Below are positions 1 through 64,000 of a stretch of DNA of 64,000 nucleotides, piece by piece. Source of the DNA: Amphiscolops sp. MND2022 (taxonomy: Eukaryota); assembly GCA_964187785.1 (NCBI GenBank), contig OZ076420.1, positions 19,034,001-19,098,000 of the forward strand, read 5' to 3'. Position numbers and translations under genes: made by a program. Below the pieces are notes generated by a model that searched no databases, was not told where the DNA came from, and saw only the letters and a list, made by a program, of their open reading frames with translations. Positions within the stretch are counted from its first letter, which is position 1, and each line of letters starts with the position of its first letter.

Positions 1-427
1 AATCCTGGCAGGTTCCAAACAACGTCTCTCCGAGAGTTTGAGTAAAAAAGTTTTCAATTCGTTTTTTTTACACTCTCGGAACAGTACTGAAAATACGAAT
101 TTTCAACAAGTTATTTTCATTTCTCAGTTCCCAGACGTTCCGAATGGATTTAACAGTAGCATAAGAAGGTGTAACAACTCATTTCAGGCGCTTTGGGCTT
201 TTTCAATATATACTTTTGATGATATAACTCTCAGGTCTATGGGGCCCTCTACTAGGTCTATTTATATAAAAGAAAATCAAGTGTTATAGTTTCATATTAT
301 CATGGGGAATGCTAGAAAACGTCCTGGCAGTAGTGTTTTGTACTACCAAGCTCGAGAAAAGGGTTTTGAGCTGCTTTAGAAGCTTGGAAACAAACGCCCA
401 AGGCTTCGCCCTCACCAAATTTGGTCC
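1..427. repeat. Left arm of a long imperfect inverted repeat (partner at 2384-2810); runs off the window start
   Basis: 1-42 (aatcctggcaggttccaaacaacgtctctccgagagtttgag) is the reverse complement of ~2769-2810. The ~360-427 segment matches ~2384-2450 in reverse. Similarity is continuous but diverged in between. Confidence 0.8.
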
Positions 428-434
428 AAAAATT

Positions 435-587
435 TGTTCAACAAGACGCCCACTAAGCACCGGGATAATTTCCGCCAAAAAAGTAACGGATCAGCACCGG
501 TTCGAACCCACGACCTCGTGTCTGTCGGCCAGACGCACTACCAACAGCGTAAAATATCCGGGTGCTTAGCGGGCGTCTTGTTGAACA
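435..587. mobile_element. MITE-like element with ~36-bp terminal inverted repeats and a tRNA-like (Pol III B-box) core
   Basis: Left end tgttcaacaagacgcccactaagcaccgggataattt (435-471) is a near-perfect reverse complement of the right end (552-587). The interior has GGTTCGAACCC (499-509); on the - strand it reads TGGTAG...GAGGTCGTGGGTTCGAACC. A partial end copy lies at ~45093-45125. Confidence 0.65.
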
Positions 588-1360
588 GATTTTTAATTAT
601 CTTAGTTTTAGCATAGGCCCGTAGGATACTTAACAAAGTAGTCAAGACTTTACCGTACGGGTTTTCTAACAAAAAGTTGACATCGAAAGATTTATTAGCG
701 TTGAATGCTGCATTGATAGGGCTGCACACTATGTAACGGTACCATCTGATGCAATGCTTATGATGATGGCGATGACGAAACTCTGAAGTTATTGAAAAAT
801 TCGAACTCCAGTTGTGACGTGGCATTGGGCATATGACTGCTCTTTTTGCTGTTTCTGCGGATTCGGAAGGCATATGAGTCTTCAAAAACCAAACGGAGAC
901 CAAACGACAGCAAGAGCAAGAAGACACAAGAAACAAGACGCCCTTTTAGCAAGTGCTAGTGTAACGTCCTGCAGTCAGCGAACGAAAAATACAAATTTTG
1001 AGATTCGGTACCGGAAATTGTAAAAGAAGCAGAAAAACGCACAAAACCCCCCCACCCAGCACGAGACAGAACACCCCGCAATAGAAGTATCCCCGAAATC
1101 GCCGCGTGGGACCATCTCCCTCGAAGACATCCCAGCTACCGCCGCAACCCGAAAAATGACCCAAGAGATGAAGAAAATCAGAAGTTTGCATATTTTGCAT
1201 GTGCCACCTAGCAGGTCAAAAACTAGCTGACACTTTTCATGTTTCTTCAGTCTGTTGTACCAATTTTGTGGTTTTTGCAAATATTTGGTGATGTTTGACC
1301 CTTGTTTTCGTTATTTTAGACGTTTTTCATCTAATTAAAATGTACTTTAGCTCAACCCCT

Positions 1361-1615
1361 ATTTTCGGACCTCGGAGGTATGTAGAGTCGCAGGAACGTT
1401 AGGAACCTTAGGATAGGTTTTTACAGGCTTTTGGGACGAGTCCGGACTTTGACCTCTAACTGGGGAGCCTCCTTTGACGTTTGAAAAAGACATTTTAAGA
1501 GACCATTTCGGGATTAAGAACTAATGTCTAGGGCTGTAGTAAGGCAACGGTCTCCTGTTTAAGCACCCTAGGCAATATTCCACTTCTATGATGTACTCTG
1601 CTAGGTGGACGTTAC
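1361..1615 (+). repeat. Dispersed repeat, diverged direct copy at ~9430-9690
   Basis: Shared blocks in the same order at both loci: ttttcggacctcgg, gtccggactttga, tgtagtaagRcaaYggtctcctgtttaag, gatgtac. Confidence 0.7.
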
Positions 1616-2383
1616 CTCTAGAATAGTTTTTATGGCGCCCCACAAGGGACCCTTTTTCATTTTCGCGTCGTACTAGTAAGGTTTGCTGCTTTCCGGCCCA
1701 GAAGGGTCCAGATCTAGGAAAACTTTCTGGAGTGTCTTAAATTTTTTGCCTTTTTCTAGCCTTTCAGGCTTTCTACTAGTGTTTTTCCTGCGTTTCTTGC
1801 GTGTTTCCGAGATCTGAAATGAGACATTATCAATTTATAGCAAAGTACCGTTCAGATACCGTTTCTGTTTGTTGAAAATAACCATCCGGCTAAACCGAAT
1901 TTTGTTGAGAGTGCTTTGTAGCTCTATTTCAGTCTTTTTGCAAAGCACGAGGACGGGGAAAAAGCAGAGTGACAGTCCTTACCCCATCAACGGTGACGAA
2001 GTGGAGACGAACTGTACAACACCACTTCCCTCACCCAATTGATTGCAGCTAATCGGCTGAGTTACATCAATCTTTTTGTTTTCGTGGCTTGAAAAGCCTT
2101 TACCTAGGCGTACCCTCATTAGTATGAATAGAGAAAAATACCCATAGGGTATTCCGATTGTTTTCTGAGAAATTATAGCGAGCTAGCCATAACACCTGAT
2201 ATAGCTCGATTTTGGACTTTACTACTGTCAAAAGCCAAAATTTTTTACAACAGGTTACGGCTAGTGAGAATACTGAAAAAACGTTCCATCAGACCTGGTA
2301 CGTCAGTAACAGTTTTTTTAGGCTAAATTGTGAAAATAACAAAAAATTTTTTTTGTTGAAAAAACATCAAACTTGGCCTAAAA

Positions 2384-2810
2384 GACCAAATTTGGTGAAG
2401 GCGAAGCCTTAGGCGTTTGTTTCCAAGCTTCTCAAAGCAACCCAAAAACCCTTTTCTTGAGCTTGGGAGTACAAAACACTACTGCCAGGACGTTTTCTAG
2501 CCTTCCCCAATATAAATTGAAACTATAACACTTGATTTTTTTTGTATACAAAAACCTGAGTGGAGGGCCCATAAAGCTCAGAGTTATAACATCAAAAGTA
2601 TTTATTGAAGAAGCCCCAAGCCCCTGAAATAAGTTGTTACACCTTCTTATGCTACTGTTAAAACCATTTGGAACGTCTGGGAACTGAGGAATAAAATTTA
2701 CTTGTTGAAAAATCGTATTTTCAGTACTGTTCCGAGAGTGTAAAAAAACAAATTGAAAACTTTTTGACTCAAACTCTCGGAGAGACGTTGTTTGGAACCT
2801 GCCAGGATTC
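2384..2810. repeat. Right arm of the long imperfect inverted repeat (partner at 1-427)
   Basis: Reverse complement of 1-427; ORF 2432-2950 repeats the peptide of ORF 38-289 (FxHSRNSTENTxFQQVxFIxQFPDVPNGFNSSIRRCNN). Confidence 0.8.
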
Positions 2811-3350
2811 GCTTGACTTTTTTTGTTTTTAAGGAGTGTAACGTTACAAACGCAAAAAACCGCAAGTGATTCCAACCAGTGATTGTCGAGAAATTGCTGA
2901 AAACGTGTTCTTTTCGCGACATTTTGGGAACCCTGGAGTAGTGTCCCCAAGGCAAGTCTAAATCTCTCCTATTAGGAGCAGCCTCAAACGGATTGCAACA
3001 CAGTGTAGACTGCAAAAAGTTACGTTGATATTGTTGTCCTGAGTCGTTACTTTTGGGTTGAAACCATCAAGGTGAAAACGGCCCATGCATGTAGGGAAGC
3101 TTTGAAAAATGTATTTGCCAAGAATGACTAAAACCCAAAAGTCACTAAAACCCAAACTTTGCCGTGAAACACATCAATTAGACAAAAGTTTAGGTTGACA
3201 AGGTTCGCGAATTTTCGGGCGAATATGCAACTTTCTGCATAAATAGGGAAATAGGTTTTTTCCACCAAAAGTGAGACAAAATCTGCATTTGCCGAAAGAA
3301 AATCAGATCTTTGAAGTCTTTAATATTTAAATACGTGCACGAACATGACC

Positions 3351-3428
3351 AAAGTCAAAGACTGCGACGGCGAAATTATACAAGGCAAATTTTACGAATC
3401 TGAACTCGTGCGATTCGCTTCATATTGA
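3351..3428 (+). pseudogene. C-terminal remnant of a Polinton/Maverick retroviral-like integrase
   Basis: Translates to KVKDCDGEIIQGKFYESELVRFASY*, matching the YKLKDxxGExIxGxFYExEL motif at the end of Maverick integrases. It lies directly upstream of capsid-like genes. Confidence 0.65.
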
Positions 3429-3490
3429 CTTCGTGAAAGATGGACAGACACTCAGCAAGTGTTGAGCTTTCCAGTTGCAGCCAAGAATTC

Positions 3491-4420
3491 ACCATGAATC
3501 TCATTCCGAATGCTTCCATGGAAACTTTTCCCGAAAACACATTGTCCCGTTATACGACTCTTTTACCCACACCAATCCATCTTTCGAGGGAATGGCAGGT
3601 GGCTCTCCTGGAAATCGCTGGGCCCAATATTAATCAGAATGTGACTTTGGGAGGTTTTAGGATATACAAACTAAACAACCAGCCACTTCCGCTTCTCGAG
3701 AAGCGACCACGCAAGCACACCCGATCCGGTGCCAATTCAATGGCAATTCCTGCAGCATTCGATCGTCAATCTCCTTCTACTCTACCGTTTTACACTGCTC
3801 CTGTAAAACACCGCCTAAAGCCAGGTTGTTATACCTCCGTGGATTCAATTTTAGCACCAATCAGGAAAATCGAGAGGAAGAAATTGGAAGAAAACGGAAC
3901 TCTTTGTCCGCTGACAAGGTTTCGTCAGTTTTGTCATGGAAAGTTGTAATGTAACCAAGAAACTACAGGTGAAATTTTGGGGAAATTTTCACCGAGTCCG
4001 ATAATTTTCGAAACATTTTGGGTACGAATGAAATCTTTGATTGTGGTGAGTTACATGAAGAAGCTGAAGAGATCAATGCAGAAACTGCATCAAACACAAA
4101 TGTCAAGCATTTTGAAAAATGGCCACCTGACTTGAATGCAGGCAGCCAGCAGCCATACGATGTTTTTGCTTTGCGATCTCGTACAAAAACAAACATTCGG
4201 TGATAAGCAGACGGCCCCCTTGCAATCGATTCTTGTTAAAAATTTAGTATTGGCTCAAACATCGGGAGAGATGAGTTACGAAAGTTTCACCAATCTGCAA
4301 AGGAAACTCGTCATTAAATCGCTATTTCAGTCAACCAACGTCACTCTCGCCAGTGAAATTGGTGAAAAATTCCATTCTTGAGTTGCGGCTTCCATGCCAA
4401 CACCTCCACACTGACTAGAC
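3491..4420 (+). pseudogene. Decayed Polinton/Maverick minor capsid protein (penton-like), frameshifted
   Basis: N-terminus LIPNASMETFPENTLSRYTTLLPTPIHLSREWQVALLEI fits the LPSNxSMxxFPxNTLxxFxTxLPxxIxLxGxWEVxLxEI start of Maverick pentons. C-terminus HTMFLLCDLVQKQTFGDKQTAPLQSI (ORF 4136-4381) fits the xYVYCDIVxxQxVGDxxAPLLRxI motif. Confidence 0.75.
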
Positions 4421-4491
4421 ATCATTCATTCTGAAATTAGTGAAAAGTAAAGTCGCTCAAATTGACCATATTTAACTTGATTGGTTCCGGA

Positions 4492-4625
4492 ATGGATGCC
4501 CATTATGATTCACAGATTGAAACCAATACCCACACAACGTTCAGCGGACTTGCAAGACCAATGGGATCTGGGGGTGGCATCGCAGATTTTGCTGTTCGAA
4601 AGGGTCGTGTAGCCATTCCACAATT
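4492..4625 (+). pseudogene. Remnant of a small Polinton core-like protein gene
   Basis: MDAHYDSQIETNTHTTFSGLARPMGSGGGIADFAVRKGRVAIP resembles the YYxxQ...FxGxxxQRGxGxG...RxAxP small protein found before the major capsid gene in Mavericks. Confidence 0.5.
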
Positions 4626-4649
4626 GTTACTTACACTCGGTCTTTGTGG

Positions 4650-5158
4650 AAACTGAATAGACTACCGACACTGACCGTAAAGCTTCATGGGCCAAATGTC
4701 GAGGCTACAACTATTAAGTCAAGTCCAATGAGAAAGATCACTTGTTCAACAAGCTTGCAGCAAGTTTGGCCCAAATGAAAACCCAATGCAAAATGCAGAT
4801 TTGCGGTGCTCTCCACATAGAATTTCTGGATTGCGGAGAACGTTCACTGCCCAATTTCACTATACAGATTCGTCTTTACCGATCGCCTAATACCACTATC
4901 ATCCATCTCAAAGGCACCGATGACGAAGCAAAGGCGCACGATGGAAAACTTTTGGCCATTGTCGAGAAGGTTTCGCTTTTTGTGAGAAAGGTTGTAGTAA
5001 CTGACAGTGTTAAATCGTCGGTAGAAAGAGCACTGGTGAAAAGCTATGCAATGTATCCGTATATTGAGAGTTTGAACAAAAGATTCATTATTCAAGCCGG
5101 TCAAAACTGTTTCATAAAAGAAAATGATTTTGGCACCGAGCCAACTCGTTGGCACTGA
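4650..5158 (+). pseudogene. Internal fragment of a Polinton/Maverick major capsid protein (double jelly-roll)
   Basis: GALHIEFLD...IQIRLYRS...IVEKVSLFVRKVVVTDSV...AMYPY...RFIIQAGQ...KENDFGTEPTR matches the GxLHxDxF, IxLxRS, ASLFVRKV, AxYP and FTIPxG motif series of Maverick hexon-like capsids. Confidence 0.75.
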
Positions 5159-5529
5159 GCTAGAAACTCCTTGTTCGGTAGTACGTCACTGAACGAGCCG
5201 CCTTCCTCAGAAGTAGAGCAACAACAAGATCAAGCAGACAATGCACGCGGTCGCAGAATGGATCAAGAAGTGGACTTCGAACCAGAGCTCAGTCTAGAAC
5301 CTTAGAACCTGCAATGACTTCGATAACATTCCTGAGACTACCTCACAGGATCAACACAATCCCGAGAAAGTGTCATTGTTTGTGCCCGCGTGCACAAAGG
5401 GGGTTTGTGGCTGTTAACTTTGGAGCATAGAAGGGTGAGGAATGAATTGAAGAATTAATTGATTAGTTGTTCAAGTATAAAGCAAAGTTGGTTTACATTG
5501 AAGATTAGGTTAAAAGAATGTTAACAGGA

Positions 5530-6310
5530 ATGGGAATTATGACTTGGTTACAGGATTACAGCTCATGAAGGAACCAGCAGCTACAGGTGGAAGTTTAATA
5601 ATGGATTACCAAGAACAGTGCATGTTTCTCAAATTATTTCAACTCAAAAATGTCCTAGGAAGGGATTCATAAAACGTTAAAGGTACTTTAGCAGGTACCA
5701 GACGAGTCGTTGTCTGGGAAGGAACTCTTTCATTGACTTATTAGATACAACCGGTAAGAAAGTAACGCAAGTTGAATCAGCTTTTTACCGATTCCGTCAT
5801 GTTCAAAGACATTTGAACAGGCTGCACAAAAGCATTATTTCTGTATGGTGTGGTGAACTGAATGAAAGATGGTCAAATTACGTAACGTTTGAACTGAAGG
5901 AACTTCCTTATGAAAGAACGAATATTTTAGTTCGTGTCCCGAACAGTCATCGCAAATACAACTATACCAGCTGAGACGCAATTGAGTACCGCGACGTAGA
6001 TGTGGAACCTGCGGTTCTTGCAACTGTAGTGCCTTAACCATGTTGAAAAGAACTCCGGAGCAGCGATTGGCCCGGGGAGCGGATGCTCGTGCCCAGGAGT
6101 TAGTCGACACAATCATATCAGACGATCTACAACCTAGAATCGTTTCGACTCAGGCCAAAAACCAGAACATCTTATCAGTACATAGCATCGTGATAACTGT
6201 AGAGAAGACCTTTTCCAGCATTGAACTAGGAGTGGCTCCACCACTGGAATCTACTTTGAAAGCGACGCATGAAACGTCACGTACAGATTGTCCTACCTAT
6301 CGTTTCAAAT
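5530..6310 (-). pseudogene. Heavily decayed Ty3/gypsy-type integrase fragment
   Basis: Broken - strand frames give DSSGGATPSSMLEKV (HHCC-region-like), LFGTRTKI..S*GSSFSS (FGxPxxIxSDxGxxF-like) and SPHHTE (YHPQ-like) in integrase order, with many stops and frameshifts. Confidence 0.4.
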
Positions 6311-6422
6311 AGTGGACGTAGCAATGTATGAGCGCATTAGAGTTCACGCTAGCTGCTATCTTTCCTCCACTCCTCCTCCAATGATGGCGTTTGAGAATGT
6401 AGAACCTAAGGACAAAAATGTA

Positions 6423-6799
6423 AGAAGCCGGGAACGGCCCAAGTCGGCGCCATATCTAAGGCTCAAAAAGACTCGAAAACCACTTTTTATACAACTGGAG
6501 ACAACAAGAACTCTCAAAAAACTAAAAATTGAAAAAAAATTCCAAAATTTTTTTGAATTATTATTTCGAAAAGTCCGGTAAGTCGCATAGTGCCAAAAAA
6601 TGTAAGAGGGGGGACGCTTTATATCTCATGTTAGACGCTTTGGATGCGTTGAAAATGAAGTACTAAGTACATATGGTAAAAATTGGTGAATGTGCATTAA
6701 TTGCCTTAATGCACAAAAAGTGGACGTTCGCGTTGAGCTGACGAAAAAAAACTAGCCACTGTAAGAGTCGGGATTTTCTTCAAAAACGCCGACTAAAAA
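6423..6799 (-). mobile_element. Helentron/HINE-like non-autonomous rolling-circle element, copy 1
   Basis: Subterminal inverted repeats agtcggcgcc (6442-6451) and acgccgact+aaaaa (6786-6799), a partial internal inverted copy agtcgg at ~6766, and a terminal hairpin gccg-ggaa-cggc (6427-6438). Confidence 0.6.
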
Positions 6800-9700
6800 T
6801 GATACGCTGAATCACTGCGAATCAGCTATTGGAACAGGTGTGACCTCTCTACCTGGAGATGTATATCGCCCAACCGACGGGTTGTGGTTACTAGCCACCT
6901 CCCTAGATGAAACATCACAAAAGACAACCGGGACTCTGTTGATTTGTCTAGAGAAAATACGTACACTCGTGGAGTTCGACAACACTCTTTGTTCAATCTT
7001 AGCGGTTATATTTCGTGGAAACTTCCGGAGCAAAAATTGGTTAGAGCTACTTGCGATAACTTTCTGCCGACAAGCCAAGATACGCCCATCGGATAAACAC
7101 ACCTACACGTTTGAAAACCAGTAACGGTGCATGAAGTCCAATGAAGTGGCAATCGACCAATACATAGGACGGTGTGGCAAAACCGCAAAGTCATTGGACC
7201 ACCTAACACCACATCCAGACAGTCCGAGCACCTTATATGATATTTGTTGACAACACAACCGAAAGTCAAGCCAAATTATCTACAATAGATATCCTTTGGC
7301 GTATCAGACAACTTGCAAGCGCGTGGTACCGTAGTAGTATCCTGTCCAGCAGACGTTACGTCTTATTTAGCGATGACGCGCTGCATCAGCCAGGAATATG
7401 GACAACAAAACGTTTTTGAACAAAGACCAGCTGTAGGGCAATCGCCAACTGCACTATGGAATAATGACATATTCCTATTGTTCACAAGAGCTTCCAACGA
7501 ACATCCTATGTTTCTTGATGTTTTACATATGTGTTTTGATAGACTTAGTTCAGGAGCTCATTCAAAATCGCATTCTGCAAACACATTTTCCTTTCTACGA
7601 CCCAGAAACAATAATTAATAATTACCAACATGGTACGTTGTATTAAAATATCACTTTATCGATTCCAATATCAGTATAGTCCTCCACGATAGAGTACACG
7701 TATCAATCGCATCAGTCACAGCAAACAGTAGCAACAAACAAGCACAAGTCATTCTCAGCACCAATAGCACCTAGTAATAGCCACTACCGAGTCCACTGGC
7801 TTTCTTTAATTCTTGTGTTTCGTTTTAACCGATTTTTGAACCCTTGTTAAAGCGAATTGTCAAAAACGTTTTGTTTGTCAACTACTCAACGCCTGATCGC
7901 ATTCTGTTTTTTCCCGAGAAAGTGTTCCAAACCACTAACGAAATTTGTTTTTCAGTTTAGTCCCTTGTTCCCTTGCTTCCGTGGCACAATCATTCCACAG
8001 CGATCAACGTCTCGGAAGGTGCTACCTATTAACGATGTATACTTACATTTCTTGCCTCTGCTCTTCCTTTTCTACCACTTACGTATCTGTTGTAAAAGTT
8101 GCACTATAACGTCGTTTTGCCTTTACTCGTTGCGTAAGCGTTTCATGTTGCTAGGAGCTTGAACATTCAATACTCTAACCAATTAGGATCCGATTAACAA
8201 ATACAAGAAGCCGATAATGTTATCTACAAATGACTGTCGAATAACTACCGACAGCAACTGAGCAGTGGTAAAACCGTACATAACAGTTGACAATTATGAC
8301 ATCCATCATGGTTGTTTTCAAATCACAGGCCTCCAAACTTTTAACTCAGCCTGTGATTTAGGCAAAACATTCCATTAAGGAATAAGTTTCAGGTTGAATC
8401 TCGTAATTGTCATCTGACTAGAGTTGTACGTCCTAGTCCCACGGTAATTGGCTTCTGAAATGGTTGTTCTGCCCGACCTTTATACCCTAGAATGGACGAT
8501 GAATGAACTCCCGGAAATCATGGATGAACACAGTGACTGAAATTCATCCTAATCACATCAGAGCACAACGGACTGAATGGACTCCTTTGTTTTGCCTAAT
8601 ATTTCGAATGCTTTAGTTGTTTTGCCCCATATTGGTGCTTTTCACAGTGCAGTTGTTTTTTGACATAAATTGTGACGCTTCTTTTTCATGATCGTGGCTG
8701 TCACGTACGTATGCCTTCAAGTTGCTATAGCACATGTATAAAAATCTACCCGGTAGGTAGGTCTCAACTTGGTGCCTCCCAGCCTGAATGAAAAAAAGAG
8801 GTGCAATTTAATGTTTCACACTCATGCTTTTCTCTGTGCCCCTAAGTGCCGCGTAATTTACCACCCTTAAAAAGAAGTTTTTACCAGTCTTGAATCGAAT
8901 GAATGGCAAGAGTTTTTAACAAGACTGATTTCATCTTTCAAACATCCAAAAAAGTGCTACTAAATTGGTGTATAAATCTTTTGAACAAGTATATTGAAAC
9001 AAAAACGGGAAATAATGTTACTAAAACCTAGTCGACAAACAACGACCCCATGGACGACAAACTACGGCCCAGATAGTTTGTAACGGCAAGCATCAGGGAC
9101 CATAAATTCGAGGTATTGCACTTAAAAATGGCCGACCTGGCAGGTACTTGAAATAATCCGAGTGTTTTGCCGTCTCATCCGGAAAACCCAAAACAGGTGC
9201 CTCACGGAAATGATGCCTTGGAAGACCCGGGATCGAGGTACAACATACCAATGGATCATTGCAAAAACTCCAAAAACTTTGTGAAAGTGTCGGAAGAGCT
9301 AATCCCAGTTTTATTTCCTTGCCATTGATGGTATTTTTCAGATTTATAATAGCGCCAGTACTAGCAGATCCCTAATTTCTCCATTTTAGATCCTTTTCCG
9401 GAAAAACAATGTCTTCCTACTATTTGCTGTTTTCGGACCTCGGGAGTATGTAGGAAATCACAGGAACCCTAGGAAACGTTTTTACGTGCTTGTGGGACGT
9501 GTCCGGACTTTGAGTGAGCCGGCATGGCGCCACGGTGCTCTAATTTGATGAGTCTCCTTGACACTATAAAAGGTCTCTTTTTGAGACCAAAAACTGATGT
9601 TTAGTGTTGTAGTAAGACAATGGTCTCCTGTTTAAGGCAACCTAGGCATTATCCCAGTTCTAGGATGTACGCTGCAAGCTGGACATTACAATAATCATTT

Positions 9701-12537
9701 ACCAACCTTCTTACAAAGATAATTCCCTGAAATACGTGAAATCGTAAAATTCAATTTATGTAGATAATTCGATGTTAAGGTATACTCCAAGATAGAAACT
9801 TGCCAAGATTATGTTTTCATGGAAACAGTTTCCTGGTTTTTTTTTTTTAAAAAAAATCTGTTCGCGTGTCTTGATGGTTTGTTTCTGCAAAGATATTGCT
9901 GTTCTGAAGAAATAGCAAGTTTCCTAGTTTTAGGATTGACGATGACAGTTTTCAAGAGGGAAAAATAAATTTTATGGAGAGCTCAATGTAAACTCGATAT
10001 AAATAAGCAAATCTATCTTATAACGTAGTATTTTCTCCATTGACTTTTATTGAAGTACTTGGAAAACCGAAGGACTTTGGAAACTGGGGTCTTGGTCTTC
10101 TGCCAGAATAGATGACCTAATTAGTGAAGAATCCTCGCAAACAAATAATTGCTAATAAGTTCTCAGTGGAAAATTCACACAATTTCCAGATTTCAGAAAA
10201 ACAGTGAAAATTTGCTTCTGGCGATTCTTCGCAGTTTACACACGGTATTAGTGCAAGAATCCAGAAAATTATTTCACTCCACTTTTCTCAATTCTTGAAA
10301 CGCATGAATTATAATGCAGTTGAAGAATCCACATAAGACTGCAACAGATTTGTTGCGGTCACTGTTTTTCCCCGATTGGCGTCGTAATGTGAACGATTGG
10401 AAACATGTCAGTTGAGATAAGGTTTTACCCATGACAAGATTGTTCCCGGATGTTGGCAAGATCTTGGCAACATGTCCATGAAGGTTAATTCGGGTCAACC
10501 CGCAGTGCTGACCATTGAACGTCTTTGGACGTCATTGAACGTTCTTCCATTGAACGTCTTTGGAGTTCTACAAAAAATAAAGAAGCGCTTTTGGATGAGA
10601 TTGGAACTTAATAATCTCCAAAAACAATAAGATCAACAATGCCTGTTTGAAATTACATTGTATCGATTTCCTGATTATGTCTTGAACGTTTATAATGTTT
10701 GATTAACTAATAACAGTGACATAATTGTAGTGGATTGTTATGGCTCAAAATCAGGCTTTGCTGTTGCTAACAGCGCTCGCATCTTACTATACTAAATGTT
10801 TCAACCATGGATTTACCCTAATAATCGAATCACTCGGTGGATTACTTCGCTGGCAAAGAAAGTTTGTGTAGTTTTAAAATTTCCGAGTTTTGTTAGTAGT
10901 CACGAAGTTTCAGAAATCTGAGGAAAGCGATTTTGTTTGTCATTTTAATTCAAACTACAACAACCCGTTCACAAATTATTTTTCACCTCAGTCCCTTCAG
11001 TCAATAATCAAATATAAGATCTTTCTATTTGGATCGGATTGTTTTTCAACACCCCGGCAATAGAAGAGATTCTATTATGGCGACATTCGATTTATGGACT
11101 GAGTAGAACATGCAAAAATTGAAACCAATTCAAGTTTATTGCTAGACTATATGTAAATAGTTTTAGACAAAATGTAAATTTGAGAATAGAGATGTTTGCG
11201 AATATAGCAAGTTCTTTAGTAAAAGGTGGAGTTGGATTTACTAGCCTTCAAATTAACAGTTTCGAGTGCTAGTGAAAGCTCTTCAAACACTTGATTCAGA
11301 AATGACCACGTCCAGTTCTCCAGGTTATAACTCTTCATTTGTTAGTTTACTCCCATACTTCGAACATCTGCGTAAGAAGAATGTTTTTAATTTTTTGAAC
11401 CAAGGGCTCTGGATTTCCAGGTATTTTTGTCTCAGATATTCACTGGAAAAATATTACCACTTTTCCTTGACGCTTTAAGTGAAACACCCAGACTATTAGA
11501 ATCACTCCTTTTTCTTTAGGACATTCGAATGCGACGAAACGGATGCTCGAAACGATTTGTCGCCAATATAAAAGTTGCTCTCGATTTTCTAGTTAACCCA
11601 GTGGTTAGAGCATCGGCTTCCGAAGCAAGAGAACGGAATTCGAATGTCTCTCATGTCAAAGTTTTTGCACCGCCTTTGAGCTGTTCTCGACTTGTTAATA
11701 TTAACATTTTGACGAGTAAAACCCCACAATTGATCATTTATAAGACCACTTCAAATTTAATTGAGGGGTTCCACAGGAGACGAACCGTATAATCGAGATG
11801 AGAGAAACAAATCAACTTATCTGTGAAAAATTATCATAAAAGATTGTTTAATATGTTGAACAAAAAATGGAATTGAAAAAAAACGAGTCATGAAGTCAAT
11901 TGAGGAAGGGGCGTTTATTAGAACTGAATTATAATAAGCAGTAGTGTTCAAAGAGAGAATAATAGCGACCTTTTTGTTCTTTTGTTACTGATGATTTGAG
12001 TTCTGAATTAATTTACTTCGAAATTTCAGCTATCAACTGAGTGTTTTTTTTACAAATTTAGGTATACCGTATACCCAGAATTGCTGTATAGTATCATTGA
12101 GAGCAACTATTCCATCCACTGATACAATGATAGGTTTTTTCCTTTCGGAAAAACAAATAATTACCTGTGGGTTTTCCCAGAATTGTATTCAATTTCTAAT
12201 CATATTAATTTGAGTGAAAATCTCTCTAGAACTTCATTTTCAAATATATTTGTTCTCATATCCTTGCAATGAGGATTTTGTCAGTGGACAAATTGTCTAA
12301 AGCATCTGTTATTTTGAGACCGCTTTTTGATTAACCCTCTGGAAATCGCTTTGGAAATATGAATTCAATGCAAAAACCACTAAGTGTATAAATCATTTAC
12401 TGAACGTTTTACTGGAATCTATAATGTGACATAATTTCGAACCAAGGACAAGATTTCTGTCATTCACTCGCATGAAGTGACTGAAGTGTTTCCACTGACA
12501 AGAAAGTGCGGAAGAACGATTAACAGAGTTCACTAAT

Positions 12538-12754
12538 TTCAAAAATTATAGAGTCATTGCATGTTTCCAAGCTATGATTAAGGTTCTTAATATGTATGAA
12601 CACCTTCCACGGTTAACAAAAGGTACGCGTTCTTGTACTTCAGCGGGAGACAATCATTTACTTGCGACATTTGTTTTCTAAATCACTTTTCTGTTGACTT
12701 CTCTGAATACAGTTGATTTTAAGTTACCAACTCTTCGTCTACTCGGCCTCAAAA
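12538..12754 (+). repeat. Recognisable part of the copia 5' LTR
   Basis: Colinear but clearly diverged match to 16674-16892 (shared tatagag, gcatg, aagctatga, acgcgtt, gggaga, gaatacagttga, cctcaaaa). Confidence 0.65.
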
Positions 12755-15700
12755 ACCAAACGTTCATGCGGCGTTAACCACGCGTCTGAAACTATAGTTG
12801 CGGTCAAGTTTCGACGAGAAGTCACTTGCCAAAAATAAACTGGAAAACGAACATCGTTGAAGAATATTGATGGCAAGTAGAAGTGAGACGTCAAGCAGAA
12901 AGAAGCATTCTTTTTTTTCCAGTGAACTTATGCGCCATCCAGTCAGAAATCAACGTTCAGAGATAAGAAGCGAGTAAACTTTTCAAAACTCGAACTCAAA
13001 CTTCTTTGAATTCCGAGAAGATTTTCCAAAACTTTCATGGAAGATTCCAGAAGCACTACAGATAAATATATTTAGGCCTAACGAAAAATCGTTGTGACGT
13101 TTGTTGGGATGGACGTTGGATAGCATTTCTTTCTTTCGGTTAATTTCCAAAGCACGTTTAATTTCGAGCACGTTATCATGCACTGTATAACATGAGGTTA
13201 AGTAAAAAAATATCTGGACTTAGTTTTTGCTACAAAACGCTCGTCATTCGAGTTTTTCTGTAAGTAGGCCGTTTTCACGTTCCAGAGAAGCGTCAGTGTC
13301 TGTAAAACAATTAGACAAACATTATCACAAGGGCAAGGAGTACAAGATCCGGTTCACAAGGTCTTAGATATTCGAGTGTCTTTTCTTCAACTTAGACGAC
13401 TCATACATCAGATAACTAACCGTTCAGTACAGCCTAAGTTAGAAACGTTGTTTTCGGGAAACGACGAAAACTTTGAATCTTTTGCAGAACGTTTTGAAGC
13501 TCGGCTTCAGTTGATAAACTTTAGGACAGTCTTCCTTGATCAGGAGATTTTGCTGAGGAAAAAGCTGCGAGTTTAGCTAGTGAGCAAAAAAGTTTGAATG
13601 TAAAACAGTTCGAAGATTGGTGTGAACTGGTTCAAGATCTAGATACAAAGTCAGTGGGTTGAAATAAAACAGCGAAACCTAACGGTACTGAGGCGTGGGA
13701 ACTTTTGTAAGTTTGTTTCAAACTTTGTTTGCGTCCTTGTATCTATCAACAATTGAATTAGTCAACGAACCTTAGAAAGTTCCACAAGAAAGTGCGCGGT
13801 TAATTAATGAGAGCTGAAGAACTCTAGCTAAATCAAACTGCAATTGGGGAAAACGTTAGTGATCAAATGCAATGTTCGATAGTTTAAAGAGGACTGCCGA
13901 ATTGTTTCGTAATTGTTTTCAAGTTTTAACATGAAACTAAAACCCCTGCAGATCTGAAACGCGATTTTTTGAATTTCGATACTGATAAGTGTGAAGGTCA
14001 CACCGACCAGGCAGTAAGTTCACAATTCATTGAAGACGTGAAGTGCTTCAAGCGTTGTCAATTTGGGCACCCACAAAGTAAATGCATAGCAAACGTGTCT
14101 CCCAAAGTGTATTTCGTATGTGCTGAAAAAAACCACAATGCGAATGAGTGCCACGAACAAAAAAATTAGTCGGAAACAAGAGTATCAGTGAAATGGCTCA
14201 TAACAAACTTTTTTACACAGAGCGACATCAGAGTAATATAACGGCAGAAAAAGAAGGTTTCCCGTTTAAGACTAGTCAAGTACAATCAACGTGTAAAAAC
14301 GTAGAAGTTTTAATCGGCAATGGGTTAACAAGTCACAGGATAAAAGAGGCTGACATGTTCACGTCTCTAATATTGTTAAAGTTGAGTGCCCGAGCGGAAC
14401 TCAACCCAATATTGAAGGTAGAGGATGGATTATATTTTAGCAAAAAAGTCAAGGCCGAGATGAAGTCTTTGAATTTAAAGACTCGTTGTTTGTTCTTAAT
14501 AATCGAGAAGATTGAACAAAAAAAACGAAATTCACACGGGTTTTCATACGGAACTTCGCATAGTTATAGCTTAAAGAGGTTTTCCGTTGAAATACGAAAA
14601 TTATTTGTTTCATTCTCAAGTTTATTGTGTGCACGACCAAAGGAATGTCGCAACTGCAAGTCTGAATTTCTGGCATGAAAGACGTGGCCACAATAATAAA
14701 CCTAATGTCCGAAAATTGGCAAAGGCTGTTGATATGTAATTAGAAGGTGAAGCAAACGATGTGTGTATTGCGATGTGTGTATTGCAGAAGAGGCCAAGCG
14801 ATTAGCGATAAGCCGCCAAGTACGAACTCGAGCTGAAAAACCTTTAAGAAATAGTCCGCGTAGATGAATCGCGAGTAAACGGGATGTCCACAGATAACTT
14901 CAAGTACACTCTAGAATTAGTTGATTGCTTCAGCATACTCCGTGCTGTTTCATCTACTAAGAACAAAAGCCGATGACGGAACGGCTCTCGAATTTTGTAG
15001 CTGATATTGAAAAACCTCGTTGAGTCTCGTTTGCGAGTTTTTGGTTGTCAAGCATTCAAGTACGCAGAAAACCCAAAGCGGAACCAATTTGAAACTAGAG
15101 CTTTGGAAGGTTTTTCACTCGGATTCAGCAAAACGTAATTGCCTTATTCGGTCAAAATTTAAGGGCAGAGAGCTCATAAACAAAAATAGCCGCAATGTGG
15201 AAGCCAACTCAACGAGACTAGTTGTGCTGGTAAAACACATTTCACAAACACTGATTGTGACAGGGAAATGCTAGGCGATGTGTGTGAGTTGCAAGTTCGA
15301 GAATTAGGTGGTAATTCAAAAGTTTTGGGGACAGGTCAGACTAGAATAACACATAATTTCATCTGAAAAGTTCGACTTTGAATACAACGACTAGATACTG
15401 ACGAAAACTGTAGCCGCCTAATAGATAACACCCATGTACAAACATCAACTTGTCGTACACTTTAGGTTCGCCTGAGTTCGATGAAAATGAATCGCTCGCA
15501 CACCATAGCGATTATGGTGATCAAGGGTTAGCGAAAAACCTTGAAGAAGTGCTTTCCACTCCACAGTGGCTTCGAGCGAGGGAAGCGGTTTACGAATTTG
15601 TAAAGAAAAATGATGTTTGGGAACTCGGTAAATAGCAGATTGGAAAAACCTCGTTACAGGTAAATGGCATTTTGCACATAAGGGAAACAGTAAAAAGCAG

Positions 15701-16673
15701 TAATCAAGCAGAAAGCAAGATACGTAGCCAGATGATGCAATCAAAACCAAGGTGATGACTAAGATCAAACATATAGTCCGACTGTGAAAGTGGTAAAACT
15801 CCGAGTATTGGTGAGTTAACAGTTCGAAAAAGAAATGACGTTGAAACGGTTTGACATAAAAACCGCTTTAAAAGTAATTGAACGCAGGTATGGAAAAAGA
15901 CATTTCGGTAGATCAGCTACCAGGTTATGTTAAAAAACGCCACTAGAAAAAGGCCATGGTCGTAGATTGGGAAACTCATTTTATTGTTTGAAATAAACCG
16001 GGTGCAACTGCTTGATATTTTTTGCCCAGCTTTCAGTTCAAGCCGAGCAAGAGTCACCCCCGTTTGTTCTTGAGGGAACAAAACGGTCATATGGACAAGA
16101 TGGAAACGAAAAGTTGTAGAGAACGCTGACCAAAAAGTTTTTGATCGGTAAAGTTGACAAAGCAACGACTGTAGAACACCTGTACAGAAAATCCAAAAAA
16201 CTTGAGCTCACATGATTCAGTATTGCAAATTGGGCAAGAAAGTTAGATTATAAGAAATCTACCATTGGGTTTTGCTGCTTTCTGAACTCGGAAACAGGAG
16301 CTATGAGTTGGAGTTCTAAATTGCAGAAACATTGTAGCTATTTGCAGCCTCTGGAGAACTTATGTTTCTAGGAGGCCTGGCAAACGAGAAAGGAAGAGAC
16401 ACGCAAAATCCTGTTTAAATATATGTGGACAATCAGGCTTGTATTGCAATAACTACACATACAGTGAAATCTCGGAAAGTAAAGCATGTTGCAATCAAGT
16501 TGAACTTCATACAATAAAAAATAGAAACTCGATACTTGGATTTTGATTTTTGACCCAAAAATGAATTGATTGCTGACATGCTAATTGAGCCCCTTGCAAA
16601 CGTTATAGTTGAAATGTTCAGCAAAAGACTCTCCGGGAAAAAAATCTGATAATCAAGATCCAAAAAGAGGGAG

Positions 16674-16892
16674 TTTTAAGATATAGAGAAGTCATAGCAT
16701 GCTTCGAAGCTATGAACAAGATTCTTAGTATGTATCAACAATATCTCCAGTTAGAAGAAGTCACGCGTTTTTGTGTTTCAGAGGGAGATAATCAATATTT
16801 CTGATGTTTGTTTCGTAAATCAATTTTCTGTTAACTTCTTTGAATACAGTTGAATTGAAAGTATCAACTGTTCGTCTCACTCTGCCTCAAAA
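16674..16892 (+). repeat. Recognisable part of the copia 3' LTR
   Basis: Starts right after purine tract aaaaagagggag (16662-16673); direct repeat of 12538-12754. Confidence 0.65.
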
Positions 16893-17821
16893 GTCAAGAA
16901 CTAAATCTATTGAATCAACTCTTCAGAAAACTATATAATAATATTTCAAAATTCTTCGTTCAAAATGAAAAAATCACACTAAAAATGGAATTTCGTCGAT
17001 GAAGGAAGAGACTGAGCCAGAACCAAAATCGAAATGAGTTGCCTATGAACATATCCGGTGTGACTGAAGCGCATCTTAAACGTGTTGATAGTCTACTAAA
17101 ATGAGCTTTAAGTTACCCTCTTTGTACTGCAAACCTGCTACTAGCCAAAACCGTATTTTAAAAAATCGTTCAAATTTTAGCCAAAAGAAATTTTTCATGA
17201 AAATGATCGATGAAACTTTGCGCTCACTAAGCATTACCTCTCCAATGTGAAGTTTACCAAAACTATTTCAAATAAGACCGTTTAACGCAAACAAAAATGG
17301 TGAGCCAGATGGGTCCATACATTGACCAATCAGAGATAATCCTGTCAACCTGAACAAAAAAACAAGTTCTCAAATCGTTTGCCATTTTGCCGAAGTTTGC
17401 TACTTCTGATGCTCTGAAATATGCAACAGGAACATATGGCATACAAATGGCCGAAAAGTCTTTGCCCGATATTTCCTGAAAGCTAATGACCCATCTCGAA
17501 AAACAAATAGAACTGGTGAAAAAAAGCTTGCTTCAATCGAGTGAAAACGAACGTGCTCGGGCACTTGAAACTGAATAGAAATTTTTGCTAACCTATGGCC
17601 TCCAATATAGGCGAATATGTAGAGTGTTTGATGGTTTTACAGTTTGTTTGGTCGACAAATTGACGCAAAAAAATCAGGTTCACTGCAAGGACCGAACCTC
17701 CGACATCCTGCATGTTGATGTTTTTCTGACAAATAATTTTGAAACTGAACGCGTTTTCAACAATGCTTTAATCATCTAAAGTTCAGTGAAAAACTTTGTT
17801 AATATTTGTGATTGATATCAG

Positions 17822-17992
17822 AAGCCGAATTTACACTCTCAACGTCAGCTGCTTGCCATGAAGATAAATCAGCTTATTGCATTATGATGGTGACAATGGT
17901 GATTGGATGTTTTGGTTGTGTTCTTAACATGCTGTCTTTCTTGGTCTACAAGGAGTATCCAAAAAAGATAGCGGCTCATTATTACTTGATGG
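17822..17992 (+). CDS. GPCR exon encoding TM1
   Basis: atatcag|AAGCC...ATGG|gtaagg; ...YCIMMVTMVIGCFGCVLNMLSFLVYKEYPKKIAAHYYLM; ends in phase 1. Confidence 0.8.
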
Positions 17993-20900
17993 GTAAGGTT
18001 TTTTTCTTCATGGTTACAAAATTCAGTTTTGTATGGGCCGATGGAAAATGACAAAAATTAATTAGTAGGTACAACTAGTAGGTACAAATGCCATGTAATT
18101 GTTATCATTCACTTTCATTGGAAACTAGTTCAAGCTGGGTTCCAAGGTTCAGTTTTAAAGCTTCTCCTATCATACAAAACATGCTGATCATTCTTTGTCG
18201 TAACTAACAAAGCATAATTCCTAGCTAGTCATAGTATAAACGTACATGTATGGTAAACATGATAATCAACAAGCCGAGAACGGCATAAGTCGGCGCCATA
18301 TCTAAGGCTCAAAAATAGCAAAAGGACATCAAAGCGTCAAAAAACTCAAAGTGTCAAACAAAGAATTTCGAAACATTTTCAAAAAACCAAAAACAACCAT
18401 TTCGGATTTTTCATCATCCATTCTGTCGTAAAACACCAAAGATTGAAGGGGGGATGTCGCAGGCTGCCACTTGTGACGGGACTATGATTGCAATGACAGC
18501 TGACGGCTAGGACATTGCCCAGGGGACGCTCCGTACCTTTTAATCTTAAAACTAAAACTATTTTTCAAGACTAGTACTCAGTTTGTTTAGATATTGTTAA
18601 CGCATTTGATTTTGTATTAGTCTGTTAGCAATTGTTCAATGAACTGGTTTGATTTTGTAAAGTGATGTAAAATTGGAATGCAATATGTAAGTGAGTTACT
18701 ATACGATGCAAAGGAAACGTGTTCAAGTGCTGTAACGTCTTTTCTCGGCGAGGTGACTTGTTGGATTATTGCTGTCCAATCACGATGCAGTACTAGTATT
18801 TTTATTTCTGAGCAGTATATTATTTGGCCGTTTACGGCCAATTGACTCAGTCAGTCTACTATTAATTCGGACTCTAGTCAAATAGCCTGATTCCACCTAT
18901 TTAACTTTCATCGATTTAACTGCTTTGTTTAACTAGTAGTACTGTGTGCTTTAACAAAAGGTGCTCAAAACCATCTTGGTATGTCAAAGAATGTAATTGA
19001 AGCTGCTAAACCTTGATCTGTTGACAGTTTTAACCTTTGTTGCTATTATTGAAAGACCAGTATTTGGACCGATTAGGGCAAAACAATGTCGTTTATCCCA
19101 TGTATTTTGGCCTCTTTAGACCTACATCACAATAACATGAAACCAAGTAAACCAATGTTTTTACCCAGATGCTATTTTAGTCTCACGTGCAAACGCGCGT
19201 TGGAAATTGTTGCTACATTCTTCTAATGTTTAGATAATGGGCTACCACTGAGTTCATAAGTGTTTACAAACGATGCATTAACTTTTTCAAATATGTTCAA
19301 ACTATAGCGCGTCAAGTTCCTAAGAGGGTTAAAGTTACCCATTTGCAGTTTAAAATACCAACGCTGCTAGCCACCACCCTTTTCATGAAATTTCTTGCTA
19401 ACTCTCAGTATTATTTTGTTCATCGAAATGCAGTTGGAATGTTGTATACTCATACAATAACGAAAGGAATGTAATTGTCATGCCTCCTGGGGTATATATA
19501 CCTGTCCTCCTCATGAGACGGACACAATTTTCCAAAACCGTGTTAAGAATCTGACTCGTTCTAAATTCACAAAGTACAATTTCCCGATCTGAAGCAATTC
19601 AAATATTATTACTCGGATTTCTTCAATGCCTACTACAAGAAAACAGAAAAAGGCGAGGAAGTCCAGAGGACTAGAATTACTCTCAGATATATAGAATCTC
19701 GATATAATGCTAGGTGAGAGGCATTCTGAGAGAGATGAAAGTGCGAATAGTAATTCAACCAGAAGTCCGGAAAGTGTCACTAGTGACATGTTTGGAAATG
19801 GTAAAGAAAACTGATACTTGAATCATACAGAAATGAGGTCTGGTATTAATGCCGACCCCGGACAAAATTTAGCGAGTGCTAACTCAAATGCTGAGATCAA
19901 TAGTTTGTCGAGTGAGCTCAACTCTAGGTTGTCTCGAGAGATGGACGAGATGGCGGGCAGTGTTAATACTCAGATCCAAAAAGCAATTAGTGATGCTATT
20001 AGCAATCAGATATTGCCTCAAATACAGAATGCCCTAAGGGCCGTATCGGGTCTTATGACACAAAACAGATGGAACGTTCCGGCTGAGAGACAGAAAATTA
20101 ATCACGAAGACTACCGCAGTGAGACAACTAAAATCAACTTTAGAAGTGAGCCAACACGTGATTGTTTACTTGAAAATCATCAGGAACAAGCTTACGACAG
20201 GGGACCCTTCGGGAAATTTTTGTTAAATGTCTCAGAATGCCAAAAAACTGAAATGGGGACCCTTTGGGTTTTTTTCATCATCCAGCTGTCGTAAAACATC
20301 AAAAAATTGAAGGGGGCCCTTCGAGGAAAACTTTTTTCAAAAGAAGCCTCAAAATGCCAAACAAATGAAAGTGGAACCCTTGAGTCTCGCCCGGTGTTGT
20401 GTTTTACGAGAAAAAAAAGAAAACCCTTTTTGATTCAAGTTTGACCTTTTTTGACACCATAAATTTTCGAAGAACATTTGTAGAACTATTTTGGTCAATT
20501 TGTGTGGATTGAAAAAAAGAGTTACTATAATAGTCCTATGGTTGTCAGTATATGGTCCGTCTGGTTCCGTACTTTTGCATATTAGCACAAAGTTGTCAAT
20601 TGATGGGGTCAGTGATATATATTTTGGGTATTCTTAGCCATTACAATTCTTTTCACGACTGACAACCAAAAATGCAATTGTCAATTCAGAACATCATAGA
20701 CCCACCCATGTTAGCAATACTACAATAATCATCTCAAATAAAGGATAAATCTTCCCTAAAAGTGTTTAGATGAGCTGTTCTCTTGAAATTATACAATTTC
20801 CTTTTTCAACTCCACTCATGAATCTTCAGAGTTCTGACCAGCGATGTAAATGAACCGCATTGAATAAGGGTTCAAGTGGCTATCTAATGGCCGGTTCTGC

Positions 20901-23900
20901 ATTCAGTTCCCAAAGCTGAAAATCGGGGTTAACCCCGGGTATTTAAAATTCCAGACCGACTTTTGGTTTCACATTGACCATGGTTTAGGGCATAGATGAC
21001 TTTTCCGCGATCATGGTAAAATTTTGAAAAACAGTGGAGAATTAAAATAGCGCCAATAATGGTTGCTGGATTTTGATGAAGTTCCTTTTTACGCTCACAA
21101 CTGTCAAATGGTCTATACTTAAGTCTAAGGCAAATCATCTACACTAGCCAGTTGATTCGATGGCCGTCCAAAGCGCTAAATGACTCCTTGAAAAAATATT
21201 ATTTTGCAACAATTAGTTCCATCATTCGAAACGTTGTCACAAAGCAACAATGAATTTCCTGTAATAATCATTTTTCAGCTCTGGCTGTTTCCGATACCCT
21301 TTCGATTTTGTTTGATGGACTGGTTGATGGCTTAGACTGCATCTTTGGAAAAAAGACGCTGGGATCTAAGACTTGGATTTGTTACGCTGGTTAGTCAAAA
21401 TGGTTTTCAAAAATCAATTTTTGTTCCATAATCATTTTGGGAAAACGGCTGCGTAGAATTGAGAACAGTGGTTATTGCTTCGAAGTTGCCTTTTACGTTT
21501 AGCTGCCGCGTTCAGTAAAAAGTTCAAGACTCTTACAGTGACATTTTTTTTCTCTTTCAGTTTTTGAAATTTCTGATTCGAAAAAAAGCGTGTTGAGAGT
21601 CTAAAGAACCTTTTGGGATTCCGGCACTGTACGACTTTTTCGAAAATTTTTAAAAAATTCAATCAACATTTCGGTTTTTCTGATGTTTCCAGTTTGAAAA
21701 AGCTGTTTTAAACTCTCAAGGGTTTCCTTCGGATGTTTTCAGCAATGTTTGATAATTAAAATGTATACTATACCAAACTAGATTTCAGATATCGCGAAAA
21801 TCGATTTTTTTTGAAAATTTCGAAGGTTTCAAATATTTAAGTGATAAGCACTATGCACAAAACAAACCATTCAAAAATTTCCCGTTGGTGTGTCTTTTCA
21901 ATGTTTTTGCTGCGCAAATGACAAAACCACTTTTTGTATCTGCTGACTCTTTCTTGCAAAGTTTTACAGCTTTATAGCTTCTTTCATGCGTCGTTTTTAA
22001 ACCTGCTAATTCATCAAAAGTAGCATCATTATTACTTTTTTTTTCTTCAATCAAAAACTGTGCTCACATCGCACCGTCAAAGATACAGTGGAGATCCTTT
22101 TTAGTAAGCTTCCTAATTGATGTTTCAGATTTGGGTTTGGATAACGTGACAACTTTTGCTACGTTTTGGGTGGTTACCTTGATAGCCATTGACAGATGTA
22201 CAGGACTACTTTACCCAAGGCGCTACAAATCTCAATTTTCCAAGCCGAGAATTGCATGCAAAATGCTAACGATTACTCTGGCTATAGTTTATGTTTTATG
22301 CGCCGTTCTAATCATCGGTGCTTTCTGGAGTAGAAAGTAAGTGAGTTGATCTTTTAGCTTGAAAGACGATTTGCATCTCAGGTTTTCTCTCAAGTCTCTT
22401 AGTTTTCAAGAATTTACCCACGAGCCGGCAACACCAAAACAATTTTATGCCTTACAAGTGCTGAATTTTCACAGTTGCCCATCATAAAACTGATGTTTGT
22501 GTAATGTCCACCAGTTTGGTGACAAAGCAACACCTCCTAGAAATATAACAAAATATTCGGGTGTTATCTGCCTAAGTGACTCCATTTGAAATAGTTTTCA
22601 AGAATTTACTCCCGAGCCGGCAACACCAAAACAGTTTTATGCCTGAAAAGTGCTGAATTTTCACGGTGGCCCAGCATAAAACTGATGTTTATGTAATGTC
22701 CACCAGTTTGGTGACATAGCAACACCCCGTAGAAGTTTACCAAAAAATCTAAGTACCGCGCAAAAGAAAAACGGCCGACGTGGCAGGTACCCAAAGTCAA
22801 CCTGAAGACGTACCAAGAACACAGAACATGGAGAACACACACGAAATCCACCCGATACCCAGAGACAACCCCAAAAAAACCGAAACACGTGATGTGCCTG
22901 CTCGTGCCAAAAAACGTCCCGTTTTGCAACAGCACCAGAAGAAATGCCCTGGAAAGAGACAGTTGCAGTTTTTGCATCGACTACCTCGCAAATCAAAGAC
23001 TTGTTGAGGCTTTACTTTCCTTGGCGTATTTCAGAGTATTCATATTAAATAGTATCTGCACCTTTTGCTGGACGTTAGATTAATTTTTGTGCTTGACAAC
23101 TGTCACGAATTCCAGTTTTTCACTACATCTGACGACGCAAATCCAAATGAATGTATTTCCTGTTTTTATTTGGAAACAAAAAACTCAATTTTAGGAAATT
23201 CTTGTTTCTTTCAGTCGTCTGGTGCTTTGGATTTTTTATGCGTAGCTTGATCCTTGATTGTAACGTACGGTAATTTGCCAACAAAAAACAATATATGTAT
23301 AATATACAATAACATACTATTACATACTATTACATAAGTAACGTTATTGATGTACAATAATGTTAGTATCAAATCTGGTATATTCTTTATAAATATATAT
23401 TATATATAATAAACTTACATATTATATATTAAAGTGTCGCCGCCTAGACCTTGCGTTGGACCCGATGTGCAGCATTAGCGGCAAATAATTCAATCCGTTT
23501 ACTGATGTTCATCCGAAACTTGCCAATTCATTAAACTAATGTTCATCCAAAAACCTATTTTTATAAGATAAGACTTGTGTTATGTCGATTCATTTATGAC
23601 GTTTTAATAACAGCGATGATGAAGTTTGTTTACCATTAATGATTTAAAAAACTTTGTCAATGATGTTGGTTTACATATAATTACGTGTGCAGTGCAAAAG
23701 GTAATGTGTGATACTTTACAATAAGTTTAGTTGTGAAAAGAATAAACTATGCACGGTCTTTATACAGAAGTAATACATGCTGAACTTGATCACTTGATTC
23801 AACTGCCGTAACAGGGTTAGAGCATGATGCAGAATAATTTCATTCCTTCAAAATATCAAATGTGACTTTTGGTATTTTACTCATACGTGCCTGATAACAT

Positions 23901-26900
23901 CCATTCAGCATCGTACAATACGTGAGAGAAATGATACATACTGTGTCCTACGTACATTTTTGTTAATATTTTTCGCTAACGGTACGGTATATATTGTTGC
24001 CAATCTGAAGAGAGTTGTTTACGTATTGTATGATTCTATTTTAAAATATTACGTCATGTGAGAGTCTATTTATATAGTGAAATAACGGAGCGGTTTTTAG
24101 ATTATACGTAATAATGATGTAAGGATGGTTTTCCAAAAAAAATGACGGTCATGTTACTAAAAACAAACCCCAACGAAAGGACAGTTAGAAAACCTTATTA
24201 AAATTCATTCCTTCAAAAAACCACCATACTAATCAGACCTACTTTTCTCAACACTTTGTTGAAAATAACATTTTGCAATCTATTTCATTTCAGTCCCCAT
24301 TTTATCTTGTTGATCCGATATTATGAATAACTTTCCCAACTTTGTTTCCATTGGCACATCCTTCTATCTTCCAACTTTATTGAATTTTTTCCCTTCAACA
24401 AAACATCATTTCAACCTAACTTTAGACGGGAAACAAAAGAAACAGGAGATTTAGATGAAGACAATCACTCTCACTTGAGAGAGAGAGATAAGCGCTTCAG
24501 AAGCAGTAGCATCACAAGGTAATGTAACTATGACAGAAAGACTTAGTACTTTCGATAATGTTAGTTCAGTTAGGGATGGAGAAGCAGTTTTAACTGACTC
24601 CACACAAAATGAAAACGAGATGCAGGTGTGGACTCAAAGAGTAACACAGATATTGCAAACAGAGATGGGCGCAACATAAAAAGAAATTAATGAAAAGCTA
24701 GAAAAGATGATGAGAAGAGTGAAGGAAAGTAGAAGATTGCAATCAGTTTCTAACGGAAAACACGATGAGCATCATCAAGAATAGAATGGTCAAAATGCAC
24801 AAACAATGACGAATGTGAAATGAACGCATCTGATACCGAAAATGCAAATTTATGTAAAAAAAAACTGCTACTACTGCAAAAATGAAACCGGTTTCGTTGC
24901 CAACACGATCACATTGTATTCAACAGCTTTCTTAGCTACTCATTTGATGTGATCATCGCTTTTCAAACAAGAAACTGAACAAAACGCCAATTTGCAGTTT
25001 AAGACCCGAGTGAAATTAATTTGCATTGAAATGACGGTAGAACGGACAACAACGTACTGCAGTTAAATTTTTTCGTAGTGATAACTGCAAATTTTCAAGG
25101 CTTTAAGTTATGAATCCAAATCTGATCATTGTCTTTTCTTTCACAAAAGCGGATCTAGAGTTGTTGTTAGTACGTTAACTGCTGACGATATCCTGTCTCT
25201 CTTGTATGACTCTGTCATTAATGGCAGAACTAATCGTTCCATTTATTTGAGCATGCATCAAACTCATCATTGAGTTAATCTCTTGGAAGAGCCTCCAATT
25301 CGTCCCACCTGATAATTATTCAATTGACTCAGTGCGTATGTCACTCCTGGAGACGGCATTTTCAGTTTCTCTGAGATTCGAATTGACCCCAGAGTCTTCT
25401 TGTCTAACTGGTCCATTTTATGTTTTTTCTTAATCTCTTTCAATTGAATTCGAGTTGTTTTTGTCTAGCATTACGTCCATCTTATCGTAGTCGGACAAAC
25501 TATCCTTTTCTCTAGAAGGCTTTGTTTTGATTTTTTGTCTTGTCTCATTGGAGCTATTGAAAAGATTCGGTCAGGACATTGATATGTTTGGTTTTGGTTT
25601 TATATCAACCAACTCTCAAACAAGTTCCAACGATTTGTAACAAATCAGCAAAGTGTAGCTGCCAAGTACCAGCAAAATTTCTGTATCGCCATGAGGCCTT
25701 CCCCACTTGGGTTTTTATAGTGTCAAGCGGGATGACACTCAAGATTTATAGGGTCATAGTTCTAAAAATTACCCCTGCAACTATGAATAATAACATGACA
25801 TTTTTATAGTTTTAAAAACAGCTACATTGGGACTTCATATCCCTTTGTTTATATAACTTCGATTGGATAATGTTAGTATGTAGCAACCTATACATGCAGA
25901 GTAACGATAATTTTACAAGCATCTCGTGTGTTGAATATGGCCGGATTGTCCAAGTATTCCAACAGTCCGTTTATGATTTTTTTTGAAGAGCACTATAATA
26001 GAGGATGTTTAATCACTACTACCCAACTGTCTACTCAACTGTTTATTATAATTGTACTGGATAAAAACTTTGACAATAGCACTCTATTTCACTCTATTAT
26101 AAAGTAGGTGAAAACACAAAGCACTTTTAATAACTGAAGAGCTGTAACGGTCCACTTGTCTTAATGGCCATTCCGTTATGTTTAGTAGCCGTAATCTGCT
26201 ATTAACATTATTGCTAGCGCCGTTATTGCATATCAATATAAAATAGTAGCATGCATTCTGATTGGCTGGAAAAGCCTTGTAGGGCCACGTTGACAGCATT
26301 GGACAGGCATACATTTGAACTTGTTTCCTATTTCCTTATCAGTACTTCAACGGCGTCAAGTAATTTACGTAGGCGAATAAAAAACATGCGCAAAGTTTAA
26401 TCAAAGTTTTGAAAGTTTCTTAGTTTTTTTTCAAATGAGGGGAATGGTTCACTCAAGGTCCTTCGAATTTATCGAAGATCGAAAACAGGTTACCATCGCA
26501 GGTGACAGCCTGGGACTAAATCATTCAAGCAGCTTGATAAAAGTCAGATACAACAGGGAGATTTTTTCAATTGAATTTTTTCGTAAGCGTTTCAGAAAAT
26601 TAAAGTTGCTGGCAACATTCAAGTGCATGCAAAAAGTTGAAGCAGTTTCAACAAGTGTTAACAAAGTTTTTTTTTACTAAACGCCTTGAAAACACGCACA
26701 GAAAAATCAAGAATGGCAACAAAAATTATTGTGTTATTTGAGATCCCCGTTACTTTTCTTTTCATGAAACTATTGTTACTAAAAAGAAGTGTCTGATTTT
26801 TCCTAGTAATATTACGCTAGAAGACGAGAAACGCATTGTCTCTGCGGCTCTTGTATGAATTAAGGTATTTTTGAATCGTCCATACAACTGATCTGACAGA

Positions 26901-29900
26901 GCAGAAAAACTAAATTATACCTGTTTCAGAGATGGGACTTATGCAACGGATGACTGTGGACAAAGCATAGCTGACGGCTACAAGCTGTTTTTACTTTTTG
27001 GGTTTGTGATCGTGAAGGCAATCGTTCCTATTGCCTTGACTGCAATCACATTGGTCATTGTTTGCGAAGTAAACAAGTACCAACATAGCTCCAGGAACCA
27101 ATCGTCCCCTACAGCTTTCGTGACCAATAGCTTTTCTGGGTTGAAAAAGATCCAGCTCTTCAAACTGTCTCAAAGTTTTGCAGGTTCATCGAAAAATACT
27201 TGAACTTGCCTCAAAAATTCATCCCCTGTAAGTTTTATTTTTAAAAAAAACCTGAGGGATCTTTTTTGAAATACCATGAGCATAAAAACCAACACGGTAT
27301 AAAAAACGTAGTGCAGACGCTGTCGCAGGCTGCCGCCTGCGATGGCAACATTTACACGATTGACCATACGAAGCCAACCGCCCTACCTGGGACGCTCCCA
27401 TTGTAAACCAAAACTTTCAAACATTTAGTATTATTTTGAACATGTAATATTAATTGATGAAATATATTGTCATTTCTTATGTAAAATACATTTGACAGCA
27501 AGCCATACTGACAGGCAGAAAGGAAACGTGTTCAAATGTTTGCCTGCTCAGTATGGCTAGCTATGCCGTCTACGGTCAATTGGCCAATCAGAGTGCAGTT
27601 TGTAATAGCCATCTTATTACTTATTACGTAACTGTGCTAATAACTATTTAGAATGGACCAAGGCGGCCAACTAACTTTGCGGGCCTTATTGTACTCTAAT
27701 GCTATACTTGATTGGTATTCAGTAATTACAAAAAGGACGAAAGCGGCTATGTGACATAGCCGTCCCAATTCACTGTATTAATTGTCTTGGTGCTAAGCAG
27801 TAAATAAGGCCTGTCATGGCCGGTTAGCACGATGAATACTCAAATGCTGTATACTTGCCATATGAAATTGGTATTCCAGTTAATTAGTGGCTTGAAGATG
27901 CAAATAACCCACCCCATGCAATAAACAGACATATACACTGTTAACATGTAATTGTTGCTCTCTCATATTATGATGGGACTGAATTAGAAAACCCCAACGG
28001 CCATACGCCGAACAGGGCCTTCATGAATTGTTGTGCATGTAAACTGTTGCTTGCATGAATTATACTTGTAAACAATTTGACCCATATGCGGATGAGACTT
28101 GTCGGGCCCTTTGATCTAGCCGCCCGCACAAGTCTAAAATGATGTCATGTTACTATTTATAGTGCTGACGTATCTATTTTTAGTTTGCGTTGCTATTTTT
28201 AGTATCATGACCGTTACAATTTTGCCTGTCATGCCCTCTGGGGTATATATACCCAAGTCGGCCTGACAAAGGTTAATCATAATTTTGCAGCTGCCTGATA
28301 CACTACGCTCATCTTGATTAATCTGAAAATAGAAGTATTTGTCCCCAGGAACAATTCAAATATTTTCTCCTGGAATAACATTTTCAATGCCTTCTACGAG
28401 GAGACAAAAGGCCAAGTCTAGAAAATCTAGAGAATTAGATATGTTGTCCGACTATGGCAACATGGACGTAATGCTGGGTGGCAGAAGTTCCAACTCTATA
28501 GAAAGAGAACTTGATAGCTTGATTAATGTCCCTGAGGGACAACGAGACTTTCAGTCCTTTCCGAACAGAGAAAATTCATCTCAAGAAAATGAGATTAGAG
28601 ACATCGATAGTAGAAATGAACCAGTCAGGGAAAGTAGACTGATAGAGTCTATCAATACACTATCTGGGGAAATGAACGCTAGGATGTCGCGTGAGATGGA
28701 GGCTATGATGGACCTAATGCAATCACAGATTACCAGGGCCATCAGTTCTGCTATAAGCGAGAGAGTCATTCCGGAAATACAGAATATGGTAGAAAATTTA
28801 CCTTTGGGTCAACACGGCGTTGAGCCGGGTACGTCCTTAAATGAGGATGGAATTGGGAATGTATGGAAGAACGCAGATACGAAATTTACAAAGAAGGACT
28901 CAAGGTCCGCTTGTGATCTGAGGGATTACACGGACAATGTTCCTTACATGGTGACAGGAGCTACCGAACTCCAACAGCCGATTCCTGAATTCCTCACAGG
29001 ACGAATTCACTCTCAGCCAGACCTCCAAAGACAAGAATCTACTCATGATACAACTCTGGATACAACTCTGCCAATAGCGGAGCCTGCCCCGGCAGAACAG
29101 CCACAAGATCCCATCAACCGATTGGCAGATGTCCTGGTAAACCTCCAAAATAAACCACACTCGATGACAATTAGACCAGTCACGACGAACCCCATGACAT
29201 TTGACGGCAAAACAGAGAAATTTGAATTGTTTGAAGATTTATTTCATACAATGATAAAGATGCAGCCTGCCATGACTGAACAAATGAAAATAAATCATTT
29301 TCATTCTCTGCTCAGAAAAGGAGCACTGCAAACTTTCCGAAATATAAACTCCATAAACCGTCAAACATTAGCAGACGTATTGGTCATATTCCGCAGAAAG
29401 TACGTCAAACCCGAGTCTCAAGCCACAGCTAAACACAAGTGGCACAGGCTCATCTTTGATCCCAACACGATGAAACTACCCGATTTTCTTGAGGAACTCA
29501 ACCAGGGTGCCGAGAAGGCCTTTGGGGAAAACGCCAAAAGCATGATAGACAGTCTCTTGTATGCTAAATTACCCCCAAAACTCAAAAGATCAGTCAATAT
29601 GGCTCGACTGGAAAACGGGACCTACGAGGAGATTGTGGCACATCTGGAACGGGAACTCGAGTTAAACGCATTAGAAGAATCTGATGACCAACCCATTGCT
29701 ACAATGGCTTCGTCGTCCAACAAATCCCGAAATTTACTATCTAATGGCATTGACACCAACAAAAATAACCAATGCTCATACTGCAAAGCAGAGGACCACT
29801 TCTGGAAAAATTGTCCAAAACTGAAAAAGAAGAAAGAATCAGAGGCCAAAGACGGCAAGAAGCCTCAACGACAAACTTATCCAGAATGTCCCACCTGCAG

Positions 29901-32900
29901 TAAAACCAATCACCCAGCAGAGAAATGTTGGAGTGGCGCTGGTGCCCATCTTCGTCCAAAAAGAAATAGACAGGACTCCACCAAAGACACGGAGCCCTCT
30001 GAAGACGAAGGCACTCGCACCAAGAATGAAAAATCCACAACATCCTCATCAGGCCAATCGAATTCTAAAAAACCTGAATCAAAAAACTAATTTTGCCACG
30101 ACTCCAAATCTCTGACCAAATGTCGATACGACAATATGTCATATCAGACCCAGATAATATCGTTTTCAAGCAATCACAAAAGGACATCACAGGGACCCCA
30201 TCGACTCTCTGGCAGCAGCAGATGGTGGAAGCCTGTACTCAAACTCAATACATTATCCACAGTGACCACCCATATCTATATCGACGTAATAACCTTACTA
30301 AAGACTCAGAAACCCAATTCCGACCCTTACAAACTGTCGAAGACTACAACCCCCAATACTACGACCCCGAGTACGGCAAAGACCCGTACTGGGATGATGA
30401 GTTATATGATAAACACAATTTACAATTTCGGAATGATGACTACCCGCCAACAGACGATGAGGATGACCCTGACATTGTAGACACCATACTGTCCCGGGCA
30501 CTTATCGAACAATGGCAACCAAATTTTGATGCAATCAAAGACCAGCCACATGCAGAAGAGACACAGGCCACACCTGGCCTCCTCGACGAGACAGCCTTCA
30601 TACATGTCCTCGTAACTAAAGAGGGAGAACCAGCGTATATACCACTATCCACAAACCTCGGACTCAAATACAAAAAACGGATGCTATACTTCCCGATGGA
30701 CTTTGGGGAACTAACCATAGACGGCCTCATAGACACTGGAGCTCACTCCAGCGCAATTCCGGAAGCAGACCTCAGGAAAATTCGCCTATTGGCGCCCCAA
30801 TCCATAGTCAAAGAGGGACCTGCCCCGACGTTTCAAATTATGGTCGCAAACGGACAATTGGAAACCCCAAAGAGCACTGTTGAACTCAAGTTCGAAGTCG
30901 GAGATATTGAATTCCATGAAATATTCATAGTAATGGAAAAACTGACTGGCCCTATCATAGGACTAATGTTCCTCCAGAGGAATCACACAGTACTGGACAT
31001 GCGACAAGGCATACTCAATTTCCCATATTTCTCGATGCAACTCAAAACGGCTGACCATAAATACTCTAACGTACTGGAACCAATACTTAACCCAGACGAT
31101 ATCACAATACCACCCAATGACCGCACCTTAGTAGAGATTAAATCCCAAATCTACAATGAAAATACGGTCACAGGGGTGTTGGAACCCAGTGATCTCCTCC
31201 ATGAAGAAGGCGACATCACATTCTGTGCCGCAATAGTCACATTGATTAATGGAAACGTCAACGTTCATATCAACAACTTTACAGACCAACCGTACAAGCT
31301 TAAAAAAGGACGACACATAGCAAACTTTTCCGTACTAACACCGGAACAGATGAAACACGTCAAACCAATTGACCCGGTGTCCACATGGCATCTCTTCAAT
31401 GAAAACGAAGAGGATGCGATCTACTATGTCAGTAGTCTACTCAAGGCTAATCGGAACAATGACCAATATGAACAACACTGGTTTCCTACGCCAGAAAACC
31501 CAGGGGACGAAGATTCCCATACTCCTATCCAACGACGAATCCTTCAAGAATTACGAAACCTCCAAGAAGCTGAACAATTGAATCCACAGAATGATGATGA
31601 GTCACGCCGCAAATTCCTTGGCAATTTCGACTGGAAAGACTCCATGCTGCAACAACATGAAATCAAAAAGATCGAATCGCTTTTAGTCGAATACCATGAC
31701 ATATTCGCACGACACAGATTTGACATCGGAATGAATGAAGAATTCACGGTCAAACTGACTCCTAAGGACGATTCGCCTGCTTACAGCCAAAGTCTCCCAA
31801 CTCCAGTCAATTTAAAAGAGGACATACTTGTCGAACTGGCCCTCTTACACAAATATGGCATAATAACTACACTGCCATTTTCGAAATACGCCAGTCCCAT
31901 ATTCGCACAGAAAAAGCCGAATGGGAAGCTAAGACTACTAGTCGACCTGAGGAAAATTAATAACTTCATTTCGGATGACTATATCAACAATAATCATCCG
32001 GTTAGTACCCTAACGGACGCTGCACAACATATGGCAGGAAAGAAAATATTCTGTAAACTTGATTGCTCACAGGCATATCACTGCCTGCCAATGGCGGACC
32101 AAAGGTCCGTTGAGATGCTCGCGTTCAACTTTGCAAGCCGCACCTTTGCGTATAGACGACTTGCCCAGGGCCTTAGCAGGGCATTATCAGCATTTTCAAG
32201 TTTTATGAGGGAATATCTCGATAAAGTTATCAAAGCTGATCAATGTGCCCAATATGTCGATGACATTGGCATAGCCGCCAATGATGCGGATCATCTCATA
32301 AAAAATTTGAAAGCAACCTTTGAGTGCATAAGGCATGCTGGCCTTAAACTGACAATGCACAAATGCCACTTCGGGGCAACGGAAATCGATTTCTTGGGGA
32401 GAACAATTACTCCGGAGGGAGTCAAACCACAAAAGGAGCGAATAACCAACTTCCTAGAAAAAACCAAATTTGCCAAATCTAAAAAGGCTCTACAAAGATA
32501 TCTTGGTTTCCTAAATTATTACAGGAACTATATCCCAAGATTATCTGAAAAATTAGCCCCTTTCTTTCAACTCCTCAAAAAAGACGAAAAAGTCCTGGTG
32601 ACCACATAACTCATACAACAGTTCAATGAAATCAATCGGGACCTCGACAAATGTAGCCAATTGGCCCTGAAGCAACCTTTGCCAAACAAGCAACTGGTCC
32701 TGATGACTGACGCTAGTTTCACAGCGGCCGGCTACGCCATACTTACCGAGGACGACCCAAACCAGAAATATTCATCTGTCAAAAAATCATACGCTCCAAT
32801 TGCATATGGCTCAAAAACGTTTACGCCATCGCAACTCAAAATGTCCATATACGCTAAGGAATTCTTAGCGATTTACTACGCATTCAAAGAATTTGGACAT

Positions 32901-35900
32901 ATTTTCTGGGGAGCCCCTAAACCGATTACCATCCTCACGGACAACAAATCGGTCACGAGATTCTTCCAGACGAAGATAATCCCTCCAACACTCTGGAATG
33001 CATGTGACAATGTAATACAATTCAATTTTGTCATAGCACATATACCAGGGAAAAACAACACAGCCGCCGACTACTTATCTCGCATGGAAATGGACCCCAG
33101 AGAGAAACTAGTCCTTAAAATCCGCGAAGACATAGAGACTAAGCCCATCGAGGTCAATGTCCAATCGGCAGGCGTTGCTGAAGAGGAACAGGTTTTCTTC
33201 ACGGAGCAAGATGATGAGACAGAAGCTCAAATTTGGAGCGTAAAAAACAAAACCGAACCAACCCAATCGACCAAGAAGGCTTTATTCAAATTGACGCAAT
33301 ATCCGAAAACATTGTAGATGAGATTACAAACTTTACCCAAAAAATGCGCAGAACGAATCAAATTTTACTTGAACAATCCAAAGACCCTATACTGCGCCAA
33401 CTCAAAGCCAAAATTCAGAACGAAGACTGTTCTGAAGAACTACTCCAGCAAGACATCCGATACAAACACTACCTTAACAACTTGGACCGAATAGTCCTTA
33501 AAGACGAAATAGTCACACGACAATATTATGATGAAACTGGGCAAGTCAAGTATCACCAAGTTCTCTTACCAAAACACCTTTTGACAGAATTGTTACAGGC
33601 CTTACACGGAACGGCGCACAAACACCCGGGTATATCGAAGATGTTACAAGAAATACGACAAAAATACTACTACCCCGGTATAGCAAAACACGTTAAAAAA
33701 TGGGTAGAAGGATGTGTAACTTGCGCAAAAGATAAACGGGTCCCAAACAACACGATAACGCCCGAATTGCTTAACTTGCCAGAATGGGACCTTGGACCAG
33801 AGGACGCAATGCAAATCGATTTACTCCCAAACTTGCCAACAAGCGGAGGTTACCAAACAGTGATGACAGCAATAGATGTCTTCTCAAGATATCTGTTTGC
33901 CTACCCGCTAGTTGAGGCAACAGCCTCTAACACGGCAAAGGTCTTAATAGACATCATGACAAAGCACTCATATTTGCCAACTACGATCATCACCGACAAA
34001 GGAACCGCTTTTACATCAAAAATTATTGCAGAGATAACGCAAGTATTGGGAATAACCCTAAAATGCGCAACGACTAAACACCCACAAACAATTGGCAAAC
34101 TCGAGAGAACTCACGCCTCATTGAAAACAAATTTGAAAATGGCCTCAGGGGAATATCGCCGTCAATGGCACAAATATTTGCCACTAGCAGTGCTCAATTA
34201 TAACACAACTTATCATTCCAGCATCGGTTGTGAACCGAGCAAGGTCTTTCACGGAAGAATTCCCTATAATGTTCTTGATCATAAACTCGGAAATAATCCT
34301 AATAAGGATTTCCTCCCGACTACTGAATTTGCTGAAGAATTACAACAGAGAACAAAAGTTCTCATTGACAAAACGAAGCATAACATTATGCAATCCTACT
34401 TGAAATATAAAGAATACTATGACCGAAAGGCCAAAGCAGCTCCTCTCAGTGAACAAGATTTTTGCTTTATCCTACAACCTAAAGCGGACAATCAAGGATC
34501 AAAAATACCATTCAGAGAATATCGCTGGATCGGTCCTTATCGAATTGAAAAGGTATTACCTAATGACAATTACATTGTCCGCCGGTTAAATACGAATAAA
34601 ACACAGAGATTACACCGAATTCGCCTGAAAAAGTTTGTTCCTAATACGATTTTAGAGGACAAATATGCCAAAGAGAAATTGCAACCAGATGATGAAATAA
34701 TCATACCACAAGATGATTTATACACCATCTCATGGGAAGCAGATTTTGACTACCATCTCTTCGAGCCGAGACGAGACGATAATACCGACGAAGAATCGCA
34801 AGCACCAGACAGCGATGCTGGTGTCACGACTAGTGATTACGTCATTTATGACAACGCTGATGACAACACGGCAAGGCCGAGGACGGCCACCAGCCGAGAC
34901 GGCACAATCACACGAAACGCAAATGACGTCACCGAACTGAATGAACGAACCAAAAAGAATGAAAATGAAGCGGGACCGAGTACGGCCGCTAGCCGAGACG
35001 CACCTATAATGCATGATGAACATGACGTTAGCGAGAATGCTGCGCGAGACGAACAAAGCAGCGAAATAGAAAGGCCGAGAACGGCCACTAGCCGAAATAG
35101 CCACAATGGTGGTAATACACCACCTAGTTCAGAAAAGAACGTGAATGACGTCACAAATGAATTAGAAGGCGAGAAAAACTCTCCTAACGAGGGGGATGAT
35201 ATTACCGTGCCCGGAATATCGAATGAAAAAGCAAATGAAAAAACTGATGAAAACTCTAGCCCTAGAGGGGGGAAATACAATCTTCGACCTAACCCCAACC
35301 CCAACTATACTGATGAATACAGATACTAGTCAGAAATGTTAAATTATGTCCCTATTTATTTTACTGCCCGAGATGGCATGTTTTTACTGGGACTACTCTG
35401 ACTTCTTTGACTCAAAAGAAACCTACTATATAAATACTAAAACAAGAAACAGAACGGAAATTTACAAATAGAAAAGTCTAAAATGGCGAATGTACACTAT
35501 GTACATTTAACTTTTAGAGCTTCCTTCTCGCAGTTCTTGGACTGTCTTTGAGATCTCACTAGCAGGAATGTCGCCAAAATAGGCCAATTTTTGAGCTTGC
35601 CCAGCAGCCCAATTTATCTTTCGCCCAGCAGAAGTTGAGACAGAGGATGAACGTGAAGCCGTGCTAACGCCAACCACGGGAGTTCCTTTCAAATTCTTGA
35701 AGGCAGCAGTAAGGGTCTTTAGGAAATTCGCCTGCCCAAAGACGTCGACGTGAACCCAAGGGTCTCCAGCAAGCTGTCCGGAACTAAATTGTCCCTCCAA
35801 TTCCTTGTAGTTAGCTAGAGCGGCTTCAGTGGTACAAACGGAAATCGCACTTGGGCAATTTGTCAAGTAGGATTGGGCGGGCAGTATTACCGCAGAAAGA

Positions 35901-38900
35901 CGGCATCGGGAATTGGAGGTATCGACATCCTGGAATTTAACGGCAGGAAGGGTTTGATGTCCCTCAGTTATGCAAAGGCAGCACAACTGAAACAAGCGAA
36001 AAAGCCTAGCACGACTTCGGAACTCAGTAATTGGAATAAGGAGATGTAACACGTCAGCAACAGTCACTGGGGAAGACTTAATGGAAGGGTAAGATTTGCG
36101 AAAGTAGTCCACAAACTCGAAATATTCATCCCGACAGTCATTACGGGAGGACTCGTCCACCCAGCCGCGAAGTCGAAAGCTGTCATACAAAGCGTTGAAG
36201 CAAAAGGATACTTGCTCAAGAGGTAATGTCAATAACACATGAGGATCGAAGCTACCCATACCGCGGACAATATTTGCGGTGAAGTGAATATCCCGAAGTA
36301 AAGACTCCAACAGAGTGACTATATATGCCCGGGCTTCAGTCCCAAAATTCTCCTGCTCCTTGGAGACCAACTCAGCCTGATTAGCGGGTACAGGATTTGA
36401 TCCCCTAGATTTCTCCAGTTTCGCTTGACAAACCAGATCAAGGTCACAGGTGAGTTTGAGGCGATGCAAGAAATCACGGATTGATAATTGCCTCAGATCG
36501 TCAGGGCACAATTGCAAGAGACCATTCCAGTCTGTATCGCTTGGGATACATTTGGGCAAGATGGCGCGGTGGCACAACCGGCGGATGAATCTGCAATATT
36601 GGCCATAAACGAAGAGGGTTGCATCCCGCCGTCCAGAGAGACTTCGTTCGAAACACTTGGCATCCAAACAAATTTAGAGTCAGATGCAAATCACCAGAAT
36701 CTACCAAATCCCCCACCCCATCACAAATGTGGTTATGCTTAAAGCCGTGATCGGCACATCAGCTGGTAGGTCAACTACGCTGGCGGTTCAAATAAAAATG
36801 AAGAAAAACTAACAATCGCGGACCAGCAAGGAGAGGAATTCAAGCTTGATGGTGAAGAAGTCATCTAGAATAATCTCCCATTCCAGGCTCTGAGGCTTAA
36901 AAGGAAATTTACCTCATAAGGATTACATCTTCCGAGATTACAGTGTGGTGTAGTTACCAATGCTGATCAACTAGAAAACGGCTAATAGCTACCTTATTCT
37001 TAGCTCCTTGCATCTTCTGGGTTGGGGCTATACTGGTCAGGTAGTCCTTGATAGCTTTCCAGCTTCTAACGAGCTCGGAACAGACGGCAGGGATCTTCTT
37101 GAGTTCCACATCACATGCTGTTATGGCCTACGGAACACAATTAAATAAGGAGAATTGCCTTTACTATTATGAAAGTGACCAGGAAGGAGTATCGACACCA
37201 GGTCAACGTCTAATGAAAAATTATGTTGGAAAATAAATCACCTTGCGAAGTTCAGGACTCTGTAGAGCCCAAGATTGACTGAGCCCGCCTCGGAGGTAGA
37301 CGACTAGAAACTTCAGTTGGGGAAAATGTCAATTCGACCAAAGATGTAGCCAGTCTGCAGTGCTGTGGGGTGCATTAACTCAGGAAGGGAGAAAACCTCG
37401 AAGCGGAACGGGTACTGAATCCCACGGTTGAACAGCCCACATGTCTCCAAAGCTCTGAAGACCATGGAAGAACACCCGGAAACACTGACAAGATTGGGCT
37501 TTGAGGACACAACTGACAGCAGACATGAGATAGCTGTTAAGTAACAGCCCGGATAGGGGTCAGCTTGATTGTGACGATGAAGTTCAACCCGCACGAGTGA
37601 GTCATCTCTCCAGAAACGGACGGACTGCACCGGTAGATGCCCTCTGTCGTGAACTCAATCGAGTACATCTTAGTAGCCATGATGTGACTGGAGATATCTG
37701 CGAGACCTCTCATGAAAACGTGATGGAAGACGTTCTAAAAACAAAACACAAATGTACAAAAGGGACGTCTTAGCCAGAGGCCACGTTGGATCTTACTATT
37801 AATTCTATAGACGAAGATTCTACTTACAGTAAGAGTTGCAGGTCCCCAATCGAATGAGGAAAACAAGGCTTGGTGGTTGGTGAACATGCCCACTCGAGTC
37901 CATAAGTTTCGCAACAGGGAAATATTGCCATCTTGCGGTACGAAAGTCCCAATCAATGAGATTAAGGTACTGGTCCGAAGGTCATCAGGGTTGGTTAGTC
38001 CTCCAATACTAGCCATGTAGTCATCGTAGAACGGGAAACGATCTCCTGCCTCGATCAGGGGGGCATCAATGAATAATGGTTTTTCTCGCTCTAGCTCAAT
38101 TGGAGTAAGGACGTAACCATCTTTCCCTCTGACATAGTGCGTAACAACCCCAGTAACTTCATCAGTCTCTTGCAGATGGGTGAACCTCCACTTTTGATCT
38201 TTCCGGAGATGTCCTACTGTCTTATAGTGTCTTAGAATCTCCCTGGCGCCTTTTGAGAAAATAGAGACATTAGTTTTACATAGCATGCAGTAAAACTTGA
38301 ATTTATTGTGGACGGGATCGACGGGGCCAGATACGAAGGTGCGGGTCCATTTGATGCCCTTGTGGACTTTCCGGGCCCTTGGAGTTAAAGACAAAGGATC
38401 AGATTCACTCAGGCAATCTGTGCCAGAACTGGACCCCAACTGGTAAGGATCTTCATCTGTATTGAAGGCTCCACTAGTGTAACCATCTGAGACGTGTCCC
38501 TCAAAGTTACTCTCATCTCCTGAACTGTCAGTGAACGGCCGTGCTGGAGTTGCACACCGCTTGGGCATAGGCCTTTTCTTATCCTGGGGAGCTCCCGAGT
38601 AGCATGGAGCAACAAAGATTTCATCATGTGGTAGGACGAAAGTACAGATTCGTCGGAAACGGTCCTCAGGACAGCGTGCATCTCATCTGCGGTAAGAGCG
38701 ATGACTGGTTGATCTCTGGGTAGTTCAATGGGGCGAGTGTCCTGAAAATACTTCTTGATGACTAGTTTGCCCTTTGCGGAAAGTTGCCTATCGGCGCCGT
38801 CTAATTTGGCTCGATACTGCTCCTGTTCGGAATCACTGTGCCCTGAGTCTTCATGGAATCCTTCTTATAGATCAGGGAAAGTAGTAGAATCCAAAATGAC

Positions 38901-41900
38901 ATTCGGAGCGACTGGTGGGTAAACGGCAACGCCAGAGCTGTCCATTAAATCTTCCATATCTGTGGTGTCGCCATATAATCCTGGTACTTCCTCTGTAGAT
39001 TCAGTCTCTTTGTTACTGCCGGCCCCTGTCTCAATGTTTGTCAGATCATTCCTCACGGCAATGGGCTCTGACACAGAGGCTTTTAGAAAGGGGATGCTGA
39101 CAGTGACCATCTGGGCAGTAACACCTGGCTGACTTGGCAGTGGACTTATGATCTCAGCCTCGGGTTGGGACATTACGTCAAGGGTCCTTTCAATAAATGC
39201 GGTTACACTTTCTTCAGTAGACCTGCTGCCTTCGGACACTTGGGGAGAAGGCCTGATAAGGCCTGATAACTCAACGGTCTCTGGAGTCTCAGTTTCATCG
39301 TTCCCGACAACTGGAGCGGTAGTGGGTTCTGGCGAATTTTCCTCTGTTGTCATACCTAAATGAAAAGAGATAAATACATGCGGACAACTTCCTGAATATG
39401 ACTCCATCCAAACCGCAGTAAAATCTTCCGGAAGTGAAAAGGAATAAAACATAACGTCTAAATTGCATCGACGAAAATGGACAGGAAGTGCATGAACGAG
39501 ATGAAAAGCCTTGATCAAGCTTATTTCCGTTCAAAAATTAAAAGACCAGATAGCTTACCTGCAGTTGTTGGCCAATTGGGAACTGAGGGAGTATGACGTG
39601 AAGATCTTTGACGTATTGAAATTCTACTGCAAACCAGGCTAGAAGATCCTGAGGGACCAAATGTCCTGATTGGGCAAATCTTTGGCAGTGAAGAGGGAGG
39701 AGTAGGTCTTGATGACGACGAAAAGGAAGATCTGGACGAATCCGGCAGCTGGACAGCGATCCTGAATGAGGGGATGAGAGGCAGTATAAAATTCAAACAA
39801 TGACTCTGTACTAAATAAACAATGGATAAATACGAATGTAAGTAATGTAATGAATTGACAATTGAAGAATTGAAAATGATTGCGATTGCAGTAGCAAAGT
39901 TGGAGTTCGTGGCAAACTGGATTTGATGTCAAATATTTTTACAATTATGGGAATTATTTTGTGGATGGAATCTGCCAGAGAAATCCACATTAGTTATATT
40001 TCGAAACATGCATTTTCATTATTTTATTACCTTAGTTATTTCATTATTTTTAGTTATTTTATTATTTCCTTATTTGGATTATTTTTTTTAATTCCGCCAT
40101 ATTGAAAAGCGGACTGAGTGGGCAATTCCCATTGGCTGTCGCGGCGATGCGCCGCGCGTGGCCTTAAAACTTCATCACCCTCTCTTGAAATTCTCAAGTG
40201 GATATCAAGTGGAGATAAACACTAGACGAAGTCCTTGAAGGTTCTTTGCCGACTTAGGCAAGCTGAAGTTGATCGTCGGTCAACAAAGCAGAAAGCGGTC
40301 CATATCAAAGAATATCTTGGAAAGCTTAGTCAGCGAAACATGATGCGGGAAACGAAAGACCGGGAAAATGTGAAGCAAAACCATCGAGAAACTGAGAAAT
40401 GAAAACCGCCATTTGCTTCCTAACTTCCAAACTAAACAGTTGCTCTACTCAAACCGAATTAAAATTGTCCTATCGCATTCAAAATTGCAAAAAAGATAAT
40501 AAAAGATAGATTTATGGCTCAACGATTTCCTGAAGACTTCATCGGCGCAGCGCCCGAGGGCATAGATATCATCTGCCTGTCCAGCGACGAAGAGGAGGGA
40601 ATGTGTGACCTAAGCATGACTTCGGTGCTAGACCTTCAACTGTCATCGGAGGACGAAGAAGAAATAGATGACGAAATCATGATGATGGCCCAGTGTGTCG
40701 AGATGGAATTATCATCACCCATCCCAGTGCCTGGTCCATCCACAGCGCTGAAAATTAGAAACGAGGCCCCCCGATATAACCCACCAAGGTACGGGACCTC
40801 CGGGGCGAGTTTTGCAACAAGGCTTACTCTTGACCAATCCTTTTTCTCATTAGGAAAAGGAAACGGCCCAATACGGCGAGACGACCGAGTGCGCAATAAT
40901 CACCCTATCAAGCTGTGTAGGGAAATCGTTCCCATGGTGGACACTCCCATGTCGCCCCCACCAGAAGAGAAAGGACCAACTTACGACACCTACTCAGCGG
41001 ACGGTCAGGGCGAGATTACCCAGCAGTCATTGGACGCAGTTGCAAACCATTTCCAAGGAATGGAGATTGAGACGAACAACCCTATGGCAAATTACTCAGA
41101 TTGCGTGATATGTGGGAAATCTACATTACAAATCCAGAGTGAAGCTGTCACAGACTACTTGCGCAAGACGGCCATTTTGGGAGAATCGGCAGATCAACTA
41201 GAAGCGCGCAAAAGAGCCTTTTTGGAAGGAATGCAAGTGGGCACTTTCTTATTGCTACCAGGGGGAGTGTCGCAGGCTGCCGCCTGCGATGGCAACATTT
41301 ACACGATTGACCATACGAAGCCAATCGCCCTACCTGGGACGCTCCCATTGTAAACCAAAACTTTCAAACATTTAGTATTATTTTGAACATGTAATATTAA
41401 TTGATGAATTATATTGTTATTTCTTATGTAAAATACATTTGACAGCAAGCCATACTGACAGGCAGAAAGGAAACGTGTTCAAATGTTTGCCTGCTCAGTA
41501 TGGCTAGCTATGCCGTCTACGGTCAATTGGCCAATCAGAGTGCAGTTTGTAATAGCCATCTTATTACTTATTACGTAACTGTGCTAATAACTATTTAGAA
41601 TGGACCAAGGCGGCCAACTAACTTTGCCGGCCTTATTGTACTCTAATGCTATACTTGATTGGTATTCAGTAATTACAAAAAGGACGAAAGCGGCTATGTG
41701 ACATAGCCGTCCCAATTCACTGTATTAATTGTCTTGGTGCTAAGCAGTAAATAAGGCCTGTCATGGCCGGTTAGCACGATGAATACTCAAATGCTGTATA
41801 CTTGCCATATGAAATTGGTATTCCAGTTAATTAGTGGCTTGAAGATGCAAATAACCCACCCCATGCAATAAACAGACATATACACTGTTAACATGTAATT

Positions 41901-44900
41901 GTTGCTCTCTCATATTATGATGGGACTGAATTAGAAAACCCCAACGGCCATACGCCGAACAGGGCCTTCATGAATTGTTGTGCATGTAAACTGTTGCTTG
42001 CATGAATTATACTTGTAAACAATTTGACCCATATGCGGATGAGACTTGTCGGGCCCTTTGATCTAGCCGCCCGCACAAGTCTAAAATGATGTCATGTTAC
42101 TATTTATAGTGCTGACGTATCTATTTTTAGTTTGCGTTGCTATTTTTAGTATCATGACCGTTACAATTTTGCCTGTCATGCCCTCTGGGGTATATATACC
42201 CAAGTCGGCCTGACAAAGGTTAATCATAATTTTGCAGCTGCCTGATACACTACGCTCATCTTGATTAATCTGAAAATAGAAGTATTTGTCCCCAGGAACA
42301 ATTCAAATATTTTCTCCTGGAATAACATTTTCAATGCCTTCTACGAGGAGACAAAAGGCCAAGTCTAGAAAATCTAGAGAATTAGATATGTTGTCCGACT
42401 ATGGCAACATGGACGTAATGCTAGGTGGCAGAAGTTCCAACTCTATAGAAAGAGAACTTGATAGCTTGATTAATGTCCCTGAGGGACAACGAGACTTTCA
42501 GTCCTTTCCGAACAGAGAAAATTCATCTCAAGAAAATGAGATTAGAGACATCGATAGTAGAAATGAACCAGTCAGGGAAAGTAGACTGATAGAGTCTATC
42601 AATACACTATCTGGGGAAATGAACGCTAGGATGTCGCGTGAGATGGAGGCTATGATGGACCTAATGCAATCACAGATTACCAGGGCCATCAGTTCTGCTA
42701 TAAGCGAGAGAGTCATTCCGGAAATACAGAATATGGTAGAAAATTTATCTTTGGGTCAACACGGCGTTGAGCCGGGTACGTCCTTAAATGAGGATGGAAT
42801 TGGGAATGTATGGAAGAACGCAAATACGAAATTTACAAAGAAGGACTCAAGGTCCGCTTGTGATCTGAGGGATTACACGGACAATGTTCCTTACAGACGC
42901 AATGATATAAAATTGAACGAGAAGATCAGAAAAATACTAGACTTAGAGGATAGCGTCCTAATTTACTACCACTTATTACGAAAGTAGTTCCAGCATATCA
43001 TAGCTATGGTTGCACACCCAGTTAGAAAAATTCTCAAGATAAAAACAAAATGATCTACTTGAAAAAGCAAAAAATCCTCAGAAAAAAGAATAGCGGACAA
43101 ACGGTAGCCATTGTAAAAAACGCTTCAATTGGAAACTTGATGACTACCCAAAAGTGTTCCGGACATCGAAAGGTAAAAAGTATTTTAAGAAGGCGGCCAC
43201 AAGTATGGCAATAAAAAACTGTACACTATAGAAATCAGCATTACTGCTGAATCCACCGGCAGAAATGGCTTACATGTTTTAGCAATTAAGGGATTGATCA
43301 ATGGTGGATCAAACAAGACGGCAGCGTCTCAAGTCGGCGCCCCTCTTAGGACTCAAAAAGCGCAACGTTTTAAAAGTGTGCTTAGGTCATTTTCGAGTAA
43401 AATTTATCATTGGAGTACCAAACAAGTGACAGTTAGATAGTACTAAGTTACCTTAAACAAATGCTTATAGAAATGTTTCAGTTCGCTGGTCTCCGCAACC
43501 TCGAAAAGCGGAACCTCGACTTCTTTTTTAGTGAAACGCAGCGTTGGATATAACGCGAAACAGTCGTGTATACCGCTCGAGGGTACACCATTCTAGGGTT
43601 TTGTTCAGTTTTTCCCGGTAGGTCTCTAAGATGGCAACTGAATGCATTGCGAGTACCGCAACCTCGAAACGTTGAATCCACTGATCCCAATGGTGGGGGC
43701 TTTTCTACGTCTTGGCAGTAATCGCCTAATCCAGATAAAGGTGGATTAGGGTCTTCGTTTGATGCTCGCAGCGCCATGTTAAAGGTTGCTCGAGACAGTA
43801 AGAAACAAGACGGGAACGTCTAAAGTCGGCGCTATATCTAAGGCTCAAAAAGCGCAAAGTTTTCTAAATATGCTCAGGACGTATTCATGAAAAGATTTGA
43901 AAACAAAGTGTGCCTTTCATGTTCGATATGACTGGAAAATCACTGTTTTCCGACTGGGAACAAATTAAAATTTGAAAATTTTTTTGAAATTTTTTTTTTT
44001 AAAAAATTCGAAAATGTCGCATAGTGCCGAAAAATGAAAAGGGGGGGCCCTTTGGGATTCATTAACATACATTCTGTTGCAAAGTATCAAAAAAATCGAA
44101 GGGGGGACTCTTTTGAGACCTTAAAAAATTTTCGAAAAAAAATTCGCACAGTGCCGAAAAAAATTGAAAGGGGGGAGGGACCCTTTGGTCTCTTCCGGTT
44201 TTGTAGGTTACGTAAAAAAGGTAAAAAATGAAAGGGGGACCCTTTGCACTAAGTTTCCATTGGCCTGACTTGGCCTGAGTAGTCTTATAAGTTTCTGTAA
44301 AAAGTGGTACATACGCGATGAGCTCTGTGGTCTGACGAAAAAAAAAGAAAAAAAACTAGCCACTGTAATAGTCGGGCTTTTTTCCTTAAAGGAAAAGGCG
44401 CCGACTAAAAAGAGTAGTGTGTAACTATGAATTAAGGCGCATTAAGGTGCGAATGACGCTTCTTTCTATTTTGGCACTTCAGTTCGATGTGACAATTACG
44501 GGTTGTTTACCAAAATCAGATAAGTGACATATTTATAACTTTTTCACACTCTATCACACATGAAGGAGGCAAAACGAGAGCGCAGGCAATAAAGAATGAC
44601 CAGGAACGTTCCTGCTTTGCAAAACTGCTTCGAAACCAGTGGAATTTGAGGTGATGTTAAAAAGAATAACGGGAGTTTGAATGAATACTCAGAATGAAAG
44701 AACATGGGATGCTTTTGGTGACAAAAACCGAGACCGTAAGAAATTTACAGCGTATCTACAAACCACACTTTTTCAAATTATATCATTCCAAGTTGCCTTT
44801 TTCTGCTATCAGAATCAAAAACAAACAAAAAACTTTCTTTTGTGCAGTTTATTGTTTTCGGCCTGCTTTCCCCAGCACAATAGATCCTATTTTTACAATT

Positions 44901-45814
44901 TGTATAACGTTTTTCAACCTGGAGTATTTCTAAGCAGCTCCAAAGCAACCTCTGGAGGACCCAGCTCCATTGTCATACAGGAACAGATGGATCTTAGAAA
45001 TTTGACTGTCGTCGTTCTCATCGTTTTTTTGGTGTTATGTGGAAGTGCCCAGTGTCTAACTGTCTACAAACACGGTAAGCATTAATTTTGTAACGACGCC
45101 CCCTAAGCACCGGGATATTTTCTGCCTCGGCGTAGTGCCTTGGAAAACTGAAAAAAAAACCGGTTCCAGCGGGAACAACGTCTGAAGGGATAACTTCTAA
45201 ACATCTAAATGTATTAAGGTGGGCAATGAGCATGACTTGGTTTTAGACATCATTCCCGATATGCATTTGGATGTTATTCCTTAGACGTTATTCCCGGTCG
45301 CCGAAGTTTTTCACAAGGAATTTAATGAGATCAGGTGTTTTTGGTTTCGGTTTTTTCCACGGGTTTCTTTCAGTGTCAAAGAAGTCAGAACGCAGTTTTG
45401 CTGTGTAGATAGTTTTGTCGTTTCTGGGGTTCCAATATGTCAAAACACGATATAATATTGCAAATGTCAAAATTTATTAATCTCACTGTTTCCATAAACA
45501 AACGTTTTTCAAGTTTGAAGTACGTTTTTGGAAAACTTTTTTCGAATTCACTTCATATTTTGATTTAAACACCAAAACTGCCTGGAATTAACTTCTACAG
45601 ACCTTTGCCTGTTATCCGTTCTCTGGAAGAACTGCTCTACGTGTTGAATAGCTCCTCAAACTTCTTTCTGTACTGTGCGAGCAGTGGCATGTTCAGGAAA
45701 GAGTTGCGCAACTTCTTCAAGAATTTGCGAAATATGTTAACATGTCAGTGCCATCGCTCGGAAGCAGACCAACCTGTGAAAATACCTGCAATTATTGCCA
45801 ACAACTCCGTGTGA
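17822..45814 (+). CDS. Spliced class A (rhodopsin-like) GPCR gene, invertebrate peptide-receptor-like; start exon not identified
   Basis: Exons 17822-17992, 21279-21389, 22129-22336, 26930-27227, 44938-45074, 45170-45218 and 45601-45814 give TM1 (GCVLN), TM2 (LAVSD), TM3 (Cys...IAIDRC), TM4, TM5 (IVP), TM6 and TM7 (LNSSSNFFLYC..S..FRKEL) in order. All introns are GT-AG; phases match except exon 4, which needs a 1-nt correction. Confidence 0.85.
18268..20535 (-). mobile_element. Helentron/HINE-like element, copy 2, interrupted by a solo LTR
   Basis: Hairpin gccg-agaa-cggc (18273-18284) and agtcggcgcc (18288-18297) followed by atatctaaggctcaaaaa. Family sequence resumes after 20204 and fades near actataatagtc (~20535). 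Confidence 0.55.
18455..20199 (+). mobile_element. Solo LTR (1745 bp) related to the 27321-42895 element
   Basis: Starts tgtcgcaggctgcc, ends ...cttacgaca, flanked by 5-bp TSD GGGGA (18450-18454, 20200-20204). Contains the family TATA context (ggggtatatatacc, ~19490) and a gag N-terminus MPTTRKQKKARKSRGLELLSDIENLDIMLG (from ~19626). Confidence 0.9.
21279..21389 (+). CDS. GPCR exon encoding TM2 and extracellular loop 1
   Basis: tttttcag|CT...GCTG|gttagt, 111 nt, phase 1 to phase 1; (A)LAVSDTLSILFDGLVDGLDCIFGKKTLGSKTWICYA. Not in the ORF track. Confidence 0.85.
22129..22336 (+). CDS. GPCR exon encoding TM3 (DRC motif) and TM4
   Basis: tgtttcag|AT...AGAAA|gtaagt, phase 1 to phase 2; LGLDNVTTFATFWVVTLIAIDRCTGLLYPRRY...ACKMLTITLAIVYVLCAVLIIGAFWSR. 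Confidence 0.9.
22410..22790 (+). repeat. Two-copy tandem duplication, unit ~190 bp
   Basis: aatttac..cgagccggcaacaccaaaaca.ttttatgcct...tgtaatgtccaccagtttggtgaca.agcaacacc occurs at ~22411 and again at ~22603. Confidence 0.8.
25165..26345 (-). mobile_element. 5'-truncated LTR of the same retrotransposon group, minus strand
   Basis: The - strand has the LTR blocks ggaaac..gttcaaatgt.tgcctg, gccaatcaga.tgca and a TATA-like tataaaaacccaagt, then a decayed gag start ...LSDYDKMDVMLDKNNSNSIER (cf. LSDYGNMDVMLGGRSSNSIER). It ends in ...actaaca at 25165. Confidence 0.7.
26930..27227 (+). CDS. GPCR exon encoding extracellular loop 2, TM5 and start of intracellular loop 3 (apparent 1-nt frameshift)
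   Basis: ctgtttcag|A GAT GGG, phase 2 matching the previous exon; DGTYATDDCGQSIADGYKLFLLFGFVIVKAIVPIALTAITLVIVCEVNK. As written the frame stops at 27201-27203, before the strong donor CT|gtaagt at 27228. Confidence 0.75.
27321..28948 (+). repeat. 5' LTR (1628 bp)
   Basis: tgtcgcaggc...ttccttaca; near-identical to 41268-42895 (about 7 substitutions found by eye). Confidence 0.97.
28244..28251 (+). promoter_or_regulatory. Putative LTR TATA box
   Basis: TATATATA about 140 nt upstream of the gag ATG (28387). A TATA in similar context occurs in the LTRs at 18455, 25165 (-) and 52437. Confidence 0.6.
28387..30090 (+). CDS. gag: Gag polyprotein (567 aa from ATG 28387); first ~187 codons lie inside the 5' LTR
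   Basis: Open frame with a capsid-like region (FDGKTEKFELFEDLF...) and two CX2CX4HX4C knuckles (CSYCKAEDHFWKNC, CPTCSKTNHPAEKC). The ORF track starts it at upstream TTG 28339. Confidence 0.92.
   Translation: MPSTRRQKAKSRKSRELDMLSDYGNMDVMLGGRSSNSIERELDSLINVPEGQRDFQSFPNRENSSQENEIRDIDSRNEPVRESRLIESINTLSGEMNARMSREMEAMMDLMQSQITRAISSAISERVIPEIQNMVENLPLGQHGVEPGTSLNEDGIGNVWKNADTKFTKKDSRSACDLRDYTDNVPYMVTGATELQQPIPEFLTGRIHSQPDLQRQESTHDTTLDTTLPIAEPAPAEQPQDPINRLADVLVNLQNKPHSMTIRPVTTNPMTFDGKTEKFELFEDLFHTMIKMQPAMTEQMKINHFHSLLRKGALQTFRNINSINRQTLADVLVIFRRKYVKPESQATAKHKWHRLIFDPNTMKLPDFLEELNQGAEKAFGENAKSMIDSLLYAKLPPKLKRSVNMARLENGTYEEIVAHLERELELNALEESDDQPIATMASSSNKSRNLLSNGIDTNKNNQCSYCKAEDHFWKNCPKLKKKKESEAKDGKKPQRQTYPECPTCSKTNHPAEKCWSGAGAHLRPKRNRQDSTKDTEPSEDEGTRTKNEKSTTSSSGQSNSKKPESKN
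28949..28960 (+). other. Putative primer-binding site
   Basis: TGGTGACAGGAG directly follows the LTR end; TGG is complementary to a tRNA 3'-CCA. The cognate tRNA could not be assigned. Confidence 0.7.
30081..30087 (+). promoter_or_regulatory. Putative -1 programmed ribosomal frameshift site (A-AAA-AAC)
   Basis: Canonical X-XXY-YYZ heptamer in the gag frame immediately before the gag TAA; pol is in the -1 frame and open across it. Confidence 0.75.
30081..35329 (+). pseudogene. pol: Pol (protease-RT-RNase H-integrase), disrupted by one stop (32607-32609) and one frameshift (~33235)
   Basis: Protease LIDTGAHSSAI, RT YVDD, RNase H LMTDAS/EFLAI/ILTDNKS, integrase HHCC (HGTAHKHPG...CVTC) and D-D-E (MQIDLL, ITDKG, KLERT). 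ORFs 30093-32609 and 32661-33317 are in frame; 33233-35329 is shifted. Confidence 0.95.
35355..35360 (-). terminator. Putative polyadenylation signal of the antisense cargo gene
   Basis: AATAAA on the - strand ~146 nt downstream of the antisense stop at 35507-35509, in the short AT-rich spacer between the convergent pol and cargo ends. Confidence 0.45.
37735..37827 (-). other. Antisense spliceosomal intron (93 bp), phase 0
   Basis: ACT|GTAAGT...tttgtgttttgttttTAG|AAC; joining keeps the frame (PATLT-NVFHHVF). Confidence 0.75.
39356..39558 (-). other. Antisense spliceosomal intron (203 bp), phase 1
   Basis: GCAG|GTAAGC...atctcttttcattTAG|GTATG; joining fuses the 39521-39796 and 38865-39518 frames (PTTAG-MTTEEN). 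Confidence 0.75.
40514..41353 (+). CDS. Accessory 279-aa protein of unknown function with SIM-like acidic motifs; reads through the PPT into the 3' LTR
   Basis: Intact ATG-to-TAA ORF with IDIICLSSDEEE and VLDLQLSSEDEEE near the N-terminus and CVIC near the C-terminus. The stop codon lies 86 nt inside the 3' LTR. No signal peptide or TM helix is apparent. Confidence 0.85.
   Translation: MAQRFPEDFIGAAPEGIDIICLSSDEEEGMCDLSMTSVLDLQLSSEDEEEIDDEIMMMAQCVEMELSSPIPVPGPSTALKIRNEAPRYNPPRYGTSGASFATRLTLDQSFFSLGKGNGPIRRDDRVRNNHPIKLCREIVPMVDTPMSPPPEEKGPTYDTYSADGQGEITQQSLDAVANHFQGMEIETNNPMANYSDCVICGKSTLQIQSEAVTDYLRKTAILGESADQLEARKRAFLEGMQVGTFLLLPGGVSQAAACDGNIYTIDHTKPIALPGTLPL
41260..41267 (+). other. Polypurine tract
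   Basis: AGGGGGAG directly before the TG of the 3' LTR; it also encodes part of Pro-Gly-Gly-Val in the 279-aa ORF. Confidence 0.85.
41268..42895 (+). repeat. 3' LTR (1628 bp)
   Basis: Direct repeat of 27321-28948, followed by TSD GACGC. Confidence 0.97.
43311..43400 (-). mobile_element. Helentron/HINE-like end fragment, copy 3
   Basis: aaacaagacg-gcag-cgtct hairpin plus agtcggcgcc (43332-43341). Confidence 0.5.
43803..44411 (-). mobile_element. Helentron/HINE-like element, copy 4 (both ends present)
   Basis: Hairpin agacg-ggaa-cgtct (43808-43821), agtcggcgc (43824-43832), and far-end ggcgccgact+aaaaa (44397-44411) with internal agtcggg (~44370). Confidence 0.65.
44938..45074 (+). CDS. GPCR exon encoding end of intracellular loop 3 and TM6
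   Basis: ttctaagcag|C...CACG|gtaagc (alternative acceptor at 44934, same phase); MDLRNLTVVVLIVFLVLCGSAQCLTVYKH. Confidence 0.7.
45170..45218 (+). CDS. GPCR 49-nt exon (extracellular loop 3)
   Basis: ttccag|CG...TTAAG|gtgggc converts phase 1 to phase 2, exactly as needed to join the TM6 and TM7 exons; (A)GTTSEGITSKHLNVL(R). Confidence 0.55.
45601..45814 (+). CDS. GPCR last exon: TM7, helix 8 and C-terminal tail
   Basis: acttctacag|A CCT TTG; LPVIRSLEELLYVLNSSSNFFLYCASSGMFRKELRNFFK...*. NSSxNFxxY is the NPxxY variant common in invertebrate peptide receptors. Confidence 0.85.
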
Positions 45815-46883
45815 TTGCAGTTGAATCCTGTGACTTTATGGGAGTCAATGTTTGATAGGGAAAAGTGGTTCGAGTTATCGGGAGAGTTCAATTCAGTATT
45901 AGTTGTGAAGAATATTATAAACAAGCGATTTATTTCATACAACTAATCCATTTTTGTAGCACCTATCAGCTATAATTTTTGTGGGTACTACCAATTTGCT
46001 TCAATTACTCTATACTTTTGTTTTACTTTTGTTCATATTTATAATTTCGATTCATATGGGAAAAATAATTCTGTTGTCAGTTTCGTTTTTTTTTCAATTT
46101 TAGTCGCGCACTTAAGAAAATGAGTCCCATTTTTACAGTGACTAACTTTTTCCCCAAAGCATGGGACCGAAGGGTACCGCAATCAAGTTTTTCAGCACTC
46201 TGCGAATTTTTCATCGATTAGATTTTTTTGACGTTTTCCATTAAAAAAGCGTTTTCTGAGCACTAAAGGTTGCCGACGTTAGTTGAGATTTTCCGTAAAA
46301 ACGCTTTGAGCATCTATTAGAAACTACACTTTTTAAGCCTTGAGCGAGGTGCTGACTTTAGACGTTCTCGCTTCATTTGAAGTAAGTTTTCCCAACACTT
46401 GAAAGATAACCTTTGTTTAAGAGTCATCAATGACGAAAAAAGTGGGTAGTATACATATTCATGAAAATACCTGAATTTGGTTTGACAGAAGTATAGAAGG
46501 TGCCCCAAAAAGTAAAAAAAGAAACTGATTCTCCAAAGACGCATAATTCCAAGCTTAGGAGATTTTTCTTTAGGTTTAAAAATGGACTCTTGAAAATACA
46601 CTTGAATACAAATTGAACCACAACTTTTTCAACGTGTCTTTTCAAAATGTTGGTAATTGTTTTTTCTTAGTTCTTCTGAAAACCATCAATCGAAATTGCA
46701 TGATCTTAAATCTTTTAAATTGACAGAAAAGTGTGTAATTGGACACTGAATGTGGGAGGGTTATGATATTGATACAATAGTCACAGTTTCACGCTGATAA
46801 TATGTCACTCAGTTTTTTTTCAACAGAAAACAACAGTATTGCATATAAGAAGGTTCTTAAACTGTTTGTTTGATACATATATT

Positions 46884-46990
46884 CAAGACGGGAACGTCTA
46901 AAGTCGGTGCCCGCCCAAAACTCAAAAAATGCAAAATCTCATGGAAATGGCTAAGGGTGGTAAAAAGTTCTGAAGGTCTTTTAGAGTGGA
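46884..46990 (-). mobile_element. Helentron/HINE-like end fragment, copy 5
   Basis: caagacgggaacgtctaaagtcggtgcc: same hairpin and subterminal repeat as the other copies. Confidence 0.5.
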
Positions 46991-47269
46991 AAAAGTTCCG
47001 AAGAGGAGACCTGTGGACTCGAAAAAATGCTTGAAAGCATAAAATAGAATATTCGATGAAAACGTTTATTTAGCCCTCGACGGACATCGAATTCAGTATT
47101 TCAGAATTTAGTAACTCTTTGATATCTACACAAGAAACGGAAAAAGTCAAACTTGATGAAACATTCCTCAACAGAATCTCAAATAATCACGCACTTGTGG
47201 TACCTACGAACTGAAATTAAAACCATTTGTATTCGCCACTTTTACTAATTTTTCCACTATTTGAATAAT

Positions 47270-50200
47270 GTTTTTTTTATTGTCACTGAGGACATAACAC
47301 CTCTACTCGGAATGGATTGGATGAAGAAATTCAAACTAACGATCGGAAGAATACAATTGGCCGACAACAGCCAATCAGAACGTGAGAAAGTATTCAACAA
47401 ATTTCCGGACCTGTTCGAAAATAACGAAACGATAAAAGACGCCGAAATAAACATTCAATTAAAGCCGGGACATTATCCGGTAAAACAAAAAGCTAGACCG
47501 GTACCACTACATCTACAAAAAGGACGAGAACTGGAAAGACTGATAAAATCCGGACATTTAGAAAAAATCAATAACGTAGATGAAGATTGCTTTGTTTCAC
47601 CAGTAGTTATAACAGTAAAAAGCGACAAATCGGTGAAAATAGCATTGGATTCGAGAAAATTGAATGACAGCTGTATTAAAATGAGACCCCACATGCCGAA
47701 TATGGAAGAACTGTTAAACCAAATTTCGGTAGAAATAACACGCGACCGAACACTACAATTATTCATGTCCAAAATAGACCTGGTTTACGCTTACGGCCAT
47801 ATGAAACTATCGGAAGAAACAAGCCGACAATGCGTATTTGCACTAACCGGAGGAAATTTCAGCGGATACTACCGATTCAAAGAAGGGTTTTACGGACTCG
47901 CCGATATACCCACAATACTCCAAGAAAAAATCGACCGAACACTCGAATATTGCACACCGGCATGGTTAGACGACATAATTGTAGTAACACGAGGAAGCAA
48001 ACAAGATCACGAAAAGAAACTATTTGACGTATTAAACAAATTAGAGAAAGCCGGATACCGGGCAAGTAAAAGAAAGTCTGAATTCTTTATAAACCAAACA
48101 AAATGGTTGGGACACGAAATCGACGAAAACGGAATTAAACCGAACGAAGAAAAAGTGGAGGCAATACTACGGCTGAAACCACCGGAGAATACAAAAGAAT
48201 TAAAATCATTTCTCGGAGCAATACAATACATGGCAAAATTCTTACCGAAGCTTTCGGAGAGAACTGATAAAATGAGAAAACTACTGAAAAAGAATGAACC
48301 ATGGATCTGGAAAGAAGAACAACAAAAAGATTTCGAAAAGATAAAACAAATGTTAACCGAAGGACCATGCCTAGCACACTACGCAAAAGATAAAGAAAAC
48401 ATAGTGACAACGGATGCTAGCACAACCGGCCTCGGAATAACATTATGGCAGAAACAACACGACGGGAACACAAAACCGATAGCATTCGGTAGCAGATATT
48501 TGAACGACACCGAAAAGAAATATTCAATATTCGAATTGGAATTATTAGCAGTTGTTTGGGGTTTAGAAAAATTCCGATTTTACCTTTACGGAAAGACAGT
48601 ACACCTGTATACAGTCTACCATCAAGCGCTAGAACCATTAATTAAACGGAACCGGTGTAATAAACAATACAGCGCGAGATTAACACGGTGGTTAGAACGA
48701 CTAACGCACTTCGACATATCAATTCAACATATCTTTGGTAGCAATTTGAAATTTACAGATTACTTGAGTAGAAATCCGGTAGGGGGAGCCACGCCAGAAG
48801 AAAATTACGAAGAAGAATACGTAATTAACATATTAACCGAACACGCGGAACTGAACGTGAAATACGGACCAATATTCGCCGACCAATCAGAACACACCGA
48901 AAACAGAACAACATTACATAACCACAAAACCGAGACACAAAATGAGCGCAAAGAGAACCAATCACAAACGAATAGAATATTCGAGAACAAAAAACGTGAA
49001 CAAAATCGAACAAAACAAAATAACCACATCCGGGCAGTCCGATATTAGCACTCTAAAAACCAGCAGCAAATCAATTATTGAAATCAACGACAAAATGGAC
49101 CGAGAAAATTTCTATCATTGGGGTGCAACCCGAGAAATTATGGATATAATTCGACGACGAAATAAAAGCCCGGAGACAAGAAGGCTAGTAGACAAAAGAA
49201 TTGCGCTGTCGAAACCGGGTACCCTGAGACGCCGGTACGATCACCAAAGCCAACGAACGATATTCGCATCATCCCGACCGAACAAAAGGAGCAGAGAGGA
49301 AATCTCGGATATCGATGCCGAACTAATGAGACGGCAAACAGGCTAGGTGGAGGCTATCAACCACTGCAAGAAGAAACCGAAAATAATCCGGAAGAAGGAG
49401 AAACTGAGCAAGAACTGGAAGATACGGAAGAAGATAGCGTTATAATGCGCGGAGATAATCTACCGATTGTAAACCTATCCAAATACAATACGGAAGGCAA
49501 AGAAGCCAAATACATACAAATCAACCACATTGTGGGAAACATGACGGCAAACAAGAAAATAACCGAAGACAATATCAAAAAAGCGGAGTTCGAATTCATG
49601 CTGGATTTAAAGACACTAATTTCAAAGACCGCAATAGATCCGGAATTAACCCGGGTCAGAACAAGCATGAGACGACAAGATCGAGAAACCGCACCAGACG
49701 GATACAAACCGGTGTTGGAAAAGCTATCTATTCGGTGGGGCCTTGTATTCGTCGATGACCAGATAGTGATACCAATCGACTTGAGAAGAAGATTGCTAGA
49801 CGTCTTACACTTCGGCCACTCCGGAAGGACAAAAATGGAGACCGAAGCCAAAATCTTCTGGTGGCCGGAGAAGAAAAATGACATTGAAACAAAAGTGAAA
49901 GACTGCACCGCCTGCCTTGCATCAGGAAAATGTTTAAAATATCAACTACCGAAAAAACTTTTCGGAAAATTAGAAAAACTAACCGAACCCGGACAGGAAT
50001 TACAAATCGATTTTACGGGAAAACTACACAATAAAAACATCCACGGAGATGTACAAATACTGATCGCCGTAGATAGATTTAGTAGATGGCCAACCGTAAA
50101 AATTTGTAAAACCTCGGAGACAAAAGAAGTAATACAATTTTTATCAACCAACTTTAATTTATACGGAATACCAGAAAAAATATCAGATAAAGGGGGCGCC

Positions 50201-51262
50201 TTTATCTCAAAAGAATACCGTGAATTTTGTAAAAACCGAAACATAGAAATTGAATACTGCACACCCCGAATTCATACGGGAAACGGAACAGTAGAACGAG
50301 CAATCCAAACATTGAAAAACCTGGTAATAGCAAATATGGAAGACGGAGAAAATCTAACCGAAAGTGTATACCGAGCATTACGAGTAATGCGGTTTACCGT
50401 ACACACGGGGTTAAAGAAAACACCTTTCGAATTACACCACGGAAGAAAACCGAGAACCGAACTAACAAATATCGTAATAGACGGTAAAACATATTTATCT
50501 GATTGGTCAGAACTTTCCGTTTTAGCACCAACACGGCCGAAAATCCCGATATATGTTGGCCGTGACGCAGATGGCGAAATCACGAATCACATCGTGATGG
50601 CACGCACAAAAGCGGAAGAGAAGCAAACAGCCGAAGGAATGAAATCACCGAAAAAGAAAAATTCGGTTAGCTACCCTTTTCAATTTGTAGAAAAGAATCA
50701 TAATAAAAAATCACTTGAAGGAAAATTCCAAAACAAAATCCAAACCGCGATAAGCGGAACCGAAAATACTGTGAAAACAGACACCGGAAAAATAATAAGC
50801 CGAAAGTTTATTTCGGGCCCACTATTTCAGACCGAGAAGAAATCAAGGCGGGAACAAATACCGCTACCAGAAAATGAAATCGAGCCGAAGAACAGACACT
50901 GTCTACGGGGGCTGGACGGAAAATACGGCCGCTGGGATGAAATCTTACTAGACATACTCAACGGCAAACTAAAAAGTGTGCAAAACCGTAGAAAGACGGA
51001 GACCGACACCGAAGAAGAAGACGATGAAGATGACGAAGAAATGCCGGAAACAACGGAAAGAGAGACGTATGACACCTCAGAACGAAACGGCTCATACGTC
51101 CCTATACGAACAAATCCGGAGGACGATGCTCTGCAACTCCGCACTGACGGAGAAATACCGGGTGAGAATAAGAGCAATAACATAATTCGGCGCTCTAACC
51201 GAAATATAGTTAAACCGAACAGATACGGTAGTGTACCATACACCGGAAATTTCTGGGGATAA
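47270..51262 (+). pseudogene. pol: Pol remnant (protease end, RT, RNase H, integrase) with at least two frameshifts
   Basis: RT AWLDDII, RNase H VTTDAS/ELELLAV, integrase LHFGHSG...CTAC, LQIDFTG, SDKG, NGTVER. Spread over ORFs 47261-49048, 48942-49346 and 49445-51262. Confidence 0.9.
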
Positions 51263-51459
51263 TTAAAAGTAAAATATGTTTGTTACAGGAACATCGTGGA
51301 ACCGACATAAAGGAACTCCGAAACCCGACATCATACAAAAGCCAGCGGACTTTATCCCCAGTGACCCGGAGCTAACACCAGACGCACCGAAAACAATTTC
51401 AGCATCGAAAACCCTCTTCGATTAGACAAAGATATCAGAGAAGGAGACAGAGGGGGAAA

Positions 51460-51941
51460 TGTTACGGTTCATCCGTCTAGTGACCTCTACCGCAATTCGG
51501 TTCATGAACTCAGTCTAGAAACCTAGACAGTACGAGTTGTTAGTAAACAAACTCAAAATACAATTTAGTCTATCTACATGCATTTATACATACATACGCA
51601 TTTTGTACTTGATCGGATACAGTTGTATAAATTGAAGTACTCTATATTTTAAATCCCTTTCTTACTCCTTTTGAGCTCTAACCCTAGAATAGAACACCCT
51701 TGGCACTATGGACAATGTATTGTTTTTTTCTTTCCTTTTCTTGATTTCTCTTGTTTTCTAAAGAACGAAAAATTCAGTGTCTAAAATGTCTTTGCAAATT
51801 ATATATTGCGTTATTTCTGTTTTTGCTTTACACCTTCCTAACTTTATGATTTTTTGTACGTTCATCTGAACTGAATTACTTTTAACGTCGTTTTTCCATT
51901 TCTCCACACCTCAGGGTTAAAATTTATTGTGATCTGTAACA
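51460..51941 (+). repeat. Putative 3' LTR (482 bp) of the second gypsy element
   Basis: Follows purine tract agagggggaaa (~51449-51459); terminal inverted repeats TGTTAC...GTAACA. Confidence 0.65.
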
Positions 51942-52436
51942 TTTTGCATGCATGCAAGCGGTGGTTTTTCTAGCACATCACGTGTAAACTCTTCGGTTCT
52001 AGCATCCACTCGGGGCATTTCAGTACAAGCATGAGGTCCGTTAAATGCTTATTGCTTGTTCACGGGGGCATTCATGAATGGGCTCTAATGCTTACCATTT
52101 GCTCGTACTTTGTGCCACTTTTGAAGTCAATTCAACATGTCTTTCCTGGGGGTATCTTGGAAATGTTCTGAATAGATTCTGTTGCGAGTTGTATCTTGGG
52201 TTAGGGCATTTTTAATAAGAACCATTTTTCACACCGATTGTGTTTACTGTCTCGAGACAGTAAACATGATCGAACCAAAATGTCTGTTTCAGAAATGTGA
52301 ATGAGACTTGCTGAAGATCTCGAACAAATTTCATTCACTTTTGTGAAACAGCTAAATATGAATTCAACTTCGACAACTCTTTTCTTTCAGAAAAGCAGAA
52401 TTTTTCTGTTCCAACTAGAGCAATCTACTAGTATAT

Positions 52437-54290
52437 TGTCACAAGTTGCCGATTGCCAAGGAAACTTTTATCGAATTCCCCCGGAGGACGTTAATTTAAC
52501 TCTGCCGCCGGGAGTACTTCCCATTTGAGCAACGGGAAGTCAAGTCTACAAGCTTATACCAGCAATTCATCAAAACAATCAATAAAGCTGAGCCTCATAC
52601 TTTTACATTATCTTTGTACAATTAATATTTGTACGGTTAGTCATGTAGATACATTTGTCACAGTGAACCAGTATGTTGCAGTTAATTTAGCATGTTGGAA
52701 GTACACTTTGCTTTAGCATGTTGGAAGCGTGTTCAGCATTTTAAAATGTGAAATATAATCAGGCTGTGAGGCTTAAAAGACACCCGTTCGATTAAGCCAA
52801 GGCTTTGGCTTACCCAGCGGGCTTCCTTGTGCTATTTTTTAACCAATCAGGAAGTATTCTTACCTCTAGCCAAACGGGCACTGGGTCCGTTACTTTCACC
52901 AATGCATTCAATTAAGCGCTTGACTCATAACTTATGGAGTAACATGTTAACAACATTACGGCGGTATTTTGATTTGAAAGGAGGTGTGCCGCCTACATTC
53001 TTCTGGTGTATTTCCTTCGAAGCGATGACAATGTGCTATAAACATCTTGAGCAGATGATGATATAACCCTGACATTGATGGGTAGTTTTAGCCCAATAGC
53101 TGCCAAACTAGCGTGTTGTTCGTTCTATTGCCCCTATATATAAAGCAAAGCACCACGTCCGGTGGGATCAATCAAATGATAACCTTCAGCAAATACAGTC
53201 AAAATTTGAAGAAACTTGAATTTTATGATTTTTTGTTGTATTTCCAATTACCCTTTGGTATACTCTGTTCAATTATTCACTATTGAAAGGATATTGATTT
53301 CTTTTAAATGCCTTCACCTAGAAAACGAAAGCGAACGAAAAGCGTCCTAGACAGTGGGATATGATGTCTGATTTAGAGAATATGGATGTTATGTTAGGAA
53401 GTTACTCTAGAAATGAAGTAGAGAGCCATCAGGATGAAAGTGAAATAGAAGTGGTCTTTGGGTCAGCAGAATGAAAACCTTTTCAATGAAGATTTCCGAC
53501 CTTTACTAAAAACGAACATTGGAGAAAGCATCCAAATTACTTATGAGACTGTTAGGATGACTAATTTTGAGAATACCAAGTCAAGCGAAACCTTGATGAC
53601 ATTAGAATGGACTGGAACTCTCAGATATTAAAAGCAATCAACTCAGCATTAAAAGAACAGGTCCTTCTTTCCCTTCAGAACACTCTTGGAACGCAGGAAA
53701 CAGGATTAAAACTTGTAGGAGAACGCGGAAAAATTGTCTCAAACAAACCCAAAACTTAGTAAGTAATCAAGGTCGCCTCGCGAGGGAGAGCTTCAAAAAC
53801 TCCGACGAATTCTNNNNNNNNNNNNNNNNNNNNNNNNNNNNNNNNNNNNNNNNNNNNNNNNNNNNNNNNNNNNNNNNNNNNNNNNNNNNNNNNNNNNNNN
53901 NNNNNNNNNNNNNNNNNNNNNNNNNNNNNNNNNNNNNNNNNNNNNNNNNNNNNNNNNNNNNNNNNNNNNNNNNNNNNNNNNNNNNNNNNNNNNNNNNNNN
54001 NNNNNNNNNNNNNAGATTGGACTTGAACTCTCAGGTATTAGAAGCAATCAACTCAGCGTTAAAAGAACAAGTCTTTCTTTCCCTTCAGAACACTCTTGGA
54101 ACTCAGGAAACAGCATTAAATCCATATGTTAACCTATGGTCCAGTGTGCTACGCAGGAGCCCCGAAGTTGAAAATTGTAGCAGAACACGGAAAAATTGTC
54201 TCAAACAAACTCAAAACTTATTAAGTAATCGAGGTCGCCTCGCAAGGGAGAGCTTCAAAGACTCGGACGAAAGCGATTTAGATTACGACA
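52437..54290 (+). mobile_element. Diverged LTR of the 27321 group, spanning the assembly gap
   Basis: Starts tg-tca-caa-gtt-gcc-gat-tgc (SQVADCQG...LPPGVLPI*), has a TATA at ~53135, a decayed gag start (atgccttca...DMMSDLENMDVMLG, ~53308-53400) and ends ...gattacgaca. The flanks (tatat, gtttg) do not form a TSD. Confidence 0.75.
53814..54013. other. Assembly gap (200 N)
   Basis: Run of exactly 200 N. Confidence 0.99.
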
Positions 54291-54366
54291 GTTTGATTAT
54301 ACTTTTCCGTATCTGATGAAATAGTTGAAATTAAATGTTAAAGTTTGTAAAATCAAAGACAGTCAT

Positions 54367-54368
<2 letters not shown>

Positions 54369-54403
<35 letters not shown>
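54369..54403. repeat. (AG)n microsatellite, ~17 units
   Basis: Perfect agagag... run. Confidence 0.97.
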
Positions 54404-54405
<2 letters not shown>

Positions 54406-57400
54406 TTATTTCACACTATTCTTCGATTATCTCGTTCAAATCTTCTTCCCCCGACCGTCAATAATGCAAAAATGAAGACACAACGTGGCTTGTTACCTAT
54501 GTTAGTTACCCATGTCGATGTGTTTTAATGATGACGTAATAGCGTTTGTGTTGAATGACTAAAATCATCGAACAATTTGTACAAAGAAGTACCATAATTC
54601 AAAAACTTATAGTTAACCTTGATTTAATGATGCTACCTTAGTTGTTGTTATGGACAAATGTTTTCTAGACCTGAAACATTACGAAAAAAATACATTTTAC
54701 ACAAAAAAACCATTCCGCGAAGAAAAAAGTTACAGGTTTCTCAGTTGTCAACAAAAATTTCAATTTCCGTGCATTTAACTATGATTGCCATTATTGTTCG
54801 CTAAGCGTCTCCACTCAATTTCAGGAAAGAGACGTGAAGACACGACACAGGATTTCAAAAAATGTTTGAAAAGGTTTGAACGGGCATTTGTAATCTTGGT
54901 AAAAAAAGTCTCATCACTCTGGTTATGATTTTCGTACTGAAATTATAGAATTGATATGTTTTTAGTTGTGGAAAATGTAAACATATAGGATTGCGAAACT
55001 TACATTCATTCAAAATTTGCTTTTGAACAAACAACTCAAACATTCAAGCTAAAATTTATCACAATGTAAATTTTTCAACTACTAACTTCATTTTTCAAGC
55101 ACCAACCAAATACTGTTAGAACGAATATTCGATTTTGCAAAATCATGTTGATTGATTTGGTTGTAAGGTCCATTTTTCATTTAGCTGCAATTTCAAACCA
55201 AAAATCTTTTTATTTACCGAACGTTAGAAAAACTCACCGTTAAAAGCATTTTACGTTTCGGGCCAGAGGGTTCCCAGAGGGCAACACAGCATTCTCCAGA
55301 TCCCCCACTCAGGATCAACACCATTTCACTTACACGATCCCCTCTACACCTCTCCCATACTTACTTCCCTGATGCCTCAGGCACCCGAAGGGTTGAGATT
55401 ACTCGTTCAAAGACAATCCAATCTCATGATCCCTTCTTCCTTCCAGTGGGAGATGTGCAGGTGATGCAGCAAGATACAGCACAAGTGGCACAATCTCACC
55501 AACTACCATAAGCTACGGAGCGTGATCCAACTACAATCGTAGAATTAGTTCAGGATTCATATGAGTCACTGACACAGTCCACCTCTGAATCAAGCGATCC
55601 AGGGACAGTCCAGATCATTTGGGCATCAAACGGATCCAAAAATGAGAGAACGCCAAAAAAACAACAGAAGGCAGAAAGTCAGACTACCAGAGCTCCAGTA
55701 GATTTGAGACGAAGAAACAGCAGTGGCCAGTCAAAAGAAAGCGAAAGAGCGACTAGACAAAGGAGGCCGGCAGTAGACAACGATGTCCTTCGCCAAACCA
55801 GCCTGCGGCTAGAAAAGTACGATTCGCACAAGAGCTACTCTCGCAAAATGCAACAATTGGATTTCACCACTCGAAAGTTTTGCAGGCCTATCCTGGATGG
55901 AGGTATAGAAAGAAAATCACACCTGCTAGTAGATGACGCGACTGCTATTGATTACACAGTACACAAGTACACAGAAGCTGAAAAGGAAAAATTGATCGAT
56001 ATGTAACGGCAAGCTCTGGTACAGCAATATCAACCAACATGTTTAGAAATTTTGTCAAAAATTCGTTCAAATTTGACGTGGCACTCAAACATGCTCAAGA
56101 CGAAGTACCTGCCAAAAAAGCACCCCAAAAAAGCAGAAATCGCCGCTCGCGACGAACAAGCACCGGAGACGACTAAAAAAGACGTCCCCAACGCATACAG
56201 AACACGGTATTGTGTCAATCTCTAGGAGATATCCATTACTACAGTAAAGGAAACCAGTGTTCCAGATGTTCGCCTGAGTATCCCTGCAGTATCCTGTGTG
56301 GCAACTAGCGCTAGCGCTGGGAAGCTGAGGTCAATTTTCGTCAAATGACTCTGAACTCTTGATTTCTTGTTGTATTTTTCGATGTGGTAAATTAATATGC
56401 TCGAGAGCTGTTGTTTAACATCTGTTTATCCAATTTGGCGATTTTATCAGATTCTCCAATATTACGGTTCAACCTTCATTGATTTTCAGCCCAATTTTTG
56501 AAGGCTAGTTGAGCAGTGGTCTTGAGTTTTGCAAGATGCCTGTTACTTTTAGCAGTTACAGACTAGGACCAGGCCAGAGAGCGTCCTACAAGACGGTTCC
56601 CCCACCTTGGGACTGGCTCCTTCGGACGGAAAATAAGCTAGGGCCGCGGAGATCTAAGTCCCAGATTATATTCGCTGTTCTAGTTCCTCCACTCTACGTT
56701 GCGGTTCAAGCGCCAGCGCTTATCGTTACATAGAAACTCATTTTTTGGCGACCACAGAGGGATCGTCTTGGGAAGCTTTCCCTAGCGGTTTTTAAAAGAT
56801 CTGGCCCCCTGGTGATCAGCGCCAAGCCCGCTTTCGACTCTGGACAGGAGAGAGAAGCAGAGTTTTACCTCTTTTTAGTCGTATTACGTCTTACTGGAAC
56901 TGGGAGAGGCGTTGAACCAGAGAAAATGCCGAAGAAAACGTGTTTTCAGGTGCGAAAATTGTATTTTTGGGCATTTTAGAAGGAAATCGCTCTTTATGTG
57001 TGATGTGTTGTGTACCCATCAGCGGGTACCTTTTTGCAGGTGTAGAGGACCGTAGCACGTGGCTATGGGTGTCTAACAGGTTTTTTGAGCTATTTTCAGC
57101 CATTTTATGCCGTGCAAGAGGGTACCGGATGGATGGTTGACCATACTCCAGCGAGGCGAAGGAGGGGACAAATCTTGTGTTGCCTACTTCCAATTCCCAT
57201 TTCTCGTGGAGACGTCCTAGAGGCATGGTTTTTGGTGGACAGCAAGTGCAACGACAGACGGTGCTAATGGTCCCACCCGCGTGTTTCTGTCTGGTCTAGA
57301 TGTTGCGAAATAACGTGGTGAAGATGCACCCCCTGTGACCAGATGCGTCGCTCGGATGGAGTATGGTTGGCGAAAATTTTGAAAATACATCTCTTTCGAT

Positions 57401-57942
57401 GGAGAATCGTTGCTGCAGGTCAGTGACGTTCTACTTTAAATGTAACGACACCCTACGAAGTGCTTTTCTGCGGAAAAGATAGCACTTGGAGAAAAAAACC
57501 TCATTTTTGCGTTTTTTTTTGGTGTTTTTCTTGGTTTCGAGCACTAGTGCTCACAGAAGCCAGGAAAGTTTGATAGAAAGTTTTGAAAAAGCAGCTGCAA
57601 GGCTCGAGAAAGCCGGCACGAGGCACGAAAGGTGAAGTTGAAGCCTTCGATTGTGATAAAAGTGCCAATTTGATGCCAAAAAATGTGGAAAAAATGGGAC
57701 TTTGGCCAAAAAGGCACCCAAAACGTGAACGTACACGAGTATGGAAGTGCAAAACGACAGTGTACGGCACTACCCAAAGTGTAGTTGACCCTCAGGATAC
57801 TAATTGCAACTTTTGTAGCGGACTCAGGCAGCCTGGGGCTGATACAGTGCGAAAAACTTGCGATTTTTGGCATTTTCGAGCAGAGAAAGTGCATTAACCA
57901 AAAACACCCAGAGTGAAGCTTATTCGGAGAGAGCGGGCTTGA

Positions 57943-58195
57943 GCGCTCTCATTTTCGATTTTAGCAGCAAAAACAACGCATTGTGGTGAAAACCGCGTGC
58001 AAAAATTCCTTTTCAGCGTTGAGAATAGTTGAAAAACCTCGATTTTTGGCCAGTTTAAGGAGTGCCAGAGTGCATCATTAAAACCTCTGGGGTACTCAGT
58101 GTTTTCGAGACCGGGGAGCCCGCGCGCTCTCATTTTCTGTTTTGATAACAAAAACAACGCATTGTGGTGAAAACCGCGTGCAAAAATTCCTTTTC
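57943..58195 (+). repeat. Direct repeat of ~72 bp with 181-bp spacing
   Basis: gcgctctcattttc...aaaaacaacgcattgtggtgaaaaccgcgtgcaaaaattcctttt at 57943 and 58124, upstream of the third gypsy ORF (possibly LTR/UTR). Confidence 0.85.
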
Positions 58196-59394
58196 AGTGC
58201 TGGGAAAACGCACTGAATTTGATCAATTTTCCACGAAACCGGACTGTCTCTGAGCTAGGGTCGGGTCATCGATTCCTGAACCCTAGCCAAAAAGTGGTTG
58301 CCTTTTCGTAGCCACCACAAAAATTAACGTTAGTGCCGAAAATTTGGTGAGCGTATCGCTCACCAAAGTCGAGAAAAGCTCTCTGACGTTTCGACTTCAG
58401 AAAAGCACAAAAAGCCGAAAAAATCCAAAACTGTAGGACTGTCAGTGCCTTTTACCTAACGGGCACAACCAATTGAGGGTTTATCCCAGTGCTACGGATA
58501 GTGGGGCAACACGCTGGTCCCATTTTGCCCGCAGTATCACTTTCTGAGGTGATCCTCTTGGTCAAATTGCGAAAAAAGTAGTCAAAAACAGTGTTTTTTC
58601 GTGTATAACGCACATAGTGGGTCGAAACCTCAAATAAGCGCTCGCGCTTCAATTCGACCATACCAGTGGCATAGTAGGTGCCCACTGGCATAAACTACCA
58701 AGTTTGGTGCCGATCGGTGTGATACTTGTTGAGAAAATAGGAAAAACGTGGCACCCAAAAAGGTGCCCAAAAAGGCAGTTTTTCTCTTAATTTTTCCGAG
58801 TAACCCGGGCACCTTAGTCGACGGGTGGGGCTACATTGCAGCCCACCATCGTAACTTGTGCTAGTTCCTACGTCGCTGCAGAGAATTTGAGCTTGCTAGC
58901 TCTTTCCCGTGGACCGCAATCTAGAAAAAGACGTGAAAAACAGTGTATTTCGGTACATAGTGGTACCGCACGTCTGTACCTAGGTGAAACTGTGTAGAAG
59001 GGGCGCAGCTCAAAACTGTGTTCTTTTTCGTAAACCTACGTGTACCTAAGATCTGCTGGTCAATTTTGGGCTTGATACAGCGCTTCCAGCGCACACACGA
59101 GCCTGTTGAGTGTTGTTGTGCGATTTTTGGAAAATCCAGAAATTCTTTGAAATTCTTCCTGTGAGTGACCGGAGACTCCTTGCCCTAAACCAGGTTGATT
59201 TTCTAGCCCAGTGTGCTTGTGGGAAAGCGCTGTGCAACTTTGAACTGCCTACAAGCCCTAGAACGTGTTTCGAGAAATCTAGGACGTTGAGTACCATCAA
59301 ATTTCTTAAGTGCTCACCGGGACGACCAAGGGATCAGCCTCGAATTGAAGGCCCTGGTGCGTTCGGCAACCCAATTTGAGTCTTCCGAGTAATC

Positions 59395-62300
59395 GTGAGC
59401 GGTAACTCGATCGCTATTGATAAACGCGTGGCCACCGAACTGATGGCGGTGCCCCATACAGGTTCACAATCGTGGGTCACGAGAGATGGTTCGCGTTTTT
59501 TAGACGACATGTCTGACGAAGTCACTATCGAACAACAGCGAAAAGAGGAATTGGCCGCTATGGCTCCTCCCTCAGAGAACTCCAGTGTTTCTGAAAATTC
59601 GCGTCGAACCGAGCAGTGGGTCGACGAAACTTGCCGCGAAAGAGCCAATGAAGTGGAAGAGGGCTGGCCCAATTCGAATGCAACCGATGAATTGGCGGCT
59701 GAGGAAGGGTGCTCGCGCGCACCCCCGGCTGGAGAGACACAACTTGGCTCACAGACCGACATGGAGCAGGACCTCACTTATGTGGGAGGCATGAGTTACG
59801 CGAGACAGCGAGGACTCGGGACCACTCGAGGACCTACCGGGGTCTGTGCCTACGGGAAGCACAAGAAGGTGCGACCACCCATACTACAGGTAGGCGAGCC
59901 ACGTCAAGAGGTATCCCGTGTCAGGAGTATGACAGGCTCTTTGGCCTCGTCGCAACGGTCTTCAGTATACAAGGCAGCGCTATTGGATGCCCAAGCCGAA
60001 ACCCAACGGGCCCTGGCAGGTCTGGCCAGCACTCGTGCTGAATGCAATGAGCAATATCTTGCCATCGTGGAGAACATTAAAGTGATGCAGACGACGATGC
60101 GCGAGGGCCTGCAAGTCAGCGATCAATTGCGTACCGCGCAGAATGTGCAAAATGCTCGAGTGGACAAATTGGGTCACCGGATATGAGAGATGAATGACAT
60201 GTTGATGGCTCGCGAGTTGCGCGTGGAAACGCAGATCAACGACTTAAGCAATCAGATGCACACGGTACTCAATGCCATTGATGTCATGAGGCGTGAAAGG
60301 TCACTCCCGCGGCAGCCCAGTGCAAGTGGAGGCGTGCGGAGTGGAGGTCCAGTCCGTATCTCGGAGCCGACGTGCCCGAGCCAGGTAGTGAAATCGGAAC
60401 TGCCGAGCGCGCTGAAGCCTAGCACCTCCAGGCCGGCAGTGCCTGCGCCCCGGAAGGATGAAGGAGTAGCCGGAAATTTGGTGATAGCCACGCCTGAGGC
60501 AGAGCGCAAGCCTGCACGAGTGCAGATGAGGGGACATCACGACTCAGCAGAATCATCGATGCCTTCTGCAATCCAGAGCACCACCCGAGATCAAGGCGTG
60601 GACCCGATGTCGACCATCTATCTTAATTCTTCGGTTGAAGTCGACCTATCCAACACCAAGGCAACCCTAGGCTCTCAAACCGAGGGAGCAACGTTTGCAA
60701 CTGCCCCTATTTCGATGTCAGGACCAGACTCCCTATACTTGACCGCAGACTTGTCAGCCGATCATGGACTGCCCTCGGGCACTCCCTGTGCTAGCAGCAC
60801 TCGTAAAAAGGACGAAATCGCTGACCTGTCCATACAGGCCACTCTTGATAGTCATGACGGGACGCGCGCGGGGGAGGCTAAGGTCGAAGAAGGAGAAGCC
60901 ATATCCCCTGAGCAGCTGAGATTCACGGCCGCCATATCAAAGGCGATGTCAAAAGAGTTGGCGCCCTTACTCGCCGGCAGAGACTTGGCTCAGGCGAGAC
61001 CCAATGTATATCGCGGCTCCAAAGACGGATCCATTGATGGGTGGATCCTTATTATGCAGAGAGACCTGAAGAGAACGCAAACCAAGGTCTCAGCCGAGGA
61101 CCAGGCCTGGAGCATCATCGGTCACCTTGAAGGTGAAGCCCGCAACTACATCGTCAACAAAGCGGAATCCGAACGTGACACCCCCGAGAAGGTGTTCGAA
61201 TTGTTATCCAGCCGCTTTGGCGCTGGAGGAAATCGTATGCAAGTACGACAAGCTTTCCAGAGCCGCATTCTACATGAGAAAGAAGACTGGATGCAGTATT
61301 TAGACGCTCTAGAGGGTCTTAGAAGTCAAGGATTCCCGCAAAAGACAATCACTACCAAGCGCTATGAAATCCTCCAGCGCTTCATGGAAGGCGTACGAGA
61401 CCCAGCGCTGAGGCGGGAGCTTGCCATAGTGTATGCCTCGGAAGTCTTCCTGACCGAGCCACCTACGGTGGAATCCCTTCGCTTCACCACCCGCCAATTG
61501 CAGCGCAATCGCCCCAAACCCAACCAATTCCCTCAACCCTATGACCCCAAACTAGCAATGAGGTCTAGACCTCATCCCTTCGCGCCGCTACCTCCCAACA
61601 AGATGGTATTACCACAAGGAGTAATGCCTCCCCCACCTGCGAGTAATGCCCCGCCAAATCAGGCAGCAGCGCAGCCTGCGGCACGCCTACCCGTTGGCGC
61701 GTGCTTTAATTGCGGCCAAGCTGGGCATTTTGCCCGAGACTGTCCCACCCGCGACCAAACTCGCAAACCAGTGGCAGCTCCCGAGCCAGAAGGCGTGAAA
61801 GTCACTGCTGAAGACGTAACTGATGGCGTGTTGGAGAATTATCCAGGCATTCATCAGTGTGCGCACTGTGGAGTCTATGACCATGTGGATGTCCCCTGTG
61901 GTGAGCATTCTCAAGCCCCAAGGCCTAATGATGAATTGGCCTAAAATCGATAGGCAGAGGTGGAATCCGCTGGTGTGGTCGCCCACACGGTACCCCTGGA
62001 AGATGATCGCGTGTTAATGCTGCACCCAGCGGAGCCCCCAGCGTTTCACCCCCCACTGATAGTTACATGCGGAACAAAGCAGATTCAGACGTGCTTGGAG
62101 CCCACCACGTTCGATCCACAAGGGAGAACGTTGATCTCGATTCATCTGATGCTGGCAGCCGAGCAGGTGCGTAGACCAATGCTAACCTTGGCGAAACTCT
62201 GGGTTGAGCTATCTGTCCTCTATAACCGGATGGAGTTGCCCCGCCCAAAACAGTGGCACGTCCCTGGAGAGTCGGAGACCCTGACTACATACTCGCCAGT

Positions 62301-64000
62301 ACCAGTCTGTGCAACGATGGACGGCGTGGATGTGAAATTCGAGGCTTGTGTGGTGGTAGATGTGTTCCCACCCGGCTTATGTTTGGGACCTCAAGAGTTG
62401 AAATGCTATAATATCAACCACCAAGAACCCACCGGGGAAGCGCGGATAGATGAGCGTGCGTCGCTTGTTGTCTCCTTTGTGGTGCCCCATGCGGCACCTA
62501 TCCCACTGCGAGGCCTGGTGGATACTGGTTCCGGGGTGTCCATACTAACCTTCTCCGCCTTCAACCGGGTAGCTGCACGGACCGGTGCGGTCCTGAAACC
62601 CTATCAAGTTGATTTGTACGCTGCCAATGGGAAGACAATAAAGACTTTCGGGTTGGCTGAGCAGGTACGCTTCCAGTTGGGAGGGTATGAACTCGAAACC
62701 AATTTCGTCGTGGTAGATGACGCAATGGGCGTGGAGGACTTTCTGTTGGGTCGAAACTTCCTCCGTTCCTACCAAGTCCTGGTAGATCTAACCTCCATGA
62801 AGATAGTGGTGCGAGCACCAGTGAAGCCCGTCTGGCATCATGCACACACCCAGGTAGGTGATGCTTCGCTAACTAATCCCATTGCTTTGGACAGTGACCT
62901 GGTCCTGCAGCCTTTCGAGCGTACAGTGGCAAAGGCTAAACTTGTCACCAACGCGCTTGAACCATTAATCTTCCAGACCGTGGCGCTTAACGCCTCGTTG
63001 TCTGATCCCTCATTGCAAAATACCATCTTTTTAGAGGACAGCGTGGCCACTGTCAGTGAGACAGGAACGCTGTATGTCAGTCTGGTAAACCTCACCAGCA
63101 ACCAGCAGCGTGTACGATGTGGTGCCCACCTGGGCACGGTAGTGCCTGTGTCTTTAGTATACCAGGCTGTGCCCCAAAAGCTAGATGCTACTGCGGAAAC
63201 TGACCACAAAACTGAAGCCGACAACAGTCGAGCAAATTTTGTTTATAAAGTGTACAGTGAAATGAATCTATCCACTGCTTCTGAGTTAATTTCTTCATCT
63301 GAATTTGAGTTTTTGTCTTCGACGGATCCAAGTGAAGCGGGGCTTTCGGAGCGCGAGATTTGCAAGCGCACCGATCCAGACCTATTGGCCCCGATCCCTG
63401 GGCCCGATTCTCAATTGCAAGAAGTCAAAAAACTCTGGGGCGCTAGCGCCTGCGAGTCCTTGGACAACATTCTTAACGAGTTTGATGACCTGTTCTTGAA
63501 AAGTAAGGCGGATATTGGCCGCTGTACCATTGCTAAACAAACGATAGAGGTAGAGCCTGGGGCTGTACCGCACCGTGAGGGTGCTCGCAGAATGTCCCCC
63601 GAAAAGGCTGAACGAGCCAAGCAGGAGGTTCGGAGCTTATTGGCCTTAGGGATGATACAACCTTCACTGTCCCCTTGGGCAAGTGGTATCGTAATGGTAA
63701 AAAAGAAAAGCGGGGAGTTACGTTTTTGTTGTGACTTCCGACCGCTGAATGAAGTAACCATTAAGGATGCCTACCCCCTGCCCCACATCGATGAAAGCCT
63801 GGCGCGACTAGGCAATGCAAAGATCTACACTAGCATAGATCTTGCCTGGGCTTTCTGGCAAATTCCCCTGCGAAAGGCGGACCGCCACAAGACAGCCTTT
63901 GTCTGTGAGTTGGGACTCTTCGAATGGCGAAGAATGCCATTTGGCTTGTGCATTGCATCAGCCACCTTCCAGCGAGCAATAGCGCGAGCACTACAAAAAA
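59395..64000 (+). pseudogene. pol: Third Ty3/gypsy family: single-frame gag-pro-pol with three in-frame stops, running off the window end within RT
   Basis: Everything is in frame +1: stops at 60184-60186, 61942-61944 and 61951-61953; knuckle CFNCGQAGHFARDC; protease LVDTGSGVS (DTG at 62521-62529); RT SPWASGIVMVKKKSGELRFCCDFRPLN...DAYPLP...KTAF...MPFGL. Open from 61954 to 64000; this last part is missing from the ORF track. Confidence 0.92.

Follow-up and report, generated by a model that had tools for sequence, protein, structure and literature searches.

LTR starts in a Ty3/Gypsy clade of Amphiscolops sp. encode the tail of a selected accessory gene and a predicted hairpin with a possible role in priming

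Coding sequence inside an LTR is known from MMTV sag, foamy virus bel/bet and Ty1 GAG. A purine tract is held to be needed for second-strand priming, and is used in annotating LTR elements. In primate lentiviruses, the nef gene overlaps both the polypurine tract (PPT) and U3 (PMC11076291). Among retrotransposons, the plant Ty3/Gypsy elements Grande, RIRE2, Retand and Athila carry conserved ORFs, both sense and antisense, downstream of pol and ahead of the 3' LTR; these have no database homologues and, in Grande, possess their own promoter (PMC7264820). The same review gives the PPT as 8–49 purine-rich nt. Ty3 has a 14-nt all-purine PPT (PMC11381356), and the Tf1/Tf2 and Tosmo1-3 elements are mosaics in which near-identical pol accompanies deeply diverged blocks, attributed to inter-element recombination (PMC10085805). 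We analyzed a 64,000-nt window of the Amphiscolops sp. MND2022 genome (contig OZ076420.1, positions 19,034,001 to 19,098,000) that contains an element whose accessory gene, ORF3, spans the purine tract and stops 86 nt into the 3' LTR (Table 1). On balance, we lean toward a reading in which the LTR starts of this clade code for the selected tail of ORF3 together with a hairpin that would act in priming, and in which the protein would bind SUMO to counter silencing.

ORF3 overlaps the PPT and U3 in the same layout as nef. Neither sequence similarity (Pfam, PDB) nor fold similarity to nef was found, the latter judged from a weak model and, unlike nef, ORF3 resides in a Gypsy retrotransposon without env, at a tract that is 8 nt long or absent, and has a likely non-AUG start. 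We read the layout as convergent with that of lentiviral nef, without homology. Among retrotransposons, the plant accessory ORFs come closest, although none is described in the available text of the review as crossing the PPT into the LTR, as ORF3 does (PMC7264820). A literature search of partial coverage returned no matching description of PPT-less elements, PPT-spanning retrotransposon ORFs or SIM-bearing accessory proteins.

The order of gag followed by PR-RT-RNase H-IN, the TG...CA LTRs and the tRNA PBS identify the element as Ty3/Gypsy, and it presumably resembles a named Gypsy clade such as Mag. The target-site duplication (TSD) GACGC brackets the element, and 5-bp TSDs were also present at most elements checked. 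In this copy, pol is broken across three frames. Of 12 other elements tested, 11 contain the 3' ORF of the antisense accessory gene. Coding sequence overlaps both LTR ends in this element. A short LTR-start pattern, searched on both strands of the window, occurs at four sites only. No upstream ORF lies within the window beside the LTRs starting at 18455 or 52437, and the purine-rich flank upstream of the former is host DNA.

Table 1. Coordinates of the features discussed in the text (positions within the window).
Feature	Position	Strand	Remarks
Solo LTR, group B	18455..20199	+	TSD GGGGA; ORF3 tail decayed, stop at codon 18
LTR pair of the Ty3/Gypsy element	27321–28948 and 41268–42895	+	Each 1628 bp, 99.57% identical
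5' LTR	27321..28948	+	Contains ORF3 tail copy and gag start (ATG 28387)
gag and pol (PR, dUTPase-like, RT, RNase H, IN)	28387..35329	+	
PBS	28949..28960	+	Complement of host tRNA-Leu 3' end; gag reads through
Antisense accessory gene(s)	35507..39530	-	Fragmented in window copy
CAAA-AUU-G context and basic 10-codon N-terminal extension	40480..40513	+	Protein-level selection
ORF3	40484..41353	+	289 aa from likely AUU; first ATG 40514
SIM-like motif	40568..40597	+	Hydrophobic core, then Ser/acidic run
ORF3 conserved core	40901..41265	+	H-P-I-x-x-C, T-P-x-S-P-P, invariant His, C-x2-C, predicted two-helix hairpin
Purine tract, 8 nt	41260..41267	+	Codes Pro-Gly-Gly-Val; missing in group B
3' LTR	41268..42895	+	1628 bp, then TSD GACGC
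Predicted 10-bp hairpin, near-palindrome	41268..41291	+	LTR nt 1–24, codons V-S-Q-A-A-A-C-D
LTR-encoded remainder of ORF3 tail	41292..41353	+	G-N-x-Y ... P-G-T-L-P-L stop; protein-level conservation
Solo-like LTR, group C-related	52437..54290	+	N gap 53814–54013; no matching TSD; hairpin decayed

ORF3 lies in an open frame (40463–41353) that runs across the purine tract, and in all subfamilies examined it continues past the tract into U3; three LTR starts (18455, 41268 and 52437) code for its last 26–30 residues. The preliminary description had read these tails from LTR base 3, and all four translations are recovered, with a single I/T difference between the 27321 and 41268 copies and with a start motif, S-Q-x-A-x-C-x-G, common to all three LTR families. 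The end motif, which had been seen in two of the families, belongs to all three. Given that most relatives of the 18455 LTR read on to a G-T-L-P end, we attribute its stop at codon 18 to decay. The strong DNA divergence reported among these LTRs is seen in the LTR bodies, whereas their first 25 nt are almost unchanged at the DNA level.

To characterize selection on ORF3, we collected 139 ORFs of at least 230 aa with a recognized junction, forming 29 subfamilies at <80% identity, and excluded three with tails outside 25–31 codons before statistics, leaving 26. Across 11 disjoint subfamily pairs, pS was 0.705 and pN 0.182 for ORF3; in the tail beyond the hairpin motif they were 0.588 and 0.188 (p 6e-23). 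With dS near saturation these ratios are rough, and tail pS is lower than body pS. ORF3 is thus under purifying selection across the 26 subfamilies, including the tail beyond the motif. In the comparison with neighboring U3 that had been proposed, U3 sequence after the stop aligned only with gaps in 10 of 11 pairs.

A protein search of the same genome returned at least 140 matches at 58–100% identity; 112 of the 140 top-scoring matches, and 146 of the 150 top-scoring matches in a group B search, lacked internal stops, counts biased toward intact frames because genome searches give top-scoring copies. It had been considered that full-length relatives might lack an upstream frame; instead, ORF3 homologues lie directly upstream in relatives, namely in 7 of the 29 fetched relatives of the 18455 LTR and, frameshifted, in one of four relatives of the 52437 LTR. 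Groups A, B and C were recovered alike in ORF3, RT and IN trees. Outside this genome, the ORF3 profile matches 649 clusters at 50% identity, a count of profile matches irrespective of context. In the Amphiscolops genome, nothing matches P0076 or P0094, two database homologues, at more than 46%, and two metagenome contigs (L272 and L273) carry ORF3 lineages missing from it. These comparisons indicate that ORF3 is a selected, clade-wide gene. The earlier proposal that the PPT-spanning ORF is old and selected therefore stands, as the frame is clade-wide, mostly open, under purifying selection that includes the LTR-encoded tail, and has a tree that yields the three groups also seen for RT and IN. 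Its age is relative: RT is still 87–98% identical across the clade, with four-fold sites saturated between groups.

ORF3 and gag-pol differ in their apparent histories. Two subfamilies have gag-pol 95–98% identical to that of the window element and accessory genes at synonymous saturation, which indicates that ORF3 alleles long predate the gag-pol they accompany; the accessory genes and U3 diverge together, and gag-pol is homogenized. The published descriptions of Tf1/Tf2 and Tosmo1-3 show the same juxtaposition of near-identical pol and deeply diverged blocks, although in those elements gag and part of U3 diverge, whereas here the two accessory genes and U3 do so and gag-pol is shared (PMC10085805).

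Coding-type conservation of ORF3 begins at an AUU or AUA codon 6–13 codons before the first AUG. After this codon, pS was 0.70 and pN 0.19, against pS 0.66, pN 0.60 and 12 stops before it. The start motif is missing in 3 of the 26 representatives; among the 23 that have it, the codon is AUU or AUA in 21 and never AUC (p 4e-4), with CUU or UUA in the two exceptions, and a purine stands at -3 in 23/23. Three additional copies have AUC at the matched site. An upstream in-frame ATG occurs in only 2 of the 23, and the two metagenome contigs share the layout, with AUU kept in L272 and ACG in L273. ORF3 translation thus very probably begins at AUU, and we give an even chance to its being translated from a short internal transcript.

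At the LTR start itself, synonymous sites are frozen from nt -4 to +25 and free elsewhere along ORF3 (junction pS 0.089, p 3e-29, 11 disjoint subfamily pairs). S-Q-A-A-A-C-D is frozen at synonymous sites for about 25 nt: G-1, V, Q, A4 and A5 each use a single codon in 22–26 of 22–26 rows, and Ser does so almost without exception, while the next Gly varies freely and conserved ORF3 residues elsewhere use all their codons. The same junction nucleotides occur in L272 and L273, whose lineages are absent from this genome. The shared start motif, which the preliminary description had taken as a sign of protein selection, is consequently no proof of it, being frozen at the nucleotide level (pS 0.09 vs 0.71, p 3e-29); evidence for protein selection comes from the codons starting at G8 and from the part of ORF3 that precedes the LTR. 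It is very unlikely that the motif is conserved solely because the protein needs S-Q-A-A-A-C-D-G. The tail is protein-selected, its Cys is invariant, and the C/T changes at Cys and Asp can be explained equally well by codon degeneracy and by pairing, but the four-fold sites of G-1, V, S, A4 and A5 are frozen, the motif tolerates Q-to-R and, in the loop, A-to-P/S changes, and the junction pS largely refutes this explanation. Nor does the integrase att site, which had been offered as a sole constraint, explain the frozen 25 nt, because the LTR ends, compared as inverted repeats, match over at most about 7 nt; the tail is moreover selected as protein.

LTR nt 1–24 are predicted to fold into a 10-bp stem (z -3.3, 0/200 shuffles equal), and only 12–67 of 3072 synonymous codings of the junction fold as well. 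Pairing is kept in 95.6% of 270 cells, against 22–65% for slid partners. G-C/G-U exchange is common in the stem, a double change of A-U for G-C at synonymous sites is found in three related copies (52437 included), and a Q-to-R change that preserves pairing occurs in 8 of 166 LTR starts. Covariation was no better than in shuffles (55–401 of 500), and no such fold is predicted for the 18455 and 52437 copies (z -1.0 and +1.1). We consider it likely that the frozen stretch works as a plus-strand RNA hairpin. Two other partners for the LTR start were sought: pairing with the primer tRNA-Leu was equaled by 46–119 of 300 shuffles and was rejected, and no conserved long-range partner near the PBS was found across 10 elements.

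A rather improbable alternative is that the frozen 24 nt form a palindromic site acting in double-stranded DNA, such as an extended att site or the site of a dimeric element protein, or an RNA dimerization palindrome. When the loop is GGCC, the motif forms an almost perfect palindrome of 24 bp that can be read from either strand; loop bases are conserved, with bases 13–14 nearly invariant beyond the need of a plain hairpin, and single mismatches are fixed in several subfamilies (pair 9 in 5/27 rows, pair 5 in the L218 family). However, variation is one-sided, since positions 20 and 23 switch freely between C and T while their partners stay G, and this counts against a DNA palindrome because G-U pairing on the plus strand allows it. 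The 3' LTR end also has no counterpart beyond about 7 nt, and a DNA palindrome leaves the loss of the purine tract unexplained.

This loss is seen in group B, where the longest purine run in the 20 nt before the LTR was 2 nt in 42/42 ORF-bearing copies, compared with 4–8 nt in the remaining 97; group A has 8 nt, and group C and others have 4–8 nt. There is no doubt about the LTR border, given that 5' LTRs, solo LTRs and TSDs agree. Three group B elements have LTR pairs that are 99.9–100% identical and 5-bp TSDs; group B inserted recently without a purine tract, and its RT is 87–89% identical to that of group A. Some subfamilies have a purine run whose end lies about 51 nt upstream; it was rejected as a primer, as it tracks Arg/Lys/Glu codons and misses the LTR border. 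The clade shares its pol architecture and tRNA-primed minus strand with Ty3, but has runs of 2–8 purines in place of the 14-nt all-purine tract described there (PMC11381356). In the mechanism we tentatively propose, RNase H would cut at the border of U3, and the RNA downstream of the cut would then self-fold into the hairpin and leave the DNA template, so that the upstream fragment would prime the second strand whatever its purine content; we hold such release by the hairpin to be a little less probable than its absence.

The ORF3 protein carries an acid-flanked SIM-like motif in 25 of 26 subfamilies, against 2.3 expected for a pattern picked after viewing the alignment. Groups A and B have the forward form of the motif, and group C has the reverse form at a different site; the pattern matches 27 of 43 full-length database homologues. 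SIM cores, as defined in PMC4476178, are common. The motif somewhat more probably binds SUMO than not. Given that piRNA-guided silencing in Drosophila requires SUMO (10.1101/533091) and that a SUMO gene is present in the host genome, SUMO binding by ORF3 might relieve silencing of the element, a suggestion we make with considerable reserve. Little or no variation is seen at four Cys and one His, among them the Cys of the LTR-start motif (26/26), and these residues might bind zinc. The structure model is mostly disordered, with a helical hairpin at residues 214–253 after C-x2-C (pLDDT 89–98); with a poor overall score (pTM 0.31) and the tail unplaced, it gives zinc binding no support.

Alternatively, ORF3 could be a replication helper, acting in nuclear import, as a SUMO-chromatin integration tether or as a U3 transactivator. 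The protein has a basic N-terminal extension and an acidic region, ORF3 and U3 co-diverge over homogenized gag-pol as a matched activator and promoter would, and plant accessory ORFs have been proposed to act in this way (PMC7264820). No DNA-binding fold was found in Pfam or Foldseek searches, the latter with a weak model, and deep allelic diversity on near-identical pol also fits host conflict. We regard this role as unlikely in itself, though nearly as likely as anti-silencing. Far less credible, and the least probable reading considered here, is that ORF3 is env-like or a recently captured host gene. Although it lies in sense between pol and the 3' LTR, it lacks a transmembrane segment (in 26/26, the best 19-residue hydropathy does not exceed 1.37) and has no Pfam match in 97 members, no homologue in PDB sequence, Atlas or phage records, and no fold match in Foldseek searches of viral and PDB structures (weak query, pTM 0.31), and its saturated synonymous sites and clade-wide presence also speak against capture.

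Taken further, our preferred reading would have the clade swapping PPT priming for a start defined by the structure of a U3-border hairpin. This would have freed the tract, and an anti-silencing gene that is AUU-initiated and targets SUMO would have overwritten it, its old alleles being shuffled on a shared gag-pol; we consider this full scenario doubtful. The young, high-copy group B, which lacks the tract, is a natural test of RNase H and primer needs, and the clade represents a nef-like arrangement that has arisen in an element without env. At least 26 old ORF3 alleles are available for comparison in one genome and, if the SIM reading is true, ORF3 would be a candidate for a transposon-encoded protein that counters SUMO-dependent silencing in an animal.

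Gag-pol of the window element is 95–98% identical to that of L133 and L134, two related subfamilies, and divergence from them at four-fold sites is 0.03–0.11 in pol and 0.50–0.73 in the accessory genes; judged from these comparisons, the element is a mosaic with respect to both. The antisense accessory gene comprises ∼700 + 390 codons and encodes a finger-like motif (C-x2-C...H...H), and it had no Pfam matches. Of 12 other elements, 11 carried its 3' ORF, which matches the rate of divergence of ORF3, the sense accessory ORF that runs into the 3' LTR.

The non-coding block between the two accessory genes is a candidate bidirectional promoter or packaging signal: subfamilies in which the genes on either side share 54–75% identity retain 88–95% identity in this block. 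A CAGT/CATT motif, recurrent in most subfamilies ∼25 or 50 nt upstream of the AUU, may mark a transcription start or splice acceptor.

Coordinates of features in the window
Feature	Position	Strand	Remarks
Main element	27321-42895		Ty3/Gypsy
Gag start to PBS	28387-28960		
dUTPase-like domain	30078-32609		between protease and RT
Antisense accessory gene	35507-39530	-	also L131, L132
Non-coding block	39818-40300		between the two divergent accessory genes
CAGT/CATT motif	40430-40460		and relatives; upstream of ORF3 AUU
Second Gypsy pol	47249-51262		just upstream of 52437 LTR
Third gag-like ORF	59380-61944		zinc knuckle
Long inverted repeats	1-426, 2384-2809		91% over 429 nt

Elsewhere in the window, we observed a second Gypsy pol, unrelated to the main element, a third gag-like ORF, and long inverted repeats that likely represent a DNA transposon.

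In the main element, the dUTPase-like domain scored right at the Pfam cut-off (E 1e-4). Gag starts ∼560 nt inside the LTR, a start retained in solo LTRs, and given that its frame continues across the LTR end and PBS, both LTR ends are coding. The 3' end of the primer tRNA-Leu had 630 matches across the whole host genome (G000), where we observed a large tandem array matching it (C8, near 35.6 Mb). In L249, L250, L252, L258, L259, and L243, tRNA-Leu 3' halves with CCA adjoin an LTR end; since several of these extend to approximately tRNA nt 38, the primer looks to have been copied well beyond the usual 18 nt.

Follow-up and report, generated by a model that had tools for sequence, protein, structure and literature searches.

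A conserved accessory gene with a phospho-SIM-like motif spans the polypurine tract and enters U3 in a Ty3/Gypsy element of Amphiscolops

The last gene of a 15.6 kb Ty3/Gypsy element (27321-42895), lying in the 64,000-nucleotide stretch of Amphiscolops sp. MND2022 DNA analysed here (the window), is, on sequence evidence, a real, old and strongly conserved accessory gene of a large element family. This ORF occupies 40514..41353 on the plus strand and codes for 279 aa from its first ATG, or for 289 aa when counted from an ATT at 40484. The initial annotation had seen in it a genuine accessory gene running over the polypurine tract (PPT) and into U3 and carrying tandem SIM-like motifs: the gene, its overlap with the PPT and U3 and one conserved phospho-SIM-like motif stand, but the tandem is not supported. 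Likewise, the frame that had been delimited is real, but the conserved coding frame starts 10 codons earlier, at the ATT. Its basic features were found as described: 40514-41353 translates without internal stop, the two quoted motifs are present (IDIICLSSDEEE at aa 17-28 and VLDLQLSSEDEEEIDD at aa 38-53), the middle is rich in proline (15 Pro within aa 71-190), CVIC is located at aa 197-200, the purine run at 41260-41267 falls in the P-G-G-V codons, and the ORF ends in U3, 86 nt into the 3' LTR.

The assignment of the element to Ty3/Gypsy is based on two TG...CA LTRs, a target-site duplication, a PBS and a PPT, together with a pol gene in which Pfam matches follow the order protease-RT-RNase H-integrase, a dUTPase being inserted between protease and RT. 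Both LTRs measure 1628 bp (5' LTR, 27321..28948; 3' LTR, 41268..42895; plus strand), are 99.57% identical and are flanked on either side by the duplication GACGC; the initial 86 nt of the 3' LTR code for the last 28 residues of the ORF, C258 included. The gag frame (28387..30090, plus strand), which has a DUF1759-like Pfam match below the cut-off, opens with an ATG within the 5' LTR and crosses the PBS (from 28949), and the PPT (41260..41267, plus strand; purine run AGGGGGAG) lies within the ORF, so that both primer sites are coding. In the window copy, pol (30078..35329, plus strand) is disrupted, with a stop following the RT frame and with RNase H and integrase in separate frames; though recent, it has suffered damage in pol and in an antisense gene, with the accessory ORF intact. 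The first 187 gag codons are contained in the LTR (28387-28948, repeated at 42334-42895), and the 3' LTR copy of them therefore runs into the flanking DNA as a 217-aa ORF (42334-42987). Copies in tandem or nested, with a common LTR, were observed in L121-L122-L139, L131-L132 and L090. Besides this element, the window holds, at 47-51 kb (47312-51262), retroelement ORFs for RT/RNase H and integrase, further retroelement ORFs at 59443-61944, among which a gag-like protein with a zinc knuckle (60190-61944), and, at 1-2809, long inverted repeats, 84-97% complementary, around some 2.8 kb, possibly a non-autonomous DNA transposon.

The reality of the accessory gene was evaluated from its copies. In its own genome (1.07 Gb), at least 140 matches to the ORF were retrieved at 58-100% identity, this count being a lower bound as 139 of 7378 candidates were scored, and further queries brought up other subfamilies, with about 140 matches each, the most distant sharing about 30% identity with the window protein. 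On these comparisons, the ORF layout is kept by hundreds of copies in the genome, belonging to clades as distant as about 30% identity. Intact ORFs were found at 66 of 80 distinct loci; the stop codon is positioned 86 or 89 nt into the LTR at 68/80 loci, the remaining 12 being damaged or missed by the LTR-junction pattern, and the LTR junction falls in the identical codon phase in all 82 copies in which it was located, out of 85 examined. In terms of selection, dN/dS amounts to 0.04-0.25 in 7 of 11 subfamily pairs (dS is saturated in the other 4), reflecting purifying and not positive selection, and the SIM segment accumulated no nonsynonymous change versus 3 (pair A-B) and 4 (pair E-K) synonymous ones. 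The many genomic matches, combined with such dN/dS values, indicate that the ORF is more than a chance frame. Database searches yielded 98 homologues and, at E<=0.001, 481 representatives, with no named protein among the homologues displayed with source data. One homologue cluster (P0180, 32 members) has no match in the own genome at E<=1e-60 and thus probably originates from another genome. No Pfam family corresponds to the ORF, the ESM Atlas returned no usable match for it, and the best hit of a PDB sequence search has an E of 1.3.

Translation seems to begin ahead of the first ATG, with a likely ATT start and a 10-codon basic N-terminal extension in the conserved frame (40484..40513, plus strand). 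More precisely, an I-A-K-K block is present in 85 of 96 distinct full-length frames, 5-13 codons ahead of the first Met, a residue that one of these copies has lost; the first codon of the block is ATT in 62 cases and ATA in 23, and every one of them has A at -3 and G at +4. When 26 distinct contexts are compared, differences in codons +4 to +9 amount to 0.43/0.36/0.54 according to codon position, versus 0.71/0.69/0.66 upstream, codons 0 to +3 being fixed by the search pattern, which recovered 28 of 35 loci. An in-frame stop can be as near as 3 codons upstream of the block. An extension acquired through an in-frame splice or an upstream Met was ruled out, since 6 of 28 copies contain neither AG nor Met between the upstream stop and the block, an upstream Met being found in 1/28. 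The simplest reading is that initiation likely takes place at AUU or AUA (40484 in the window, giving 289 aa), with perhaps leaky scanning onward to the ATG at 40514 as an additional start. The free Ala-Lys-Lys at the N-terminus may represent a binding motif, or simply a favourable start context. A parallel is offered by ORF I of rice tungro bacilliform virus, also an AUU-started ORF of a reverse-transcribing element, for which the available text reports an efficiency of about 10% (PMC5902531), whereas that virus is a plant pararetrovirus and the ORF concerned is its first one, involves ribosome shunting and codes for an unrelated protein.

The conserved motif of the N-terminal region (aa 17-28; 40562..40597, plus strand) consists of a SIM-a core with a Ser/acidic tail. 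Phospho-SIM proteins include PML, Daxx and PIAS, as well as the viral IE2. As in these proteins, a hydrophobic core is followed by Ser and acidic residues, and the window sequence IICLSSD satisfies the SIM-a consensus, the SIM-a, -b and -r patterns being taken as defined in the part of PMC3631770 available; unlike a homology, the likeness is confined to this short motif. A set of 27 homologues at <70% identity, drawn from 111 candidates, was scanned over the first 110 residues of each and compared with shuffled sequences. SIM-a was found in 19/27 (1.2 expected by shuffling), SIM-r in 11/27 (1.2 expected) and any SIM class in 24/27 (2.4 expected), the other 3 showing none, and a stricter pattern of our own was matched in 13/27 versus 1.1 expected; in the controls, the rest of the protein matched in 1/27 and the Ser/acid-rich blocks of the antisense protein in 0/24. 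Since SIM-a occurs in 19/27 homologues against 1.2 by shuffling, the first motif is conserved beyond composition, with the reservation that the 27 homologues are related and that these counts are not independent events. Conservation among homologues, fixed beforehand as one of the points on which the SIM reading could fail, thereby holds for this motif. The second motif (aa 38-53; 40625..40672, plus strand) is an acidic tract and no conserved SIM: its VLDLQLSSE fits none of SIM-a, -b or -r, its core is lost beyond the closest subfamilies, and tandem SIMs are not supported.

As regards a multi-SIM poly-SUMO reader of the RNF4 type, SIM-a and SIM-r co-occur in 6/27 homologues, but this SIM-r begins a predicted helix (in a weak model). 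One clade without the SIM-a core fits SIM-r (DSDIEVI type) some 30 residues downstream; this loss of SIM-a accompanied by a better SIM-r is suggestive, but concerns a single clade and a single event, and the SIM-r concerned may not adopt a strand, since the matching alignment position opens the predicted helix of other clades. Residues 1-47 have no predicted secondary structure (pLDDT 51-56) and look disordered, as a SIM requires. The SIM consensus is short, and acidic-hydrophobic motifs occur in activation domains too; SUMO binding by the protein is nevertheless predicted with reasonable confidence. The helix after the SIM resembles an inverted ubiquitin-binding motif, a loose pattern found in 11/27. 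A conserved SUMOylation site was also considered and rejected, psi-K-x-E being present in just 6/27. As for the partner, the host encodes SUMO in a two-exon gene (L150:3990-4181 and about 4630-4720) to which the nearest named sequences come from acoels (83% and 80%), making an acoel host likely; polyubiquitin and NEDD8-like genes were noted in L141-L148. In Drosophila, piRNA-guided transposon silencing needs SUMO, according to the available part of 10.1101/533091, and a role of SUMO in silencing within the present host is assumed by analogy.

Further downstream, an [ST]-P-x-S-P motif (aa 143-149; 40940..40960, plus strand), composed of predicted proline-directed phosphosites, is invariant (27/27). 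The CVIC motif is a CxxC (C197, C200; 41102..41113, plus strand) that reads CxxCG in 24/27 homologues and supplies candidate Zn ligands together with C135, H179 and C258; these five residues are conserved at 0.81-0.95 over 135 alignment rows, the C258 codon lying in U3. The Cys/His-rich C-terminal domain is, from the alignment, conserved, and a Zn site is plausible. The structural models contribute less: the full-length one has a pLDDT of 62.9 and a pTM of 0.31, that of the C-terminal 177 aa a pLDDT of 63.6 and a pTM of 0.38, and the confident part of both is restricted to a helix pair at about aa 204-242, so that the Zn candidates are conserved in sequence and the models around them are of low confidence. 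An acidic amphipathic helix is also predicted at aa 48-66 (40655..40711, plus strand; pLDDT about 80). With these weak query models, fold searches of the PDB and of viral libraries gave nothing at E<=0.001, the best VIA match having a Z of 5.3 over 46 residues, a generic hairpin. No transmembrane segment was detected in the 27 homologues (top 19-residue hydropathy, 0.49-1.52), by which an env-like ORF3 was ruled out. Two other candidates were discarded, namely an LxCxE (Rb-binding) motif, found in 0/27, and a Fbw7-type degron, whose pattern calls for an acidic residue at +4 that the homologues do not maintain.

At the 3' end of the gene, synonymous sites have diverged less over the PPT/U3 part (pS 0.09-0.61) than elsewhere in the ORF, and dN (0-0.45) is below dS in the U3 part. 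In one clade (L132, L134, L138), the tract before the 3' LTR comprises just 4-5 purines per 12 nt, the ORF frame and S-Q-A-A being kept and the LTR pairs being 99.9-100% identical.

Head-to-head with the accessory ORF, an antisense three-exon gene (35507..39452, minus strand) is encountered, with about 600+170+390 codons in intact copies and a C2H2-like finger; its exon 1 is disrupted in the window copy, and its GT-AG junctions are conserved across subfamilies. An intact version of about 1150 codons was seen in L094 (2093-4000, 1516-2028, 2-1141). The protein, observed in every clade seen, has a disordered acidic N-terminus, the C2H2-like finger and two more conserved exons. Its frames gave a single, sub-threshold C2H2 match in Pfam, a PDB sequence search with exon 1 gave none, and exon 3 had no usable match in the ESM Atlas. 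The two divergent genes are separated by a non-coding spacer of about 1 kb (39453..40483) with short conserved blocks, those kept across subfamilies (39420-39510 and 39895-40230) being candidate promoter elements; the short blocks resemble ETS, YY1, CCAAT and forkhead sites. The spacer is likely an internal two-way promoter. A conserved CAG(TT) (40437..40441, plus strand), 44 nt ahead of the ATT in the window and about 20-53 nt ahead of it among copies, may be an initiator or a 3' splice site; as it is devoid of the T-rich tract found at the antisense acceptors, an internal promoter is favoured.

The distribution of both genes was also assessed independently of the ORF, in 20 of 150 integrase matches picked by eye and absent from the prior ORF lists. 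The ORF was found in 16 of these 20 copies and the antisense gene in 19; in 3 copies that have the antisense gene, no ORF was detected over a distance of 10 kb. In trees of 17 elements, the deep ORF clades agree with the integrase clades, and the ORF branches are many times longer than the RT branches, with the motifs kept; such fast divergence would fit a host-facing factor, as expected for one. The window element itself seems to be a mosaic, its ORF and U3 being closest to subfamily B (81%) and its gag-pol to subfamily D (88%), a reading which rests on nearest-subfamily identity and trees. In the same line, subfamily A is placed beside B by the ORF tree and beside D by the antisense tree, pointing to shallow reassortment.

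Several known systems are worth comparing. Nef is a membrane-associated immune modulator. The likeness to HIV-1 nef is one of position only, taken from the available part of PMC11076291, with an ORF over the PPT and U3, whereas the present gene belongs to a Gypsy element and has no sequence match in solved structures and no fold match (weak models). CERV of the C. elegans element Cer1 is described, in the text available (PMC10309623), as a nuclear accessory protein of which a Cys loop and a Ser-Pro phosphosite are needed for genomic RNA export. It is, like the protein studied here, a non-env accessory protein of an animal Ty3/Gypsy element with a Cys cluster and a Ser-Pro phosphosite, but it has 517 aa and a spliced mRNA with gag exons, in contrast with the 289 aa, the PPT/U3 location, the SIM consensus and the likely AUU start found here. 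In the plant Retand, Grande and RIRE2 elements, the long stretch between pol and the 3' LTR holds additional ORFs that are conserved, frequently antisense, and to which the available passages assign no known function (PMC7264820; PMC11963269); the extended 3' region with an antisense gene is common to both, whereas in the present element the additional genes have no Pfam match in place of the TRP28 domains, the antisense gene has introns and a divergent sense gene enters the LTR. Finally, LTR elements of bdelloid rotifers, as far as covered by the available text (PMC5408684), are animal elements with a dUTPase in pol and a third ORF as well, their varied ORF3s being separate expression units, but none of the types listed there (env-like, GDSL, DEDDy, coiled-coil, transmembrane) suits the accessory ORF. 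By the tests run, the ORF is placed in none of these systems. In the literature searched, no transposon-encoded SIM protein and no AUU-started LTR retrotransposon gene came up, nor any description of the element family, an earlier unannotated Repbase/Dfam entry being possible. Additional ORFs are already known, but the protein family, the likely AUU start and the SIM are apparently new in that literature.

As a tentative proposal, to which somewhat less than an even chance is given, the protein could be a nuclear adaptor, regulated by phosphorylation and able to bind SUMO, that dampens SUMO-dependent silencing and keeps the element expressed; once SUMO binding is granted, the chance of a counter-silencing role would be a little over half. 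According to this model, the protein would be translated at low level from AUU/AUA, on a transcript of the ORF's own. Phosphorylation of the Ser-Ser-acidic tail, which is of the CK2 type, would strengthen SUMO binding, and the phospho-SIM of this low-abundance nuclear protein would bind SUMOylated chromatin or silencing factors. Proline-directed phosphorylation would act as a switch, the Zn-bound Cys/His C-terminal domain would give a second contact, and repression would in the end be relieved at the element's LTR. SUMO binding would equally suit activation, export or integration.

Among the alternatives, an LTR transactivator modelled on foamy-virus Tas or HTLV Tax, with the acidic N-terminus as activation domain and the Cys/His domain recognising U3 or a factor on U3, is unlikely but comes closest to the proposed adaptor. 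Residues 1-70 count 20 Asp/Glu and 1 Lys/Arg and include the predicted amphipathic helix, as would suit an activation domain, and, in the mosaic element of the window, ORF and U3 segregate together. This co-segregation is accounted for by linkage alone, since the ORF adjoins U3; moreover, the C-terminal domain lacks a basic character (6 K/R and 7 D/E in aa 191-250), and short motifs are seldom preserved exactly in activation domains that have diverged to 30% identity. Slightly less probable still, a Rev/CERV-like factor would export or stabilise unspliced genomic RNA under the control of proline-directed phosphorylation, in agreement with the pairing of the invariant [ST]PxSP with conserved cysteines, as in CERV, and with the possible 3' splice site ahead of the ORF. 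Against it, a sense-strand splice donor is not established, and CERV shares exons with gag, is far longer at 517 aa and comes with no mention of SUMO in the available text (PMC10309623).

An improbable option is that the protein works together with the antisense protein or integrase, or regulates one of them, for instance when target sites are chosen; the SIM would then dock their complex on SUMOylated chromatin. Both accessory genes indeed stand head-to-head and co-occur in the elements examined, and the deep clades of both agree with integrase, but they reassort at shallow depth, which argues against a tightly co-adapted pair. The least probable view, in our estimate quite remote, reduces the SIM-like motif to a mere CK2-type acidic patch and C-terminal conservation partly to DNA signals (PPT, attachment site). 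It would explain the reduced synonymous divergence in the PPT/U3 part and the clade that retains Y-x-S-S-D/E with the hydrophobic core lost; it is at odds with the aliphatic core retained in 19/27 homologues, with dN below dS in the U3 part and with the clade in which the purine tract is degraded and the frame and S-Q-A-A persist.

Returning to the SUMO-binding adaptor, a function is known for few of the accessory proteins that animal LTR retrotransposons encode. Given the central place of SUMO in transposon silencing, an element protein binding SUMO would be a direct case of counter-defence in animals. The family also constitutes a natural experiment on triple coding, a single stretch of DNA combining the plus-strand primer site and the LTR end with codons of a conserved protein; its purine-poor version belongs to a recently active clade. 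In a broader and rather doubtful picture, this would be a complex Gypsy lineage with a two-gene cassette, in which an AUU-started, phospho-switched SUMO decoy encoded over the PPT and U3 disarms SUMO-dependent silencing in trans, beside a spliced antisense zinc-finger gene pointing the other way. If true, the SUMO decoy could explain the thousands of recent copies of the element in an early-branching animal.
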